A DNA stretch of 64,000 bases from Botryllus schlosseri. Taxonomy: Eukaryota. Of this stretch, positions 1 through 64,000 are shown in pieces. Positions within the stretch are counted from its first letter, which is position 1; each line of letters opens with the position of its first letter. The position numbers were made by a program, and so were the translations under genes. The notes beneath the pieces were generated by a model. The model did no database searches. It had not been told where the DNA came from and saw only the letters and a list, made by a program, of their open reading frames with translations. The stretch lies in contig CM119381.1 of the NCBI GenBank assembly GCA_051294905.1, positions 21,514,001 to 21,578,000 on the forward strand, read 5' to 3'.

Positions 1-99
1 GCCGCAATCAATAATATATCGTTGGCGGCAACATATAGCGCTGTGCTATAGCCGTACATTTTAACGGCAGTGCGAACAAGCGACCTACCAATCGGAGAT

Positions 100-285
100 G
101 TTGATAACTATGTTTGTAATTTGAATTTGTTATTGAGAATGTTCCTCCAAAGTGAGTTCAGTTCTCGCCGACGATTAGAAGATAATGTGTCTTTTGAAAA
201 CTGCATTGACATACAAGCGTCGTCACGTCTGATTTCCTCTATGATCAATCAATGCATCGTGCCGTCCAAATTTTGACATGCGTTT
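100..285. repeat. Diverged relic of the internal region of the hAT MITE family seen at 14170-15542 and 44270-45668
   Basis: Segments such as tttgaaaactgcattg and caatcaatgcatcgtgc align by eye with ~15100-15250. No termini found. The supplied ORF 70..276 resembles ORF 15080..15271 for this reason only. Confidence 0.5.
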
Positions 286-1120
286 GAGGTTTGACCCCAC
301 GATGAAGATTTATAATGAGATCTTTACCAAAAGCACAGATAAAGAATAGAGTGGCTTGCTGACTAGTCGATCGTTGATGCTTGGATCGAATCGCGCGCCC
401 AATACGATGCCATAACACGTAGCAACCAATCTATCAACGCCGAAAAGGTGACGGTCCCAGAGTAGAGGCACGCAATTACTTCACGCTCTTCTAGAATAGT
501 TTTGTCGTGTCCGTATAATTTTATCCACGCCGCGGTACACTGCACAAATATATAGCATGATTGATAACCTAATTTGTGAAAATCAAAGCTAGGGTAACTC
601 AGATATCGAGGTTTGTCGATAAGATCAAGAAAGGTCAATCAGGGTAGCTTCGCAATGAGCAACTGCGCAGTCATTAGTGAGCCCGATCGAAGACATGACA
701 TTGCGATTATTGTCAAGACATAATATTTTTTCCCTCTTCTTATATTTCGTTATTTTTACTGATATACCCTGCTATTGGTTAAGTTTGACTGACAACACCA
801 CATTCATCATATTATAACAATACCGCTACTGTTGTTTATATCAGATCAACATATAATGGTGCGTTGGGTATGGTTGCTGCTAACTGAAATGCATCCACAT
901 CTTTTAGTGTTGGATCGTGTATGACTTTGTGAGAACTTTCTACAGCAAATTTTCTCAATTCCCTGGTCTCCGGTGCCAATAGTTTTATATCGAGGTTATG
1001 TGTAATACATCAGTTTGTATTCTGAGCACTGGACACTGAAGCATGTATTCTGGCAATGCTGTGGATTTCCAGGGCGTGTACGGAAATTAAGTTGATAATT
1101 CCAAACACGAGGAACCGCTA

Positions 1121-1776
1121 GGGGCGGTCAACCTTTTCGGCCAGAGAGCCACATTAGATTTACGAACAATTGCGCGGGCTATTTTCCTCCGATAGGAGTG
1201 AACCGGATTAGGTTTTGAAAGCAAGATTTATCTTACTACGATTCAAAATCAATAACAACTATACGCCATGAAAATCGCGCAAAATATGTTCAGAGTTAAT
1301 GAAGGTATCCGCTCAATAATATTGTTACTTGCATATATTGCGGGTCGCCTCTTTATACCGCTGGGCTCATTTGGCAAGGGCCTGGTTACTCGGCGCTTGG
1401 ATATATAAATATCGAAGATTTCGGCGACAACAGCAAGAACTCGAGTGACCATAAAACGCGCGAAGGTCTAAGAAAAATTTCAAGTCAAATTAATCTGCCA
1501 CGAAATATTCTACTTTATGGTCATATACGAAGATCTACGAAATATGTGTCGGGCCCCTGGCTACGCAAATGCGTCGGAACTGATATTTTAGTCATCAACA
1601 ACCCAAATTTAGCAGTCAGACTAATTCAATTTTTGCTTGGCCTTGCGAGTTCATAATAAATTACCTGACGAAATTCTTTTTTAAAATATAACTTATTTCT
1701 ACAATTACCTCGTGAGACACTCATAACCTTCTCGCGGGCCACATTTGGCCCACGGGCCACGGGTTGGCCACCCCTG
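1121..1776. mobile_element. Non-autonomous hAT (Buster/Charlie-like) MITE
   Basis: The left end (ca)ggggcggtcaacc and right end ggttggccacccctg are inverted. The right flank is cgctaaaa. The left flank retains only cgcta, implying a small deletion across the junction. Confidence 0.7.
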
Positions 1777-2358
1777 CGCTAAAAGGTAATTGTATTTGGT
1801 CGATATATAAACATTTATCGGTATAGTCTTCATTAGTTTACATGTGTGTGACATGCGTTAGAACTTGAAAGACATATTCATGCTCAGAAGTAACTCAACG
1901 ACGGATATATAACGATTTCACGAAGTCAATTACGAATATCGGTGGATTTGTGATTTCCAGTCACAATTCACGCATCTACCGTTGATTCATCGCATATGTG
2001 TCACTTGTGCTTTCGCAGAATCGTAGTTCGAATTACTAATCGCTAACAAGATTTATTGACACTGCACGCATCAGGCAGTAAGGCAAGTTATATATAGTGC
2101 GGGCTTAACGGTGATGACGAGACTACTAAAAGGAAGCATATGCAAAATGCATGTTGTAGTGGTTTGAGCATTATTTTGGCCAGACCAAGTTAAATTCAAA
2201 CGGCAACCAATTTCCCGGGCAGTACAACATTGAAAGGTGCTAGTTCCTTGCCGACCGCACAAATTTCATCTGTGGACCGCAGGCTGCGTAGTGAAATTAG
2301 TAGGGTTGCAATAATTTCAGATCCGAAAAAAATACACTTTTTTAAGTTTCAATAAAAG

Positions 2359-2793
2359 ATGCCCAGATATCTGACGGTAATATTCATGGCCAGGTCGCCT
2401 TCCCTGATAACTTGTGTGCAGAGAAGTGGGTCCAATGGTTCAATATCCCTTGAATATCAACGCATTCCAGCGACAGCGGTTTTTTTCTTACCCTCCTTGT
2501 AACCAAGGTCGATAACGCAAAGCAACGCCGATTCTTTCCCACATCTCGTCACTATCATCATCACGATGCAGCGGAGGCATAGTCACCACAGACTCAATAG
2601 GCTTTGTGTCGTATTTGACGGATGGTCTGAGATTCCAAACTGAATACACTTGTGACGCAGGGGGCTAGCGACGTCTAAAAAAACGGACTTTCTCCCCCCG
2701 GCCTATCTCGCGACTAACGAAATTCGGCATGCAGCAGCGTCTATCCACCGCTCGTTGCAAAGCCTCGACCAAAAACCTGCTAAAACTCGCCAT
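2359..2793 (-). pseudogene. Pseudogene copy of the stand-alone CaMKII hub-domain gene
   Basis: Translates MASFSRFLVEALQRAVDRRC... matching ORF 60672..61319. Lesions: CAG>TAG stop at 2665-2667, a 5-nt deletion frameshift after DEMW, two further ~24-27 nt deletions, and truncation after MNITVRY (the last ~55 codons are lost). Confidence 0.9.
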
Positions 2794-3136
2794 TACCTCA
2801 TGAAGGGCATTCCGTCACACCGAAAAATCACAGTATACTCTCGCCATACTACCCCGAGTAAGGCGGCAAGTTGCACCTGAGCTAAAGACTAGGCGAACTT
2901 CATAAGATTGCTTCTATACAAAATCCCATCTTTGAATATGTATTGCGCAGCGTAGTGCATTGCATACCTTCCAATTGGCAAGCTGATCAATCAGATTAGG
3001 TTCAATGAAATGGTATATCCAACGAGCGAACAAGCATTGGTTGTGATTTAGTAAGTTTAATTTTGGCAGACTACTTACATAGGTATGTGAGGCATATATA
3101 TCAATTTTAAATAAAATTAGTAAGCAGAATGCTTAC

Positions 3137-3219
3137 CGGATTAGCATGCGCAGTATCTAAACTTTCACATTAGTTTAGCCTTATATATGGTTCAGGATTT
3201 TCCGCTTGATTTAGATCAC
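3137..3219 (-). other. Putative 83-nt non-coding (5' UTR) exon upstream of the hub pseudogene
   Basis: On the - strand: tatttag|GTGATC...AATCCG|gtaagc. It has the same length and canonical splice signals as the paralogous block at 61688-61770. Confidence 0.35.
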
Positions 3220-3406
3220 CTAAATAAGGAATCGTTTGATTCTCTGAATGTAAAATAGGCTGTATATTCCACCCCAGCATTAGCGTTGTATGACTTGGTA
3301 TGCTTCTACACTTCGTGCGGAACATATTTGGTGGTCGGTATAGCTTGAAGCAAAATCTTGAGTATTGTCAAAATGCGCAGCAGCAAGAGTTCTCTTCTCT
3401 CTAAAA

Positions 3407-4558
3407 CAGTGGTTCCCAACCTGTGGTACGCGAAGGTCTTCCAGGTGGTACGCGAGTAGATTCTGTTTTTTTCGACCGAAGGTAGTTATTAGTTCAGGTG
3501 GCGTTGACTTCAAGTTTTTTGAAGCCGTCGTCGTCGTGGATAGGGAGACTCCCACCAATCACGACCTACGGCAGGGGTGGCCAACCTACGGCCGCATGCG
3601 GCCGTGGACACGTGATTCAATTAGCATGTGTTGGCGGCCGTCGACATGCAATTTGCATTTACGAATTGACACCCGATTTCTTGTTGGATTTTAATTAATC
3701 TTAAAATTTTCTTCGCGCTAGTCGCGAAGAGTAGAGGAAGATGATGCGCCCTATATAGAAATACCAACTCGAAATCGTGTACACCTATAACTATACCGAC
3801 AATCCTGATTGGAGGTCAAGAAATAACAGCATGCAACAAAGTGACTAATAACAATTGGCCCACCCGAAGATGCATCATAATTTATAACTTGGCCTCAATT
3901 TTCAAAAACACCCCTCTATCAACTCTACCGGTGAATATGACCACATCCATGGGCCGAGAAAGGATAAATGTCTGATAGTAATATGTAAAACTTCTAATAT
4001 TATTCACGAAATTCATCAGTAAATCTTTAAAAAAAATCGCGCTTCGCGCGGCAATGCCTGCAGTCCCATCACATCACCAGTGACCACTCGCGATTTCGTT
4101 GCGTATACCAAGCCTATGATTAAATATATTTTTTTGGAGTTCACCAGAAATGGACGTAGACACTCTAACGTGGACATTTGGCATCCACATATAGGTAATT
4201 ACGACTATATGCCCTGGAATGCTACATGAGTAGTTGAAATGCTGCCATGAATGGCAAAAAGGTTGGCCACCCCTGGCCTACGGGGAAGAGATCTATAGTC
4301 TTAAAGCATTGGGATTCTTACCTAACCATATTACGTTTTAATATATTAGACCACAATAATTCCAAATGTATCGATACAGAAATCATATACTGCACCTTAA
4401 AATGAGCAGTCTATTTTCTGTTTCGCTGCCTTCGGCAGCTCAACGCGGTAGAAACATTTTGACCGCCTTCGGCGCTCGTAACTTATGTATAGGTGGTACG
4501 CGAGCACTGCATAAAACCTCGAAATGGTACACGGGTGGAAAAAGGTTGGGAACCACTG
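3407..4558. mobile_element. hAT Buster-like MITE (host of a nested MITE)
   Basis: TIRs cagtggttcccaacc / ggttgggaaccactg. Perfect 8-bp TSD ctctaaaa (3399-3406, 4559-4566) with a central TA. Confidence 0.9.
3572..4275. mobile_element. hAT Buster-like MITE nested in 3407-4558
   Basis: TIRs caggggtggccaacc / ggttggccacccctg. TSD acctacgg/gcctacgg (7 of 8). Confidence 0.85.
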
Positions 4559-5507
4559 CTCTAAAATAATGTTTCCCAAACGTTTTATGGCCGCGGCCCA
4601 ATTTACGATTTGAAACTGCTCTGGGGCCCAGATCTGGCAACCCGAAGAAATCTTAGATAAAATTATATTCTGGACAATGCACTGGAAATCCCAGCGAATC
4701 GTCCTTCAAAGTAGAAAACCGGAGCGCCGCGAAAGGTCATTATTATACTCATTGTATCGCGGCGCTCCTATTGTTCGGTACAATGGTAATTTTCTAATTA
4801 GCGTGCAATTTTGTTCGGGCTCCAGTGCTCTGAGCAGAATATAATTCATATTTTCGGCATCGGCGCGACAGTAGCTTTCATTTAAGACCGTTTTCATTGA
4901 ATTTTGCGCTCAAGTTGGTTGTTATAAGACTACAATATACCCAGGCCGTGCTAGTTTTGGCATTTCGGGAACCAAATGTCAAAACTGCCTAAAATCAAAA
5001 TTGTAAAATGTCAAAAATAAGCTATTTTTGATATTGCTGGCATATATCAAAATATAGATTTTTATGAACGTTTTAGAAATGTCAACAAGCATTGAAATGA
5101 GTGTGCACTGTGCATGAAGCGACAAAGCAAGTGTGCAACGCTAAATTCCTAAATTGACGTCCGTGAACTCTTCGGAAGGCCGCGGTCTACCGTCCAAAGG
5201 ATCTATGTAATGAGAATGAAAATCTCAACGTCAAGGCAAAATAGTCGAGTACTGAAATCTGGGTTTACGATATACTGTTGATTGATCAACCCGGGTAGTA
5301 AATGATATCTAGCAATTAGAAGGATGTAGCTCAATGCCAATGAATTTTCCTGTTGTCACCTCTCGTGCATTTTGGTTACATCATGAAGCCGACACGCGCG
5401 ACTCCTGCTGCGTTTAAGTTGAGGCGTATATAATTCCATTTATTTTCAACTTCCTAATAAAAATGTCAGCATATCGTGCAATCACGTGCAATCTCGTTGG
5501 ACAATAG

Positions 5508-5741
5508 CAGGGTTACCATACGTCCTCCTTTAGGAGGATTTGTCCTCCTTTTTGAAGAAATGCCCCCCTCGCCCAAATGTTTTTGCCAACACCGTATCGT
5601 TAAAAGTGGGTAAGTCGGGAGTCGAGTCAAAGTGTTGACCTTTTTTAGTTAACGCAACAAGATTTCCAGTAAATATTTCAAAACCAGATGTTTTCAATTT
5701 CGGTAAACTAACGTTCCCGATTCCAAAATATGGTAGCCCTA
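5508..5741. mobile_element. hAT MITE, TAGGGTTACCATA-end family
   Basis: Ends cagggttaccata / tatggtagcccta. TSD gacaatag/gacaacag. Internal gtcctc repeats are shared with the copies at 9361, 11105 and 20639. Confidence 0.8.
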
Positions 5742-7360
5742 GACAACAGGGATATAGTTTCATCAATGAACAATTGAACACACCCATCTACACAGTGGAA
5801 AATGCATCAGTCGCCAAAAAGTAACCTCCATCAATGCCTACCAGACACAGTAAATATTCAGTTTGCCCGTTGAATATTTTTTTAAATTATATTGAATATT
5901 AAATCCACTCGTGATTTTTAACAATTGGTTAGCGAGTGAAGGGCTGTGATTCAAACGTATCAGAAACAATTTTGAATTGTTATCATACGTGGTATTGTGA
6001 TTTGTGTGAATGCAGGTAATTATGCATGCATATCGAATCGCTATTCGCATTAGATATTGCAGAAGCAGTTGGTCGGTTTTGTATTGGGTGAATTGACTTT
6101 CCTACGCCGTTGTCAATTCCGTTTTTACTACCGCGTTTGATATGATAGATTTCACTATAAAGCGTTTTACATCGTTAATTCGAGTATACAAATATTAATT
6201 CCTGGCGATGCCAAAACTGCCAAAACAAATTTGAAAAATGCCAAAAATAAGGTATACCTGAGTATACCTGTTTACGAAAGAGACCTGAAATTGCTGTTGT
6301 TTTCCGCCATCTTTGTGAATAGCCATGCAGTCACGTGTTTCCTATCTATCCGTGAATTACTCTTAAGTGGGCCGTGCTACAACCCAGCAGTTCAGGAATC
6401 ATCAAGAAGTGGTCGAAACTCCAACCCATGCAAAATCAACAACAAACAGACTTGTACAAACTACTAATTAATTGGTTGACGTTTAACTAACTGACGGTTT
6501 GTTTATTTGAGTAGTTCAAGTGGTAGCTCTAGTTTTTGATTTTTGTTCATGTATGATGTTCTCGCGGCCATTGCTAGCTCAGAGCCATCACTACGTAGAG
6601 TGGCGAAGTCAGATGATCAGGTTTTAGGGTCTTAACTCCTCCCCTTTCACATTCGAAACCCCGACCTTTCGAAATGCTGATCCTTTGTATAATATTTCCG
6701 ATAAAATGAAAATTTACGAGTCTCCTCGGGGAATTAAATATATCGCTCAGTATGTTCTTAACCTCTTATGTCATGGCAAGCGTACTTTATTCTGCAAGCG
6801 TACACATCCAACTACGCATGTTACATTGCTATGTGTGTAATACATTACTATGAATTCATGGCGTGCAAAATAAACTGCGCTTCAGGCGAGGGATAAAAAC
6901 ACATTACTATTAAAACATGATTATCGCACAAAACGAAAACAATATAATGAAAATGTGTGGCATATCACTGCTCCCTCTCGGAGACCAGTCCAGAAACTCG
7001 AGGCTTCGCCTTGGAAAGTGAAGCGCCACCGTGTTGTTCGGTCTTGCGCAACTGGGCGATACCAATTGCAAATGAGCTGTATTATAAATATGGGAGATAT
7101 ATAGCATCGACATTTTGGAAGGACATGGTTTCGATTTCGAACCCGAAACCTCCTCTGCCCATGACATTCCACAGAAACAGTCACAATTATACTATTAATC
7201 GGGCCTATATTTGCCTGCGACCAATAATGACCTAAACGGGAGTGTCATCACAAATCATGAGTCAGTGTATGTGACCTCCAGGAATGTCCCGGAGACTATG
7301 GCTCACTGAACGGGGTTCCCTGCGACAGCGGTCAAGAACAACTCATCTAGATAGTTGTGT

Positions 7361-7510
7361 TTTAGTTGGTTAGTTAGTTGATTAAATATTCTAAATGTTC
7401 GTTAGTTCTAGTTCTAGTTTCGGATTTTGAAAAGTGAGTTTAGTTCTGGTTCTATCGTTCTAGTTGCCAGTTTTAAAACGTGAGTAGTCCTAGTTCTAGT
7501 TCTAGTTGCG
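7361..7510. repeat. Low-complexity array of TAGTT/TTCTAG units
   Basis: ttagttggttagttagtt...gttagttctagttctagtt...ctagttctagttctagttg. Probably the subterminal array of a decayed MITE. Confidence 0.5.
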
Positions 7511-8962
7511 TATATTGAAACTATACAGCAGTTAGTACAAGTGTGACAACCACAGATAAAATCAATGAGTAGGTAAGAGAAAATTACCCTTGTTAAATAA
7601 TAATTGTTTTGCTGCAAATATCATATTTCTCAAAGCAAAGCCCTCAATATCTACATTTCACAGAAAAAGTAAAAAGTCCATTAAAATTTTCTTGGTGGCC
7701 TACTACTGGGCCATGACCCGCAGAACAAATATTAGCACGCTAAAGGCTACTTTATGCACATTGCACATGTGTGTCATCCTTTGGCGATTCAGTCGTATGC
7801 GCGCGGCTCTTCTTTTCATAAAGAGTGTTTGAACTGGTCATGCACAATGAACCGGGCAGAAATCTTGTATAAATACCGAGGGTGGAACAGTATTTCGGGG
7901 TCTTGAGCGGGTATCATTACGTCTCCTGCTGTAGTAGTCTTTTGCAAGGATTGTGGCAGATATTTTTCAGTGTAATTGGACAATACGTGGTTCCGTTATT
8001 GCAGATATCAAGAGCAGCATGGCTTACAATGCAGTCAGGTTTATGTCATACCTAGCATCCGAAACGGGGAGATGTGAATTATGGGATAAACGAGTCGAAA
8101 TAAATTGCGAATCTTTCGATCATTAGTGACGGTTTGTAAATTTGTCAGTCTTACAAACTTAGTACACAATAACCGTGTCCCAGATGGCGGATTAAAAATA
8201 ATATCGAAACCAAGAAAATTATACCAATGACATCGATATCTTCACAGATATTACAGATTGGCCGACAATCTAAACATAAGCGCTTTCTTAATTTATATTA
8301 TCTTTTTCTTTTCAAACTCTACTTTTGTCTCCTAGACGCTTCGTTGGTTAAATTTAACCCCGACATCAATCATAACATCTTCCGTTTGATTCACATTGAC
8401 ACACGGTCTTTTGATACGAAAAAGGTGCGATCCCGCATATCAGGCACAAAGCGATATTTATGTCACAGAGACTAATCCCTTCAGGACTTACAGCCGTACA
8501 TAGACAGTGACTGTCGAAGCAGATGTTCAGAACAGATAGTGATCCATTAAAAAAAGTATCAACTATTACGAACATGCAATCTCCACTGACGGGTCTACAA
8601 CGCGACTGCACGCACTGTTGCGCGAAGTGACGATAGTATTGCATCGGGATGTTAACGATCGTTCGAACTATAGCCCGCGCGTTATTGAAGTTAGTGTAGC
8701 GTGGTTAAGCAACAAATCATGCGAAGTAAATCCATCGTATACAGTAAGGTTGGTAATCACGTGGGACCCACAAGAGGTTAGTTTCTAGATGCAAGAGTAC
8801 ATTTGAAGTACATAAAACAACAGGGGAGTCACCGTATTTCAGCACATAACCAACGATGGAGTGTGGTATTAAGGCATTGAGATGGCAAATTCCCTGAGTA
8901 TTTTTAATGTCACGACCTAACATATATACTCTCCTATATTATTTCTTTCCGAGGCACATGTA

Positions 8963-9038
8963 ATGGCTGTAAACTATTATATTGCTTCACTCTTGTTTAT
9001 ATTCGGATTACTACCGAAAGCGGCCCCTCTTGAAAACC
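8963..9038 (+). CDS. Exon 1: signal peptide
   Basis: [25 protein letters not shown] followed by a strong donor C|gtaagt (phase 1), which matches the phase-1 acceptor at 9993. Confidence 0.8.
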
Positions 9039-12000
9039 GTAAGTGTTTGCTTTTGGTGTTAATTTTTCTTACGAAATTTTCTCTAAAAGTGGTAGTAGTA
9101 TCCACTACAGCAAATATTATTGATACAGCAATTTCAGGAATTGTCATGACGCGTTGAAAATGATTTTCCACAGTGTGGCGGTACTGCATGCTTCTAGTAC
9201 ATCCGTTTGTTCTGTTTCGGAAATATTTAGTTATTTTGTCTGCGGCAATGAATATTTAATTTTGAATTTATTTAAGTTTGGCGAATGATGCCTTGCAATC
9301 CTACATGGCGTGTAAGATTTCCAGGACATAATGCTATCCGTCAATTTGGGGAATATATAGTAGGCTTACCATATTTTGGAAATCTAAAAAGAGGACACTT
9401 TTTCAGAAATTTGAGACTTGCAAAACCGGAGAAGAATTCTCAAAATTCGGTGAACTTTTCCCACTTTGTGATCGGTTGACTAAAAAGAACCACATTGTCG
9501 GGTGGTTGACTAAAAAAAAAGGTCATCTTTTCGCTTAGAGCTCAAAATACCGTTTGAGCGTCACTGCTGTGCTAATTTACGGCATATCACTCGCATTTTG
9601 CTCTAAATATGACCTAAATTTTCAAAAAAGAGGACAAAAGGGCGTCCTCCGAGGACACTTCAAAAAAGTCAAAAAAGAGGACAAATCCTCTGAAAAGAGG
9701 ACGTATGGTAACCCCACGTATAGAGAATTACAGATACCCGTCGTTTCACATAATTTAGGAATAGAGAATGTAATCGGATGCACGGCGTGGAAAGAATGGA
9801 ATCACAAAATTCATAACATTCACGCCAAGAACGACACGAAGCCGTGGAAAAGCCGCGGTTGGGTCAGGCCTGTCGTGCCGCTTTCTAAAAAATCCCTCAC
9901 AATAGTCACGATAGATGGCACGACAGGCACATGTTTTGCTACATTCGATTTAGCAATAATTTAACAATGTATCGCATTATATGTCTCAACAGCTTGTAAT
10001 GGAACAGAAGTCGTCGTCAACGGAACAAGTGGATCGATTTCATCCCCAAATTACCCGGACGCCTACGGAAACAGCATGCTTTGCCGATGGAGAATAAGTA
10101 CTCCGAACAACACGGTGTGGATATACGATGTGCTTTAATATACAACACGTATATATAACATGAGATTGCCCACACGAAACTACCTTATACTATCAGGACC
10201 TTGCGATTACATGGCATCGCTTTATCGACTCGGGTTTCAGTACAAATCGTTCAAATTTCTGGAATGGATGATATATTCAGGATTCCGGACTAACGTTACA
10301 CTTGCAATGCTTCCAAGCAGCATACGTTCTTTCGTCCTAATTTATCCAACTCCATGTCACCGGCATTCTATTTTTAGAGGGTGGAGGTGAGGTTCGAATC
10401 CTTATTTGAAGTCGAACCAATCAGTCACACTGGCTGCTATGACTATATTGAGTTCGAGGACGTAAACAAGGTGCGGTATAAAGAGTGTATCCAAGTAACC
10501 AATTTTTATGCACCATATTATCGTTTGCCTGTACACTACAATAGGAACTTTGCGGACTAACGGCGCCACAGAGCTTCGTCACGCCAAGCAATGTGCTTTC
10601 GATATCTTTTTTTACTGACCAATATGTTACGATGCGAGGTTTTTCGTTCAATTGGACTGCGATAGGTGGGTATTTGCTCTATGTATGTACAGGTACAGTC
10701 GAGTTCGCTTAATTTCTATACACTTTGGTCTCGGCGAGCAAAAATCAGTTGTTCGTTTCGTTGTCATGCGTAGAAGCAGACAACACATTAAAGCTACTGT
10801 ACTGTAGCATAATAAATGAATTACAGTGGCGCTAGAATCTCGTACAGTATTTCGATATCAAGTGATTCAACAAACACCGTACAATATTGTGTGTAACACA
10901 CATATGCGAGGTTGAAACGAACGTTAATTCTTCAAATACAGTGCTAAGCCATACAGCAAGGGCTGAAACGGTATTAGCGCATTTGATATGTAACCACAAG
11001 GTAGGATTTAGAAGTCAAAAGCTGTGGGCCAGGCGGAAAATCTTCTCGAAAAGCTTACGACGCTTACTGAAGGCTAAATCCACGCAATCGTAATGAAGTA
11101 AAAGTAGGCTTACCATACGTCCTCTCTCAAGAGGATTTGTCCTCTTTTTTGACTTTTTTGAAAGTGTCCTCGGAGGACGCCCTCTTGTCCTCTTTTTTGA
11201 GACGTTGTCCTCTTTTTTGAAAATTTAGGTATAATTAGAGAAAAATGCGAGTGATATGCCGTAAATTAGCCGAGAAGTGACGCTCCGCCGGGTTTTTCGG
11301 AGTGAAAAACGGTGATTTGAGCTCTGAGCGAAAAGATGACCTTTTTTTTAGTCAACCGATCACAAAGTAGGAAAAATTCACCGATTTTGCAAGTCTCAAA
11401 TTTCTGAAAAAGTGTCCTCTTTTTAGATTTCCAAAATATGGTAAGCCTAAGTAAAAGCGACTATGAAGCCGGCATGGCTCTATATGAGTTGGGAATTGCG
11501 AACCTAGGTCCGAATTGAGCGGAGAATTGCCTGAATTAACTGGAGTTTTTTGCGTGTAATATTTACTTTTGTTTCGTCCCCGAGCCGAATAAAGCAGATG
11601 TCCAGCTTACGCGGTGTCCGACGGGTTCGACTCTATCTGAGTTACGTTACGAAAGACTTCGCAACATTCAATCGATATAGCGTGCCATAGACAAATACAG
11701 ACCGCCCACTACGATACCTGTGTGTTAAGGGGCAACGATCTGCAAGATCATCCGTTGGAAATGTGATATCGTCTCTCACGAACGAAATATTGAAGCAATT
11801 TTAATACGGTTTATGCCAGTGATGCTAAAAATCTCATTCCACCTTGCTATGTTTTGAATGGCTCCAAGGCAGGTGCCTTACGCGCACAAGGGCTCTGCCC
11901 TCAACAATAACAGTGTCATATACGATACCCAGCACCGTAACTGCCGCACCCCAAACCCCCCAATTAGGGGGGCCCAAGCTCGAAGGGGGCCCCAAATTAT

Positions 12001-15000
12001 TTCGTGAATTAGCATAAATTATAGAGTATTTTTGAAAATTTATGCAATATTTTCCAAAATTTTTCGCGCTAGCCGCGATTTAAAGTTGCCAAATATCTTG
12101 ATTATGTGGTACTCTTCCCCCAAGAAAAAACACGCAAGATTTATAGAAATGGACATATCGGCGTTGGCCATTAACACGCCACTACGCACCAAGATATATA
12201 ACGATTTAGGACTTATTCCATGCGACTCCAAGAGGTGTGCCAGAACGATCGGCAGCGCGAAAAGCTTGGCCGAAACGGACTGCCCTTAGGCAGACCGAAA
12301 ACTTCGTTATATATGCAAAATAATAGGTTTAATTGTCCATAGGCGCCTAAATGACTGGCGCCATATGTTCCTGCCTTGGCAATCTGAACCTCATAAGACA
12401 AATACCATCCAGCAGGAAAAATATATGCCAGTGAAGAAATACCAATTTGAAATCGTGTGCGTCTTTTAGTTTAGTACGTTTGAGCGATTTTATATTTTTG
12501 ATATAGCAGACAGGAGGTCACGAAATAAAATCATGTAACGAAGTCATACCAACGGGTCCGCCCGCCCGAAGATGTTTAATTATTATTTACGGGCCCTACA
12601 GTTTCCGGTAGATCTGATAACGTGAGCAGAGAGGACAAGATATTGATAGCAATATTTATGCAATTCCCGATCTTATTGACCGATTATATAATGAATTATC
12701 GAAAATTTTCGCGCTTCGAGCTGGCTCACTAAACAGTGCAGCTAATTTCGTGGCAAAAGCGAACACTGTGATGAGCGGGTCGGTTTATCACCCTATGAGA
12801 ACCCAAAACCAAATTACCCTATGGGGGGCCAAGGCCAACGTTTTGGGGGGGGGCTGACGAAGTGCTGTTACGGCCCTGACGATACCAACAATCACACAAC
12901 AGGTCAGGCTCTCAAATCCGGCGGCAGTACAATCACATTCATATAATTGATTCATCGTCATCCTCGGCCCTCCCTATGATTGGCCCACACACGACTCATG
13001 ATAAATCTGCATCAAAAATCTGCGTATGAAGTAGCACATGCCGCGTATGTTCTAACTTGGTTTAAAAGTTGTCGTATCCAGTCATATCTTTTGCTGTGAT
13101 TACTGAGTCCGATCTAACACATTACAAGCTCTTGTCTATAGCTTATTCAGATGATGCTTCATCCTCACTCAACGAGCTCGAAACGGACGCGAGATGGACG
13201 AATAGAATAAGTTACACGATTAGTAAAATGGTGTTTTAGATGCATCACTGATACCGGATCCAGTGACTACATATATCGACGGAGATTCCGGTCAAATTAC
13301 TTCTCCCGACTACCCCAACGAATACGGCGATTTTCTGGAATATACTTGGATCGTTAACGGGTCGTCTGGAAAGGTATATTTGTTCTATTACATTTGCAAT
13401 CAAAAGCTGGCTGAATGATGATATCCGGACTTACAAGAAATGCGAATTTCAGACCGACAATTATGACATACATATTTATTCCGTAATACAGAGTATGTTG
13501 GTGGAATTTGACCCCCTTATCGACATGCAAGAAAATGCGGGGTGTTCGAACGACTACCTCACTATCTCCGAAGGCTCGTTACCACCGAGCTCAACGGTAA
13601 TGCAGCATGCTTGATTGGCTGACTGTTGGCGAGTTGAATAGTTATTTCCTATTAGGATTATCAAGTCGTCATTTGCGCGTATACTGAACCAAAGATATTT
13701 TTCTCTGGCGTCATCTACATCGTATTTAAAACGGACTCGTCTATCGGTGGTGCTGGATTTTCTCTGAACTTCTCTGTGGTCGGTAAGACGAGTTTTTCAA
13801 TTTTGAGATTGATGCCCCTTTAAAACTCTTTCCAAAAGAGATGTCGCCCTGATATCCTGCAGCAAAGTGGATATCCCGCAGTGCCTACCTATAGTACCTA
13901 CTATGTAACCGGCGATATGTGCTCCATTTCCGTGATGCTGAACAACACAATCTGATATTATTATATAAACTACATGCTAGGCCAGAGGTGTAAAACACAA
14001 CTTGGGTCGCCGGCCAGATTCCAACCTTTTGAACACTCGCGGGCCGGACCAGTGAGATGATTCCATATCACCTCTTTTGCTTTACACTCCAACCTTTGTT
14101 TTACACTAAAATACTTTATCATCAAGCCTACATTCGTAATGGTGTATTGCATTATATTACGCAATATAGCCGTGGTCGGGAACCTTTTTCGTCCGAAGAG
14201 CCATATTGACCGTATATTTTCCCTTTTACCTCCCAAAGAGCCATACATGTCCAACAACTACTACGTCACAATTGAAAAATCGTGACGTCATGGTAGCGCA
14301 AAGTCGACATCAATAGATGGGATTCGCCGTTTACACCGTATTTTCTCAGTAAAACTCGTACTAACCATGCTGGCTTCCTTGTTTGAATAATGAGTATGCA
14401 AAACTTGAGCCACATAGATTTTTTACAAGAAATATATTTTGAATTGTATTGCACTCAGAGGCATATGATATTTTTCGGAGCTCAAGACGCATAACATTTA
14501 GATTTCCAACAGACGTAGACAACAATAAGTGTATCAATCTACTTTTAACATGCCTTTTACAGTTAATGCGTCTTTTGGTGTTGCATGGTATTCCTGACGA
14601 CTTTTCAGTATGGTTGATAAATCGTTAAGGCTAAGCCTCATACTAAATTTAATACATTCGTCAGCTATACGAGATCGCGAGAATGTCTTGTAAGTACCCA
14701 TGATGGCATGCGTATGTGGAGCCAAATATGATCACTATACATTAGTATACATACCGGCACCCATTTGTGATGTGTCAGTTACATGGGGTTAGGGGAGGCA
14801 AGTGGGGCAGTGCCTCACATGTCTACAAGATTTTGAACATTTTTACTACCAAAATCACGTAACTTGCATCCTATTTATTGTTAGAAAATAACGTTCGAAA
14901 CAGAGGCTAAGGCATTGTGATAGCGCAATTCATCGTAATAACTGATATTATTCGAATGTAATTGTCACACTGATTCCGATTCGGCTTCTCAATTCTCAAA

Positions 15001-18000
15001 GTATTCTGCGGTAATATTTGCGCAGCACGCCTACATTTTAACAGCGACTACAAAGCTACGTTATCAAAAAAGTGGATAGCTATGGCGTTGTTAGTAATTT
15101 GAATTTGTAATTGTGAATGTCACTTCCACGGCAGTTTATTTCTTGCCGGAGATCAGGAGGACAATGTATATTTGAAAACTGCATTGTGATACAGGCGCCG
15201 CTATGTCTCCTAGTCTCTTTAATCAATGAATGCATCGTGCAATTCAAGATTTCGTACCGAGTACATCGCATTTACGAGTGATATTGCTCGCCGACAGCAA
15301 CTTAAATTTGAGGATTTTTAAAAGGGGTCCGAACCCCTAACCCTGAATATGTCACTGTATTAACCTCTCAAAGACATTGTTATACTGCCACAAGAATAAT
15401 TATACTACTCGTGCTGGAGATTTAATAACAAGTTGCTGCAATATTGATAAATTAAGCACATAAATAACAATTTCGCAAAGATCCATATCTTATGGCCAAA
15501 AGAGCCATATATGGCTCGCGAGCCATAGGTTCCCGACCACTGCAATATAGTATGGTTCCATTCTAGCAACACCTTTCTTTGCAAATAAAGGAATTGGCAA
15601 AAATACGATAATCGACCGGTTGAATGAAGTTAAAAACCGATAAAACAGTGGCTCTAACGACGATACAAGAGAAGTTAGCATATTTCTATGCTCCCTATAT
15701 GTCTTAGTCGTAATGTTGCGTTAGGCCTGCGTATGCGCTGTTTGGAACACAATCATTTTAACTGTAGCCGCAGACGTTGGAGTTTGGTTCATCGTTGTTA
15801 AATCACCCTTCGAGTTTCTCTGGAGGCTGGGGATCTGTTGAGTCAGAAGTGGTAGAGCAGTGCGACCGCAGAGATATGTATTATATTTATGTAGTTATCA
15901 TATCAGCCGTGTATAGTCTACATAAAACGGTTCCGCATTGGTGTTCTCGCTTCTGTGAATAACTACTGTTTGGTCCAACTTTTCCATAAAACTCTGAACT
16001 CAGTGTGCACTTCTCGGAATTTAGTGTCAATATCAAACACTTGTTTCTATAATACAGACTAGACTTGAGTGAGACCGCAACACTGCTGTCGGATGGGTGT
16101 AATGTGGCCTAGGCATGGTGTGAACGCGAGGTTCACGTTCGCATTCTGTGTGTGAGCCTCAGAAATTTGGAGGTTCGCGTTCGCAAACGAGCCTCTGTAG
16201 GCTCTGCACTATGAACCTTTTTCATATATTCTACTTTTACACGTCATTATAACAACTTTGGCTGAAATTCTTTCCAATTCAACATCGGACCACTCTCTTC
16301 ATGGCTCTGACAGCATGAAAAAACACTCAGCAGTAAGCGAGCATGTACCGTGTCAATTCTAAAAATTCATATGCTTTGTTAGTAAAGTTTGCGTTTGCGA
16401 ATATTTAGCGATTCTCTGCTGTGAGCTGCTGTGAGGATCTTTCTTGATTTGATTTAATACGTTCATCGCATCATAAAAACCAAATCCGTCTGATTGGGGT
16501 GTTGGCTATGGTATAGCTTGTTTTCGAGGTAATACTCTGTAGCAAGTGTAGAAACCGTTTTTTTACTCTGATCGATATCAATGTAGCATTAGTCTGAATT
16601 ACTGGTCTAGCCTAGACCTTTAAAGCGTAAGCTAATATTCCTTTGCAAGTCCTTATCGAAAATGTTGTCGAAGCGACGGAAGATACTGATTTTATGGAAT
16701 CGCTATATTGGCTTGAGATTAGCAATATGATGTAACGTGACGCCATATGATCACGTTCGCGATCACATAGAACCTTTCAAAAAGGTTCGCGTTCGCACGA
16801 ACCAGAACCTTTGTGGGGTTTGCATCATCCCTAATGTGGCCTATGCACAGGTTCTACATTTGCTGTCTTTATTTCTTCCTAAAAACTCAACATTTGGATG
16901 AAACCGTCTTTGGCGGGCCGGATGCGGCTTGCGGGCCGTATGTCTTACACCCCAGTGCAATACAGATATATATCATTGCCTAGGCCTACATCCATCCTAG
17001 ACGGCGTATGTCGTAATAGCGAAGGATTTAAACAGAGAGGTTATGGTTAGTTTGGGTTTGGCTTAGGGGTAAGATTAACAATGGATTGGGGTTGAGGTTA
17101 GCTTGTGCTACGAATAGCTGGGGGTGACTCTCACTGTTTTAATACGGGGTATTTTAAATACTTCGCTATTAAGACACTCTCCATATTGAAAGCCTTGTTA
17201 TTATGACGTTCGATGTTTTGACACTCGCTGTATAAAAAGAACGATTGAATACAGCAAATCGTTTGTGTAGCATAGATTTATGTAATTCCAATTAGGAAAT
17301 TTGCTGCATTTAGCATGGTGTGTTTTATATGCCTGTGAAATATATGTTAATATTCCATTTATATAATCTACTAACATGTAAAGCTGGCCTTTAATACGTA
17401 ATAAGTAGGTATGAATGTGACTGTGAAAAATACGATTTTGACGATAAAGGATTTTCAACCACGATTCACATTGTATATACCTATTGATTTTGTGCGTATC
17501 GGACACGAATCCAAAGCAGTATAGAACCAAGCCGTTGATAAGTAACATACTGTGAGGCTGTTATTCATTTCTTCGCGCATTACGTACGCGTAATATAGGT
17601 TAAAATTCAAGAACACATTCAATACGTGTTTTTCTATTGTTTCAAGTTCATGAATAGCGCAACGTTATTAATCTTCCGCGAATTCTGCGCTGAACCTGAA
17701 ATATTTCCCACAACCACGAGACCGATACCTCAAAATTTATGAGATCTGGTGTTGCAAAAAAACTATAGACAGTACCAAGTGACACTACGATTAATCATAT
17801 GTTATAAATAGCCGTGAAACATTACACTGTGCCTGACCACACTTTCGTAATTTGGACACCGGCATTTGAAATTACACAAACATTGTTGCGGGTACTCCTT
17901 TAGAAATTCTTGCACGTATTCTAACCCTTATTCAAACTCTTCCCTTTGTTATAGCATTGGAAATGGGCAATGAGCAATTGAGCATGCTTTCAACTAGGGA

Positions 18001-21000
18001 TGGTGTGAACCTCTGAAAGGTTCAGGTTCGTGTGAACGCGAACCTTTTTGAAAGGTTCTGTGTGAACGCGAACGTGAACCTCATGACGTCACGTGACGTC
18101 ATATTGCTAATTCCAACCCTAACTTTCAGTGAAGTGATAGCCTATATTAATGTGCACGATACCTAGGGACGCCGCGCGCCACGTAATGCCACTATGCTGA
18201 AGTGCATATTGACGTTTTAAACGTCGCCAAATGTATTAACTGGAGTAATCAACTGATATAATAGTCCCATAAAGTCAACATCTTTCGTCCCTGTGCCTAC
18301 AATTTCAACAAGGAGTTGCAAGGGAATGTAAGCTTACGCGGTAACGGTCTAGGTCACTCTGGACAATGTATTCGAAGTCTGAGTATTGCGACGTTGATAT
18401 TGAGCAGAGTGTAAAACGGAGGGTTTCTATACTTGCTGCCGATATCACCCCATTAAAAAGTTGGAGCTGTAGCCAACACGCCAATTGCACGGATTTTGTT
18501 TATATGATACAATAAACATATGAAGTCAACATTGACCCCGTACACCTATTAGATTTTTTACATCAGACAACGATATCAATTCCGTTGATTGATTGAAAAA
18601 GCATCATTCGTTGACTACAGCTGATTACTACTGATTTTTTATGCTGCCAGGGCCATGCATAGAGTGGCCAGCAGATGAAATGCCATAAATTTCAATCAAA
18701 GGCGTTATAATGACGTGAAAATTGTAATATAAGAAAAAGGTTCACAGTGCAGAACCTTCCAAGGTTCGTTTGTGAACGTGAACCTCTAAATATCCGAGGT
18801 TCACACACAGAACGCGAACGTGAACCTCACGTTCACACCATCCCTACTTTCAACTTCAATATATTCTCGAACCATAGAAGTCCTGAAACACGCTTACTTT
18901 TCATGACGCTGTGATCTTATTTTTGTTGCTGTAGATGCACCTACTTGCGACGGTGTAACCCAACAAAACGGCTCCTTCGGACATATTTCCACACCGTTAT
19001 ACCCGAATAAATACGCCCAAAATATGGACTGTGAATGGCAAGTGGAGACCGCGGAAAATACGGTAAATTAGAATACAGTAACGCAGATGTAAAGATGACC
19101 AACAATGACCAACCTTTTTATATATATAATTGTACCGTGAACACTGTTTTATTCAGGTGATCGCAGTGCGCTTTAACACAAACTTCTCGATTTTGTCATC
19201 CGGTTGCTTAAGTGAATATCTCCAAGTATTTGACGGCCCGAACTCGTCTTTCGTACAAGTGAGTATGGAGACTAATTTAAACCCGCAAAAGACCGAGAAC
19301 ACACAATGGGTCCTGTTGCATGATTGTAAACTCCTCAGACGGAGCGAATCGGAGATGTCTCTGGCTCATAGGTGACATTGCCTATACTTCTGCGTTTTGC
19401 TGGAGACATCGTAACGACAGACGCGTATCGGACGTTAGCTGATTTTGCATTTTTCCCAATCAAAATCTGAATTATAGCCCCATCATTGGCTCCTAGTCCA
19501 TTGGCAATGTAAATACAGTCCAGTATAGTCGCTCGAATCTCATACGAAGCTATACCATGATGTACGAATTCAGATTCGGTTTGCGAAGTTCCTAAATTCG
19601 AAATATGATCGATCAGAATCCTGTCGAATTCGTCACATCAAAGTTCATGATCTCTAGGAATTGACCATTGTCCGGCGCCTGAATACGGCAGGTTGATTCC
19701 AAGACCCAAATCCGCTCCCAAACCGAGAGGTGATATGGGGACCGGATGTGATTCCGAAAATCGCGTTGAAATTTAATATCGGTAATTAATACATTAATAG
19801 AATAAAGCCTGGAGTGCTGCAACCATGCACGATTCCCGCCTCCAGGTAAGCGGAGCGTAATAACTTAGGAATAGTCCGCAATCACATCCCCTGTTTGAAG
19901 TCGCTAATATATGGCGCTGTCCTATTTTACGGCCTTATACATCAGCTCGCTTTGATGAATGCAAGACAACAGATAAGTACTCAGTAAGTAGTAACACACG
20001 GTCAAACACGTCATTTTATCCAGTTCCAACATAACTTTTGTGGCGACCGAGCGCCGCGATCATTCGTCACAACTGGAAATCACCTCTATGTACGCTTCGT
20101 GAGTGCTGACATTGACGATAATAATTTCGGGTTCTCGATAAAATGGGAGGCTGAAGGTACAAGGTGATACGGCATGAATACAAATACACACGCATCAGAT
20201 ACATTTTCGTTCTAGTGAAGTGCGACGCCAACCAGTTCACGTGCTGGGACGGTACTTGCATCTCGGATTCTTTGAAATGTGACGGCCAGGTAGACTGTCC
20301 GAAGGATGTTGCAGACGAAGCCTCTTGTACGTACATTTGCGTTTTGATCTGTGCATAGAAAAGTGAATAAAGACTATATAGTTTGATAACTGATATTATA
20401 GGACTACCAGTAGGCAGACGTGGAATTCAACTAAAACTCTATGACGAGCTGCCAACTATTCAACTATTTTTCGATGGCAGTTTATTACAGTTTCTTCTTT
20501 TTAACATGTAGAGCTATTTGCGCCCCCCATTCATTTTAGACCTTATTAAAAAACCTATCCAGCGCTGTTAGTGAGTTGGAGGGAATACGTTGGTTGTATT
20601 CCGCAATGTGAAATGGTATTTTATGATCGGTATAAAACTAGGGTTACATTACGTCCTCGATTGGGAGGATTTGTCCTCCTTTTTGAAGAAATGTCCTCCC
20701 TTCGCCCAAATGTCCCCTTCTTGACAATTTGTCTTCCTTTTTAGCCTAAATGTCCCCCAAAAGACCACGAAAGACGTTAAATTTTGGGCTAAAAGATAGA
20801 CGAAGGATTACGCGAGAGTAAAATCTGAAAAATGACCTTTTTCTAAGTCAAAACTGATAATATGAGATGAAAGCGGGTATTTCGGGAGTGAAATAGGCAA
20901 AATGACCCTTTTTGAGTCAACACCAGATAAGTGTTTATGATTTGATAAAACTATCCTCCTTCCCAGATTCCAAAATATGGCATCCCTATGTAAAACCTAT

Positions 21001-24000
21001 ACTGTACTGCTGGAATGTAAGAATACTTCGTGAACTCTCAAAGTAAATGTTTTGTTCTGTGACTAAAATCCACCGCGATTTGAGGTTAAAATGTTATGCA
21101 ATGGCGAGAGGTACGAATGGAACTTTCATAGTTCCTGTTCCATGACAATATTTCGACCATTTTTCTTTCTCCACTCATTCGGAACTTGATTGAAATATCC
21201 GAATGCGTGCACTAGGGTTGTTGAATAATAACCTTTTTACCGGATTCCAGGGATTCACTGATTATATTGCTATACGTTGCCTAAAAAAAACGCTGCACAC
21301 CTAATTTGACTCGATACCAACCAGTTAGCCAACGCAGAGCCAATTGAAATTTTTCGAATTAACATAAAAAATAAAGTTGCCTAAAAACATGATGCATAAT
21401 AAGATTGGCTCAATTCCAACCGGTAGAAGCGAAATTATTGCAGTTGAAAGTTGTAAATTTGCAAAAATAACATTGACGGTGGGGAATTCCCAGAAGTATT
21501 ATTGAAAAGGTCAAACATCTTCGCTTCTAAGAGTTGGAATTGCATCAAATTTGTTTTGCATCGTTATCGTGGACAACTCAACAATTTCATGAGTTTTTAT
21601 TTGTTATTTTTTATGTATTTATTTCGGTAGGAATTGAGCAAAGTTTGGTGTACAGCGTTTATTGGCAATTTATTAAGTGAATCCCCGGGTTCCAGAGATG
21701 CAAACATCCAGATTCAAGATTGACACTTTGTTATAACGTACAAGTCTGCAATCATATGTAGCAGGAGCAGATCATCATATTTTAACGAAATGCCGTTACA
21801 ATAATTGCGTTTAGGTCCTATCGCGGATTCGGAGCAATGCGGCGTGTCGGAAATCCCACCAGAGTACAAATGGGTAAGATGTTTCGATTTCAGCCGTTTT
21901 TTATAGGTCAAGTCCATGCATATACATGTCACAGTATAAAATTTATCGCAAGCATACAAAGACGTGACCCCTGCCACTATCCAAATATTGTAATTTAATA
22001 ATAGCGGAATGTTCGCGTCACTCTCTGAGCATTAACAGCTACGTGAACTCGTCTGTCTGCACGGAGGTCACAGGCCCGTAACTTCGTGATAGCCACTGTA
22101 TTGTGTATGTTCCAGTCACGGGATATGTTTAACTCAGTCGTACCACGATTCGCTTACCCTACACGTGAAAGAATTTTCTGCTGTCAGCTGGGTGATACAG
22201 TTGAGATATCACTCACGATGACATTGCCGATTTACAATAAGAAAAAATGCGGCGAAAGGGCTGTATCTATATGTATTCTGTTTTGAAATAGCATTACCGA
22301 GTACAATTATATATTATCTGGACACCCGTAAAGCACTGAAGCGGATCTAGAGTTTTATGCCTAACAAAATCGAAACATTGAAGTAAAATAATATACATTT
22401 TACGCATGCGTCAGATAGGTAATTGCGATTTCGTTACGACCGGATATGCCATATAATTTACTATACCCGAGGATTATGCCATGCATGTTGGGACCCTAGG
22501 TGATTTATGTGATATTCGATATGTCAACGAGTGAAACTATTCGTACACTGCAAGCGCAAAAAGGGGGCTCTCGAAGAAACCCAAAAATTACTTAGTAAAT
22601 AAACATAAATTATTGAGTATATTTTGGTAGACTTATTAAACGCGCGTAAAATGGCAATGGAAACCGACACACTCTACTATAACTGGACATTTACACCACT
22701 CCTGCGTATTTGCATTATAGAATTGTACTGACCCTCATCTTGCCTGAAGCAATGTCTACATGGTTTTGAGTAGTTCTACGTATAGTTTTGCTATTGGTAA
22801 CTAGGGTTGCATTTTAAACAAATGGTGTGTTAAAACACTTTAATTAAAACAGTGTTTCAGAAAAATGTCTCTAAAAGATTTGAGTAAATACTTTCGAAAT
22901 AATATGTAGTATAAGCTTACGGACGATCTGCACCCGATGTAGTCGACTTGTATACGATTGGAATGGTTAGAAACCTCGGGATCGTCGTCGATTAAACAGT
23001 TATATCTCGTAGATATATATCATTGGTACGGAATGGGTGTTCTGATGATGATGACCGTCGACCGTAAACATGCTGCATAGCGATGTAGTCCTGGTTAAAG
23101 ATATTTTTGGACTGTTTATGACAGGGGTCGGAAGCGTCAAAGAAACTATATATTTAACGCATATTTTCAGTTGTCAAGGTCAATACGCTGTGGCGACAGA
23201 ATGATGCGCGACTTCATGGTTAACAAAAAAATAATAAAGAATCAATAGAAAACATGTTTTAAACAAGGGCCGTGTTTAAATATATTTGTTTTAAATTCAT
23301 TTTTGCTTTAAATGCAACTCTAGTGGTAACTGCTGATAATAGAGTGTTAAATAATAATTAGGACATCACCTTAGTTCTGATGCCTTTTCCAGCATATGGA
23401 ACTAGAGTGAAATCACGATACTTTATTATTATCTAGCAATTACTACATTAAAAACTATTTAATATTCAGCCATTAGGCCTACTCACCAATCGCAAGTGAC
23501 ATCGCGCATACTTGTCAGAGCCGATTATATAAATTTGCTTTCGAGTCAGGAAATCCGATATTGCGACTGAGTATTAAGTATCCTCGACCTGTTTCGAATG
23601 GGTCTCAACAGGCAGCACCCCCGCGTTCATATTTGCCGAACTCTCTTTCTACAACGCAAAACCGCGCAACACTGGATTACTCGTTGGGAGAGACAATTCA
23701 CTCTGCTTCATTGACCTTCATTCTTTTAGCATTCGCGTATCGTTGGCGGGTATGACGCCGTGAAAGGATCCTGGCCATGGCAGGGACGTTTTGGCGTACT
23801 ATATCGGGGACGAGAGAGCAATATTTGTGGAGCTGTATTGATTTATGACCAATGGGTGTTAACAGCAGCACATTGTATATTGACTGGGTGAGCGTGATCT
23901 ATGTTTTGTGGTTCTTGGTCTGACCGCTGTCTAAAATTTAAATATTCGGTTTGCTACTTAAAGTGATATGGATCGCAGTGCCACAACTATCAATAATGCC

Positions 24001-27000
24001 GCGTCATTGAATCGTATTAGGGAATCCTCTGGAATATTGTGAGACAGATATCCCTATTTACGCAAGGCGTCTAACATGTACTTGGCCGCCCGTTTAGCAT
24101 TTCCGGTGTTATATCGCCCAGACCCTGCATGGTAAACTTGCATGTCATAGAACAGTGGTGGGAAAACTACCGCACGTGGGCCGCGTGCGGCCCGCGACAC
24201 CGTTTTGTGCGGCCCGCGAAAGGCTCAAGAATCGCATTTAAAATATTGCAAAAATGCACAGTAAAAATCTAATTTCTGCAGGGACTCGATTAAACTTTTT
24301 CGCAATATATTTCACCATGATAATTATAATCAATGGTTTGTTTTAAATAAAAATATATATAATTTCATCACTTCGGATTTTTTGTGCGCAACTTGGATTT
24401 TCTGTGCGCAGAGACCGTTTCAGCACAGCGCATTTGCGCACGTGCGCAGCTTAGAGAGAACATTGCTTGAGAGTAGAGCAAACACGGGTTTTCGTTACCT
24501 TTACCGCACCATATGTATGCCGCGGCCAGTCTTATCGGTATATTAAACGTACCGAGGTGTTATATATTTTACACATTCAAGAATTAAAATTTACTCGTGT
24601 TTACTTTAGACTCACACGCCGGGGATCGCATGAATAGTCAAACTGGATTGTTTATGTAGTAATGTTGGTATTAATACTAATCGCGGGTTCGTGATACGAA
24701 AACAATGTATTAAACTGAATTCGACAGACACCTTTCGAATATTCGATAAAGATCAGCTCATAATTTTCTCGATTATACAATCAAGAAAATGACTTAATGC
24801 GGTGCCTTGGTTCCCAATCTCTTTCGTCTCATTGAGCCCTTCAGATGTCAGATATTCTTATTCGGTAAAATTTTCCTCAAGAAAATAGCACCCTCTACCC
24901 GGGTCTCGTAAATGGTCATTTTCCCGTGCATGCACCTGTTGTCCGAATGATAAGGCGACCGACGCCACTTTTAAGCTCTACAACACAGACGGCTAGACTA
25001 TTTATACAAGATTGTTAATTCAAATAATACGGTGTGGATCAGAGACGTAACTGCAACACTCCAAACCACTGTGTGTTGGGACTCTCGAAGCAATCCCAAA
25101 ATTATTTAGTAAATAAACATAAATTAGCGCGATTTAATGCCCCTGCGTGTCTTGAATTTAATATGGGTACCCCCAAGAATTCCAATTTAATTTATTAAAA
25201 ATAGGGATTTCGGCGCCGGCCACCATAGCGTCACGACACACCAACACATGCGTAGTTTCGAGCAAAATGAGAGTCCATGAAGTGTGCTGCCAGAACATCG
25301 GCAGCGAGAAAATTTTGTCTAAAAATGACCGACACGTGTAGGACAGGTGTAGGCCATCTATAGATGTATCATATGTCCACTTGTCCATTGTTGATATAGC
25401 CGCCTACATGACCGGTGCCAAATAGTCCTGTCATGGCAATGTAAGAAAATGATGCACCCCGTGACGAAATGTAAAGTTGAATCGCTTGCGTTTCATGAAA
25501 GTGGTTTTTGTTTTAATTTAGTCTGGTACATGTGAGCGATTCAGGAGCCGGGAGATAAAACAACAACGACATAAAACAGAGTAATTGATAACGGCGGTAT
25601 CCGTAGATGTATAATTAATTGGTTTTTCACCATTACCGTGAGCTAAACTTGGGATGACACCACCTCTCTCAGACCTACCGCTGCATCTGATCTCGTGGGC
25701 TGAAAGGGGATATAACATATATATGCTATTACTATGCTATTATTATAGACGAAATTCGACGACTAGAGGGGGAGGGCGGCGCGCTGTTTCACTCCGGGTG
25801 TGGTTGGTTTGACTTTTGCGTGTTCAAGCTGTATGTTTGTCAATTCGACAAACACCTGTTGAATCACCAAGTTCATTATATATAAGAGAAACCGAATTCG
25901 AATAGCCGAGAATACATCCGATATCATCATTTTTTATGCAGTATTGAGCAGTATTACATCAAGTTCGGCGCCTATGACTTCACTGACGTCGACGAGGAAG
26001 ATGAACAGAAGGTGTTGGTTCAGCGAGTTTTCGTTCATCCTAAATACGAGTGAGTCATTGAGACAACAATTCGACACCGTGCCAGCACAGTAAAGTAGCC
26101 TACTATTATGCTTTACCTTACCTTGTTAATTCGCAAAGTCGAACCCAGTTAACCAGAGAATTCTGCTTTTCGTAGCTGGATCGACAATATTGGTTTCACC
26201 TACGGTTACGATATCGCTGTGCTTTACTTGGAGACTCCGGTGAATTTCACAAAATGGGTGAAGCCGATTTGCCTACCCAAGTACGAAGTTATGGATGGTG
26301 ACACGATCGTGATGACCGGATGGGGAAGAACTCGTGAGATTGCCCAAATATCGAAACTAGTGTATTCAGTTATTCTGGTCGATGACGAATTTAATGCGCC
26401 GAGAGGCGGTCACGGATTAATCACGTACGGGCGCGCAACTTCTCCGGTCGGCGGGCCGGATATGATAAAATGAAGTAGGCCCTACTTAGCGGGTCGGATT
26501 ACACAATCGCGTATTTATCCACCTACACAAGGTATAAATCGTATTTAATATAAACTTAAAGTTTAAAACACAGATACCAAAAACAGTATTTAAGGAATTT
26601 ATTAACGGTAGCTGTTGAAGTCAATCAGACATCTGTGGTCGGGCAGAGTTGTCAACAAGTCCTTTGAACTCTGGCTTCATGTCGTATGTAGAAACCCTTA
26701 GTAAAGTCTGCACGTGAACATCAGTTATATTGGAACGCAGCATTGTCTCGTTAATGTGCATGGTCTAAAATATATGTACAATCGAACACACAGCAAGTAG
26801 TTTCATTTCCCTCTTTCTCAGGTTGGCAGACTCGGATTCATCCTGTAACGCATAAAATTTGTCAATAATTTCAGAATATAATTTCACTTTCAGGGTAGAA
26901 ACTTTCTGCGGACCGGACAAAACCCCTTCGCGGGCTGGATCCGACCCGCGGCAGTATGTTGCCCGTCCCTGAGCTACATCTAAATTCCTGTTACCTGTAG

Positions 27001-30000
27001 CCTAATTCAATCATCCTTTACAGTTATGCATGTTGCTCACAAACATTTATGATGCCCGCGTCATTCCGGACAGCGAACTCTATGTCACTCCCTCGCATCA
27101 TATGTCTACGAACAAGACTGTGTGAATCTATGCCTACGCCTGCGGTAGCAACATACTATGCATATTGAATTATTCATAGTTGTGAATAAGTGTTAATGAT
27201 CGGGAAATATCGAAGTAAAGGCAAATATGAACTTCAAACTCCGTCGTTGCCAAGACTTTCGTAAAACATTTTGGAATGAAACTCTGAGATAGTGGGGATG
27301 GTTCGAGCACTCTGTTCACGTTCACATTAGATACGTGAACGGAACGTTACAATGATGATTCAGAACAGTGGTCCATTTAATAATATTAGAAGAGCTTCTT
27401 GGAGGTACAGAATTTCAATAAACAATTGAATAGTATATTCACGTTGATATAAACCCGAATATCTTCGGCTGACACTCGTTAGGGGTAATCGTCAGCAACT
27501 ATTAGAGAATTGGAAAGAACATTGTATATCAACAATCGTGCCACAAAATATGACGTCACCAACATGAAATTTCAAGCGAGAGAGCGTTCAATGTACTATT
27601 TTCAGGTGGTACACGAACTCCTTTTGTTGACAGAGCTTGGGTTGGTGTATTTTGATAAAAGTCGACTCCAAGGCACACAAATGGAAGTGTGAACGGCCCC
27701 TCCCAACGACGCGAAATCTGTCGCCTCGATAATTATTCGCACAAATCGGATTATCTAATAGATGTATGCTGATGGCACAATTAATGATCTTTGATCTGTC
27801 AGCATCAAGGTTAGGTGGATGAGTTAAGGGTGAGCTTCTCACCGAGCCTGATGCACGTGTTTGATAAATCTGGGGACATCATGCTGGTTTATGCGTTCCT
27901 GCAGACGCTTTGACGTTCGTAGCCACAATCACAGTGGCACTTATATTCGTACACTACATTACTTGGTTGAAGTGCAGGGAGCACGTCTTTGCGTGTCGAA
28001 GGGAGCAGTTGTGCAGTCGTAAAAATCACATTGGTTTCGCTCCTAGCCACCTCATCCGCGTCAGCGGTGTCTTACAAAAGCTTCGAGGTGGGTCGTGCTA
28101 TGAGTCGGCAGTTACGGAAAATAAGAATAATATCGGCCTGGTGTAAATGACCATAGTAGTCGACAAACACCATGAATACCACAAAACAAACAAACACATC
28201 TGTTTTTACTGTATCGTAACACTTACTGACCGCAGAAATCAATTGTTTTTCAAAGCGGGTGGAAATGGGACCAATCCAAGGTAGATGGATATAAACATCT
28301 TTGGTTGTTCGTTCTTAGGCTCTGTTGACTTTTCTTCGTTGAATTGCGTTAATTTTCTCTCTATGCCGCGGTTGATGACGTGTTCAGGGTAACCGTTATC
28401 AAGTAAGATTTTGCGGATGTTGTCAGGTTCTAAACTCAGTTTGTTACCCGAACATACCATCAACGCTATATGCACGAGGGATATCGTATCATCCACACAC
28501 CGATGCTAGATTTTTACTGATACCAAACCTTGCACTAATCAGAAGATATCTCTGAATGAAGTGTGACTGGTGAAGGCGTGTAGCTGTGCCATTGGGTTTT
28601 GATTTAGCTTGTGGTCAGGTACGTTTGAGCCAAACTCAAGTGGGGTAATAGAGGGATTAGACAACAAAATCGCTGAAATGTCTACATGCTCCGTGCTAAC
28701 GTTGTACATGATAATGTTTACCAAAATATTCAACTATGATTTTTTTCGCGCCCGGCGCGATTTACCTCGAGCCAATAATGATTGCTCTGTTTATCGTCCA
28801 AATTCCAAGTTCCAGAAGTATTGCAATAGCCATAAAATATCATAGACGACAGTTGTTGTTGTTTGTTTCGATGAATTGTTATATTCAATTTCTGTATATG
28901 AATGCTAAAATGAGGGATATTAGGTATGTCTAAAGCCGTCCAAGGCCACTTCTGTAAACCGGAAAAGAGGATTCTTGCAGACTAGCGTCAAACGCATGGA
29001 TGAATAGTGAATACCCGTAAGATGAGGATATATCTTACGTTCTGCTGGTCATTGACCTTTATATATCGTCTTTGTAAGGAGTAAATTTCGACATGCATAA
29101 TTTCACTAAAATCAGAATAACGGCTCCTAGTCAAGTATAAAGTGCATTAAGTCCAATATTACTCAGCGTATTAACCACCCGGAAACTTGCGTATTGCGTG
29201 CTGGAATACATAAAGAGCTATCACATAACGACATATATAATAGTATGTTGTAGTATGTGATATGCATTTTCAGTTTATTTCAATGTATATCACTCGCCAA
29301 TCTGCGTCTATCAATGCTAAAATAACCGATATATCATCTATACAAGTCTAAGTGCAATTTGTGCATGCTTTCGAGTTAGCTGGGTGGTGAGATCCAGAGG
29401 TAGGCGAGCTACTTTAAAATTTCCTTTATATGTAGCCTCTGTAGTTTGAAACGCGGCGCCGACGTAAAAAAAAGTTGTGAACCACTGTTCTAAACATTGA
29501 TCCTGATCTGAGAAATATCAAATTCTTCCAGAACACATAGCACGCTTGATCAATATTCCTATCATATTCCAATCAGTCGCAGCACTAAGGGCATTTAAGA
29601 GGAAATGAAGATGAATATTGTGTCGCCGACATTATACCGATTTATCGATTATACTGAAATATCTTGCCATTTCGCTGCAACCGCAAAGGCTACTAAGATA
29701 CAGAACTGCACAATTGTTACGGGTATTGAATTCTCCTCAATAGTGCAAAAATACTACCTGTGAATCAGAGCCTCTTTTGAGCCGAAAACTTGAATAAGCT
29801 AACGTAGGCTACCGATGCCAGAAGTCATCAACTACACGTGAATTTTCAGGGAACGGGGGACCGATAAGTGCAATCATGCGACAAGTCGTCGCACCAGTGG
29901 TGTCTAGGAAGAGATGCAGTGAGTTGAACCTTATCCAGAACATGTCGCAGTCGATCATATGCACTGGACTTCCCTTCGGTGGAGCAAGCACCTGTCAGGT

Positions 30001-33000
30001 AATTATACTGTCTTTCTACATATAGGCCACTGCATTTGCCTTCATTGTACAATAAATAATGATGGAATAATCGTGACTTCATGGCGTAGAAATGAAATAC
30101 TGTAATAGTGCATTGGGGCAATCACAATCAAATTTCGGACGGACATTTGTTGAGTTAGATGTAGGCCAATTATATAAGTAAGACCTGTGTAATTGTGTAT
30201 AATCCTTGGGTAATCGAAGACATAATATCCAATGCAAGATCAATTATCGGGTAAGGAAATCGCCTGCATGAACTGTATTAAACAGGGTGATTCTGGGGGG
30301 CCAGTGGCAGCGTTGCAGAATGGAACCTGGGTAGTCGCGGGACTCACATCGTTCGGGTCGTTTTGTGGCGAATCAACCATTCCAGGATCGTACGCAAACG
30401 TGCATTATCTACTACCGTTCGTCCATGATGGTAAGACGTCTTCTCCTGCCGTACATGATATTTCTAATATGCGTATTGCATGATGTTCATTAGCAGTCAT
30501 CCTATCTCCAAGAGTGTATTCGTGGCAATTGTTACACAAATAATGGTATCATATGCAATGTTCCCTCTAAGCTGCGCACGTGCGCAAATGCGCAGTGCTG
30601 AAACGGTCTCTGCGCACAGAAAATCTAGGCTGCGCACAAAAAATCCGAAGTGATGACTTTTTTTAAAATCGTTGCGCACTCTTGTCCAAGGCACCGCGCA
30701 GGCGCTCAGACTCGGGAAAAATGAGAGGGAACATTGCCAGCGGTAAATAGTGCTATCGCTGAAGTCTGAAACCGAGGTAGGCCCACAAGTGCGGTCCGAA
30801 AAGGCAAATATTGCGCTCCGCGAAGCAATGAGAATTTGCAATCGTTTGCGACTCACGAAAGAGATTTTTCTTTTACTATGGTATCGTACGCGTGAACGAT
30901 GCTGATATCATATAAATAGCGCAATCCTTTGTGGGAATGGCGAAATAACATGGTTTAACAAAGTTATAAATAACAGTGGGCCAGCTTGAAGTTAACTGCG
31001 AGAAACCTACGAATAGTCTTCTCCGCGTGTCATGAATATTGTGTAAGATTTACTGTACAATTACATGCATCGAATTTTCGAAGTCATCACTTCCATCAGG
31101 CGAATCTGATCACGTATGGTGATATAGGATAATATGCAGAATATGCAAGTACAAGCACCAATATTGTTGAAAAAATCCATCCCTTTGCAAACGTTGATCG
31201 GGAAATGCAGCAACTATATGCACTGTAGGGCGTTGCATTAGATCAGCTTCTCAGCAGCACTAATTTGCGATTTTATTCGATTCGTTTGAACGGGTATCTT
31301 CTGTCGATAAGGTCATACGCTGATCTTGTTCTTGCTTCAATCAGACTTGAATATTCGTATCATTATATCTGACTGTATGTCTTGATAGTAATGAATGCAT
31401 TGCCGGTATTAAGACGTCACATCAGTGTTTCAACGCGATAGGCCTACATCGATCGCATGTATTGATTTCAAGTGCGTTCTCGTGCGTACTGTATGTCTGT
31501 CTTCTAGTAATCCATAGTATGTCACCATATCGTCGCAGTGGAATCAAAGTGACTTATGTCCAGATTTCAATATCTTTTGGCATAGCAGATAGGAGGTCAC
31601 GAAATAGCATGAAGTCATTATACCAACGGGTACGCCCGAAGGTGTTTAATTATATTTAGGGGTCCTACCTTTTCCAACACATCTCACTCGATCAGCTTTA
31701 CCTGTAAACGTGATTACGTGAGCAGAGACAGGATTAAAATTGATAGCAATATATGCATTTCTCGATGATATTGACCGATTTGATCATGAATTATAGATAA
31801 TTTTCGCGCTTCGCGCGTTTAGTTGGAACGCCCACTAAACGAAGACCAGACACAGATGATTAGTAGCGGGGGAAAGCGTGCAGCATGAGGGGGGTCGGTT
31901 TATCACCCTATGGGGGCCTGGTTGCGCACTGTTGTCCAAGGGCCTGCGCAGTGAGTTGGCGTATTTGCGCAGACTCGTGAAAAATTAGAGGGAACATTGA
32001 TCATATGGTATTCGATTTCAATCAACAATCAACACGCTTGTCCCGTGCGACCGCACATCAGCTTTTCGATAGAACGGAACTGGAGTAGCCGTTGCGTGTA
32101 ATGACTAACTGTCGAGCATTTGTAAATGTATGTTATAGTCTCGAAACAGTAAATCGCACTCCCCCATTGCGTGTATTGCAGATAAAGATCATCCAATCTA
32201 GCCTATAACATATCGTTAAAAATACGATGGCAATATACTCTAAATGAGAGATTGCATTGCTGTCTGTTAAACTCAAGAGCGGCGAGACGGCTTGTTAACT
32301 ATAGGGTTGCTTTCGAAAGACACTCATGTGCTTATGCCAAAGTGTCCTAGTGCCGAGGGTAGTGGTTAAATCCATACAGCTGCAACACCTATAGATTGTA
32401 GGTTCGAGGCCAGGCACTCTTTAGCGCTTAGTGCATGGGTTTTAAATTGAGTTATGAAAACGTATGACGTCAGACTTGCAATGCTTTGCCTATCGATTGT
32501 ATTTGTAATATAGATATAACTATAATTGTAAACAGGAGTGGAATTTTAATGTAGTACGTGAATTAACTAGAACTAGACTATTGGCCATCTCGAAATTGAG
32601 CTCTGGTGATTGCTCGGGTCGGTATTATCATTTGGTCAGCAACAGAGTTATTAATGGGCTGGATGAAATTGTCTGTCCTGCCGGCCGTGTGTTTGACACC
32701 CCTGCTATACTGTTTTTCCGTACAGATATGTGATTGCTCTTTGTAGGCAGAAACGAAACAACACTTTTAAGCCAATTTATGCCCCAAAGAACACTGGTCT
32801 AGGACCCACCATGTGATCGATGCAACTTCTGGTGGGCTTATTATATGCATCTGGTTGTTAAATTTTGTGAGTGAATTCTGTCAATCATTTCGACATGACA
32901 GGGGACGTAATTGCACATTGCTAAGTCATATTCATGTCATGCGGATAAGGCTATTTATGAGGCGAAATGCCGGTCCGCACCAGCAGGCTGCACATCTGGT

Positions 33001-36000
33001 GGTTTCCAACCTATGGTCGCAACTCCATTTTCAATTTGAAAACATTCCGTGGCCCACCTGACTCTACTAAACGAATGGTCAGCACAGGGTTGTAACCAAG
33101 TCATAAAACTCCGAGTCACAAGTCAAACTCATTTTTATAGTTTTGACTCGAGTCAAGTCGAGTCATTTTCAATTCACCACCGAGTCAAGTCCGAGTCCAA
33201 GTCTTCTAGCAGATATTCAAGTCCGAGTCATGATATTATGACTCGAGTCCGAGTCCAAGTCATTGTGTTGACTGCTCAGTTTCAAGTTAAAGTCCAACTT
33301 TTATACCTCTGTTTGGTGATATCGATGGTTCGCATTTATAGAATACTAGTTTTCCCCACTTTTAACAGTTTCTTGTCGCATTTTCAAGTACCAGTACCAA
33401 TAGACGAAATCCCTATAGGCTGGTTACTTTACTTGTTCTTCGAAATTACAATGAAATGTCGGTCTTGGCCGTCTGACTCTCGAGTCATATGACTTGGTTC
33501 GAGTCATTCGCAATGACTCGAGTCCAAGTCGAGTCAATACACAGATTGACTCGAGTCGAGTCATTTTCGTATTTTGAGAAAATGACTCGAGTCAAGTCGA
33601 GTCATCAGAAAATCGTGACTCGAGTTTGACTCGAGTCATTACAACCCTGGGTCAGCACCGTTGTCCAGACAACTCATGGCCTATGTTCGACGCTGATTAA
33701 GTTCAACATCCTCGCGATCGCCAGAAAAGGGCCAACACCCCAAGCTTGAGAACCACCATCGTTGACTAAAGCATCCAAACTGTCTTACCGACACTAGGAT
33801 AACATGGTTATCTTGAAATTGCGATTACAATTAGTCTGACTACAGTAAATGATAGGTATTTTAATTTATTTATTTATTATTGGAGTTTTTGCGACGCTAA
33901 TTCGCGCGCAGCGAGAAGATTAATTTCAAGTAGCCTAAATCGTCCCAAAACTAAGATATTGTTTATGTTGATTAACGAAAAAATTTCTGGTATTGCGCGC
34001 CAGCGCCTTTAACCAATGTATGCTGTGCTTGTGCGTGATCAGTATGTACTGGTATGAGTGGTTTCACCGGCGTATTACTTGATGAAATATCAGTACTTTA
34101 CGAATCGCTACATTATCCATTATATTTTAGTGATGACGAACGGCTTGACAGAAGTCACTGTAGGTGAGTGCTTTTTATGTCTGTTTTTCGTGAGTTCTGC
34201 GTCTATTTGATGATTTTTTGATGCAGTGAGCAGTGTGATAAGAGACAAAACAAGTGGCGTAATTTCATCTCCAAACTACGGCGTCGGAAAATACCCAGGA
34301 GGCGTTCATTTGCGTTGGTACATCATGGTAGAGCCCCAGCAGGTATATGTTGTAACAGGGTTGTAACCAAGTCACAAGGCTTCGAGTCACAAGTCAATCT
34401 CACTTTTATATTTTTGACTCGAGTCAAGTCGAGTCATTTTCAATTCCCACCGAGTCAAGTCCGAGTCCAAGTCAGCGAACAGAGGGTCGAGTCCGAGTCA
34501 TTGTGTTGACTGCTCAGTTTCCAGTTAAAGTCTTCCTAAACCCACTTTTTTAACTGTGTTTGGTGATATTGAATGGTTCGCATAATATATCAATTTTCCT
34601 CACTTTTAGCATTTTCAAGCACCAGTACCAACAAACGAAATCCCAATAGTGTGTTGGCTCCGAAATTACAATGAAATGTCGGTCTTGGCCGTCTGAATCT
34701 CGAGTCAATGACTTGCTTCGAGTCATGCGCAATGACTCGAGTCCAAGTCGAGTCAATACACAGATTGACTCGAGTCGAGTCGAGTCATTTCCGTATTTTG
34801 AGAAAATGACTCGAGTCGAGTCGAGTCATCCGAAAATCGTGACTCGAGTCCGACTCGAGTCGAGTCATGACTCGAGTCATTACAACCCTGTGTTGTAATA
34901 AGTGATATTCGGACAGTGACAACGGGCTCACATCCTATTCAACCAAAAGCCCTTCAATAACAACGGTTTGAAAATATATGATAGCAAAGGCGGCAAATCA
35001 GAATTAATCCAACTATTAACCAGAATGTAGGGTACTTACAATACCCCGACATATTACGAAACACGATAGTGCATTCCGTACGAATGTATTCTGACCGAGG
35101 GACTGAGGTCGACTCCGGAATCCCTTCTCAAATGTTGAAGGTTTGTTCAGGCTCCTCGCCGCCTCCTGATCCTTGTAAAAATCCAATAGATGTGGCCCAA
35201 GTCGGTAGCAACGGAATCATAATAAAGTACAATAAGATACTTGTATTTAAGGATTAACGATTCCAACCAAAAAAGTATTACAATTCTAACATGTGCACAT
35301 TGTGCACCAATGCCTACTTTAATATACGCTAGTTCGACATTTTGTCAAAATTATGTGTTTTAATGTAGAAAATGTCAATTTTCAGGCCAGAATTTTACGT
35401 TTTTTAAATAAAACATAATCTCCCGAGAGATGACCAAATGTCGTGTCAAATAACTTTGAAGCACTTCGATTTTGATTCGGTACAGAACATCGTAATAGCC
35501 AGCTAGTTCGATTACCGAAATCAGTCGAATATTATAAAATAACCTCTCGAGAAATACTATTTCGTGATTTTATACAACCAGCATCTTTTCGAGAAATTTC
35601 GTATTAATGACAGCAGGTTCAATTTGCGTGTCATATTGGGTTTTATACTTACAGTTGATTCAAATCAGATTTAATGAGGAATTCAGAATCGAGCAATCTG
35701 TATTCAACACTCCTTGTGCAGGGGACTATCTACTGATTTATGATGGAAGCTCGACTCTATCCCGTAAGGTACCGTCTCTAACGAATGAAGTATAGAGTAT
35801 AAACTGTGTCTGAACTGTCTATCTTGATGTGTTTTTGCTGCTCAGTACGGAGACAAACGTATTTGTGGTTACCGGCCGCCACTTGATTTAGAAAGCCAGA
35901 GCAATGCAGTGATTATAGAATTTCATTCCGATAATAGTTTCGAGGATGCGGGATTTTCACTATCGTGGCAAGCTGTAGGTAATCGATTCTATATCATTGT

Positions 36001-39000
36001 ACTGAAGTATATCTCTGATATACTTTTTGCTCAATATACATTACAGACGCTTGCGCATCGAATGAGCTGCGTTGTTGGAACCGAACTTGTTTGCCCGAAT
36101 CAATGAAATGCGATGGAGTTCAAAGTTGTCCGAGTAACAATGATGAATTGGAATGCGGTTGGTATCTTATTCTAGTCCCGATTAAAGCGATACGTGTCAA
36201 CATCGATCATGTACGAACAGCTCTAGGTACGCCAGGGTCAGCGGAGTGTGGGAAATCAGAAATTGCTCCTGAGTTCCCGTTCGTAAGTCTTTCATTTCTA
36301 ATTGGCGCCTGACGCATTATGGCTCGGCTGCACCCTTGTTCCATAATATGAGCATTGGGCTAAGCCGATTTCGTGATGAGTTCTAATCAACAATATTCGA
36401 TGACAATCTCACAGTCGGTTGTTCGATTAGAAGAAGAACTAAGATGTCGAAGCTGCTGCAGCCAGGGCCGTAACTGCCACGGCTCAATCCACCCAATTTT
36501 GGGAGCTCGATAGCGGCCCAAACTTATTTGGTTACTAAATATATAATATATAGAGTATTATTTGGTTGATGACCCTATGGTGGCCCAAGACCAACGCTTC
36601 TTGTGGAGTGACGGGGTGGGGGGCTGACGAAGTGCCACTACTGTTTCGGCCCTGGCTGTAGCTATGCTCTTCGCCGACGTAAAATAGAACACGAAATAGA
36701 CATAGCAGTCTACATTATTTTTGTAATATATAATTTCTCACTAACAATCACGAAGCCATCCACCTCCGTGGCAGCTATCCGAGAATTCGCTGGAGTTTTA
36801 ACGGGGCATTGGCGATCTACAAGTACGCGCAATTCATTTACGTGAATTATAATACACCACTGCATACATGGAAACGTCGTCTGTTTATATTTCGCGGTGA
36901 GCGCGACAAAAAATCTCGAGATTTGACAGATTTTGTTGTATGTTAATTTGCGATGAAAACTCAGAGAGATGTAGAACAATTGTTCTACTTTAATCATATG
37001 TCCTTACTGCACCATCTACTATACTGCGGCTGCATGCCTCATTCTTACGCAATGTACGTTGTGTCCCAGACTCCCCTGATTATAGGGGGACATAACGCGG
37101 TGAAAGGTTCGTGGCCGTGGCAAGTTGGACTGTACCGTAAAAATGGAGACTCTTACAGCTTCCTCTGTGGAGCCAGTTTGTTGTCGGAGTATTGGGTTTT
37201 AACGGCAGCCCACTGCAGTTTTAGGTAAGTATCTGACCCTTACCCTCCTAATTTCAGCCGATTTGGAGTAAACTAACCTAGAATGTGTATCTTTATACAG
37301 TGTTGCGATCAAATCACTACCTTCGAGTCACGAGTCATTTCGATTCGAGTCATTGCACATTTTGACGCGAGTCAAGTCAAGTCACTCGATTTTTGGAGGT
37401 GACTCGATTCAAGTCGAGTCAAGTCACGAGTCAAGTCACAATTCAAGTCAAGTTGCCTTTTCGAAGTATGAGGCATGATTACGTCATTGCATTTTGCTAG
37501 CTGTCTGAAATACAGATTGAGTGGTCATTGATTCCGAACCGAAGAACGAATATAGAGTTAAACATACACGCAAGAAGGCGATGTATCGCTCACATATATA
37601 CGTAGAACTGTTGAACTACGTAAGTAATTGTACATCCTCAGTTTATAGTTACAAGCCAAAATAGTGGTTAGAGAAACGAATAGCTAAGATGCAATACATT
37701 ACCCACTTACAAATTGATATGATAAAATTCGAGCCTGCACCAATGATTGAGGACTATATAAAGTATACACTATATTCGAATTCAATTTCAATAAAGCAAG
37801 AGGTTAAGGTGAGAACAGAAATAGACATTTTTCTATTTTATTACTTTACTACTAGTTTACGACAACGTAAGTTGTAAGTTTCGATCACTTCGTTTGCAGT
37901 CACTTTATTTGTCAAAGAATAATGGAGGCTCAGTGAAACGCACGGTCATTGAATGATTGGTCGCTCTCACGGGTTACACCAGCGTTTCGCGAACAACATA
38001 TGCAAGATACAGCGATTTTTATCGACACCGATTACTTGATGACTCGAATTTGACTCGTGAATTTTGCTCCAAGTCACGAGTCAATCCACATTTCTGATAC
38101 GCCCAGTCAAGTCAAGTCAAGTCATTTTAGCAAAGTGACTCGAGTCAAGTCATGACTCGAGTCATCGTAATACTGGTATCTTACGTGTACAACTGTACAG
38201 TGTACATATAGCAGTGTTGGGATCAAGTCAATACCTTCGACTCACAAGTCATCTCGAGTCGTTGAACATTTTGACTCGAGTCAATTCAAGTCAATCAATT
38301 TTCGAAGATGACTCTAGTCAAGTCAAGTCAATCGATTTTTCTAGGTGACTTGAGTGTCAAGTGAAGTCAGTCACGGAACAAGCCACAATTCGAATCACCA
38401 GTCAACTCAAATGGAGTTTTCGAAGTACGGGGCATGATTCAAAGTCATTGCCCTTTGCTAGCTGTTTGAAAAACAGATTGAGTGGCCCGTCATTCTGAAT
38501 CGAGGAATGAATGTTGGTTGAGTTATATGTACTCGCAAAAAGGCATTGTATCGATTACGCATATGTAGAACTGATAATTATAAAATGTTATTTTATAGCC
38601 TTAGTCTATAATTGCCAGTCATAATAGAGGATAGAATGCGAAACCTCAAAAAGTTTACTTAAATTTACGTGATGTAATACGATACCCATCTACACATCTA
38701 TGAGATACAACTGAAACTCGGGCGATTGGTGGCCGCGCTGAGAGCAGACGTGAGCGCAATGAACTATGGGACGCTGTCCGGGAAAATCTCTCTATTCGCC
38801 AAAGTCAGATATATGAATATATGGTAATGTTGTTCGCCGTCGTCCAAGGCGCATTCAATCGAAAATCGTCACCAACGCTCTACGCAGATATGTTTATTAT
38901 TTTACAACGTTGAGTATTTATAACCAAACAATCAATCCAACAACGTATAGACTAATTATTCAATGACATCTATTAAGCGCAAGTTATGAGCACACATTTG

Positions 39001-42000
39001 AACGCATACAAAGACGAGGACGAGGATGTTTTAAGCGCATATTGAACCAAAATGAAGTACGATGACTTGGAAGAGAAATTTACCCGCTGTCAATTCCCCC
39101 ATTCGCCGTTTGTTCTTCTCCATCCAACATATCGATGCGTATGTTGACGGGTTACGTAACCAGTCGGTTTCTTATACAGCTCAGACTTACAGGTCGCCAT
39201 TGGTGACTACGACAAGAATACGGAAAGTATTTCAAGACACGAAAAGAGAATCAACGTGACAGCAGCTTTGCAGCACCCAGGCTACGGAGGGTGAGGACTG
39301 ATGATATGAATACTATTATGATGTGCATATACGTATTTAGCATCAGTAATAGTTTATTATATGTATTTTTAAATATTCTCGCCAATCCGCTCAGAGATGA
39401 GGATAGGTTTTGTCCACCAAGCGGTCTTAACCTTTTGCTTAGAAAGCGTATAACAGGGGTTCTCAAACCGGTACGCGTACCCTCAGTGGTACGTGAAAAA
39501 ATTTTCGGGGGTGATTGAGTTACTTCATTTTTCTGGAGCCGTGACAATTATAATAAATGACAATAACGTTTATGTGACAAGAGATTAAAAAGGTTAAGCT
39601 TACCAAACCCAGCGTTTACTAAGCCCTAAATCACCGTACTGTTATATTGCCGTGCAGCGTTATTCGGCACATCTACATTAACTGTAGGGAATTTATGTTT
39701 CTCTACTGTCGCGGTGATAAGAGTTACTGCGTAACCTACTGTAACTGTTACTGACACCAGAACCGGTGTCTACTGCCTATTTCAATCTTCAGAGTCTGCC
39801 TATGTAAAATGATAAGTAGGCATAGGGACGGATTTAATTGGGGTTGCGTTTAAAACAAAAAACAATTTAAAACAAACATCTTTTAAACATGGTACTTGTT
39901 TAAAACTTGCTTTTAGCCGTGACGTCACGAATCCTTACTTGTGACGTCACGTTGGATTGACATTGACAATTGAAAGTATATATGATATATATCGACATGC
40001 TATAACTGTTGAACCGACGACGATTTGGAGGGTCCCAGCCGCTCCACATCGTATACGTCGACTACATTGGGTGCAAATCGTTCACAGGCTTCGTATGTTT
40101 TTAGAAAGTATTTTACACAACAGCTTCTTGGAAGTACATAACTTCAATATACAATTGTATAGTATATTCTTATTGAAATGAACCCGAATATTTTCGGCTG
40201 ACACTCGTCAGGGGTAATCGTCAGCAACTAGTAGAGAATTCAAAAGAACATCGTATATCAACAATCGTAGCACAACATATGGCGTCACCAACATGAAATG
40301 TTGAATACGAGAGCGTTCAATGTACTATTTTTAGATGATACACGAACTCTTTTTGTTGACACAGCCTTGGCTGGTGTATTTTGATGAAAGTCGACTCCAA
40401 GGCACACAAGTGAAAGTGTGAACGACCCTTAGGGGTGTGTGGAGAGTCTTTCATTCACCCCTGCACTTACAGTTGTGACTTGTGAGCATGGTTTTCAAGC
40501 ATTTGTGCAATTGTGCATGTTGAAGAAGAGATTTCGTGCCATAGTTTTCGTTGAATATAATTCACGTGTGTACCTTTCCAAGAGATTTCCAAGAATATAT
40601 TTACTCGTGGAGCAGGGTCAAGCTCATCCATTACATTGAGATGATGCTTCAAGACGTATTCTGTCGTGTTTGTCTTTAAATTGCGTGTGTTTCATGCAAC
40701 ATTATTTTTAGGGGGTACGCCATGCATGCAGATAATTCAAAAGGGTAGGAAGTTGAATAAGTTTGAGAATCCCTGGTGCGCAGCGTCTACATGTATTAGG
40801 AAATTTAAATGCGGAGGCCAGACCGTTATACGACCACTCCATCACGGAATTCTACCCCATTCATTTACAAATCTGATCGCAAATTAAAATAACATCGCGA
40901 TTATTTTTCGTTGGGCGCATAAAGATCTGAACGCAACGACATAGCATTTCTGAGACTAGAAGAACCAGTTGACCTCACTTCAAAATGGTATAAACCGGTA
41001 TGTTTACCACCGAAAGGGGAGATGATACCTCCAGTGGGTGCAACATGCATCATTACAGGCTGGGGTATGACTGGTAAGTATATAATAATCTACAGCAGAA
41101 TTGCTATCAACTCATATGAAATATGATAATCCTAAATCCCGGTACACATGCTAGCCTAGTGGTACTTTCGAATGCTATAATGTGGTGGATTATATGTGTC
41201 TTTCAATTATAGAATCTCTCACTCTTAAATGTCCGTTTTTCATCTTCGCGGTCGCCAATTGATAGTCATATATTCAGTGCTGGCGAACTAAAATTCATAA
41301 TGTCTTGATAAAATCCAAACAAAATATAATTATCAAAGTATGCATATCATTATCAGGCCCAAAGTTCTATTGTCTATATATGTTAGAGACTATGTTAGGT
41401 CAGTAACGAAGGACTTCTACTTTTTGGAAGTACTGAAGTAGTTTTCCCCTACTTCTGGTACTTACTCAAGTAGATCTGATTTTCTCTACTTCTACTTCTA
41501 CTTCGTAATTATTTGTGATTTACTTACTTACTTTTCTCTATTTTCAGTTTGTCAAGTAGAAGTAGTTTAATCCCCCAATACGAAAGGTAGCCTGAGGAAT
41601 CTTGGGGCTGTTTTCACGTAGTACCAACATTTAATATTCATTAAAGTCAAATAAAGCTCAAAAATTTTGTTGCGCTTCGCGCACAGTAGTTATGGAGCAG
41701 AGGTCTCAAACTCAAATGTGCTCGCGGGCCAATTTCCTACTTTTTGCTGGCGCCGCGGGCCGCAGCGCCAATAATAGGGGAATACCAAGGTCAAATTAAA
41801 TCAGCGTTAGATTTATCTTCGAATATTGTAACAGATCTATAACAACTTGAATATAATGATTACTGTGCTATTGGAATAGAAATGTCCAATCGCCGAGAAA
41901 TTCCTTTGTGTTACAGCTGTGAAGCGTAGGCTACGACTACTCGTCACAATAATTGACAATGATAACGTGGATAAAGATAGTCTACCCATTATGACACAGG

Positions 42001-45000
42001 ATGTAACCAACTATAAATCAAGAGGACAACATCATGCCAATGGTTGCCATACCGACCTACTGAGATATCTAAAGGACCTACGACACGCGAGCTACGACCT
42101 TTCGGTATTTTACTATTTTCCATACCAGTTTGATAGTTTCTTGCGTCCGTGGTTGTACAAAGTCACGGCGTTCCGCGTCACAATAGTCCTTCTCTATTTG
42201 TATCTTTTCACGCGACTCAACTCGAGTCATTTTTATTTTATCAGCTATTGAGTCCGAATTCGAGTAATTCTACAAAAGGTCGGCCCAAGTACAAATCACA
42301 ATTTTCAGTGCGAATCATCAAGATGTTTAACCATCATAAAGAAGTAACGTCACGTAATGGGTAAATTTCCACTGCGTTGTAACTTTAGAAGTGATGCGAT
42401 AGTGAAGTTTGAGGAGTAGTTTCTGGCTTATGGAGTAGTTTTAGAGCGAATTTTTAGTTCTCAAATTAAAAAAATGGTACTTAAATATTGACGAATACTT
42501 CGAAATCCAAAATGCCGTCGCGGGCCGCACAAAATGGTCTCGAGGGCCGCATGCGGCCCGCGGGCCGTGTGTTTGAGACCTCTGTTATGGAGTGACGAAT
42601 CTGTTTTCACGAAAGTATCAGTGAATATCATTTAGGTATCGGATTGCTTGGTTCCGCTCAAAACGCATTGTCGCCCATATCAAATATTTAATCACAATAA
42701 ATACGGCCCACCATAACGTTTGAAACTACAGTTTCGTAATCTAGCAATTACCTATCATATCGTAATCTAGCAGCCCATTAAGTGTCTTGCTAATCTGAAA
42801 AATCCAGCGTTTTTTAACGTTATACCTGTTTTTAGCAGATCACCTTTAAAGCTTTATGGACAAAAAACATAAAATATATTTTTCTGCTTTTTAGAAGAGG
42901 TGTATGTATTTCCCTTTCAATTGTGAGTATCATACTTTGAGTTCTGATTACTTTCAGTTCTTTTGTCTGCAGAACATACACTTTGAAGCATGAAAGCAAG
43001 TGTAGAAATGCCTCTATTTTCCGAAAATAGACCTACACTAAATATAACTTTTACGATCCACAATATTTGTTATTAACGTATACTAATCGCGTAAAGTGAT
43101 AAAACCCTATCCTATACAACTTCTACGTATTGCTCTTCACCTAAACAGGGGGCCTTATAATAGCGGGTAGGGTGCTATGCCATGATATTCTCTAAAACGG
43201 GATCTTCTAGTAAATATAGGGTTAGTATCCCATTTTCATGTCAATACTATAATCCCATGATGCGAAAAAATGTTTATTCTGTCCAAAATTTATACCTCCT
43301 GGGATGCATCAATACGATTCAAGCTCTATGCACCTTCCGCATAGCTCAATTCGCAGCTTTTGATACTTTTGACAGTCCATGCGAACGAATTAGGACTGTT
43401 TTCACAACTACTACTTACTTACTTGAGTAGATTTAAAGTCAGTCAATTCTACTTCTACTTCAAGTAGTTTTAGGTTGCTTATTGAAGAATTAATTCTACT
43501 CGGACTTGAGTAGATTTTTCGTTGCTACTTGTACTTCTACTTGAGTAGCTTTCTTGACGACTTTGACCACCTCTGGTTGGAGAGATACGAAGCTGTTGGT
43601 CCGCGTAGGTGACAGGTTGGCGCGTAGTAACGGCGGTTCCTTATTGCCACAGGGCCAACCCGGGAATTGAATACGCCAGATATTTTGCAGCAAGTTCAAG
43701 TGAGGGTCTTGAACGACAGTGCATGCCAAACCGGGTTCGAATTTTTCGACAAAGGCGACACCACGCTCATTTGCCTAGGTCACATCGACCGGGACTTGGG
43801 TGCCTGTTTTGTAAGTATATACCGTAGGTAATATGTTATCCATCAGGATTAGGTTCTGAATATGAAATATCCAGGGAGACTCCGGCGGACCGCTGCAATG
43901 CCAGCATGGTGGAACGTGGGTGCAATATGGAATCGCATCGTTTATTACTGGGACATGTGGATTCCGTTCATTCTATGAAAGAGTGTCCCTTCATATTGAT
44001 ATGATAGAAGAAGGTACGCATATATAGATATTCTCTTACATGGTAGAGTTGAAAGACACTATAACAATGATACGATACGAATCTCTAGATGGTACAGACT
44101 ACAAACCTTAGATTCTGAACATATTCTGATTCGCAGGAACACGATTAAAGATTTTTATATAAAGTTCGCTTCGAACACGAACATTAGCATGAATATATGA
44201 CATCATGTTACGTAGTAATGTTAATTCAAACGCAAATCGCTGCTGCATTCCTATATATACAGTATACACTAGTGGTCGGGAACCTATGGCTCGCAAGCCA
44301 TATATGGCTTTTTGGGCATAATATATGGCTCTTTGCGAAATTTTTAGTTTTTTTGCCTGAATAATCAATATTGCAGCAACTTGGTAATACATCTTAAGCT
44401 TGAGCAGTATAATTATTTTGCGGGAGTGTAAACATGTCTTTGAGAGGTTGATACAGTGGCGTATTCAGGGTTAGGGGCTCGGACCCCCTTTTCAAAATCC
44501 TCAAATTTAAGTTGCTGCCGCCCCGGCGACCAATATCACTCGCAAATTCGATGTGCCCGGTACAAAATCTTGAATTGCACGATGCATTCACTGATTAAAG
44601 AGACTAGTAGACGTGGCGGCGCCTGTAGCTCAATGCAGTTATCAAATATACATTGTCTTTCTGATCTCCGGCGGGAAATAAACCGCGGCGGAAGTGACAT
44701 TCACAATTACAAATTCAAACTACAAACAACGCCACAGCTATTCACGTTCTTGATTGATAACGTAGCTTTGTATAGTCGCTGTTAAAATGTAGGCGTGTTG
44801 CGCAAATACTGCCGCCAAATACTTGAGAATTGAATCGGAACCAGCGCGACAATTGCCTTCGAATAATATCAGTACATACATTCTATGATATTTACGATGT
44901 ATTGCGCTATCACAATGGCTTAACCTTCGTTTCGAACATTATTTTCCAACAATAAAGAGGAAATTTGCGTGATTTTTGTAGTAAAAATCTTCAAAATCTA

Positions 45001-48000
45001 GTAGACAAGCGAGTCACTGCCTCACTTGTCACCCCTGACCTCACGTCACTGACGCATCACAAATGTGTACTTGCACTAATGTTTAGTGACCAAGTTTGGT
45101 TCCACATACGTATGCCATCATGGGTCCTCGCATTTAAGAATAGCATCAGGACGAACTTACGATCTCGTAAAACTGAAGAAAATCTCAAATTTTGTATGAA
45201 GCTTAACCTTAACAATTATCAACCATACTAAAAAGCCACCAGGAATACCATGCGACACCAAACGACGCATTAACTGTAAAACACGCGTTGAAAGTAGATC
45301 AATACTTTTATTGTTGTCTATGGTTCTGTTGTAAATCTAAATGTTATTCGTCTTAAGCTTCGGAAAATACCATATGCCTCACAGTGCAATAAAATTAAAA
45401 TATATTACTTGCAAAATAATTATGCAGCTCAAGTTTGGCATATTCATTATTCAAATGAGGCAACCAGCATCATTATTACGAGTTTTTACGGAGAAAATAC
45501 GGTGCAAACGACGAATCCCATGTAGTGATGTCGAATTTGCGCTACCATGACGTCACGATTTTTTAATTCTGGCGTAGTAGATGATTGACATGTATGGCTC
45601 TTTCGGAGGTAAAACGATAAATATACGGTCATTATGGCTCTTCGGACGGAAAAGGTTCCCAACCACTGTTATTCACCTAGTCTCTACACTACAAGCTATT
45701 GTCTGAGTAGTAGTGATTATTCTTACGCTTGGTGTCGTTCTAAATGCCACTCATGAGGATGTGAATGGAGCAGCTAATGTTCTATCATGATATTATTTCA
45801 ATTTATGTTGGTAAAGTTTTATCAGAATCAGAGGTTCGTATAAGATGCACTGCACAATTGCCACTAATTCGTGCCCAATACTGCTGCCCAGAGGATCTTC
45901 GGAACACAGGAAACAATTTGCACCACGTGGTCCAAATACAGTTTGAGTTTGCATCTCATATGGCTCATAGAACCTTTAAACGTTTTGCCAATGCGGGCCT
46001 CTGAATTATAACGTTACGAATACCGAACACAAAGGTGAACCGAGCGTCAGTCAGTCAGTCAGTCAGTATGCTTTTATTCATCTCACCAACAAACACATGT
46101 AAATTGGTATAGATTGGGAGACGACGGGGGACCGGTAGGTCTTAGAATCAGTCGCCACCCAGCGGAGTTATATATGAGTAAATATGGCAAGATCAATACT
46201 AACGAACTTATGACAGTTAACCAATGGACATAAAAATAAACAACAGATAAAAGTCATGGAAGCGTTATAGTCTATACTGCATGCAGTCGGTTCATATAAC
46301 CGTATCCACATCATATTGGTAGAGTGTTTATGGCGTCAAAATAACATGAACGCTGCGTGTCGAACAGCTACCACTCAACAGGCCATTCTCTCGGTAAATG
46401 GCGGATCGACCCTAAATATTATTTGGTTTACTTTTGACACCAAGATACAGCATACACGCTCACGTATGGTGCCAAATTTTCCACTCCCATTCCATGTATG
46501 TATAGTTTTATATTTTTATTGTTATATTTATGAAATGTTGCGTGCTCAGCATTGAGAGGCATAGATGCTGACCACATGTGTTAAAATAGTACGCGCAGCA
46601 GCAGTGTCTGAGCCTATGATATGCGCCTATATATTAATATAATATTCTGATTATTTATTATATCTACAGTGATCAATGACGTCCAAAGTGAGTATGCTGC
46701 GATATACCTCTCAGATCCTTTTTACAGTAACGCTGGTTCTCTTCTAATTGTCTTTATTTCATGAAATGAAGTATGTTCTGAGCTCGATATAATCGAAGAC
46801 ACAGAAGAAGGTGTGATTGTGCCGCCAATATTCGCTGGACGATATTTAGACTCGACTCAATGCAGTTGGCTCATACGCGGAAAACCGAACACAGTAAGTG
46901 TAGACCATATTAGGTGGTCAAAATTTTGTCGTGGTGCGGATGAACATCCATTACAAATAATTGTGCTGTAATCGAAAGAGAGTCCAATATCATTGAAATG
47001 CAATTAATTGCAACCATCCTAACCCATGAGTACACCCGTGGCCTTCGATAAGTTTCCGTAGGCCCCGTGCACCTTTGCGGCTGGGCAATCTGTAACTCAT
47101 TTTAAATCGCAGCAAACAATACATTCATATTGCCCAAATTTATTCCACTCGAAGCGTTTCGACTGACTCTGATCAGGGGCGAACGTCAGTAATCAGTATA
47201 CGGTTAATCAAATTCGAAATATAAAAAAGAATTTTGTTGTTGTGACGTAATAATGACAATTACACAGAGTCGCGACGACAAAATTATTTCTATATTTCGA
47301 ATTTGATTAACCGCATTTACACTACTGACGTTCGCCCCTGATGAGAGTAAGTTGGAAAACTTCGAGTGGAATAAATGTGGCAATATCAACGTATTGGTTG
47401 CTGCAATATTGAAGTTCTACTTCTCAAATCCTATTCATTTTATATCCCACACCGACTGCGTTTGCTGTGTAAGCGGTTATTGACAGCTGCGATATCGCAA
47501 TCGATTTTATTCAAGATCGTATGCAGTGGTATGTTGTAAAATTCTATCGCGGACTTACAGGTGATTGAAATACGATTCGAGTTCTTTGACTTGAAAGATT
47601 GTAATTACGATGTGGACGATTTTGTGAGCATTTACGATGGCAACTCGACATCAGCAAGACAGGTACAAATTATGATGTTCCAGTAGGCCTATATATAGAC
47701 CATAGTTCTGCATTCTCTGTGCACAGGCAGTGGGCCTACATGCTTGATAATTTGGCATCGAATATTTGCCTCAGCTATAAACAACTAGACTATGACCTGG
47801 GCCTAGGACGAAACTATTGGTTCCGCTTTGGTAATCCAAATTGTTGACTTTTGAATTTTCCTTTTATTTACGGGGTTTGCACCCCTGAATGGTTTTGGGT
47901 CGCGTGAACGCGAACTTTTTAAAAGGTTCTATGTGAATGCGGACGTAAACACGAACTTCTTGTGACGTCATATTGCTCATTTCAACACTACTTTTCCGTA

Positions 48001-51000
48001 AAGTAATATATTAATGTACGCGATACCTAGTGACGACTAGGGCCATATTATGCCACTATGCTGAAGTACACGCCGACTTATTAAGCATCGTCAATTATAT
48101 CAATTTGAACAGTCAGATGTTATATTAATTCCTTGAAATCAATATCTCCCCTGGCTTTGTCAACAATTTTTCAACAAGGACTTGCAAGGGAATATACGCA
48201 TACGCCTCAACGGTCTAGGCTAGAATGGACAATGAATTCGTTAGGCGTCATATTGTTGCTATACAAAACCGTGGCCTCCTTGATAGGACGGATTTGGTTT
48301 ACGATACAATAACGATCATAATAAGGCATGATAGAGCCCGGACATCTGCTAGATATGTTACATTAGAAAACGATGCATTCTTTATACCAATGTCCTTGAT
48401 GTAAAAAATGATTCATTGAATAAGCCCAATGTCTTTTCGTTTTTGAAGTTGTGTGATTGCGGGTCAGGTTCACAGCAGAGAGTCACTAATTATTTACAAA
48501 CGCAAAGCTGAATATTTTGGGAATATTTTTTTAACAAACCAATTAAGTTTTATAAAATTGGCAATGCCCATTCTCGTTTAGTGCAACGTTTCTTTTTGTT
48601 TGCTGTCAGCGCCATGCATTTCAACTAAACATGTTAAAATAACGTGACTAATTGAAATGGACATTTATGAAAAAGATTCACCGTGTAGAGCAAAAGCAAA
48701 CCTTTACATATCTGAGGCTCACACACCGAGAGAGAACATGCAGCTCACATTCGCAGCTTACCTCTAGTTCGAAGGATAGCATGCAGCGTAGAATTAGAGT
48801 TTTTTTTCAAGCTTACACAAGGGAATTAGGACCTGAAAATCACCTCAAGATTGATTTCCATTTAAACTTAATAAAGGTTTACGACACGTTACTGTGTGGG
48901 AGCGAGGAGAGCATCAGAGGGTTTGAGTCCAGCTCAAATGAAGCTCTAATCACGTTTCACTCGGGCGGCTCTCCGGGTGGTCAGGGGTTCAAAATCAACT
49001 GGAATATTGTAGGTGAGTTCGTGACTCTCACTTATAAGTAGATGCAAGAGGGTCAGCTTTGGATTGTAGGCAGCCTATTTATACAAAGCTAGGGTTGTAT
49101 ATAAAACAAAAATCAGTATGAAACAGACATGTTTAAAACATGGCCCTTGTTTGAAACATGTTTATATTGTTGTTTTTTGAGCCTTTTTAGCCATGACGTC
49201 ACGAATCTTTAATTGTGACGCCGCCGCGGATTGATATTGAGAATTGAAAATATAGGGTAACTAACTATAGTGCTCCTTGATGAAAAAGGCCTCCGACCCC
49301 CATCTCAAACGGACCAAAAATATATTGGACCAGGACTAGATCGTTATGCAGTATTTTTACGGATGACGGTCATCATCATCAGAACATCCCTTCCGTACAA
49401 ATGACATTGCTTTCCGTGGTATAACTGTCGAGCGGTTGCAAACATTCCCTATCGTATACGTTTACCATATCGGGTGCAAGTCGTCCGTAGGCTCGTACTA
49501 CGTGTTTTATCGAAAGTAATTACACATTGATCGCAAAGTTACACGACTCTATAAAAGATAGTTAAATTATACATACCATCGGTAATAGAATACCATTCAA
49601 TACTACATATTACAATTTTGATTGTTCTGATCAGTGATAGTATGATGACGTGTACCTCCTCGTTTCTACCTACTCCTTGACACCATTTCCTTGAGTAATT
49701 AAAATCTTTTTCCTCTACTCCCAATCCATACTTCAAGTAGTTTTGATAATTTTGAAAGTCCATACTTCTACATGTAATTAAGTACAGATTTTTGCAATTA
49801 CATCGACTTGTGTATCGTCACTGACTGCTCCAGCCACCTCACGAAAACCATACTAGTATAAAAATCTACCATTAAACTAATTCATTCGCAAATAAGCTGG
49901 AGAGCGCCTAATGTAAGTAATCTGACTTATACTCAGATGTGGTCAAAGTATTAATCATTGGTACTCAAGCAAAGGTAGTAGAAACGTGTTAAATATCTAT
50001 TCTAGTACAAGTAGAAAGCAGGGATGTTCAAGTTAGAAAAAAAGTAAATATTATAGGACTGGGTTTGGTTAATAAACTGGAATCTGATAAGTAGTAGACG
50101 TATAATTTAAAATCATAACCACTTGACTAAGAAGTGCTATGAAGCAAAAACCTACTTTAGTACGTCGCGATGTAGAGGTATTTCGTCACTGACCCCTCGG
50201 CTTGTAATACCACTAATGTTGAATTGTGTGGTCTACAAAATCATCAGAGTTTACCCATCTCAAATAGACGCAGACTGATCCATTTCTTTAAACTGTGTTT
50301 CTGTAAATTTCGTTGTGCGATTTTACTGCGAGAACACACTGATTCCGCCCGATTTCAGAGGACTGCTCGCCTGATCAATTCCGCTGCTGGAGCGGTGAAT
50401 CTTGCCTCGACGGCTCCCTACAATGCGACGGAAAGTCAGACTGCGCCGATGGGAGCGACGAAAAAGAATGCAGTGGGTAGCCCGCACTCATGCTACCGTA
50501 ACATGCTCACACCTTATTCATTGCACATTTCAGCGACCGACGACGGAGAGTGCGGAAAACAAGACATCGCTCCTGAATTTTTGTGGGTACGTTTTCGATC
50601 GAATCGACTCGTGAATTTGGCTTCATTCAGTCTCGAATTTATAGCACGCCAGAATCGTCGGCGGACACTTGGCGAAAAACGGCTCGTGGCCGTTCGTTGC
50701 GCAAATAGAAACTACTGCTCTTGGAGACTTCTTGTGCGCCGGTACCATCGTCAACGACCGATGGGTTCTCACGAGCGCCACTTGCGTGGATTCACAATTT
50801 GCGTAAGTATGTGTATGTGTGTGTAAATAGAAGAAGTCGACACCAAGTCAAAGCCAAAGACAAAGTATTCAGCATTGATACTCAATTCGAAGTAGTAGCC
50901 ATTTCTAAGGTATGTCAAAAGTACTTCAAGCGGAAGTAGAAATTGAAAGGTATGTTGCAAGTGGGGCCTATACATGAGTAAGTACTTTCTAAAACTATTG

Positions 51001-54000
51001 ATCTGTATTTTGTAAAATCAATCATAAAAGTGATGATACAACTACTTTATGATATAACTACCCAACGAAGATCACGCCCTTGAAATTCAATAAACAAATA
51101 ATAAGGGAAGCGATTCGGGCATTTGGATATCGTATTACGAATCGGTACCAATATCGACTATTTTCAGGGAAGATCTTCTCGTCACAGTCGGCACCGTGTC
51201 TTTTCTTCCGCCGAACGGCACGAAATATAAAGTCGAGTTTATCAGTCGACCTCCAGAGTAAGTGACAATATTTATAAGCATCTCGCCTATTGACGTCAGC
51301 TTATAATGCAATCGTTTCAGTTCAATAATAATGCATCCGGAAGGAGCCGGTCTTCTAAAACTCTCAGCTAACATGGCGTTTTCTTCTTTCGTGCAACCGG
51401 CCTGCGTTGCCATCCCTGGCTTGACGAGTGAACCCGAACCTGGTGAATTTTGCGTCGCACTTGGATGGGGCTCCAGACGTAAGTTGTCATTGATTTGCGA
51501 ATGGGAATTGTTCGCTATAACTGTTGACCGGTCAACGAGAATTTCGTGCGTGGTTATACACATTGAAATGTCGACAATCGTTATTATTCTCTTGCGCATG
51601 TTGGTAGGCCCTACGACATCCATCTCACAATAATTAGAGGAAATGCGGTCTTTGAATCTTGCTGTAAATGAGCCTTTTACTGCGTACGTGACGGCCCAGC
51701 CAAGAATGAGGTTCTTTGGTAGGGTATGTGCGGTACGAAATGGTGCATGTATGCAGGTCGTCGTCTCATTGAAGATTTCGATTTGATGTACATTATCAAT
51801 TTTACATTTGACATGAGTACATTACTAATGCATAGGGATGTGTAAGAGTTAGGCTTCTAGATTAGATTCGGACATATATCCAACTTTATGCGCAAGAGCT
51901 TCGGGATAACAGAATTCGGACCATTGGTATTTCGACAGCCTACCCATGACTTGGGTGAATTCGAATTGCTGACTATTATTGCTGCCGAGGAGTCTAGCCC
52001 AGATACAGTACGATGTCGGGATTTGGCATATGACATTCTGTTACTTCAATTGGCAGCTCAAAATTTATAGATTTCACCTGGGATTAGGGTGTTTGGTTTC
52101 ATAGTCACGCGCCAAATTGCAACGAACGCAATCAATACAAATCATATCATATCACTGCCTTACCTGCGGGCCAACAACTACTTTTATACCCTTTTTTAAT
52201 GATAACTTCATCATACAAACCGTTTATGATATAATCAGTAGTTTTCCACATGATTCGCGTGCGGACGTCGATGCACAAATGAAAATTGTAATTTCAGTTT
52301 CTGAGTTCGTGGAATCTGGATCTTTGAGACAAGCTCAAGTTCCCATACAGCATGAGGATGTTTGCACTGCTACGCGTCCGTTTGGAGACGCCAATACAAC
52401 CTTCTGCAGCGGAGACAGCGTAAACGGCGGTGTCGGCTCCTGCACGGTAACTTCAAACTCATGCAGTCACCTAGCAGTTGAATATATTGTATAAATTCTC
52501 TCTCTCTCTCTCTCTGTCGAACAGTCTGATCGTGGCGGGCCAGTCATGTGCTTTCGTGACAACGTCTGGATACAATTCGGAATTATCGTCCGTCCATCGT
52601 GCGGGGAATTCGGTGTTTTCGATTTTTACACAAGAGTTTCGTATTATACCGAATGGATAGAAGAAAGTGAGTATATAGCGTTACACTCGTCCACAAATAT
52701 CCAGATTTTTGGCGGCACGCCGTGAATGAAAATAGTGTATTTCATCGATTTCTCCCACAGTGTATAGAAGTGCTCTTCAACCTTTTTCGTCGTGGTAAAC
52801 CCTTTTAACTTTTATCCGAAAATCGTACACCCTGACCACCACGTTGATTCCGTAGTAAGCCTATATATCCCAGGGGTGTTCAACCGTTTTGCTATTCACG
52901 GCTTTTTTCGATTAGATATATAGCATCCAACCGCCATAACATCTCGACGTCATATACTCACGATGAATTAGCTACTGGAAACTTGGCATCGCGGATAGCC
53001 CTTGCGTATAAAAGTTTTTAACTGTGCCGTAGGTTTTATCTATGCACCAAAATTGGGAGTTTGAATGCTGGGGAATGTTATCTGGATTCCTTTTCTACCG
53101 GGAAAAATAATTTTGTCGATACTAGTGTTTTTTTTCTTCATATTATACTGTCAAATATTTATCCATTCTTTTCCCACGTGATCAGACTAACTAATAGAGC
53201 TGATGTATACACCTATAGGGGGTGTCTTCAAAAATATTGGGCACAGAATTAATGATGATGCCTCGTCCGGTTTTTATTAATGACTTTGTTGCATGTTGCT
53301 ATTTTTGACGTCCCATCGGGATTGTAGGCATAGTCGAAATATATATTGGAATCGCCCCAACGTAGCAGAAAAATCTTCATTCGTGAAACGCACACGATTC
53401 TGACTTGGTATTTCTTTATGGGGTGCATCATTTTCCTCTGCGGTAAGATTTTCAAGTTTAATTATACTCTCTCAAAGATTTAGGAACCAATTCGTTAATT
53501 CAAATGGCATTCTGACGACCGTCAACACACGACCATTTAATTATGTTTAGAGGGCCGCCTAATTTTTGTTTAACGGCTGCATGCGACCGCACCCCTGCGG
53601 GTTTCGACCTCTGACGAGTTGAAATTTGGATGAACAAGGCTGCAACGTATGGACAGTGCTAAATACTATAATCAGGGCTCTGGGTTACCGTACCACCACG
53701 ACCACCTAACACAGTGTTTCCCAAACTCGTCCCATTACCGATGAATGATGAACCAATGGTGAGGATAAACATTCGCTCATGACATCACAAAAGGAATGTA
53801 ATTTACAAGCTGCGTACAGCTGATATGAACATTGTGTTATATTGCACAACCGGTCAACGTGCTCTGAGGCATAAACTTGCCTATTTATTGTGATAATCAG
53901 TAATTGGTCCATTTCAATGCGGGTCTGGTACACCCCAGTACACCCATCTGAGTGGTACACCCTTTTATAATTTTGGTACACCCCAGGGTGTACGAAAGAG

Positions 54001-55700
54001 CCTGACGTATAGGATACAAATCGGGTAAACGGCACTTCTGCATTTCCTGATATAAAATACTGCTTTCACGCCCATCCCAATGGGCAGATACGAGTAAGAC
54101 CCACAAATTCTTGTTGGGATATGTATGCACCAGGGTATAGTGACTTCTGTTCTCGCGTACCACCCAAAGAAATGGCAAGAATGCGATGAACATAAACTTA
54201 ATCCACTGCACACCTATATGATATATATACATGATGATTGAGCCGTAGGTTCAGTTCACCCAATGGGATGAGTATCAAAGTAAATTCTATAACTAGAAGG
54301 GGCCGAAGGCCTGATTTGGACCACGCTACTGCGGAGATCAGGTGGGATACACCTCTATACCGCCCATGTATACTTACAGAGCCCGAGCTTATTCGGTGCT
54401 ATCGATTATTATTATTTTTGCCGTGCGTACAGGCACAGAGAATACTTTCAGGGGGTTTAGCTGTAGTATTCCCGGATTCGTTGACCGGTTAAGAATCTTC
54501 CATAACGTTTAGTATTTTCAACCAATACAAACAACGTCGGCATATGTGGGAGTGTAGTGGATATCACACTGTGCTGCTAGTGGCAAAGAATTGTCAAAAG
54601 TCAAAAGACACTGGATTGCAAAGCTATATAATAATTCAACTTTGGTTGTGGAAAGATTCTCCTAAAAAGCTTCTCCTTCTGATCTTCAATTTATTTAGCT
54701 ATGAACATGACGCTGCCAAAGCACACTGTGAGCGATTCTACCGCCACGAATTCGACTACGCATTCCGCTACCAATATGTTGTCAACAACCTCGGTCTCTA
54801 CGGCGACTGCAACGTTACGTCCCGGTGAGATGTCATTAGCTATATATAAATTCAAGTTTGTACTGGGGGAAAAATTAGCAATATACATTGAACTAAGAAT
54901 GAGAACAGTAGCCTATGCCATATTAGAGATATGAGGAGACTTCAGTTAGTGATGGGAATATGCGTTATATTTATAATATCATGAGGTAACATAGTCTTAT
55001 TTTGACACGGGCTCATTTCATCGACGCGATTATAACAAAATGTGACGGGACGCACCGCTTCTTCGATGAGAAAACACTCTTCTCATGAAATACATTATTG
55101 CTTTGGGATATAAAATGATGTATTTTGCATGGTATGGATATGATGTAGAAATTTTTTGATAGGTTTGTTCAGATTTCAAGGATTTCTCGGAATATATGTT
55201 ATCACTGAGTATCATGAATACACGATGTTAGTTGTTTTATAAACAAAGATGGCTAATTTATTATTGTCTGGATTACAGCAGTAACCGTTACTGATGAAAG
55301 TATGACATCACCTGCCGGTGAAGTACCCCAATCGACAAATAACAATACCGGTAAGCCTTTTTTACAACCTGAGGCATGTTAATTGTAGTCCTTACTTATA
55401 GGCCCAAAAATATTGAAACCACGATCTGTAAACATATGCAGACGTATTGTATAGCGTCTATATTCAGTATATAGAAAATCAGTAATCGTGTGATATTGTA
55501 TGGACTTGTCCCCAGAACAATAACAGCGAAGAATATCCAGTGTCATGGCCGCAATCAGCGCAATTACATCGTAGTGTATATAATCGAAATTAATGAATTT
55601 TATTTTCACATTTTTAGTGGCAGCAACCACCTCAGCAGCTACCACGATATTTCCACAGCACGTTATACTGCTGACTGTTATACTGGCGATGATTCAGTGA
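8963..55700 (+). CDS. 42-exon gene for a ~1610-aa polyprotease: SP-CUB-CUB-[CUB-LDLa-S1 protease]x3-Ser/Thr stalk-GPI-like tail (ovochymase/polyserase-like mosaic)
   Basis: Hand-spliced model. All 41 introns are GT-AG, every junction is in frame, and the exon lengths sum to 4833 nt (1611 codons including TGA). Domain motifs are listed in the sub-features. Extra small exons in the long introns cannot be excluded. Confidence 0.9.
9361..9716. mobile_element. hAT MITE, TAGGCTTACCATA-end family (inverted relative to 11105-11449)
   Basis: Ends taggcttaccata / tatggtaacccca. The body is the reverse complement of 11105-11449. TSD is degenerate. Confidence 0.8.
9993..10665 (+). CDS. Exons 2-4: CUB domain 1
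   Basis: 9993-10114 [40 protein letters not shown]; 10378-10470 [31 protein letters not shown]; 10545-10665 [40 protein letters not shown]. Confidence 0.9.
11105..11449. mobile_element. hAT MITE, TAGGCTTACCATA-end family
   Basis: TIRs taggcttaccata / tatggtaagccta. Perfect TSD agtaaaag. Confidence 0.9.
11930..12878. mobile_element. Non-autonomous hAT element, CAGGGCCGTAAC-end family
   Basis: Ends cagcaccgtaac / gttacggccctg. Perfect TSD acgatacc. Related pieces lie at ~22560, ~25080-25500, 31520-31915 and 36463-36654. Confidence 0.85.
13240..13782 (+). CDS. Exons 5-7: CUB domain 2
   Basis: 13240-13373 ...[31 protein letters not shown]; 13492-13596 [28 protein letters not shown]...; 13656-13782 ...[38 protein letters not shown]. 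Confidence 0.9.
14170..15542. mobile_element. 1.37-kb non-autonomous hAT Buster-like element
   Basis: Ends ccgtggtcgggaacc / ggttcccgaccactg. Perfect TSD caatatag. A full-length inverted copy lies at 44270-45668. Confidence 0.9.
16110..16833. mobile_element. hAT MITE, TAGGGATGGTGTGAAC-end family with GTGAAC subterminal arrays
   Basis: Ends taggcatggtg / catcatcccta. Perfect TSD atgtggcc. Confidence 0.85.
17009..17176. repeat. Small fold-back element with a TTAGGG-like core
   Basis: Inverted arms tgtcgtaatagcgaaggatttaaa / tttaaatacttcgctattaagaca enclose ggttag/tttgggtt/cttagggg-type units. Confidence 0.55.
17995..18846. mobile_element. hAT MITE, TAGGGATGGTGTGAAC-end family (inverted relative to 16110-16833)
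   Basis: TIRs tagggatggtgtgaac / gttcacaccatcccta. Perfect TSD ctttcaac. Confidence 0.9.
18935..20156 (+). CDS. Exons 8-10: CUB domain 3
   Basis: 18935-19062 APTCDG...[28 protein letters not shown]; 19157-19258 [34 protein letters not shown]; 20024-20156 [44 protein letters not shown]. Confidence 0.9.
20216..21873 (+). CDS. Exons 11-12: LDLa repeat 1 and activation linker 1
   Basis: 20216-20326 [36 protein letters not shown](C); 21815-21873 [19 protein letters not shown]. Confidence 0.9.
20639..20988. mobile_element. hAT MITE, TAGGGTTAC-end family
   Basis: Ends tagggttacatt / atatggcatcccta. TSD tataaaac/tgtaaaac. Confidence 0.8.
22802..23322. mobile_element. hAT MITE, TAGGGTTGC-end family with TTAAAC arrays
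   Basis: Ends tagggttgcattt / aaatgcaactcta. TSD ttggtaac/gtggtaac. Partial inverted copies lie at 39839-40118 and 49090-49530. Confidence 0.8.
23730..30430 (+). CDS. Exons 13-17: serine protease domain 1 (complete triad, chymotrypsin-like pocket)
   Basis: 23730-23887 HSR|IVGG...VLTAAHC; 25942-26049; 26176-26333 YDIAVL...PICLP...TGWG; 29850-29998 ...GGASTCQ; 30286-30430 GDSGGP...TSFG...PGSY. By manual alignment the pocket is Ser189/Gly216/Gly226. Confidence 0.92.
24153..24465. mobile_element. Fused MITE fragments: Buster-like left end plus an inverted end of the 30556 family
   Basis: cagtggtgggaaaac...gcggcccgcg at the left. At the right, gcgcacgtgcgcagcttagagagaacattg is the reverse complement of the start of 30556. 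Confidence 0.55.
27390..28600 (-). mobile_element. 5'-truncated, decayed Penelope-like retroelement (RT thumb, GIY-YIG endonuclease, 3' pseudo-LTR)
   Basis: - strand peptides [12 protein letters not shown]...[36 protein letters not shown] and [13 protein letters not shown]...[31 protein letters not shown] match the conserved Penelope RT C-terminus and GIY-YIG domain. Frameshifted. The right boundary is uncertain. Confidence 0.85.
27451..27496 (-). ncRNA. Degenerate minimal hammerhead ribozyme (Penelope family 1)
   Basis: Same 46-nt motif as 63597-63642, but with core changes CUGACGA>CUAACGA and GAAA>GAAG. Confidence 0.6.
30556..31999. mobile_element. Composite hAT element (CAATGTTCCCTC ends) carrying ~1.2 kb of cargo
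   Basis: Left end caatgttccctc at 30556. Right ends gagggaacattg end at both 30736 and 31999. The perfect TSD atcatatg flanks only the outer pair (30548-30555, 32000-32007). Confidence 0.8.
32997..33758. mobile_element. Old Buster-like MITE split by the 33085-33649 insertion
   Basis: Ends tggtggtttccaa / ttgagaaccacca. No clear TSD. Confidence 0.5.
33085..33649. mobile_element. hAT MITE, CAGGGTTGTAA-end family with GACTCGAGTC arrays
   Basis: TIRs cagggttgtaa / ttacaaccctg. Perfect TSD ggtcagca. Confidence 0.9.
34131..35978 (+). CDS. Exons 18-21: short linker and CUB domain 4
   Basis: 34131-34163 [10 protein letters not shown]; 34227-34342 ...[31 protein letters not shown]; 35655-35768 [14 protein letters not shown]...[12 protein letters not shown]; 35846-35978 ...ICGYRPP...[21 protein letters not shown]. 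Confidence 0.9.
34356..34890. mobile_element. hAT MITE, CAGGGTTGTAA-end family (second copy, same orientation)
   Basis: TIRs as above. Perfect TSD tgttgtaa. Begins 13 nt after the exon-19 donor. Confidence 0.9.
36047..36282 (+). CDS. Exons 22-23: LDLa repeat 2 and activation linker 2
   Basis: 36047-36157 [36 protein letters not shown]; 36221-36282 [20 protein letters not shown]. Confidence 0.9.
36463..36654. mobile_element. Internally deleted copy of the 11930-12878 family
   Basis: Ends cagggccgtaac / gtttcggccctg. TSD gctgcagc/gctgtagc. Confidence 0.8.
37070..44013 (+). CDS. Exons 24-28: serine protease domain 2 (complete triad, non-tryptic activation site and pocket)
   Basis: 37070-37224 TPL|IIGG...VLTAAHC; 39180-39290; 40925-41073 RNDIAFL...PVCLP...TGWG; 43653-43810 ILQQVQV...DLGACF; 43875-44013 GDSGGP...ASFITG...RSFY. 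By manual alignment the pocket is Gly189/Ile216/Ser226. Confidence 0.92.
37298..38175. mobile_element. hAT MITE, CAGTGTT-end family with AGTCA/GACTCGA arrays
   Basis: Ends cagtgttgcgat / atcgtaatactg. Flanks gtatcttt(ata)/gtatctta resemble a disturbed TSD. Confidence 0.7.
38212..38700. mobile_element. Right-truncated tandem copy of the 37298 family
   Basis: cagtgttgggatcaagtcaatacc... is colinear with 37298-~37720. Confidence 0.65.
39839..40118. mobile_element. Partial copy of the 22802-23322 family, interrupted by a Penelope fragment
   Basis: Matches the reverse complement of the right half of 22802-23322 (gtgacgtcacgaatc..., catcgtatacgtcgactacattgggtgcaaatcgt). Confidence 0.65.
40119..40428 (-). 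mobile_element. Penelope-like 3' fragment (end of GIY-YIG ORF plus pseudo-LTR), family 1
   Basis: The - strand reads [36 protein letters not shown] (stop 40317-40319), followed by the same 3' region as 27390-27590 and 63556-63704. Confidence 0.88.
40180..40225 (-). ncRNA. Intact minimal type I hammerhead ribozyme (Penelope family 1)
   Basis: GCUGAC-gauu-ACCC-CUGACGA-G-uGUCAGC-C-GAAA-AUAU-UC-GGGU-uc. The core is complete. Confidence 0.8.
41410..41570. repeat. CTACTT/AGTAG motif array (related arrays at ~43395-43560 and ~49720-50100)
   Basis: Repeated ctacttctactt...gagtag units. Probably subterminal arrays of a decayed MITE family. Termini not resolved. Confidence 0.45.
41698..42584. mobile_element. 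hAT Buster-like MITE
   Basis: TIRs cagaggtctcaaac / gtttgagacctctg. Perfect TSD ttatggag. Confidence 0.9.
44270..45668. mobile_element. Full-length inverted copy of the 14170-15542 element
   Basis: Ends tagtggtcgggaacc / ggttcccaaccactg. TSD gtatacac/ttattcac (6 of 8). The body is colinear with the reverse complement of 14170-15542. Confidence 0.88.
46027..46160 (-). mobile_element. Probable 3' tail of an L2/CR1-type LINE or derived SINE
   Basis: The - strand ends ...gaataaaagcata(ctga)5. An AATAAA plus short tandem-repeat tail is typical of these clades. No clear ORF remains. Confidence 0.4.
46670..49012 (+). CDS. Exons 29-32: 18-nt micro-exon and CUB domain 5
   Basis: 46670-46687 INDVQ; 46772-46893 [18 protein letters not shown]...[14 protein letters not shown]; 47561-47662 [27 protein letters not shown]...; 48877-49012 ...LCGS...[22 protein letters not shown]. 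Confidence 0.88.
47144..47190 (-). ncRNA. Degenerate minimal hammerhead ribozyme (family 2, left arm)
   Basis: ACUGAC-guucgccc-CUGAUCA-G-aGUCAGU-C-GAAA-CGCU-UC-GAGUGG. One core change (G8>C). Confidence 0.55.
47324..47370 (+). ncRNA. Degenerate minimal hammerhead ribozyme (family 2, right arm)
   Basis: ACUGAC-guucgccc-CUGAUGA-G-aguaagu-u-ggaaaacu-UC-GAGUGG. CUGAUGA is intact, while the helix II/GAAA region is mutated. Confidence 0.5.
47890..48630. mobile_element. Terminus-less copy of the 17995-18846 family
   Basis: Colinear with ~18020-18660 (gtgaacgcgaac..., gtgacgtcatattgct..., tgccactatgctgaagt..., ttcaacaagga.ttgcaaggg). Confidence 0.65.
49090..49530. mobile_element. Partial copy of the 22802-23322 family
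   Basis: Starts tagggttgtat. Shares ttaaaacatggccc..., gacgtcacgaatc and gggtgcaagtcgtccgtaggct blocks. Confidence 0.6.
50359..50586 (+). CDS. Exons 33-34: LDLa repeat 3 and activation linker 3
   Basis: 50359-50472 [37 protein letters not shown]; 50534-50586 [17 protein letters not shown]. Confidence 0.9.
50645..52666 (+). CDS. Exons 35-39: catalytically dead serine protease homologue (domain 3)
   Basis: 50645-50802 HAR|IVGG...VLTSATC (His>Thr); 51168-51257; 51321-51478 EGAGLLKL (Asp lost)...PACVA...LGWG; 52298-52446; 52525-52666 SDRGGP (Ser>Arg)...[12 protein letters not shown]. Confidence 0.9.
54699..55700 (+). CDS. Exons 40-42: Ser/Thr-rich stalk and C-terminal hydrophobic GPI-signal-like tail
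   Basis: 54699-54824 [41 protein letters not shown]; 55279-55350 [23 protein letters not shown]; 55618-55700 [26 protein letters not shown]. Confidence 0.82.
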
Positions 55701-56383
55701 TTGGACGAAGGATGTCGAATCCGCGAATATACGTAACCGTTGGGGATTCGTAACTGATCAATAACTAATTAATACCTCAAATAACAACATGCAACACCAT
55801 AGCACTAGGCAGAAGTTTATTGCGAATTTATTAAATATAATTCCGATGGATTATATAATCTGGCGCGTAGCCGGGAGAGAAATGTCCTTCTAGCCCACCA
55901 AATTTTCCGTCTGTTCATTGCGAAGTCATCTGTACTCACTTCGTGGCAATGGGATCTTTGACGTCAGGTTAGTTGTTGAAAAATCTCGCCCCTCCCGAAC
56001 TGGCTATTCTTATGAATATATTTGTTCATTTGCCGCTGCACTTGTAAAATATACTAATTTTAACGACTGCCATTAAGTGCGAACCACTTTGTATCGTAGC
56101 ATCTGTATTGCTATCGTGATCGTCTCAATTTCTTTGTGCTGCGTTCAATGATGAAAGGTATTAAATACTGAGTTTTCTATGCATGCACTTGCACCGCCTC
56201 CACACATGTCATCAGATACTCGTTATAAAACGCCGTACGTTTCTGCTTCACATTGAATATATACCAACGACAGACAGACAGACAGAAGTTTGTTTTTAAA
56301 TGCAAGAAAGTATTGTGGTGAAATTGTGGCCAGCGTAGCGATACGACCATCAGGTCATGAAGGGAGCTGGTCACCTTATATAC

Positions 56384-56807
56384 CATTGGTCGCGAACCTA
56401 TAGCTCGCGAGTCATATATGGCTCTTTTGGGTATAAGTTATGGCTCTTTTCCAAACATTTATTTTTGTACTAAATTGATCAACATTGCAGACCATCTATG
56501 GCGCCACTTACGCATGTGACCATGGGCTCTCGCATTTAAAAGGTGCATCGCGATGAAGCCACGTTCTCGTATTTCAAGTTTCGCATGCTCGAATAAAGTT
56601 ACCAGCATGATTACAGTAGGGTTTTTTACAGAGAACATGAGGTGCACATGACGAATACCATGTACAGTATGCGAATAGTGCTATCATGACGTCACGAATG
56701 TTTAATTGTGACGTAACAATTGTTTTACATGTATGGCTCTTCGATAGTTATAATGGAAAAAATTTGGCCAATATGGCTCTTCGGACGAAAAAGGTTCCCG
56801 ACCCCTG
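56384..56807. mobile_element. Internally deleted 424-bp derivative of the 14170/44270 family
   Basis: Ends cattggtcgcgaacc / ggttcccgacccctg with the same atatggctc subterminal repeats. Confidence 0.8.
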
Positions 56808-58352
56808 TCTTATACTTTATACTTCCATATAATAGGCCTATATTCCTTACGAGTTGGGGGTATCATATATGATATGGCCTGTCTCCGTGACCAATTTCTC
56901 CACGTTGACACGCCCTAAACATCGGGTACTACGTTTTTTTGAAAAGTTGAGACTTTTCCAATTTATTTGGTACCTTACGCAACAATTTTGGTTAGCAAAA
57001 TAAAAAAAAATTAGGTAAAAAATAAACTGAAAAAATGGTTATCTCCTAAAATTTCCTGATATTTTCCTAGTGGGAAATATTGTCTGAAATTCTACCGGAA
57101 GTCGACTTGTACGGTATTCCGTGCAAATAGTCACCGTTTCAAACACCGAAGCGTTCTCTTGGGAGTTTTCGGAGGGGAATTTATTAATTGAGGTCATGCT
57201 TCAGTGATTTTAAAGATCTAGGTCACAAGTTCAAGTCCGAATTCAGGCCGGATTCGAGTCATAAACTGGTTTACTATGTCTGTAATGTAAATGGTTGGAT
57301 ATGACAACAGAAAGCCTACTGCGTTGTTTTGTGCCACAGACCGGACGGTCGGGGTCAGATTGAGTCTTGATCATGAGTCTTGATAGCCACTCACTGTCCA
57401 CGCCAATTTGTAAATTTTCCATGTATTCTCCATTTTTCGATATCTGACAAAGCGCGCGGTTTCCAACCATGGTCGGCTTGTTTGAAACCAGGCAACAGCG
57501 GCTACGCACTGCAGTGTCATTTTCGTCTCTCTCTCTTAGAAGCCCTCCTGGGGGTCAGCCTTGGTAAATGAGAGAGAGGGAGAGTTTTTGGAGAGAAAGT
57601 TTGTATATTTATTTAACCTCATAAAAAAACTAGGCATGTCATGGGGTGTCGATCAAGGGCATAAACGGTAAAGGGCTAAAATCCGCCTACTTTTAAACTG
57701 GAACGGCCCAGATTCAAGTCTTGGTGAGGTCACGATGTGAATTTGAAAAGTGATAATCAGTTCTACAAAATGTGACGCCACCTCGTAAGTACCCTAATTC
57801 TGACTTCTTGTCGACCTTATTTTAGTCGAACTCCGCGGAAGTTCCAGAAAAAGCCGATTTTAACGTGTAATTTAGGGCGAATTGACATTTTTTATTCGTA
57901 TCTTTATCGTCACCTACCACTTTAAAGAAAAATAGAGGACGGATCGCGAAAAACAGGACATTTGGGCGTCCTCGAAGGGCATTTTTGTCTTACTGAAAAG
58001 TGGACATATGGCATCCCTATATATAGCGGTGAAGTCCAACAACAATGGCGAACTGAAATGCATGTATTAGTAGACATTATGATCTTAATAATCTAATAAT
58101 TAATTTTGCATAGCAAATGCGAATAGGAGGACATGACGCTTATAAATCCAGATTTCAAGGAGAAATACCCAGAAACTCGGATGAAAAAAAGGAATGACAA
58201 TTCTGATCCAAAACCAGGCGCAACGTACACCCCTGGATATCCTAGAAACAGGTCAATGACGAAACAATGTGATTACCAAAAGCGTTATTCAACATTATTT
58301 CTATTGGCAGCAACACAAAACGTGATCTCTATCCCCTGCGTATCAGTTATTA

Positions 58353-58388
58353 TAATATTTAAAATCATTCTGCTTTTTGCGCCACGAC

Positions 58389-58425
<37 letters not shown>

Positions 58426-58702
58426 GGGGAAACAGAGAAGGGGTTATTTGTTTTCGCCTGTACCATCGAGATGCTTTGACGACGGAGATGCGATACGACC
58501 GTAGGTCACCTAGTCTGCACCCCCGTTTTTCCTCTTCCACGCTATCGGTGGATAACAGTTTTCTAATCTTTGGTCTGGACCCGACAGGGTATCGAACCCA
58601 CGACCTGCCGATCAAGAAGCCGGACGCATCACCATTACCCTATCTCGTTCGGCATAGCCCAGGATTCAATCAAGTTTACGAATATATTTTTACATAACGT
58701 GA
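58353..58702 (-). mobile_element. tRNA-derived SINE with a (TC)n tail
   Basis: The - strand has an A box (tagggtaatgg) and B box (ggttcgatacc), and a (GA)n tract lies at 58394-58424. A 17-bp direct repeat ctgcgtatcagttatta flanks it (58336-58352, 58703-58719). Confidence 0.75.
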
Positions 58703-58890
58703 CTGCGTATCAGTTATTACTCAGGTTTTTAACTTAACGGCGGAAACTAATGATCCCATCCTCGTAAGCAATCTGTACTTGATCACTCGTCCTCCAACAT
58801 TTAAGACGTGTTATCTCAGCTCTTGAAAACGCTAGCGTGTTTCCGCGCTCACGGCGTTCGCGCTTCGTGGACTCTATATCAACTCTCGAC

Positions 58891-59407
58891 TAGGGCTGGG
58901 CAAAATCGAGTACCTGAGTGATTCGATTCTGAATCACGTGAAATGCTTCGAGTCGAGTCGAGTAATCGAGTATCACCCATTATGATGTCACAACATAATG
59001 TAATATGTCAAATTTCAAATATATACCTTTTATGCGACCACAAAGACTATAATTCCTGTTATCCATCACATTAAAGATATTTTGGTATTTTTTCGACCAT
59101 GCCGATTTCATTGCACTTGGTGACAATGTTGTGGGATAATCATGACTTCGGAAATGTGTTATTTCTAGTAACGTTCGTAGCTTTATACTATATCTTTGGT
59201 GTGCTACGATACGGCCAATCAAGGCTCCAAGGCTTCAACAGTGAAAATTAGTATCGAAACTATAATTCTCGTTGATAAATTAGCTTTCAGTGGCGAGGAG
59301 AGTATAATTTCAGTACTCGAAAAAATCGTATTTTACTACTCGACTCGAATCATTAAAATTAATACTCGATTGAGATTCGAGTACTCGAATCATTGTGCCC
59401 AGCCCTA
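58891..59407. mobile_element. hAT MITE, TAGGGCTGGGCA-end family with TCGA arrays
   Basis: TIRs tagggctgggca / tgcccagcccta. Perfect TSD ctctcgac. Confidence 0.9.
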
Positions 59408-59980
59408 CTCTCGACCCGTACGGATGACGACACTAAGTCAGATTGTTTCATCTTTTATGCTAAACCCTCCAAAGCATTACTTACTATTTTCTATTGCTGA
59501 ATATTGAGCGCTTCATCGCTCGCCTGCCTGTATATAAATGCCGCGGATATGGATGAAACGGATAAAGGGGCACAGAGCGCACTTCAGTTAATGTTCACAA
59601 ACTGATGAAAACTGGAGTGTGTATTCCTGCAAAGTATAGTGCCGTGGTTTTCCTGGGCTGCTGCGCATATTCCAAAATTGATTTAATAATTTTTGATACG
59701 CTAAACCGCTGAAACGCTGAATGGTAATTGTATTTTGTCGATATACAGTTATCGGCAGCCCTTATCAGTTTATATTCGTCACAACTTGAGATATATAGTC
59801 ATGTTCAGCCACAAAACATTCGATGGCTGCTTTATCACGATTGCACGAGTTCAATTACGAATATCGGTGGATTTGAGATTTGTAGTCACAGTTCACACAT
59901 CGACCGTTGATTCATCGCATCATGTGCCGCTTGCTCTGCTTTGGCAGAATCGAAGTTCGGATTACTGATCGCTAGCGTGA

Positions 59981-59986
59981 TTTATT
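59981..59986 (-). terminator. Candidate polyadenylation signal (AATAAA) of the hub-domain gene
   Basis: About 690 nt downstream of the stop codon on the - strand. Also retained in the paralogous segment (2052-2057). Confidence 0.35.
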
Positions 59987-60671
59987 GACATTGTGCTCAG
60001 GCTATGCAAGTCAAGGAATAGTTTTACATAGTGCCCTATTGAAGATCTATTTTCTTCTGTCGAAAGTCACACTGCGGTGAATTATATGCGTACCAGGGCT
60101 AACAGTCATGACGAGACTATATATAACTCACAAAGACAGCATATACCCACGTTGTAGTGATATTAGCGTTATTTGTGGCATTCTCGTAGTCCAGTTGAGG
60201 TTATAGATCAAACATCACAGACCAAGCTAAATTAAGCAGAAACTGGTGTTCGCCGCACAAATTTCCACCGATGGGGTCGCATGTTGCTTGCAGAGAGATT
60301 AGCCACCGTTGAAGTAGTGTTTTCGGAACATGGCTAAGAACTGCAGTAGGGATAGTTTGACTCGCACTCCGAAGAATAACTAACTGAAACGAGCACAAGA
60401 CGACTGACCAGATATTTAATCGTTCATTACTGTACAATGTATATTTTCGTAACAGAATGCGTCAAGTCGATTAAAAACCGTAATAGCTACTGATGCGATC
60501 AAACATACCATAGATATTAAAGCGACGACTATAGTTCTATAAAATTCATCGAATTGAAATAAAATATTTCCTCAGAAATTGAAGGAAGCGAACTCACAAA
60601 CTCTCGATCAACGTCGACACAGGTCAGTTTGGCAGACGGGCAGCCCGAATGTCCGAATAAGTTTGATCAAA

Positions 60672-61319
60672 CTACCCATCTAAAACCTGACGCCGCTTTA
60701 AGAGCCACAAGTCGTTCTGCCGTTTCCAAATCAGTTCCTCCTCGCAGATATGGCGGACGACGTCTTCGTTTCTTTTCAAGATGCGAGTAACCCGGTCGAA
60801 ACGAATCGAAACTCTATCTTCGTCTAGGATACAAGTGCTCGGATATCTGACGGCAATATTCATGGCCAGGTCGCCTTCCCTTATTGTTTGCGTGTAGAAG
60901 TGGGTCCTGTGGTTTAAAATCCCTTGTACGACTCGCGTCGTTGCTGGAAACCCAACGTCAACGCATTCAGGCGACAGCAAGGTCTTATACGCCTCGTAAT
61001 CGCGGTCGATAATACTTTGCAGCAGACGCCGCGTGCTAAGCAACGCCGATTCTTTCAAACCCCACATCTCGTCACTGTCATCAACTTCACGATGCATCGG
61101 CGGCATAGTCACCACAGACTCAACAGGGCTTGTGTCGTACGCGACGGATTGGCTGCGATTCCAAACTGAATTTACTCGTAAAACGGGGCGCTGGCGACGT
61201 CTCAAGAGAGGAGCTTCTTCTTCCCGTCCGCTCTCGCGGCCGACGAAGTCTCGCACGAAGCAGCGAATGTCCACCGCTCGTTGCAAAGCCTCGGCCAAAA
61301 ACCTGCTAAAACTCGCCAT
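60672..61319 (-). CDS. Intronless 215-aa stand-alone CaMKII association (hub)-domain protein, no kinase domain
   Basis: The C-terminal ~130 aa align by eye to the CaMKII hub. [23 protein letters not shown] corresponds to [35 protein letters not shown] to LVEGMDFHRFYF, and RVTR..[14 protein letters not shown] to RLTQ..SEETRVWHRRDGKW. There is an in-frame TGA 11 codons upstream of the ATG. Confidence 0.85.
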   Translation of the reverse strand: [215 protein letters not shown]

Positions 61320-61687
61320 TACCTCACGAAGGACAGCCCACCAAAAAAATCAAACTATATTCTGGCCAATCCACTCTGCACAAAGCGCTTGGTTCTACCA
61401 TCGCTTGGGACTTGAGTAACTACATACGATTGATTCTATGCCAATCACTGCTTTAGATGTGAACACCTTCCAATCATTACGCTACTCAATCAGATGAGGC
61501 TCAATCAAGTGGTATATCCGTCCAACAGGTAAGCATTACCATGTCTTATCAGCTTTCGCCAAACCCAGCACACCGCTGATGAAAATGCTATTGTGCTTTG
61601 GTGACGTAGTTTTAGCAAACGAATCACATTGCTATATGGCAGACAGGTTTATCAACTTTTAATAAAACTAGTGAGCAGAATACTTAC

Positions 61688-61770
61688 CGGATTAGCATGA
61701 CTTGTATTTGAACTTTGACATTAGTTCGGCTTTAGACATGGTTCAGGATTTCCCGCTTCTTTTAGATCAA
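61688..61770 (-). other. Putative 83-nt non-coding 5' exon of the hub-domain gene
   Basis: atattcag|TTGATC...AATCCG|gtaagt. Stops occur in all three frames, and it contains a 15-codon uORF. Splice signals are conserved in the paralogue at 3137-3219. Confidence 0.4.
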
Positions 61771-61981
61771 CTGAATATGGAATCGTTTGATTCTCGGATT
61801 TAAAAAAAACATTCCGTTCCAGCGTTCACGTTACATGACTGGACAATCGGCATGCTACTACAATTCGTTTGAAACAGCAGCTGATCATGTGTAGCTGGAT
61901 ACAAAATCTAGGATTATTCAATGCGATCTCTCCATTTTGAATACTGTGCAGCAGCAAAACTTAATTCTCATCTCTCTACGA

Positions 61982-62100
61982 CAGGGGTGTCAAACTTAAT
62001 TCGGGTCCTGGACCGGACTATTCAAATCATGCTAAAATGTTACATTCAAATCCATGCCTTATACTTAATCGCTGGAATGCTTCATCATCAAGCCTGTATA
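61982..62100. mobile_element. Left end of a Buster-like MITE; a second left end (cagtggttcttaacc) starts at 62203
   Basis: caggggtgtcaaac follows the target-like ctctacga. The right end was not found, so the stated end coordinate is arbitrary. Confidence 0.5.
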
Positions 62101-63464
62101 CATTTTTGCAAAGGACGGGGACCTTTAGAGTCAGAATTTATACAGCCGCACTACCACAGATATTTGCATTATATCTTTGTTCAACTATTTTATTTTCTAT
62201 ATCAGTGGTTCTTAACCGGTGATACACGGAACACTAAGGTTTACTTGAGCCAGTCTCAGGGATTCCATGGAGGACAAGACACACACTCAACTTATACATA
62301 TGATTTATGATGATTAGGGCGAATTATTTTACCTAAAACGGGAAATTTTCACCTATAAAATGATAATTCTGACATTTTTTAACATACAAAAACTTAATTT
62401 TGAACAAATTTTGACCTCAGGTATGTAAATTAGGTGTTTTCGCACATAATGTTAGAATTGTACTACTTATCCTCATTTCTGGTTGGAACTGTGTGTCCTT
62501 ACGAAGTAGTCTGGCCTGAAAAACACTCTTTCGGTCCGAAAACTGCTGCGTGTCCTATATGGTAAAAATATTTTTTTTTAAATTTTAGAATAACGAAAGG
62601 TACGTTACTACATTCTCGGGTAGGAAGAGTCTGTCGTAATTAAGTAGCTTGCCAAGAATGGAGTAAGAACGTTTAACAGTAGCTGTAGTTGGCTGTCACG
62701 TATGGAGTTGTGCATACAGTGCTGGTGACATACCGTATTACTTCATTCTGACAATGATGTCAACATCACAATTTTTCATCATGCGCTTTTTGATGTAAGA
62801 ACCAATGCCCGCGCAGTCTTGCTTCGGTTAGAATATGGTGGTACGTTGAGCATAACACCATGACAACCTGTTTGTTTCATTTGACAATGAGTAGAGAATG
62901 GGTCGTCTACAACGGTAGGCATATAGAGTGGGGTACATAGGCTGTAAAATGTAAAATTATGTGTTCACCGACAGTGCAAACATCTACGATACAAACAAAT
63001 GCAGGTTGCAAAAAAAAAATTCACTTTGTTTTACTTTTTACTTCCTTTTTTTGACCTAACGCTACAATTTTGACAGAATTCTGACTTATTTTGACGTGTC
63101 GAAGAACTCGCCCTAATGTTGATATGTCTTGGCCATCATCTTACGTTTCGACCAAACAATACGATGACATCATATTCCAAGGTTTAGCCTCGCATTTCTG
63201 AACTAGTATCAGAAAGGGAACAGCACATGTCAGGCTGATTTTTCATAAAGATTTTCTATAGCCGATTTTTCATAGTTATATATATGTGCGCTGTGATAGA
63301 TTTTTGTATTTAAGACACAACGAAAATTTTGGGGTTCCGCGAAGGCTTGCAGATTAGCGTAATTGTTTCCTGCTGGTATAAATAACTTGCATATAACGGT
63401 TTCGCGTTGGCCCTTTCACCTGTCTGTATACATACCTTTTTGAATAGTATATTCATATTAAAAT

Positions 63465-63510
63465 GAACCCGAATATTTTCGGCTGACACTCGTCAGGGGT
63501 AATCGTCAGC
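63465..63510 (-). ncRNA. Intact minimal hammerhead ribozyme (left arm of palindrome)
   Basis: Exact reverse complement of 63597-63642. Confidence 0.8.
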
Positions 63511-63596
63511 AACTAGTAGAGAATTCGAAAGAACAGCGTATATCAACAATAGTACGATTGTTGATATACGCTGTTCTTTCGAATTCTCTACTAGTT

Positions 63597-63642
63597 GCTG
63601 ACGATTACCCCTGACGAGTGTCAGCCGAAAATATTCGGGTTC
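63597..63642 (+). ncRNA. Intact minimal type I hammerhead ribozyme (right arm of palindrome)
   Basis: ACCC(63607-10)/GGGU(63637-40) form helix I. CUGACGA 63611-17; G-C helix II closing the loop UGUCAGC; GAAA 63627-30; palindromic AUAU loop; UUC cleavage triplet 63634-36. Loop II is complementary to the upstream GCUGAC (63597-602). Confidence 0.82.
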
Positions 63643-63986
63643 ATTTTAATATGAATATACTATTCAATTGTATATTGAAGTTCTGTACCTCAAAGAAGCT
63701 GTTCACATACCTTTTTGTCCATTTTCCAGAAAACTCCGAACTGAGTGTTGACTTTTTGCCTTTTCGGCATTTGGTATCGATGTCACCTACTTATCACTAA
63801 CGATGACTAGAGTTAAAAGGCAATACGATCGCCGAATGGTCATAATGTGCGGCATCCAAGCATGTTGATGTATAAAATTTGCTGTCTTCTGGCTTTATAG
63901 TAAAAGTATTAGTATAGTAAAAGTATGCTTATCGTATAATATCAACATATTTAAAAGAAATGTTCTGGATAATAGCATATTACAAG

Positions 63987-64000
63987 TAGGCTTACCATAT
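63987..64000. mobile_element. Start of another TAGGCTTACCATA-family MITE cut by the window edge
   Basis: taggcttaccatat is identical to the start of 9361. Confidence 0.6.

What the first reader, a model, noticed from the sequence alone, without database searches (positions are those of the whole stretch)
8963..55700. Surface-tethered triple-protease polyprotein with an unusual (CUB-LDLa-protease)x3 + GPI architecture
Seen: signal peptide, 5 CUB, 3 LDLa, 3 S1 protease domains, a mucin-like stalk and a hydrophobic C-terminus. Known: ovochymases combine several protease and CUB domains but are secreted and lack LDLa. Polyserase-1/TMPRSS9 is type II membrane-anchored. Matriptase and enteropeptidase put CUB/LDLa before a single protease. 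I do not recognise this combination. Each linker has the CG..I(A/P)PE Cys that pairs with Cys122 (PICLP/PVCLP/PACVA), so all chains should remain disulfide-tethered to the anchor after activation. Inference: a cell-surface proteolytic platform, for example in fertilisation, hatching or immunity.
Basis: partly seen in the sequence, partly recalled or inferred. Interest (0 to 1): 0.8.

Follow-up and report, generated by a model that had tools for sequence, protein, structure and literature searches.

The report
Sea-squirt surface triple-protease mosaic gene
A 40-exon sea-squirt gene encodes one large secreted-pathway protein with five CUB, three LDLa and three trypsin-like domains (two intact, one catalytically dead) and a GPI-anchor-like tail. 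The gene is real and conserved among sea squirts, but it is unstudied and I found no RNA evidence for it.

Summary
On the + strand, 8963-55700, I built a 40-exon model with every intron GT-AG and no stop or frameshift. It gives 1591 aa: signal peptide, CUBx3-LDLa-S1, CUB-LDLa-S1, CUB-LDLa-S1, a Ser/Thr stalk and a short hydrophobic C-terminus.

It aligns end to end (45.8% identity) with a Styela clava RefSeq model of the same architecture. "I do not recognise this combination" therefore means unstudied, not unique. Ascidian databases hold such proteins under the misleading name "TMPRSS9-like".

A domain tree separates them from vertebrate TMPRSS9 and ovochymase.

"Triple protease" overstates it. 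Domain 3 has lost His57, Asp102 and Ser195 (now T/G/R). The loss is shared with two Styela homologues and all sampled tandem paralogues, and the domain is under purifying selection (dN/dS 0.19-0.28).

Domain 2 has Leu, not Arg, at its activation site. Domain 1 has a chymotrypsin-type pocket, which suggests a built-in cascade (inference).

The GPI tail rests on rules of thumb and on similar tails in homologues.

Four RNA runs gave no exonic reads, so splicing and expression remain untested.

The gene lies in a tandem array with about 12 domain-3-type final exons. This scan already reported the same kind of gene on the adjacent paralogue (s1-231977).

The parts
8963..9038 (+). Exon 1: start codon and signal-peptide-like N-terminus (6 residues, then an 11-residue hydrophobic core)
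   Evidence: Model. GTAAGT donor, phase 1. The exon is 72% conserved in paralogue dn2. No signal-peptide predictor was available.
9993..10665 (+). CUB1 (exons 2-4: 9993-10114, 10378-10470, 10545-10665)
   Evidence: Pfam CUB on exon 2, 31.8 bits. Colinear tblastn hits to P0151. Model.
13240..13782 (+). CUB2 (exons 5-7: 13240-13373, 13492-13596, 13656-13782)
   Evidence: tblastn to P0151 residues 147-278. Domain HMM.
18935..20156 (+). CUB3 (exons 8-10: 18935-19062, 19157-19258, 20024-20156)
   Evidence: Pfam CUB on exon 10, 22.2 bits. tblastn to P0022 and P0151.
20216..20326 (+). LDLa1 (exon 11)
   Evidence: Pfam Ldl_recept_a, 37.7 bits.
21815..21873 (+). Linker 1 (exon 12) with the spare Cys ([13 protein letters not shown]) placed before activation site R|IVGG
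   Evidence: The ECGK..I.PEF.W motif is conserved across the ascidian homologues.
23730..30430 (+). S1 domain 1 (exons 13-17: 23730-23887, 25942-26049, 26176-26333, 29850-29998, 30286-30430). Triad H/D/S intact; Ser189, Gly216, Gly226.
   Evidence: Pfam Trypsin on exons 13 and 17. Triad and pocket residues. Groups with Styela T1 domains at 99/97 support.
34227..35978 (+). CUB4 (exons 18-20: 34227-34342, 35655-35768, 35846-35978). Joined to domain 1 in phase 1 with no spacer.
   Evidence: tblastn to P0022 residues 459-579.
36047..36282 (+). LDLa2 (exon 21, 36047-36157) and linker 2 (exon 22, 36227-36282; [13 protein letters not shown]). The 69-nt intron between them is in frame.
   Evidence: Pfam Ldl_recept_a, 34.6 bits. 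Splice sites. The boundary has the same phase as in units 1 and 3.
37070..44013 (+). S1 domain 2 (exons 23-27: 37070-37224, 39180-39290, 40925-41073, 43653-43810, 43875-44013). Triad intact; activation site TPL|IIGG; Gly189.
   Evidence: Pfam Trypsin, 57.4 bits on exon 23.. Groups with Styela T2 domains at 100/99 support.
46772..49012 (+). CUB5 (exons 28-30: 46772-46893, 47561-47662, 48877-49012)
   Evidence: tblastn to P0022 residues 882-1004 and to P0151. Model.
50359..50586 (+). LDLa3 (exon 31, 50359-50472) and linker 3 (exon 32, 50534-50586; [13 protein letters not shown])
   Evidence: Pfam Ldl_recept_a, 45.4 bits..
50645..52666 (+). S1-fold pseudoprotease, domain 3 (exons 33-37: 50645-50802, 51168-51257, 51321-51478, 52298-52446, 52525-52666). 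His57 to Thr (LTSATC), Asp102 to Gly (EGAGLL), Ser195 to Arg (SDRGGP). The activation site R|IVGG, Asp194 and all the disulfide cysteines are kept.
   Evidence: Also dead in all paralogues sampled. dN/dS 0.19-0.28.
54699..55350 (+). Ser/Thr-rich stalk (exons 38-39: 54699-54824, 55279-55350); both exons are phase 1-1
   Evidence: Splice sites. 37% Ser+Thr and 3 N-x-S/T sites across the 93-aa tail (exons 38-40). Part of exon 38 (23 residues) is 83% conserved in dn2. Stalks of similar composition in Styela P0151, P0153 and P0022.
55618..55700 (+). Exon 40: GPI-signal-like C-terminus. Small residues S-A-A, a 7-residue spacer, then an 11-12 residue hydrophobic run and the stop codon.
   Evidence: The exon is conserved in dn2. 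The S-A-A motif and hydrophobic end are also in Styela P0151. No GPI predictor was available.

Best explanation
The locus is a single 40-exon ascidian gene. Its 1591-aa product enters the secretory pathway. It is most likely held on the outer face of the cell by a C-terminal GPI anchor on a glycosylated Ser/Thr stalk.

The product carries three CUB-LDLa-S1 units; the first has three CUB domains. Units 1 and 2 are intact serine-protease zymogens. Unit 3 is an S1-fold pseudoprotease next to the membrane.

Each S1 domain is preceded by a linker Cys that should pair with Cys122. Activation cleavages would then nick the chain without releasing any piece.

Inferred mechanism:
- An outside Arg-specific protease cleaves R|IVGG of domain 1.
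- Domain 1 has a chymotrypsin-type pocket (Ser189, Gly216, Gly226). It then cleaves the Leu|Ile activation bond of domain 2.
- Domain 3 still has R|IVGG and Asp194. It acts as a non-catalytic binding or regulatory module that may also switch shape on cleavage.
- The CUB and LDLa modules choose partners or substrates.

The gene belongs to an ascidian-specific, tandemly expanded family that databases mislabel "TMPRSS9-like".

What is shown: the gene structure, the domain content, the catalytic-residue status, the conservation and the selection. What is inferred: the GPI anchoring, the disulfide tethering, the cascade order and the biological role.
For: Gene model:
- 40 exons, all GT-AG, no stop codons.
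- Pfam domains found on the window's own exons.
- 45.8% identity over 1565 aligned residues to Styela clava P0151, with only two small gaps.
- Identical architecture CCCLT-CLT-CLT in P0151 and P0153.

One polypeptide:
- A JGI contig of 4565 bp carries one unbroken ORF for CLTx3.
- In an upstream paralogue, one 444-nt open tblastn match spans the end of T1 and the start of CUB4. That leaves no room for a gene boundary.

The gene is functional:
- dN/dS is 0.24-0.27 against two tandem paralogues. For the dead domain alone it is 0.19-0.28.

Domain features:
- Catalytic triads read HDS, HDS and TGR. Activation residues (P1) are R, L and R. Residue 189 is S, G and G.
- The same pattern occurs in P0151. 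T2 has Leu or Val at P1 in P0151, P0153 and P0022. TPL is conserved in all five paralogues where T2 was sampled.
- Among solved structures, the T1 domain of P0151 is closest to enteropeptidase, elastase and chymotrypsin C.

Orthology:
- T1, T2 and T3 each group with their Styela counterparts. They sit apart from the TMPRSS9 and ovochymase domains.

Tail:
- A Ser/Thr stalk followed by a hydrophobic end, with no charged residues after it, is found in the Styela and Clavelina homologues and in paralogue dn2.
Against: No transcript evidence:
- Four bulk RNA-seq runs of the same species label were sampled at 6-13%. They gave no read on exons 26-30.
- No indexed RNA run holds the exons.
- Every splice junction, including the two between units and the three tail exons, is therefore predicted only.

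Weak points in the predictions:
- The GPI and signal-peptide calls are rules of thumb. No predictor was run.
- The -3/-1 positions after the N-terminal hydrophobic core are not textbook.
- The hydrophobic tail is short.
- The pocket assignments for residues 216 and 226 rest on motif counting from remembered chymotrypsin numbering.
- Nothing shows that domain 1 cleaves domain 2.
Confidence: 0.72

Rival explanations
1. The locus is two or three separate genes, or is mainly used through internal promoters or polyadenylation sites. In that case the products would be single-unit CUB-LDLa-protease proteins, and only the last unit would be tethered.
For: No RNA read supports any junction between units. 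Introns 17 and 27 are long (3796 and 2758 nt) and full of repeats. If intron 17 or 27 were retained, a stop codon would follow within a few codons.
Against: No Met-plus-signal exon that fits the reading frame lies in front of exon 18. The candidate at 34058-34207 ends in phase 0, whereas exon 18 needs phase 1, and joining them would create a stop codon. The donor and acceptor phases at both unit boundaries match. All homologous models in Styela, Clavelina and Phallusia, and the unbroken JGI ORF, are multi-unit. In paralogues the same unit boundaries are only about 100-900 nt apart.
Confidence: 0.08
2. The gene is a single gene, but the product is not GPI-anchored. The hydrophobic end could be a weak transmembrane or tail segment, or it could simply be removed. 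The protein would then be secreted, as ovochymase is.
For: No GPI predictor was run. The hydrophobic run is only 11-12 residues. The related polyprotease HrOvochymase is described as a signal-peptide polyprotease with no membrane anchor (PMC9265791). The JGI homologue P0017 ends in a charged tail, not a hydrophobic one.
Against: Eleven to twelve residues is too short for a membrane-spanning helix, and no residues follow it. A small S-A-A triplet sits about 10 residues upstream, which matches the usual omega-site layout. The same layout is conserved in paralogue dn2, in Styela P0151, P0153 and P0022, and in Clavelina P0157.
Confidence: 0.15
3. The gene is a silent or dying member of a large tandem array and does not make protein today.
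For: There were no exonic reads in four RNA runs. About a dozen paralogues lie nearby, so redundancy is plausible.
Against: All 40 exons are intact with consensus splice sites. dN/dS against the paralogues is 0.24-0.27. The runs were sampled at only 6-13%, and the tissues they came from are unknown.
Confidence: 0.05

Closest known systems
Styela clava predicted proteins P0151 and P0153 (RefSeq 'transmembrane protease serine 9-like' isoforms) and P0022 (uncharacterized LOC120348165)
   Same: P0151 and P0153 have the identical order CUBx3-LDLa-S1 / CUB-LDLa-S1 / CUB-LDLa-S1 plus a Ser/Thr stalk and a hydrophobic end. Identity to P0151 is 45.8% over the full length. The protease domains are orthologous one to one. 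Domain 3 is dead in P0151 and P0022. Domain 2 has Leu or Val at its activation site.
   Different: They come from another species. Domain 3 of P0153 is still catalytically intact. As listed here, P0022 lacks the signal peptide and the first CUB domain (its N-terminus starts within CUB2). None has been studied experimentally, and I found no paper on them.
TMPRSS9 / polyserase-1 (vertebrates)
   Same: Both are one polypeptide with three S1 domains, contain LDLa, and are membrane-bound. From my own knowledge (not tested here), the third TMPRSS9 domain is also inactive.
   Different: TMPRSS9 is a type II protein with an N-terminal anchor. It has SEA plus one LDLa and then three S1 domains back to back, with no CUB (Pfam lists). 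In the tree its three domains form their own clade, so the two triplications are independent.
Ovochymase (Xenopus; HrOvochymase of Halocynthia roretzi)
   Same: It is a polyprotease with a signal peptide, three S1 domains and five CUB domains, and its last S1 domain lacks a typical triad (PMC9265791).
   Different: The domain order is S1-CUB2-S1-CUB3-S1, so the proteases come first. It has no LDLa and no membrane anchor is described. Its domains fall outside the ascidian CLT groups in the tree.
Matriptase and enteropeptidase (type II transmembrane serine proteases)
   Same: CUB and LDLa modules sit directly before the protease. A linker Cys to Cys122 disulfide keeps the activated protease on its stem. 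Enteropeptidase is the best solved-structure match to the Styela T1 domain.
   Different: They have a single protease domain and an N-terminal signal anchor, and they are not repeated as units.
Prostasin and testisin (GPI-anchored S1 proteases)
   Same: An S1 protease held at the surface by a C-terminal GPI signal (my own knowledge of these proteins; not tested here).
   Different: They have a single S1 domain and no CUB or LDLa modules.

Membership tests
Peptidase S1 (chymotrypsin fold) | Match to the trypsin-domain profile | tested here: met
   PF00089 on the first exon of each domain (48.1, 57.4 and 39.0 bits) and on the last exon of T1 (29 bits). The last exon of T3 scores 17.2 bits, below the cut-off.
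Peptidase S1 (chymotrypsin fold) | Catalytic triad His57, Asp102, Ser195 | tested here: met
   Met for domains 1 and 2 (TAAHC, DIA, GDSGGP). Not met for domain 3 (SATC, GAGLL, SDRGGP), which is a pseudoprotease.
Peptidase S1 (chymotrypsin fold) | Zymogen activation motif and the Cys122 to propeptide-Cys pair | tested here: met
   Activation sites R|IVGG, L|IIGG and R|IVGG. Each domain has an unpaired Cys122 and one spare Cys in its linker. Formation of the disulfide itself cannot be tested here.
TMPRSS9 / polyserase-1 | Type II topology: a cytoplasmic N-terminus followed by a signal anchor | tested here: not met
   Only 6 residues precede an 11-residue hydrophobic core at the N-terminus. The hydrophobic anchor-like segment is at the C-terminus.
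TMPRSS9 / polyserase-1 | SEA plus one LDLa, followed by three adjacent S1 domains and no CUB | tested here: not met
   The window protein is CCCLT-CLT-CLT. TMPRSS9 entries carry PF01390, PF00057 and PF00089 only.
TMPRSS9 / polyserase-1 | Orthology of the protease domains | tested here: not met
   TMPRSS9 T1-T3 form a separate clade at 100/99 support. The window domains group with Styela T1, T2 and T3.
Ovochymase | Order S1-CUB-CUB-S1-CUB-CUB-CUB-S1, no LDLa, secreted | tested here: not met
   In the window protein CUB and LDLa precede each S1 domain, three LDLa are present, and there is a C-terminal hydrophobic tail. The ovochymase architecture is taken from PMC9265791.
GPI-anchored proteins | C-terminal signal: a small omega triplet, a 5-10 residue spacer, and a hydrophobic end with nothing after it | tested here: inconclusive
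   S-A-A, then a 7-residue spacer, then an 11-12 residue hydrophobic run to the stop codon. This is conserved in dn2 and in Styela. It is a rule of thumb only; no predictor and no biochemistry.
Ascidian CCCLT-CLT-CLT family (unnamed) | Same domain order, full-length colinearity and domain-wise orthology | tested here: met
Ascidian CCCLT-CLT-CLT family (unnamed) | Linker motif ECGK..I.PEF.W..R|I(V/I)GG, Leu or Val at the domain 2 activation site, and a dead domain 3 | tested here: met
   A dead domain 3 is shared with P0151 and P0022 but not with P0153.
Expressed gene | Spliced transcripts | tested here: inconclusive
   No read on exons 26-30 in runs X5, X7, X8 and X9, which were sampled at 6-13%. 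No indexed RNA run holds the exons.

The most novel reading that the evidence does not exclude
The protein could be a self-contained two-step protease cascade anchored at the cell surface.
- An external Arg-specific trigger activates domain 1.
- Domain 1 is specific for Leu, like chymotrypsin C. It then activates domain 2 at its conserved Leu|Ile bond, on the same chain or on a neighbouring one.
- The dead domain 3, next to the membrane, keeps its own Arg|Ile switch and Asp194. It would work as a cleavage-gated docking module.

The tandem array, with about 12 domain-3-type final exons, would vary the CUB recognition heads. Such a system could serve self/non-self or gamete recognition, or gut zymogen activation, in sea squirts.
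Probability: 0.2. Interest if true: 0.7.

Novelty: new variant of a known kind. Interest (0 to 1): 0.42.

Why it matters
Proteins with several serine-protease domains on one chain are rare, and their logic is poorly understood. This ascidian family combines four features:
- recognition modules before every protease domain;
- a C-terminal lipid-anchor-type tail instead of the usual N-terminal anchor;
- activation sites of mixed specificity (Arg, Leu, Arg);
- a conserved dead domain.

Together these make a testable model of a cascade built into one tethered molecule.

The result also shows that the database name "TMPRSS9-like" is misleading, because the triplication is independent of the vertebrate one.

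The local expansion into a tandem array, in the closest invertebrate relatives of vertebrates, hints at a fast-evolving surface function. What that function is remains open.

Tried and rejected
RNA evidence:
- Two run searches found no run recorded as RNA that holds the exons.
It gave no exonic reads and no joints. The only reads fell on a short repeat at 44271-44313. This neither supports nor refutes the splicing.

Searching for a close orthologue:
- I searched 1.84 billion representative proteins with the first exon of domain 3. Nothing exceeded 51% identity. The ranking was dominated by proteins with many protease domains, and useful homologues emerged only after local tblastn.

An alternative first exon for unit 2:
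- The piece at 34058-34207 has a Met and a hydrophobic stretch. I rejected it because the frames do not fit: it ends in phase 0, exon 18 needs phase 1, and the join makes a stop codon. The implied intron would also be only 37 nt.

Other negative results:
- By eye, the Cys-rich tail of the Clavelina homologue looked like a Ly6/uPAR module. Pfam found nothing, so I make no claim.
- Rfam at gathering score found no RNA family in the whole window.
I counted domain-3-type exons with a genome search instead.
- I did not fold a structure.

Full report
WHAT IS THERE

The window has about 40% G+C and contains no N. It is eukaryotic DNA. On the + strand, short open-frame pieces carry CUB, LDLa and trypsin-family motifs in a repeating order.

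For each pair of neighbouring pieces I listed every frame-compatible GT/GC donor and AG acceptor. I scored each pair by splice consensus and by alignment of the joined peptide to homologues. I then read the DNA at the ambiguous junctions by eye.

The result is a 40-exon model from 8963 to 55700. It has 4776 coding bases (1591 aa plus the stop codon). All 39 introns are GT-AG, 58 to 5152 nt long, and there is no internal stop.

DOMAIN CONTENT

Pfam run directly on the window's exons gives:
- Ldl_recept_a for exons 11, 21 and 31 (37.7, 34.6 and 45.4 bits; cut-off 24.1);
- Trypsin for the first exon of each protease domain (48.1, 57.4 and 39.0 bits; cut-off 20.6);
- CUB for exons 2 and 10, both above cut-off.

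HMMs built from the model's own domains give the order CCCLT-CLT-CLT (C = CUB, L = LDLa, T = trypsin-like). That is five CUB, three LDLa and three S1 domains.

The N-terminus has 6 residues and then an 11-residue hydrophobic core. The last 93 residues are 37% Ser+Thr with three N-x-S/T sites. They end in a small S-A-A triplet, a 7-residue spacer and an 11-12 residue hydrophobic run that stops at the stop codon.

THE THIRD DOMAIN IS DEAD

Domains 1 and 2 have TAAHC, DIA and GDSGGP. Domain 3 reads LTSATC, EGAGLL and SDRGGP, so His57, Asp102 and Ser195 are all replaced. It keeps the R|IVGG activation site, Asp194 and every canonical disulfide cysteine.

The loss is old and is being maintained:
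- Styela clava homologues P0151 and P0022 also have dead third domains, with triads E/D/V and E/D/T.
- Every tandem paralogue I sampled in this genome has His57 replaced by Thr, Ala or Arg. The two close paralogues also share SDRGGP.
- dN/dS for domain 3 against those two close paralogues is 0.19-0.28. That is as low as for the active domains.

"Triple protease" is therefore wrong. The protein has two proteases and one pseudoprotease.

ONE GENE OR SEVERAL

I could not get transcript evidence. Two run searches found no holder recorded as RNA. It used four bulk RNA runs sampled at 6-13% and gave no read on exons 26-30. That result is uninformative, not negative.

The comparative evidence favours one gene:
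- The model aligns from end to end with Styela clava P0151 (1633 aa). Identity is 45.8% over 1565 positions, and the model has only two gaps of 8 or more residues (9 and 11).
- P0151 and P0153 have exactly the same architecture. P0022, Clavelina P0157 and P0152, and Phallusia P0170 are also multi-unit.
- A 4565-bp JGI contig carries one unbroken ORF (25-4335) for CLTx3. This looks like an mRNA-derived contig, although it has no poly(A) end.
- Exons 17 and 27 end in phase 1, and exons 18 and 28 start in phase 1. No spacer residues separate the units.
- In an upstream paralogue, one open 444-nt match spans the end of domain 1 and the start of CUB4. In the two close paralogues that intron is about 900 nt.
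- The one Met-plus-hydrophobic piece in front of exon 18 does not fit the reading frame.

IS THE GENE ALIVE

All 40 exons are intact. The gene has two downstream tandem paralogues with the same architecture and 82-83% protein identity. Overall dN/dS against them is 0.24-0.27. This argues against a decaying copy.

TETHERING

Each S1 domain has the canonical cysteine pairs plus Cys122 (PICLP, PVCLP, PACVA). Each linker has one spare Cys, 15 residues before the cleavage site, in a motif conserved across the ascidian homologues (ECGK..I.PEF.W). By established knowledge of the chymotrypsin family, that pair is the Cys1-Cys122 bridge.

The GPI reading rests on three points:
- the layout of the last 21 residues;
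- the hydrophobic run being too short for a membrane helix;
- the same kind of end in paralogue dn2, in Styela P0151, P0153 and P0022, and in Clavelina P0157.

No predictor and no biochemistry were available, so this stays an inference.

A POSSIBLE BUILT-IN CASCADE (INFERENCE)

The activation residues are Arg, Leu and Arg for domains 1, 2 and 3. Leu or Val at the domain 2 site is conserved in three Styela proteins. TPL is conserved in all five paralogues where T2 was sampled.

No domain of the window protein has Asp189. The residues there are Ser, Gly and Gly.

Domain 1 has Ser189, and by motif counting it has Gly216 and Gly226, as chymotrypsin does. The solved structures nearest to the Styela domain 1 include enteropeptidase, elastase and chymotrypsin C.

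A simple reading follows. An outside Arg-specific enzyme starts domain 1, and domain 1 then activates domain 2 at Leu|Ile. Nothing here tests it.

RELATION TO KNOWN FAMILIES

NCBI names the Styela models "transmembrane protease serine 9-like". The name misleads for three reasons:
- TMPRSS9 is a type II protein.
- TMPRSS9 has SEA, one LDLa and three adjacent S1 domains, with no CUB.
- In a maximum-likelihood tree its three domains form their own clade (100/99). The window's domains 1, 2 and 3 instead group with Styela domains 1, 2 and 3 (99/97, 100/99, 94/94).

The ascidian triplication is therefore independent of the vertebrate one, and it predates the split between this species and Styela.

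Ovochymase shares the counts: three S1 domains and five CUB domains, with the last S1 lacking a typical triad in Halocynthia (PMC9265791). It differs in having the opposite order, no LDLa and no anchor, and its domains lie elsewhere in the tree.

Matriptase and enteropeptidase share the CUB/LDLa-before-protease stem and the disulfide tether. They have one protease domain and an N-terminal anchor.

Five literature searches found no paper on this architecture.

GENOMIC SETTING

The window is contig 11, 21,514,001-21,578,000, of a 496-Mb assembly. I did not establish the species. The closest homologues are all ascidian.

The gene sits in a same-strand tandem array. Twelve domain-3-type final exons lie between 21.19 and 21.66 Mb. 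Seven paralogous genes or gene parts lie within the 264 kb I could read.

A follow-up agent of this scan already examined the next paralogue downstream (s1-231977). It reached the same reading: two working domains and one dead one, with unstudied homologues in other sea squirts. I reached my reading before seeing that note, and I checked the paralogue's architecture myself.

VERDICT

The gene is real and intact, and it belongs to a conserved but unstudied ascidian family of surface-type mosaic polyproteases. The claim that the combination is unrecognised holds only for the literature, not for sequence databases. The "triple protease" label needs correcting. GPI anchoring, tethering, the cascade and any biological role remain inferences, and expression is unconfirmed. 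I rate it a new variant of a known kind, of moderate interest.

Noticed in passing
G000 contig 11, about 21.19-21.67 Mb (the window is 21,514,001-21,578,000): There is a same-strand tandem array of paralogous CUB-LDLa-S1 polyprotease genes. Twelve domain-3-type final exons were found. The two downstream copies (about 21,582,372-21,615,864 and 21,625,199-21,665,800) share the full architecture at 82-83% protein identity.
   Followed up: partly
G000 contig 11, 21,498,232-21,498,643 (upstream of the window): The last exon of a domain-3-type unit is followed only about 190 nt later by a CUB4-like exon. Some array members may therefore have more than three units, as Clavelina P0152 does with five or six.
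   Followed up: no
window 44271-44313: This short hairpin-like repeat is the only place in 43600-49100 hit by RNA reads, and it was hit in all four runs. The reads run on into unrelated sequence on both sides, and nearly all (39 of 40) show G instead of A at 44295. It looks like a dispersed element transcribed from elsewhere. Similar pieces occur at about 15,490-15,560 and 56,360-56,420 of the window.
   Followed up: partly
window 60672-61319, minus strand: An intronless 215-aa ORF matches the CaMKII association domain over residues 96-206 (PF08332, 24.5 bits, cut-off 22.1). It has no kinase part.
   Followed up: partly
whole window, including 47109-47434 and 63430-63717: Rfam found no RNA family at gathering score anywhere in the window. 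That includes the places where first-stage notes report hammerhead ribozymes. I did not try a more permissive search.
   Followed up: partly
window 33040-33630 and 34315-34900 (intron 17); also 37270-37480 and 38140-38470 (intron 23): The same Ser/His-rich translated pattern recurs in these places in different frames. This suggests copies of one interspersed element inside the introns.
   Followed up: no
P0157 and P0039 (Clavelina lepadiformis), last ~150 residues: In these homologues the stalk is followed by a 10-Cys module that ends in CNGS, and then by the hydrophobic end. By eye it resembles a Ly6/uPAR module, but Pfam finds nothing.
   Followed up: partly
L001 (JGI contig, 4565 bp), ORF 25-4335: This marine CLTx3 homologue has its first S1 domain dead (R/D/A) rather than its third. 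It ends in a long Ser/Thr repeat and a charged tail instead of a hydrophobic one.
   Followed up: partly

Follow-up and report, generated by a model that had tools for sequence, protein, structure and literature searches.

A Botryllus polyprotease gene with a putatively leucine-activated second protease domain and its possible relay from the first domain

The window, a 64,000-nucleotide stretch of Botryllus schlosseri DNA, contains a + strand gene of 39 exons (8963-55700) that encodes a protein of 1564 amino acids (Table 1). The span flagged in a preliminary description (23730-44013) is the middle of this gene. Every intron is of the GT-AG type, and the frame runs from ATG to TGA with no internal stops. 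The encoded order is a signal peptide, three CUB domains, three CUB-LDLa-linker-protease modules, a Ser/Thr-rich stalk and a tail resembling a GPI signal. Intron phases are identical among the three modules. Protease domains 1 and 2 share one reading frame and one gene, as had been claimed for the two domains of a single polypeptide. On sequence grounds, this span forms the core of an ascidian gene that is intact and encodes a secreted polyprotease.

Exon-level Pfam matches include Trypsin, CUB and Ldl_recept_a. Of the eight protease exons tested from domains 1 and 2, seven match the Trypsin profile (PF00089), each in the part of the profile where it should fall (E = 1.9e-15 to 8.5e-4). One of the seven, exon 29855-29998, scores 19.6 bits, slightly under the 20.6 cutoff; exon 43652-43810, searched alone against the profile, gave no match. 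Whole homologues have three Trypsin matches each. At the splice junctions, the acceptor at 13240 (CUB B) was preferred to 13264 because of its better pyrimidine tract, and that at 48877 (CUB E) is the least certain junction in the model. The small linker exon K2, missing from the list of the preliminary description, matches the linkers of all ascidian homologues in motif and contributes residues P15-P4 (12 residues) of the domain 2 activation peptide. An alternative K2 acceptor at 36227 is possible and would add three residues.

The two ends of the protein bear on its location. The N-terminus encoded by exon 1, signal-peptide-like by sequence, is kept in the tandem paralogues B and C with 72-76% identity. 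The C-terminal tail is GPI-signal-like by eye, and the same ending is found in both paralogues and in all three Styela proteins. The earlier placement of the protein on the cell surface gains plausibility from this tail, and the polyprotease is probably GPI-anchored at the membrane. On the model of chymotrypsinogen and of membrane serine proteases, a linker cysteine (for example, that in K1) is probably disulfide-bonded to Cys122 and tethers the propeptide. Since this bond probably persists after cleavage, the chain would remain in one piece.

Table 1. Features of the polyprotease gene, in window positions; a slash marks the bond to be cut
Feature	Positions	Strand	Basis or remark
Exon 1, with the start codon and a signal-peptide-like N-terminus	8963-9038	+	phase-1 GTAAGT donor
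CUB domain A	9993-10114, 10378-10470, 10545-10665	+	tblastn with CUB probes, junctions
CUB domain B	13240-13373, 13492-13596, 13656-13782	+	without first Cys pair
CUB domain C	18935-19062, 19157-19258, 20024-20156	+	tblastn with CUB probes, junctions
LDLa module 1	20216-20326	+	sixth Cys codon split by phase-1 intron (T/GT)
Linker exon K1 (19 residues)	21815-21873	+	motif search
Protease domain 1	23730-23887, 25942-26049, 26176-26333, 29850-29998, 30286-30430	+	Pfam Trypsin, junctions, alignment
Domain 1 activation site HSR/IVGG, Arg/Ile (CGT/ATC)	23736-23741	+	P1 Arg 23736-23738
Domain 1 triad	H57 23871-23873, D102 26210-26212, S195 30292-30294	+	intact
Domain 1 pocket	S189 29987-29989, T190, G216 30355-30357 (TSFGSFC), G226 30385-30387 (IPGSY)	+	alignment
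CUB domain D	34227-34342, 35655-35768, 35846-35978	+	tblastn with CUB probes, Pfam, junctions
LDLa module 2	36047-36157	+	Pfam PF00057, E = 2.3e-8; junctions
Linker exon K2 (15 residues)	36236-36282	+	phase-0 GTAAGT donor
Protease domain 2	37070-37224, 39180-39290, 40925-41073, 43653-43810, 43875-44013	+	Pfam, junctions, alignment
Domain 2 activation site FTPL/IIGG, Leu/Ile (CTG/ATT)	37076-37081	+	P1 Leu 37076-37078
Domain 2 triad	H57 37211-37213, D102 40938-40940, S195 43881-43883	+	intact
Domain 2 pocket	G189 43799-43801, A190 (LGACF, then GDSGGP), I216 43944-43946 (ASFITGTC), S226 43968-43970 (FRSFY)	+	
CUB domain E	46772-46893, 47561-47662, 48877-49012	+	exon sizes kept when projected onto paralogues B and C
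LDLa module 3	50359-50472	+	tblastn, junctions
Linker exon K3 (17 residues)	50534-50586	+	100% identity to paralogue B
Protease-like domain 3	50645-50802, 51168-51257, 51321-51478, 52298-52446, 52525-52666	+	alignment, junctions
Ser/Thr-rich stalk exon	54699-54824	+	conserved in paralogues B and C
Last exon, ending in 24 residues and stop	55618-55700	+	small residues, then short hydrophobic tail

Residue numbering, at positions 189, 216, 226 and elsewhere, was read from an alignment of 31 protease domains. Once the exons are joined, all residues previously named for domains 1 and 2 are present where they had been placed. His57, Asp102, Ser195, Asp194 and Cys122 are retained in both domains, and the triad, Asp194 and Ile16 together assign both of them to peptidase family S1. 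Each of the three protease domains is a zymogen with the chymotrypsin fold. Domain 3 departs from this set of residues: it has Thr57, Gly102 and Arg195 in place of the triad and is catalytically dead. It retains the HAR/IVGG opening, Ile16, Asp194 and Cys122, and its dN/dS is 0.18.

Domain 1 opens with the codons CAT TCG CGT/ATC GTT GGC GGG (HSR/IVGG), and its residues GGASTCQ, at the end of exon 29850-29998, are joined to GDSGGP, at the start of exon 30286-30430, by a phase-0 GT-AG intron. With an uncharged residue 189, Gly216 and a small residue 226, the domain has a pocket of the chymotrypsin/elastase-2 type, in agreement with the preliminary description, and its specificity is predicted from this pocket. 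The solved proteases nearest in sequence to the Styela first domain include an elastase chain (S189/G216/S226) and chymotrypsin C. Residues 189, 216 and 226 alone are poor predictors of specificity; trypsin carrying D189S stays a non-chymotrypsin, since surface loops matter. Asp189 was found in no domain of the window protein or of the cluster paralogues examined. By the logic of the S1 pocket, a trypsin-like trigger would have to be external, as had been proposed.

Domain 2 opens with ACT CCC CTG/ATT ATA GGG GGA (TPL/IIGG). Which residue stands at P1 is set by the splice acceptor of exon 37070, and three observations support this acceptor: K2 has a phase-0 end at a GTAAGT donor, all three modules repeat one arrangement of exons and phases, and an acceptor three codons before Ile16 is kept in every one of the 17 domain copies that were compared within the gene cluster. 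The S226 assignment depends on the 31-domain alignment, as the 220s loop is unusually short. From this opening, activation of domain 2 is predicted to require a cut after Leu, as had been proposed together with the G189/I216/S226 pocket.

The leucine is widely kept. Throughout the genome, all 12 domain-2-type copies found have Leu at P1, in the motifs VPL, VSL and TPL, and among five copies checked its codon is of four synonymous types (CTG, CTT, CTA and CTC). The exons and the four different codons argue that this Leu is present more than by chance. Three Styela clava homologues have PL, PL and PV at this site, so conservation of the P1 residue, which the preliminary description proposed to check, extends across the genome and, with one Val, to Styela. 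Within the domain 2 clade, P1 is always Leu or Val, in most cases preceded by Pro. The Ser189 of domain 1, named for the same check, is kept in its lack of charge and not in its identity: every first domain examined is Arg-activated and has the triad, Ser, Asn or Gly at 189 and small residues at 216 and 226. The domain 2 pocket varies, with Gly, Asn or Asp at 189, Ile, Gly or Ala at 216 and Ser, Thr, Ile or Gly at 226. The elastase-like Ile216 noted earlier does occur in the window gene (W) and in paralogues B and C, to which it is confined, and is not a family trait. In Styela P0020, domain 2 has a trypsin-like D189/G216/G226 pocket yet a Pro-Val activation site.

Along its whole length the window protein aligns collinearly with P0151 of Styela clava, at 44% identity across 1564 positions, and its Pfam content is that of Styela clava LOC120348165 and relatives. 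The linker motif ...CG(K)x(E/D)(I/V)xPxFx(W/F)... is common to all ascidian homologues. By these sequence features the protein belongs to an unnamed ascidian CUB-LDLa-S1 polyprotease family; in the literature, no functional study of the family was found, and it is known as an automatic 'TMPRSS9-like' annotation only. In a domain tree, domains 1, 2 and 3 of B. schlosseri and Styela form three separate clades (support 99/97, 100/99 and 94/91), and the three-domain layout hence predates the Botryllus-Styela split. The tandem paralogues B and C have the same 39 exons and intact frames. The gene is under purifying selection: at a synonymous divergence of 0.35, dN/dS is 0.22-0.25 for the whole and drops to 0.05-0.18 in the LDLa modules with their linkers. 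In the five-domain gene U1, both the second and the fourth domain are Leu-activated, so that some activation would need action over a long distance or between molecules. Phallusia P0170 has a first domain with S189, though all of its activation sites are Arg. Both observations count against a relay from domain 1 to domain 2.

Two known kinds of polyprotease resemble the window protein. The vertebrate polyserase-1 (TMPRSS9) is a membrane-bound chain with an LDLa module and three tandem S1 domains, in which a disulfide tethers every activation site, and its inactive domain is the third; to our knowledge, a Leu activation site has not been described for it. TMPRSS9 is, however, anchored at its N-terminus in type II topology, and its Pfam lists contain SEA and LDLa but no CUB, whereas the window protein starts with a signal peptide, places an LDLa ahead of each protease domain, contains six CUB domains and finishes in a C-terminal tail. 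SEA (PF01390) is present in vertebrate TMPRSS9 entries and in none of the ascidian proteins. Membership in TMPRSS9 was rejected on the signal-peptide-like N-terminus in place of a type II anchor and on the lack of a SEA match; the shared trait of three tandem S1 domains, some of them dead, is a likeness of design only, since in a tree without vertebrate sequences the ascidian domains form clades of their own. NCBI automatically names the Styela homologues 'TMPRSS9-like'. Catalytically dead domains are included in polyserases (PMC1435904).

Ovochymases and oviductins are secreted polyproteases that likewise mix several S1 domains with CUB domains. Lindsay et al. 1999 reportedly found domains of both trypsin-like and chymotrypsin-like character within a single Xenopus ovochymase precursor. 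The ascidian HrOvochymase has two domains described as trypsin-like and a third without the triad (PMC9265791). Ovochymases differ in that the protease comes first, followed by CUB pairs or triplets without LDLa; neither a conserved linker exon nor a C-terminal anchor is reported for them, and no matched Leu activation site is described. Membership of this type was rejected because an LDLa and a linker exon precede each protease domain, in an order unlike that of HrOvochymase. From its sequence, the three-domain protein is a variant on the polyserase/ovochymase kind with a conserved Leu-activated second domain.

The best mechanistic analogue of a step from domain 1 to domain 2 is offered by insects. 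ModSP, HP14 and MSP are LDLa-bearing, chymoelastase-like initiators that prefer Leu at P1 and activate the next zymogen (cSP48, HP21 or SAE), the other members of the cascade being trypsin-like (PMC10732536). The analogy lies at the level of the S1 and LDLa folds: the insect proteases are separate soluble gene products with CCP and clip domains, not CUB, and pattern-recognition proteins set them off by way of autoactivation, in contrast to the Arg cut proposed here.

From these features we infer the following order of events. An outside Arg-specific protease would cut HSR/IVGG and HAR/IVGG. The domain 1 set free in this way, whose S189/G216/G226 pocket is uncharged, would be chymotrypsin/elastase-2-like. 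Domain 1 would then cut FTPL/IIGG of domain 2, in the same chain or, more probably, in neighbouring membrane molecules. Domain 2 would become active with a narrower, elastase-like pocket (I216), and the dead, conserved domain 3 may serve as a partner or binding module. The net effect would be a specificity relay from a tryptic input through a Leu-specific intermediate to a variable effector. The term 'amplifier' in the preliminary description does not hold for cleavage within a chain, which is one-to-one and hence gives no gain; gain would require cleavage between molecules.

As the whole explanation of the locus, the relay from domain 1 to domain 2 is given somewhat less than an even chance. 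It draws on the pairing of a non-tryptic first domain with a Pro-Leu or Pro-Val second domain, which by sequence is conserved across deep paralogues and Styela clava, and Ala-Ala-Pro-Leu and Ala-Ala-Pro-Val are standard substrates of chymotrypsin-like and elastase-like enzymes. It is rather unlikely, though a serious prospect, that domain 2 is instead activated by an unrelated protease, such as a metalloprotease or a separate secreted enzyme resembling elastase or chymotrypsin, while domain 1 has other substrates and the match is coincidental. Nothing ties domain 1 directly to the Leu/Ile cut. The three pocket residues are a weak guide to specificity. All cases derive from one ancestral arrangement, so both traits go back to a single evolutionary event and not to repeated covariation. 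The sole Val case pairs with the most occluded domain 1 pocket, but other occluded pockets pair with Leu, and there is no finer covariation. Animal genomes hold many S1 proteases, and further protease exons were detected here on other chromosomes; insect cascades have a separate polypeptide for each step (PMC10732536). An outside activator, however, leaves unexplained why domain 1 never reverts to Asp189, and in every gene examined an intact, Arg-activated, non-tryptic upstream domain 1 is the only constant companion of the Pro-Leu or Pro-Val domain.

Self-activation, in which one domain 2, weakly active as a zymogen, would cut the Leu/Ile bond of another and domain 1 is unneeded, is improbable. 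The window domain 2 lacks an acidic S1 residue (G189/I216/S226), so that aliphatic side chains are possible, and proteases of the ModSP/HP14 type autoactivate at a site after Leu. Autoactivation as such is reported for these insect modular proteases (PMC10732536). The P1 residue of domain 2 is conserved, however, and its pocket is not; this variability favours a constant upstream activator. Self-activation fails in Styela P0020, where a trypsin-like pocket faces a Pro-Val site, and in W, B and C the pocket should be too narrow to favour Leu because of Ile216. More improbable still is that the gene is not used as modelled, being silent or decaying, or having an uncleaved domain 2 that is a binding module whose Leu has no role in activation. 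Consistent with disuse, four RNA or unclassified runs gave no reads on exons between 30285 and 36284, and some of the many tandem copies carry dead domains, among them one Leu-type domain that has Arg in place of His57. Against it stand intact 1564-residue frames in three paralogues, a dN/dS near 0.24 at the synonymous divergence given above, synonymous turnover at the Leu codon, and the retention of Ile16, Asp194 and the triad.

An extension of the relay is put forward more tentatively. The gene may encode a single membrane-anchored zymogen cascade in which an Arg-triggered, Leu-specific domain 1 has been matched to a Pro-Leu/Pro-Val site since before the Styela split, while the effector pocket has been diversifying among about 10 tandem paralogues. 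Together these would form surface relays that share a single input logic and lead to many outputs.

The cascades of clotting, complement and insect Toll and melanization signalling are normally made of separate gene products, and we know of no polyprotease whose own domains have been shown to be wired in series. If domain 1 activates domain 2, the gene would encode a compact, genetically linked cascade, whose enzyme and substrate are inseparable by recombination, and would provide a simple system for the co-evolution of specificity and activation sites. Even without a cascade, the family has conserved an activation site that is not basic and has undergone a large tandem expansion in which the effector pocket changes fast.

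The window has a G+C content of about 40%, is animal DNA, and carries on its + strand short open segments that match the Trypsin, CUB and LDL-receptor class A (LDLa) profiles. When pieces of the window itself were used for mapping, the span flagged in the preliminary description, 23730-44013, proved to be only the middle part of a larger gene, here called W, and further CUB exons and a third CUB-LDLa-protease module were added. Direct joining of the LDLa exons to the IVGG exons is ruled out by incompatible intron phases, and it was through this failure that a set of linker exons came to light. The Styela clava homologue P0020, reached by a whole-library HMMER search with a single exon as query, has a conserved linker (...CG...PxFxW...) between every LDLa and its protease domain, and W has one such exon ahead of each protease domain. 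Once the linker exons are included, intron positions and phases are identical across all three modules.

The final model of W consists of 39 exons with GT-AG junctions throughout; its 4695 nt form a single reading frame between an ATG start and a TGA stop, free of internal stops, and encode 1564 amino acids. The protein aligns end to end with P0151, a second Styela homologue, at 44% identity. The weakest junctions are the acceptors 13240, 36236 and 48877, none of which affects a protease domain. Two candidate exons were dropped: 23189-23215 (CGDRMMRDF), because the linker exon at 21815-21873 matches better and is phase-compatible, and 56077-56148, a hydrophobic open frame, for which the paralogues have no counterpart. 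Across all ascidian homologues, few parts of the protein are as well conserved as the linker exons (...ECGKxxIAPEFxW/F...), which may be a recognition element for whichever protease cuts the activation sites.

Features added to the model of gene W
Feature	Position	Strand	Basis
First exon, signal-peptide-like start	8963-9038	+	Conserved in neighbouring paralogues
Further CUB exons	near 10, 13 and 19 kb	+	Mapping with the window's own pieces
Linker exon ahead of domain 1	21815-21873	+	Match to P0020 linker
Linker exon ahead of domain 2	36236-36282	+	Match to P0020 linker
Third CUB-LDLa-protease module	46.8-52.7 kb	+	Mapping with the window's own pieces
Linker exon ahead of domain 3	50534-50586	+	Match to P0020 linker
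Ser/Thr stalk exon (second-last)	54699-54824	+	Conserved in neighbouring paralogues
Last exon, short hydrophobic tail	55618-55700	+	Conserved in neighbouring paralogues; resembles tails of the Styela proteins

The three protease domains differ in their activation sites and S1 pockets. When 31 protease domains are aligned (chymotrypsin numbering; the arrow marks the activation cut), domain 1 starts at HSR↓IVGG and has H57/D102/S195 with the pocket S189/T190/G216/G226. Domain 2 starts at TPL↓IIGG and has the same triad with G189/A190/I216/S226. Domain 3 starts at HAR↓IVGG and is dead, with Thr57, Gly102 and Arg195, Asp194 being kept. All residues that the preliminary description had assigned to these domains are correct; the observation as a whole is confirmed, and the interpretation placed on it, a self-contained two-step amplifier, is partly supported.

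W is one of about ten polyprotease genes of the CUB-LDLa-protease type that form a tandem array, each on the + strand, over about 540 kb (C11:21.11-21.65 Mb, loci L003-L030; the window is C11:21514001-21578000 of the 496-Mb assembly). The array contains two subtypes, HSR/TPL/HAR (W and its downstream paralogues B and C) and DAR/VPL/NAR (the upstream, more diverged type of U1 and U2). B and C are 72-97% identical to W per exon, and the projected 39-exon frames are intact in both. Among these three copies dN/dS is 0.22-0.25 at a dS of about 0.35, and the LDLa-plus-linker parts are under the strongest constraint (0.05-0.18). The dead domain 3 (50645-52666) is also under purifying selection (0.18) and has retained Arg↓IVGG, Asp194 and Cys122; an activation-type rearrangement probably still takes place in it, and its role is probably non-catalytic. 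Domain 2 has the highest dN/dS of the three protease domains (0.24-0.34). Its S1 pocket (43799-43970 and the equivalents in the paralogues and Styela) varies at 189 (G/N/D), 216 (I/G/A) and 226 (S/T/I/G) around a fixed activation site, and looks like that of an effector whose substrate range is diversifying.

Four RNA or unclassified runs, covering 30285-36284 only, yielded no splice joints in support of a W transcript. Their reads and contigs in this interval are essentially high-copy intronic repeats with no exon coverage, and one unspliced contig crosses the end of the last exon of domain 1. The very high-copy repeats lie at 30485-30684, 31885-32084, 33085-33684 and 34285-34884, where in each run the summed contig depths range from thousands into the tens of thousands. 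The blocks at 33.1-33.7 and 34.3-34.9 kb are copies of one another, since joints skip about 1250-1290 bases, and intronic open frames of a similar repeat-like kind occur at 37.3-37.5 and 38.1-38.5 kb. Protein database searches for homologues yielded no full-length protein from this species among their matches. A 58-residue database fragment, P0019, shares 79% identity with the final exon of domain 1 and runs on into sequence resembling the following intron; public data therefore include genomic DNA from a close relative or from another copy. W behaves in sequence like a gene under selection, and its expression is a prediction.

The Leu activation site is a property of the whole array. When the whole genome was searched for the first exon of domain 2, 12 domain-2-type exons emerged, all at C11 21.11-21.65 Mb, with VPL, VSL or TPL motifs; those that were traced have a domain-1-type exon with P1 Arg upstream of them. 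The best-matching protease exons examined on other chromosomes have P1 Arg or Lys. The P1 Leu, whose conservation the preliminary description had made decisive, is present in 12/12 genomic copies and two Styela homologues, but is replaced by Val in P0020; the three Styela proteins read PR, SR or HR in front of domain 1 and PL, PV or PL in front of domain 2. The Leu is encoded by CTG, CTT, CTA or CTC in the five copies compared at codon level, a variety that is, on this comparison, synonymous turnover with selection holding the amino acid. One Leu-activated copy (TPL↓IVGG; L024, C11:21402740-21402970) reads LTAARC, with His57 changed to Arg, and seems to be a domain-2-type unit turned pseudoprotease.

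U1 and U2 have the domain order of W: DAR↓IVGG active, VPL↓IVGG active, NAR↓VIGG dead. U1, located some 28.9 to 6.3 kb ahead of the first base of the window (L014, L006, L010), has an additional pair (TPL↓IVGG active, NTR↓IVGG dead) and is apparently one gene with five protease domains, in the order active (Arg site), active (Pro-Leu), dead (Arg), active (Pro-Leu), dead (Arg); just about 185 nt separate the last exon of its third domain from the next CUB exon. If U1 is one gene, a single initiator-type domain would serve two Leu-activated domains.

In a maximum-likelihood tree, the domains of the window's genes and of Styela fall into three separate clades, one each for domains 1, 2 and 3 (support 99/97, 100/99 and 94/91), and the Clavelina domains cluster by species; in the homologues from Clavelina and Phallusia, every site has Arg. 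The three clades indicate that the three-part layout, the non-basic domain 2 site and the uncharged domain 1 pocket are ancestral to both species. On this tree the three traits are inherited as a single event, and the match between domain 1 pocket and domain 2 site is likewise one evolutionary event. A database query for further stolidobranch homologues turned up only the three Styela clava proteins, and the 31-domain alignment revealed no finer match between domain 1 pocket size and Leu or Val at the domain 2 site.

Domain 2 retains Ile16, Asp194 and the triad, so its activation should require a cut after the Leu. That domain 1 makes this cut is the leading, though tentative, proposal. Wherever a Pro-Leu or Pro-Val domain occurs in the genes examined, domain 1 is the only accompanying domain that is both catalytically intact and consistently non-tryptic, and its pocket (S189 and G216, with G or S at 226) is of the chymotrypsin or elastase-2-like type; the nearest solved sequences to the Styela domain 1 include chymotrypsin C and an elastase chain with S189/G216/S226. 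Enzymes of this kind prefer Leu, Met, Phe and Tyr and have Ala-Ala-Pro-Leu and Ala-Ala-Pro-Val as standard substrates. Three residues of the pocket are only a rough guide to specificity, and activation of domain 2 by an unrelated protease is a serious, if rather unlikely, alternative. A predicted complex of the P0151 domain 1 with the linker-domain 2 zymogen scored 0.01, was run without controls and counts neither way. Self-activation of domain 2 is improbable: its pocket is unconserved and is trypsin-like in P0020 despite the Pro-Val site there, so that self-activation cannot be the general rule. There is, lastly, a slim chance that the Leu has no role in activation or that the gene is silent; the four runs, with their lack of exon coverage, agree with silence, whereas the dN/dS values and the intact frames of B and C are those of selected sequence.

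In the proposed relay, some other protease would cut domains 1 and 3 at their Arg sites, and the activated domain 1 would then cut domain 2 after the Leu and render it active. The external trypsin-like trigger invoked in the preliminary description is indeed required, because Asp189 is absent from all cluster domains examined. Trypsin-like domains do occur in Styela (domain 2 of P0020 and domain 3 of the third homologue, P0153), where reciprocal activation is conceivable. The term "amplifier" fits less well: within a single chain the ratio is one to one, and for amplification domain 1 would have to act on neighbouring molecules, as the two Leu-activated domains of U1 suggest it may.

In design the W protein resembles polyserase-1 (TMPRSS9) and the ovochymases, but belongs to neither. 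It lacks the N-terminal anchor and SEA domain of polyserase-1, has CUB and LDLa ahead of every protease domain, and differs from HrOvochymase in domain order. Its own family, an unnamed ascidian CUB-LDLa-S1 group, is known solely through automatic annotation. A functioning precedent is the insect ModSP, an LDLa-bearing initiator that is described as chymoelastase-like with a preference for P1 Leu and that activates the next zymogen (PMC10732536). The closest mechanistic analogue of the proposed relay is the step from ModSP to cSP48, in which the two proteases are separate proteins; within the polyprotease kind, what is new here is a form with a conserved non-basic internal activation site.

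What the first reader, a model, noticed from the sequence alone, without database searches (positions are those of the whole stretch)
60672..61319. Kinase-less CaMKII hub protein encoded by its own intronless gene
Seen: a 215-aa ORF with ~85 novel N-terminal residues (including a basic RRRQRP patch) plus a diverged hub domain. There is no kinase or regulatory segment, no coding introns, and an in-frame upstream stop. The terminal HFH strand motif is replaced by KRR. Known: the hub drives 12-14-mer assembly and subunit exchange. Hub-only products are known as the alpha-KAP isoform of mammalian CAMK2A and in some bacteria and algae. Inference: a retroposed or relocated hub co-opted as an independent animal gene. 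It could be a dominant-negative or targeting subunit that co-assembles with CaMKII, or a new oligomeric scaffold.
Basis: partly seen in the sequence, partly recalled or inferred. Interest (0 to 1): 0.8.

Follow-up and report, generated by a model that had tools for sequence, protein, structure and literature searches.

The report
Diverged kinase-less CaMKII hub gene
The 215-residue reading frame is real and does descend from the ring-forming "hub" of the memory kinase CaMKII. It is a fast-evolving, barely expressed copy that has lost the residues the hub uses to build rings, so it is unlikely to join CaMKII and may be drifting towards decay.

Summary
Window 60672-61319 (-) is an intact 215-aa ORF with an in-frame TGA 10 codons upstream. 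No kinase exon lies within 12.7 kb upstream. Its C-terminal ~130 residues match Pfam CaMKII_AD just above the cutoff (24.5 vs 22.1 bits) and are modelled as a CaMKII hub.

It is not a lone retrocopy. The 495-Mb genome holds one multi-exon CaMKII hub, and three single-exon kinase+hub loci, one split into two reading frames. There is another hub-only gene (C16), which has a 73%-identical relative in a public run. The window ORF itself has an intact 245-aa paralog on C14 (54% identity) and a dead copy at window 2352-3324.

The window/C14 pair sits on a very long branch. It has lost Phe397, two of the three cavity arginines and all conserved interface histidines.

Constraint is weak: dN/dS is 0.64-0.81, against about 0.27 for the kinase+hub paralogs. 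Yet both ORFs stay open, which happened in about 0.3% of neutral simulations.

RNA support is about 1 RPKM in 2 of 4 runs, with no splice joints.

My reading: a lineage-specific, kinase-less hub derivative with a remodelled interface. It is probably an autonomous NTF2-like module, possibly decaying. Co-assembly with CaMKII is not supported.

The parts
60672..61319 (-). Complete 215-aa ORF (ATG to TAG), single exon
61350..61352 (-). In-frame upstream TGA, 10 codons before the ATG
   Evidence: open frame 225 aa; sequence
61125..61319 (-). Residues 1-65: unrecognisable N-terminal extension. It has a low-confidence helix at 3-26 and is disordered at 10-64. The RRRQRP patch lies at 61185-61202 and is not conserved in the paralog (RHHQQP).
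61065..61124 (-). Residues 66-85: acidic pre-hub linker (ESVVT...DDSDE). ESVVT is identical in the window ORF, L011 and the pseudogene. Residues 69-71 are modelled as a short strand.
   Evidence: analogy to 5ig5
60675..61064 (-). Residues 86-215: diverged CaMKII hub (association) domain. The Pfam match covers residues 96-206, which is 60702-61034.
60687..60695 (-). R209-R210-Q211, the positions of the canonical H466-F467-H468 on the last strand. The RRQ triplet is identical in paralog L011.
60415..60420 (-). ATTAAA, a possible poly(A) signal about 250 nt after the stop codon
   Evidence: sequence; RNA reads reach the 60310-60460 bin
60310..61215 (.). The only stretch between 59555 and 62272 with RNA-seq reads. 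Depth is about 2 in runs X18 and X20. The strand is not resolved.
2352..3324 (-). Dead paralogous copy (coding remnant about 2367-2793). Its first 86 codons are 66% identical to the window ORF. It has a TAG in place of the Gln of RRRQRP, frame breaks and a missing C-terminal third. About 550 nt of upstream flank was co-duplicated.
59715..59993 (-). Downstream block duplicated together with the gene; it matches window 1777-2064 at 75% identity

Best explanation
The ORF is a kinase-less, strongly diverged member of a lineage-specific family of single-exon CaMKII-like genes. Its N-terminus is about 65 disordered residues of no recognisable origin. This is followed by the acidic pre-hub linker and an NTF2-like hub fold. 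The hub has lost the determinants of canonical assembly. Phe397 of the lateral interface is Thr. The conserved histidines of the vertical-dimer face are Cys, Lys, Arg and Gln. Cavity arginines 453 and 469 are Leu and Val. It therefore most likely does not enter CaMKII rings. If it is functional, it probably acts as an autonomous small hub-fold module, at most a dimer. Its remodelled cavity still holds H137 and R176 and, by inference, gains R210; that cavity would bind a ligand or peptide. Shown here: the ORF, the hub homology, the gene family, the lost residues, the weak constraint and the low expression. Inferred: the oligomeric state, the cavity function, and that the protein is made at all.
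For: Hub homology is supported by Pfam above its cutoff, by PDB sequence hits that are CaMKII hubs only, and by the AF2 model. In the model, residues 66-215 mostly have pLDDT 85-95, and the top 50 Foldseek hits are all CaMKII hubs. The family in this genome comprises a multi-exon hub at C16:6.908M, single-exon kinase+hub loci L004, L005 and L003 (L003 is split into two overlapping frames), hub-only L001, and the paralog L011. In the tree, the window ORF and L011 form a 100/99 clade on a stem of 1.46 changes per site. The hallmark replacements are tabulated. Their roles come from PMC4859805 (Phe397) and bioRxiv 10.1101/536094 (three cavity arginines, histidine-rich dimer interface). Some constraint is evident. 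Both ORFs are intact at dS of about 0.45-0.5, and all indels are in frame. Only 0.3% of substitution-only neutral simulations stay open. Hub dN/dS is 0.53-0.66, and the third copy has decayed. RNA reads are confined to 60310-61215 in 2 of 4 runs.
Against: dN/dS is 0.64-0.81 overall and about 0.8-1.07 in the N-terminus, against about 0.27 for the kinase+hub paralogs. There is no difference between secondary-structure elements and loops. Expression is only about 1 RPKM in two runs and zero in two others. The strand is unresolved, and 4 of the 5 variants seen in the reads are nonsynonymous. No ortholog turned up in 1.84 billion representatives or in the 5.8-billion-protein set. The dimer prediction gave no answer.
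Confidence: 0.55

Rival explanations
1. The ORF is a non-functional relic: a duplicated hub fragment that is no longer under selection, whose frame is still open by luck or recent release.
For: dN/dS is high, 0.64-0.81 overall and about 1 in the N-terminus by ML. RNA is marginal. A sister copy 58 kb away is already dead. All assembly hallmarks are lost. No homologs were found in public protein sets. Four of five read variants are nonsynonymous.
Against: Two independent copies keep full-length frames at about 28% nucleotide divergence, with in-frame indels only. The simulated neutral chance is 0.3% for the total divergence and about 1-4% for L011's share alone. Hub dN/dS is below 1 (Z about 2.5 on the Nei-Gojobori counts). 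ORF GC is 52% against about 40% around it. Reads are confined to the gene.
Confidence: 0.3
2. It is a CaMKII-ring partner: a dominant-negative or targeting subunit that co-assembles with CaMKII or with the kinase+hub paralogs, like alpha-KAP.
For: The fold is that of a hub. Kinase-bearing paralogs exist in the same genome.
Against: Identity to any kinase-linked hub in the genome is only about 18-22%. Phe397 is replaced, and PMC4859805 shows that mutating it to Ala releases dimers. The conserved interface histidines are also replaced. Expression is very low. The N-terminus is charged and disordered, not a hydrophobic anchor.
Confidence: 0.07
3. The ORF is an exon of a larger gene, spliced to upstream exons. 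A consensus-like donor CCG|GTAAGT at about 61691 is conserved in the pseudogene copy, and an AG lies just before the ATG.
For: The conserved GTAAGT motif and a pyrimidine-rich stretch before GAG|GTAATG. Duplicated homology extends 550 nt upstream.
Against: There are no reads and no joints anywhere in 61216-62272 in four runs. No kinase-like coding lies within 12.7 kb. The in-frame stop sits 30 nt upstream, so an upstream exon would most likely be untranslated.
Confidence: 0.05
4. It is not hub-derived at all but belongs to another NTF2-like family (SnoaL or DUF4440).
For: The only Pfam hit of L011 is a sub-threshold DUF4440 match at 19.2 bits.
Against: CaMKII_AD is the only hit for the window protein at E<=10. 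All significant PDB hits are CaMKII hubs. It matches the genome's own hub genes, for example L001 at E 8e-10.
Confidence: 0.03

Closest known systems
CaMKII association (hub) domain, Pfam PF08332; solved examples are 5ig4 and 5ig5 (Nematostella), 2ux0 and 1hkx
   Same: It is homologous in sequence and in predicted fold: a long helix cradled by a curved sheet, with TM about 0.8 to the targets. It is preceded by an acidic linker, as in metazoan CaMKII.
   Different: There is no kinase or regulatory segment. Identity is about 20%. Phe397, Arg453, Arg469 and the conserved histidines are replaced. The protein ends right after the last strand.
alpha-KAP, the kinase-less product of mammalian CAMK2A
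   Same: A hub with a short non-kinase N-terminus.
   Different: alpha-KAP comes from an internal promoter of the CaMKII gene, keeps a canonical hub that co-assembles with CaMKII, and has a hydrophobic membrane anchor. Here there is a separate single-exon gene, a non-canonical hub and a charged, disordered N-terminus.
Stand-alone hubs of green algae and bacteria (bioRxiv 10.1101/536094; PDB 6of9)
   Same: A hub encoded without a kinase.
   Different: Those are about 50% identical to the human hub, keep the three cavity arginines and most interface histidines, and form 14-20-mers. This protein keeps none of those interface features, and its genome also has CaMKII kinases.
Hub-only paralog L001 in the same genome (C16:966554-967207) and its relative P0007
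   Same: Kinase-less, single exon, about 200 aa. In the tree it groups weakly (83/85) with the window clade.
   Different: L001 scores 72 bits on CaMKII_AD, keeps HxH on the last strand, and keeps a remnant of the regulatory segment (LQKLRWRRSV against L005 LKNLRWDISV). It is 73% conserved in another sample. It also appears in far more of the small public read sets.

Membership tests
CaMKII_AD (PF08332) hub domain | Profile score above Pfam's gathering cutoff | tested here: met
   24.5 bits against 22.1, residues 96-206. The margin is narrow, and paralog L011 does not reach the cutoff.
CaMKII_AD (PF08332) hub domain | Hub fold (N-terminal helix cradled by a curved antiparallel sheet) | tested here: met
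   The AF2 model has pLDDT mostly 85-95 over residues 71-215, and the top 50 Foldseek PDB hits are all CaMKII hubs. Caveat: the 10-row alignment used for the model contained canonical hubs.
CaMKII_AD (PF08332) hub domain | Deep cavity with three conserved arginines (human alpha R433, R453, R469; 10.1101/536094) | tested here: not met
   R176 is kept, R453 is L196 and R469 is V212.
CaMKII_AD (PF08332) hub domain | Histidine-rich equatorial (vertical-dimer) interface (10.1101/536094) | tested here: not met
   The histidines invariant in five canonical hubs map to C163, K199, R209 and Q211. Only the equivalent of H395 (H137) is kept. Which histidines lie at the interface is my inference from the paper's count.
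CaMKII_AD (PF08332) hub domain | Lateral-interface Phe397 (F397A releases dimers; PMC4859805) | tested here: not met
   It is Thr139 in the window protein and Thr in L011.
CaMKII_AD (PF08332) hub domain | Assembly into 12-14-subunit rings | not testable with these tools
   The dimer prediction returned 'no answer'. This needs native mass spectrometry or SEC-MALS.
CaMKII holoenzyme subunit | Kinase domain and calmodulin-binding segment on the same polypeptide | tested here: not met
   No kinase similarity in the ORF, in the window, or in 10 kb upstream. The N-terminus shows no profile similarity to the paralogs' regulatory and linker regions.
Processed retrogene | Intronless copy of a multi-exon parent | tested here: met
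   The ORF is a single exon. The only multi-exon hub lies at C16:6.908M.
Processed retrogene | Poly(A) remnant and target-site duplication at this copy | tested here: not met
   I saw no A-run after the 3' end in the sequence; target-site duplications were not searched for. The window copy and its pseudogene share non-coding flanks, which indicates DNA-level duplication.
alpha-KAP-like anchoring subunit | Hydrophobic N-terminal membrane anchor and a canonical hub | tested here: not met
   The N-terminus is charged and predicted disordered, and the hub is non-canonical.

The most novel reading that the evidence does not exclude
The protein may be a self-capped hub. The invariant ESVVT strand and acidic linker (residues 66-85) would fold back onto the open edge of the hub sheet, as the linker does in the ring-opened Nematostella CaMKII-B structure (5ig5; PMC4859805). 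The loss of Phe397 and of the histidines would add to this effect. Together they would turn a ring-former into a monomer or dimer that could cap or break the rings of the single-exon CaMKII-like kinases. That would be a genetically encoded regulator of subunit exchange.
Probability: 0.07. Interest if true: 0.7.

Novelty: new variant of a known kind. Interest (0 to 1): 0.4.

Why it matters
Stand-alone hubs are described from algae and bacteria, and alpha-KAP is known as an isoform of CAMK2A. Here an animal genome has spun off separate kinase-less hub genes from a private family of single-exon CaMKII-like genes. This copy shows what happens to a hub once it is freed from the kinase: its ring-forming residues are replaced while the fold is kept. 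That makes it a natural experiment on which residues the ring needs. The better-conserved sister gene L001 is probably the more rewarding target for function. The window ORF itself may have little or no function.

Tried and rejected
- **Protein searches.** Word-indexed searches with the ORF and with the ORF+L011 alignment found nothing. The exhaustive representative search gave only five weak canonical-hub hits and one biased 4583-aa hit.
- **Exact-sequence look-up.** No contig carries the protein.
- **N-terminus origin.** hhalign of the N-terminus against the regulatory and linker regions of the paralogs gave E 0.23 over 7 columns, which is nothing.
- **Constraint by structure.** Splitting hub codons into secondary-structure elements and loops showed no stronger constraint in the elements.
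- **Homodimer prediction.** Residues 66-215 gave 'no answer' with score 0.00. This is no evidence either way.
- **Promoter and terminator scan.** The tool is bacterial and irrelevant here.
- **Strand of the RNA.** It could not be settled because there are too few fragments.
- **Organism.** Names were coded. I only infer a cnidarian-like animal, because the multi-exon hub is closest to Nematostella 5ig4.

Full report
**Observation**

Window 60672-61319 on the minus strand is an ATG-initiated ORF of 215 codons. The frame is open for only 225 codons, so a TGA sits 10 codons upstream at 61350-61352. Pfam returns a single family at E<=10: CaMKII_AD, 24.5 bits against a gathering score of 22.1, residues 96-206. 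A sequence search of the PDB returns CaMKII hubs only. The best are the Nematostella hub 5ig4 (E 1.3e-7), the C. elegans hub 2f86 and the human gamma hub 2ux0.

**The gene family in this genome**

The ORF is not alone. A profile search of the whole 495-Mb assembly found nine places (window = C11:21514001-21578000). Follow-up searches used the window protein, L011, L001 and a canonical hub. Together they define a family:

- One multi-exon hub at C16:6.908M. Its first exon is closest to Nematostella CaMKII-A.
- Single-exon kinase+hub ORFs of 555 aa (L004, C6) and 512 aa (L005, C16).
- A third kinase+hub locus (L003, C6) split into two overlapping frames.
- A hub-only ORF next to L005 (L001, C16).
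- The window ORF, plus an intact 245-aa paralog on C14 (L011; 54% identity over the whole length, N-terminus included).
- A dead copy inside the window at 2352-3324.

The dead copy has a TAG where the window ORF has the Gln of RRRQRP. It also has frame breaks and lacks the last third of the hub. The window gene and the dead copy share about 550 nt of upstream flank and a downstream block. These copies therefore arose by DNA duplication, not by fresh retroposition.

**No kinase attached**

tblastn with the family's kinase domains finds nothing in the window or in the next 10 kb upstream. A profile comparison of the N-terminus with the regulatory and linker segments of the paralogs finds nothing either.

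L001 is different. It keeps a recognisable remnant of the regulatory segment and starts at the same ATG as a 199-aa protein from a public run (P0007), which is 73% identical.

**Fold**

An AlphaFold2 model built from a 10-row alignment gives pLDDT mostly 85-95 for residues 71-215, with the hub topology. Residues 10-64 are disordered and residues 3-26 form a low-confidence helix. The top 50 Foldseek PDB matches are all CaMKII hubs, with TM to the target of about 0.8. The caveat is that the alignment contained canonical hubs.

The best match is 5ig5, which aligns over about 148 columns rather than about 130. In that structure the acidic linker before the hub folds back as an extra strand, and this is incompatible with a closed ring (PMC4859805). 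The window protein has a comparable segment. ESVVT is invariant in all three copies and is followed by DDSDE. It is modelled as a strand at residues 69-71. So only about 65 residues are truly unrecognisable.

**Hallmark residues**

The literature names features that set CaMKII hubs apart from other NTF2-like proteins:

- Three cavity arginines (bioRxiv 10.1101/536094).
- A histidine-rich vertical-dimer interface (bioRxiv 10.1101/536094).
- Phe397 at the lateral interface, whose replacement by Ala releases dimers (PMC4859805).
- The vertical-dimer face is also the most conserved surface of the family (PMC9120016).

In the alignment with five canonical hubs and the genome's own genes (consistent), the window protein compares as follows:

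| Canonical residue (human alpha numbering) | Window protein |
|---|---|
| H395 | H137, kept |
| R433 | R176, kept |
| F397 | T139 |
| H420 | C163 |
| R453 | L196 |
| H456 | K199 |
| H466-F467-H468 | R209-R210-Q211 |
| R469 | V212 |

L011 shares nearly all of these replacements, including the RRQ triplet. The kinase-linked paralogs and L001 keep HxH. L011 no longer reaches the Pfam cutoff at all.

**Evolution**

In a maximum-likelihood tree of hub domains, the window ORF and L011 form a 100/99 clade on a stem of 1.46 changes per site. They group weakly with L001. The single-exon kinase+hub genes form their own clade, and the multi-exon gene sits with the canonical hubs of other animals.

Between the window ORF and L011, dS is about 0.41-0.49. 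The dN/dS values, by four methods, are:

| Comparison | dN/dS |
|---|---|
| Window ORF vs L011, whole ORF | 0.64-0.81 |
| Window ORF vs L011, hub | 0.53-0.66 |
| Window ORF vs L011, N-terminus | 0.67-1.07 |
| L004 vs L003 (kinase+hub paralogs) | 0.24-0.32 |

Secondary-structure elements are no more constrained than loops.

Against pure neutrality, both frames are intact and all indels are in frame. Only 0.3% of substitution-only simulations at the observed divergence stay free of stops. For L011's half of the divergence alone, which is free of the ascertainment bias, the figure is about 1-4%. The constraint is real but weak.

**Expression**

Four raw RNA-seq runs of the same species label were laid on 58800-63300. 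Reads fall on 60310-61215 only. This covers the ORF minus its first 100 nt, plus about 360 nt of 3' flank ending near an ATTAAA at 60415-60420. Depth is about 2 in X18 and X20, which I estimate at about 1 RPKM. There are no reads in X22 or X23.

The flanks 59555-60309 and 61216-62272 are empty in all four runs, which argues for a discrete transcript rather than background. No splice joint touches the gene, but coverage is too low to exclude one, and the strand is unresolved. The X20 reads carry five differences from the assembly, four of them nonsynonymous.

Small public read sets guessed to be RNA hold 5-12% of the sampled words of the window stretch, against 45-62% for L001.

**Interpretation**

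The most likely reading (0.55) is a lineage-specific, kinase-less, fast-evolving hub derivative that keeps the fold but not the ring-forming surfaces. It would act as an autonomous module if it acts at all.

The main rival (0.30) is a relic ORF on its way to decay. Co-assembly with CaMKII (0.07), a hidden upstream coding exon (0.05) and membership of another NTF2-like family (0.03) are poorly supported.

The most novel reading still open is a self-capped hub that limits or breaks the rings of the paralogous kinases. It rests on a model and an analogy only.

**Not resolved**

- Oligomeric state: the complex prediction gave no answer.
- Orthologs in other species: none were found in the protein sets, and eukaryotic genomes other than this one could not be searched.
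- The identity of the organism, which was coded.

Noticed in passing
L001 = G000:C16:965054-968434 (ORF 1498-2154, minus) and L005 = G000:C16:969815-973189: A second hub-only gene (199 aa from its first ATG) lies head-to-head with, and about 3 kb from, a single-exon kinase+hub gene. It keeps HxH and a remnant of the regulatory segment. A 199-aa relative with 73% identity exists in Logan run SRR25569784 (P0007).
   Followed up: partly
L003 = G000:C6:4154137-4157517: A kinase ORF (309 aa, 2180-3109) and a regulatory+hub ORF (294 aa, 1462-2346) overlap in different frames. This could be a frameshift, a short intron or an assembly error, in a close paralog of L004 (dN/dS about 0.27).
   Followed up: partly
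L002 and L007 = G000:C16:6906470-6910629: The only multi-exon CaMKII hub of the genome has Lys where canonical hubs have the two histidines of NPHVH (KPKVK), and Lys at R433. It keeps F397, R453 and HFH.
   Followed up: partly
window 58800-59420: This stretch is heavily covered in all four RNA runs, in both orientations, with many loose ends and variants. That is typical of a transcribed dispersed repeat. X23 shows one GT..AG joint from 58961 to 59284, with 7 extra letters.
   Followed up: no
window 62420-63030: There is low RNA coverage in all four runs, with 1-nt insertions at 62996-62997. It is probably another repeat, or a transcript unrelated to the ORF.
   Followed up: no
window 61685-61700 and 3125-3140 (minus strand): A GCTAATCCGGTAAG motif with a consensus-like splice donor is conserved between the gene's upstream flank and that of its dead copy. 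No RNA reads cover it.
   Followed up: partly
window 63430-63717 and 47109-47434: Other first-stage notes report hammerhead-ribozyme palindromes here. I did not examine them.
   Followed up: no
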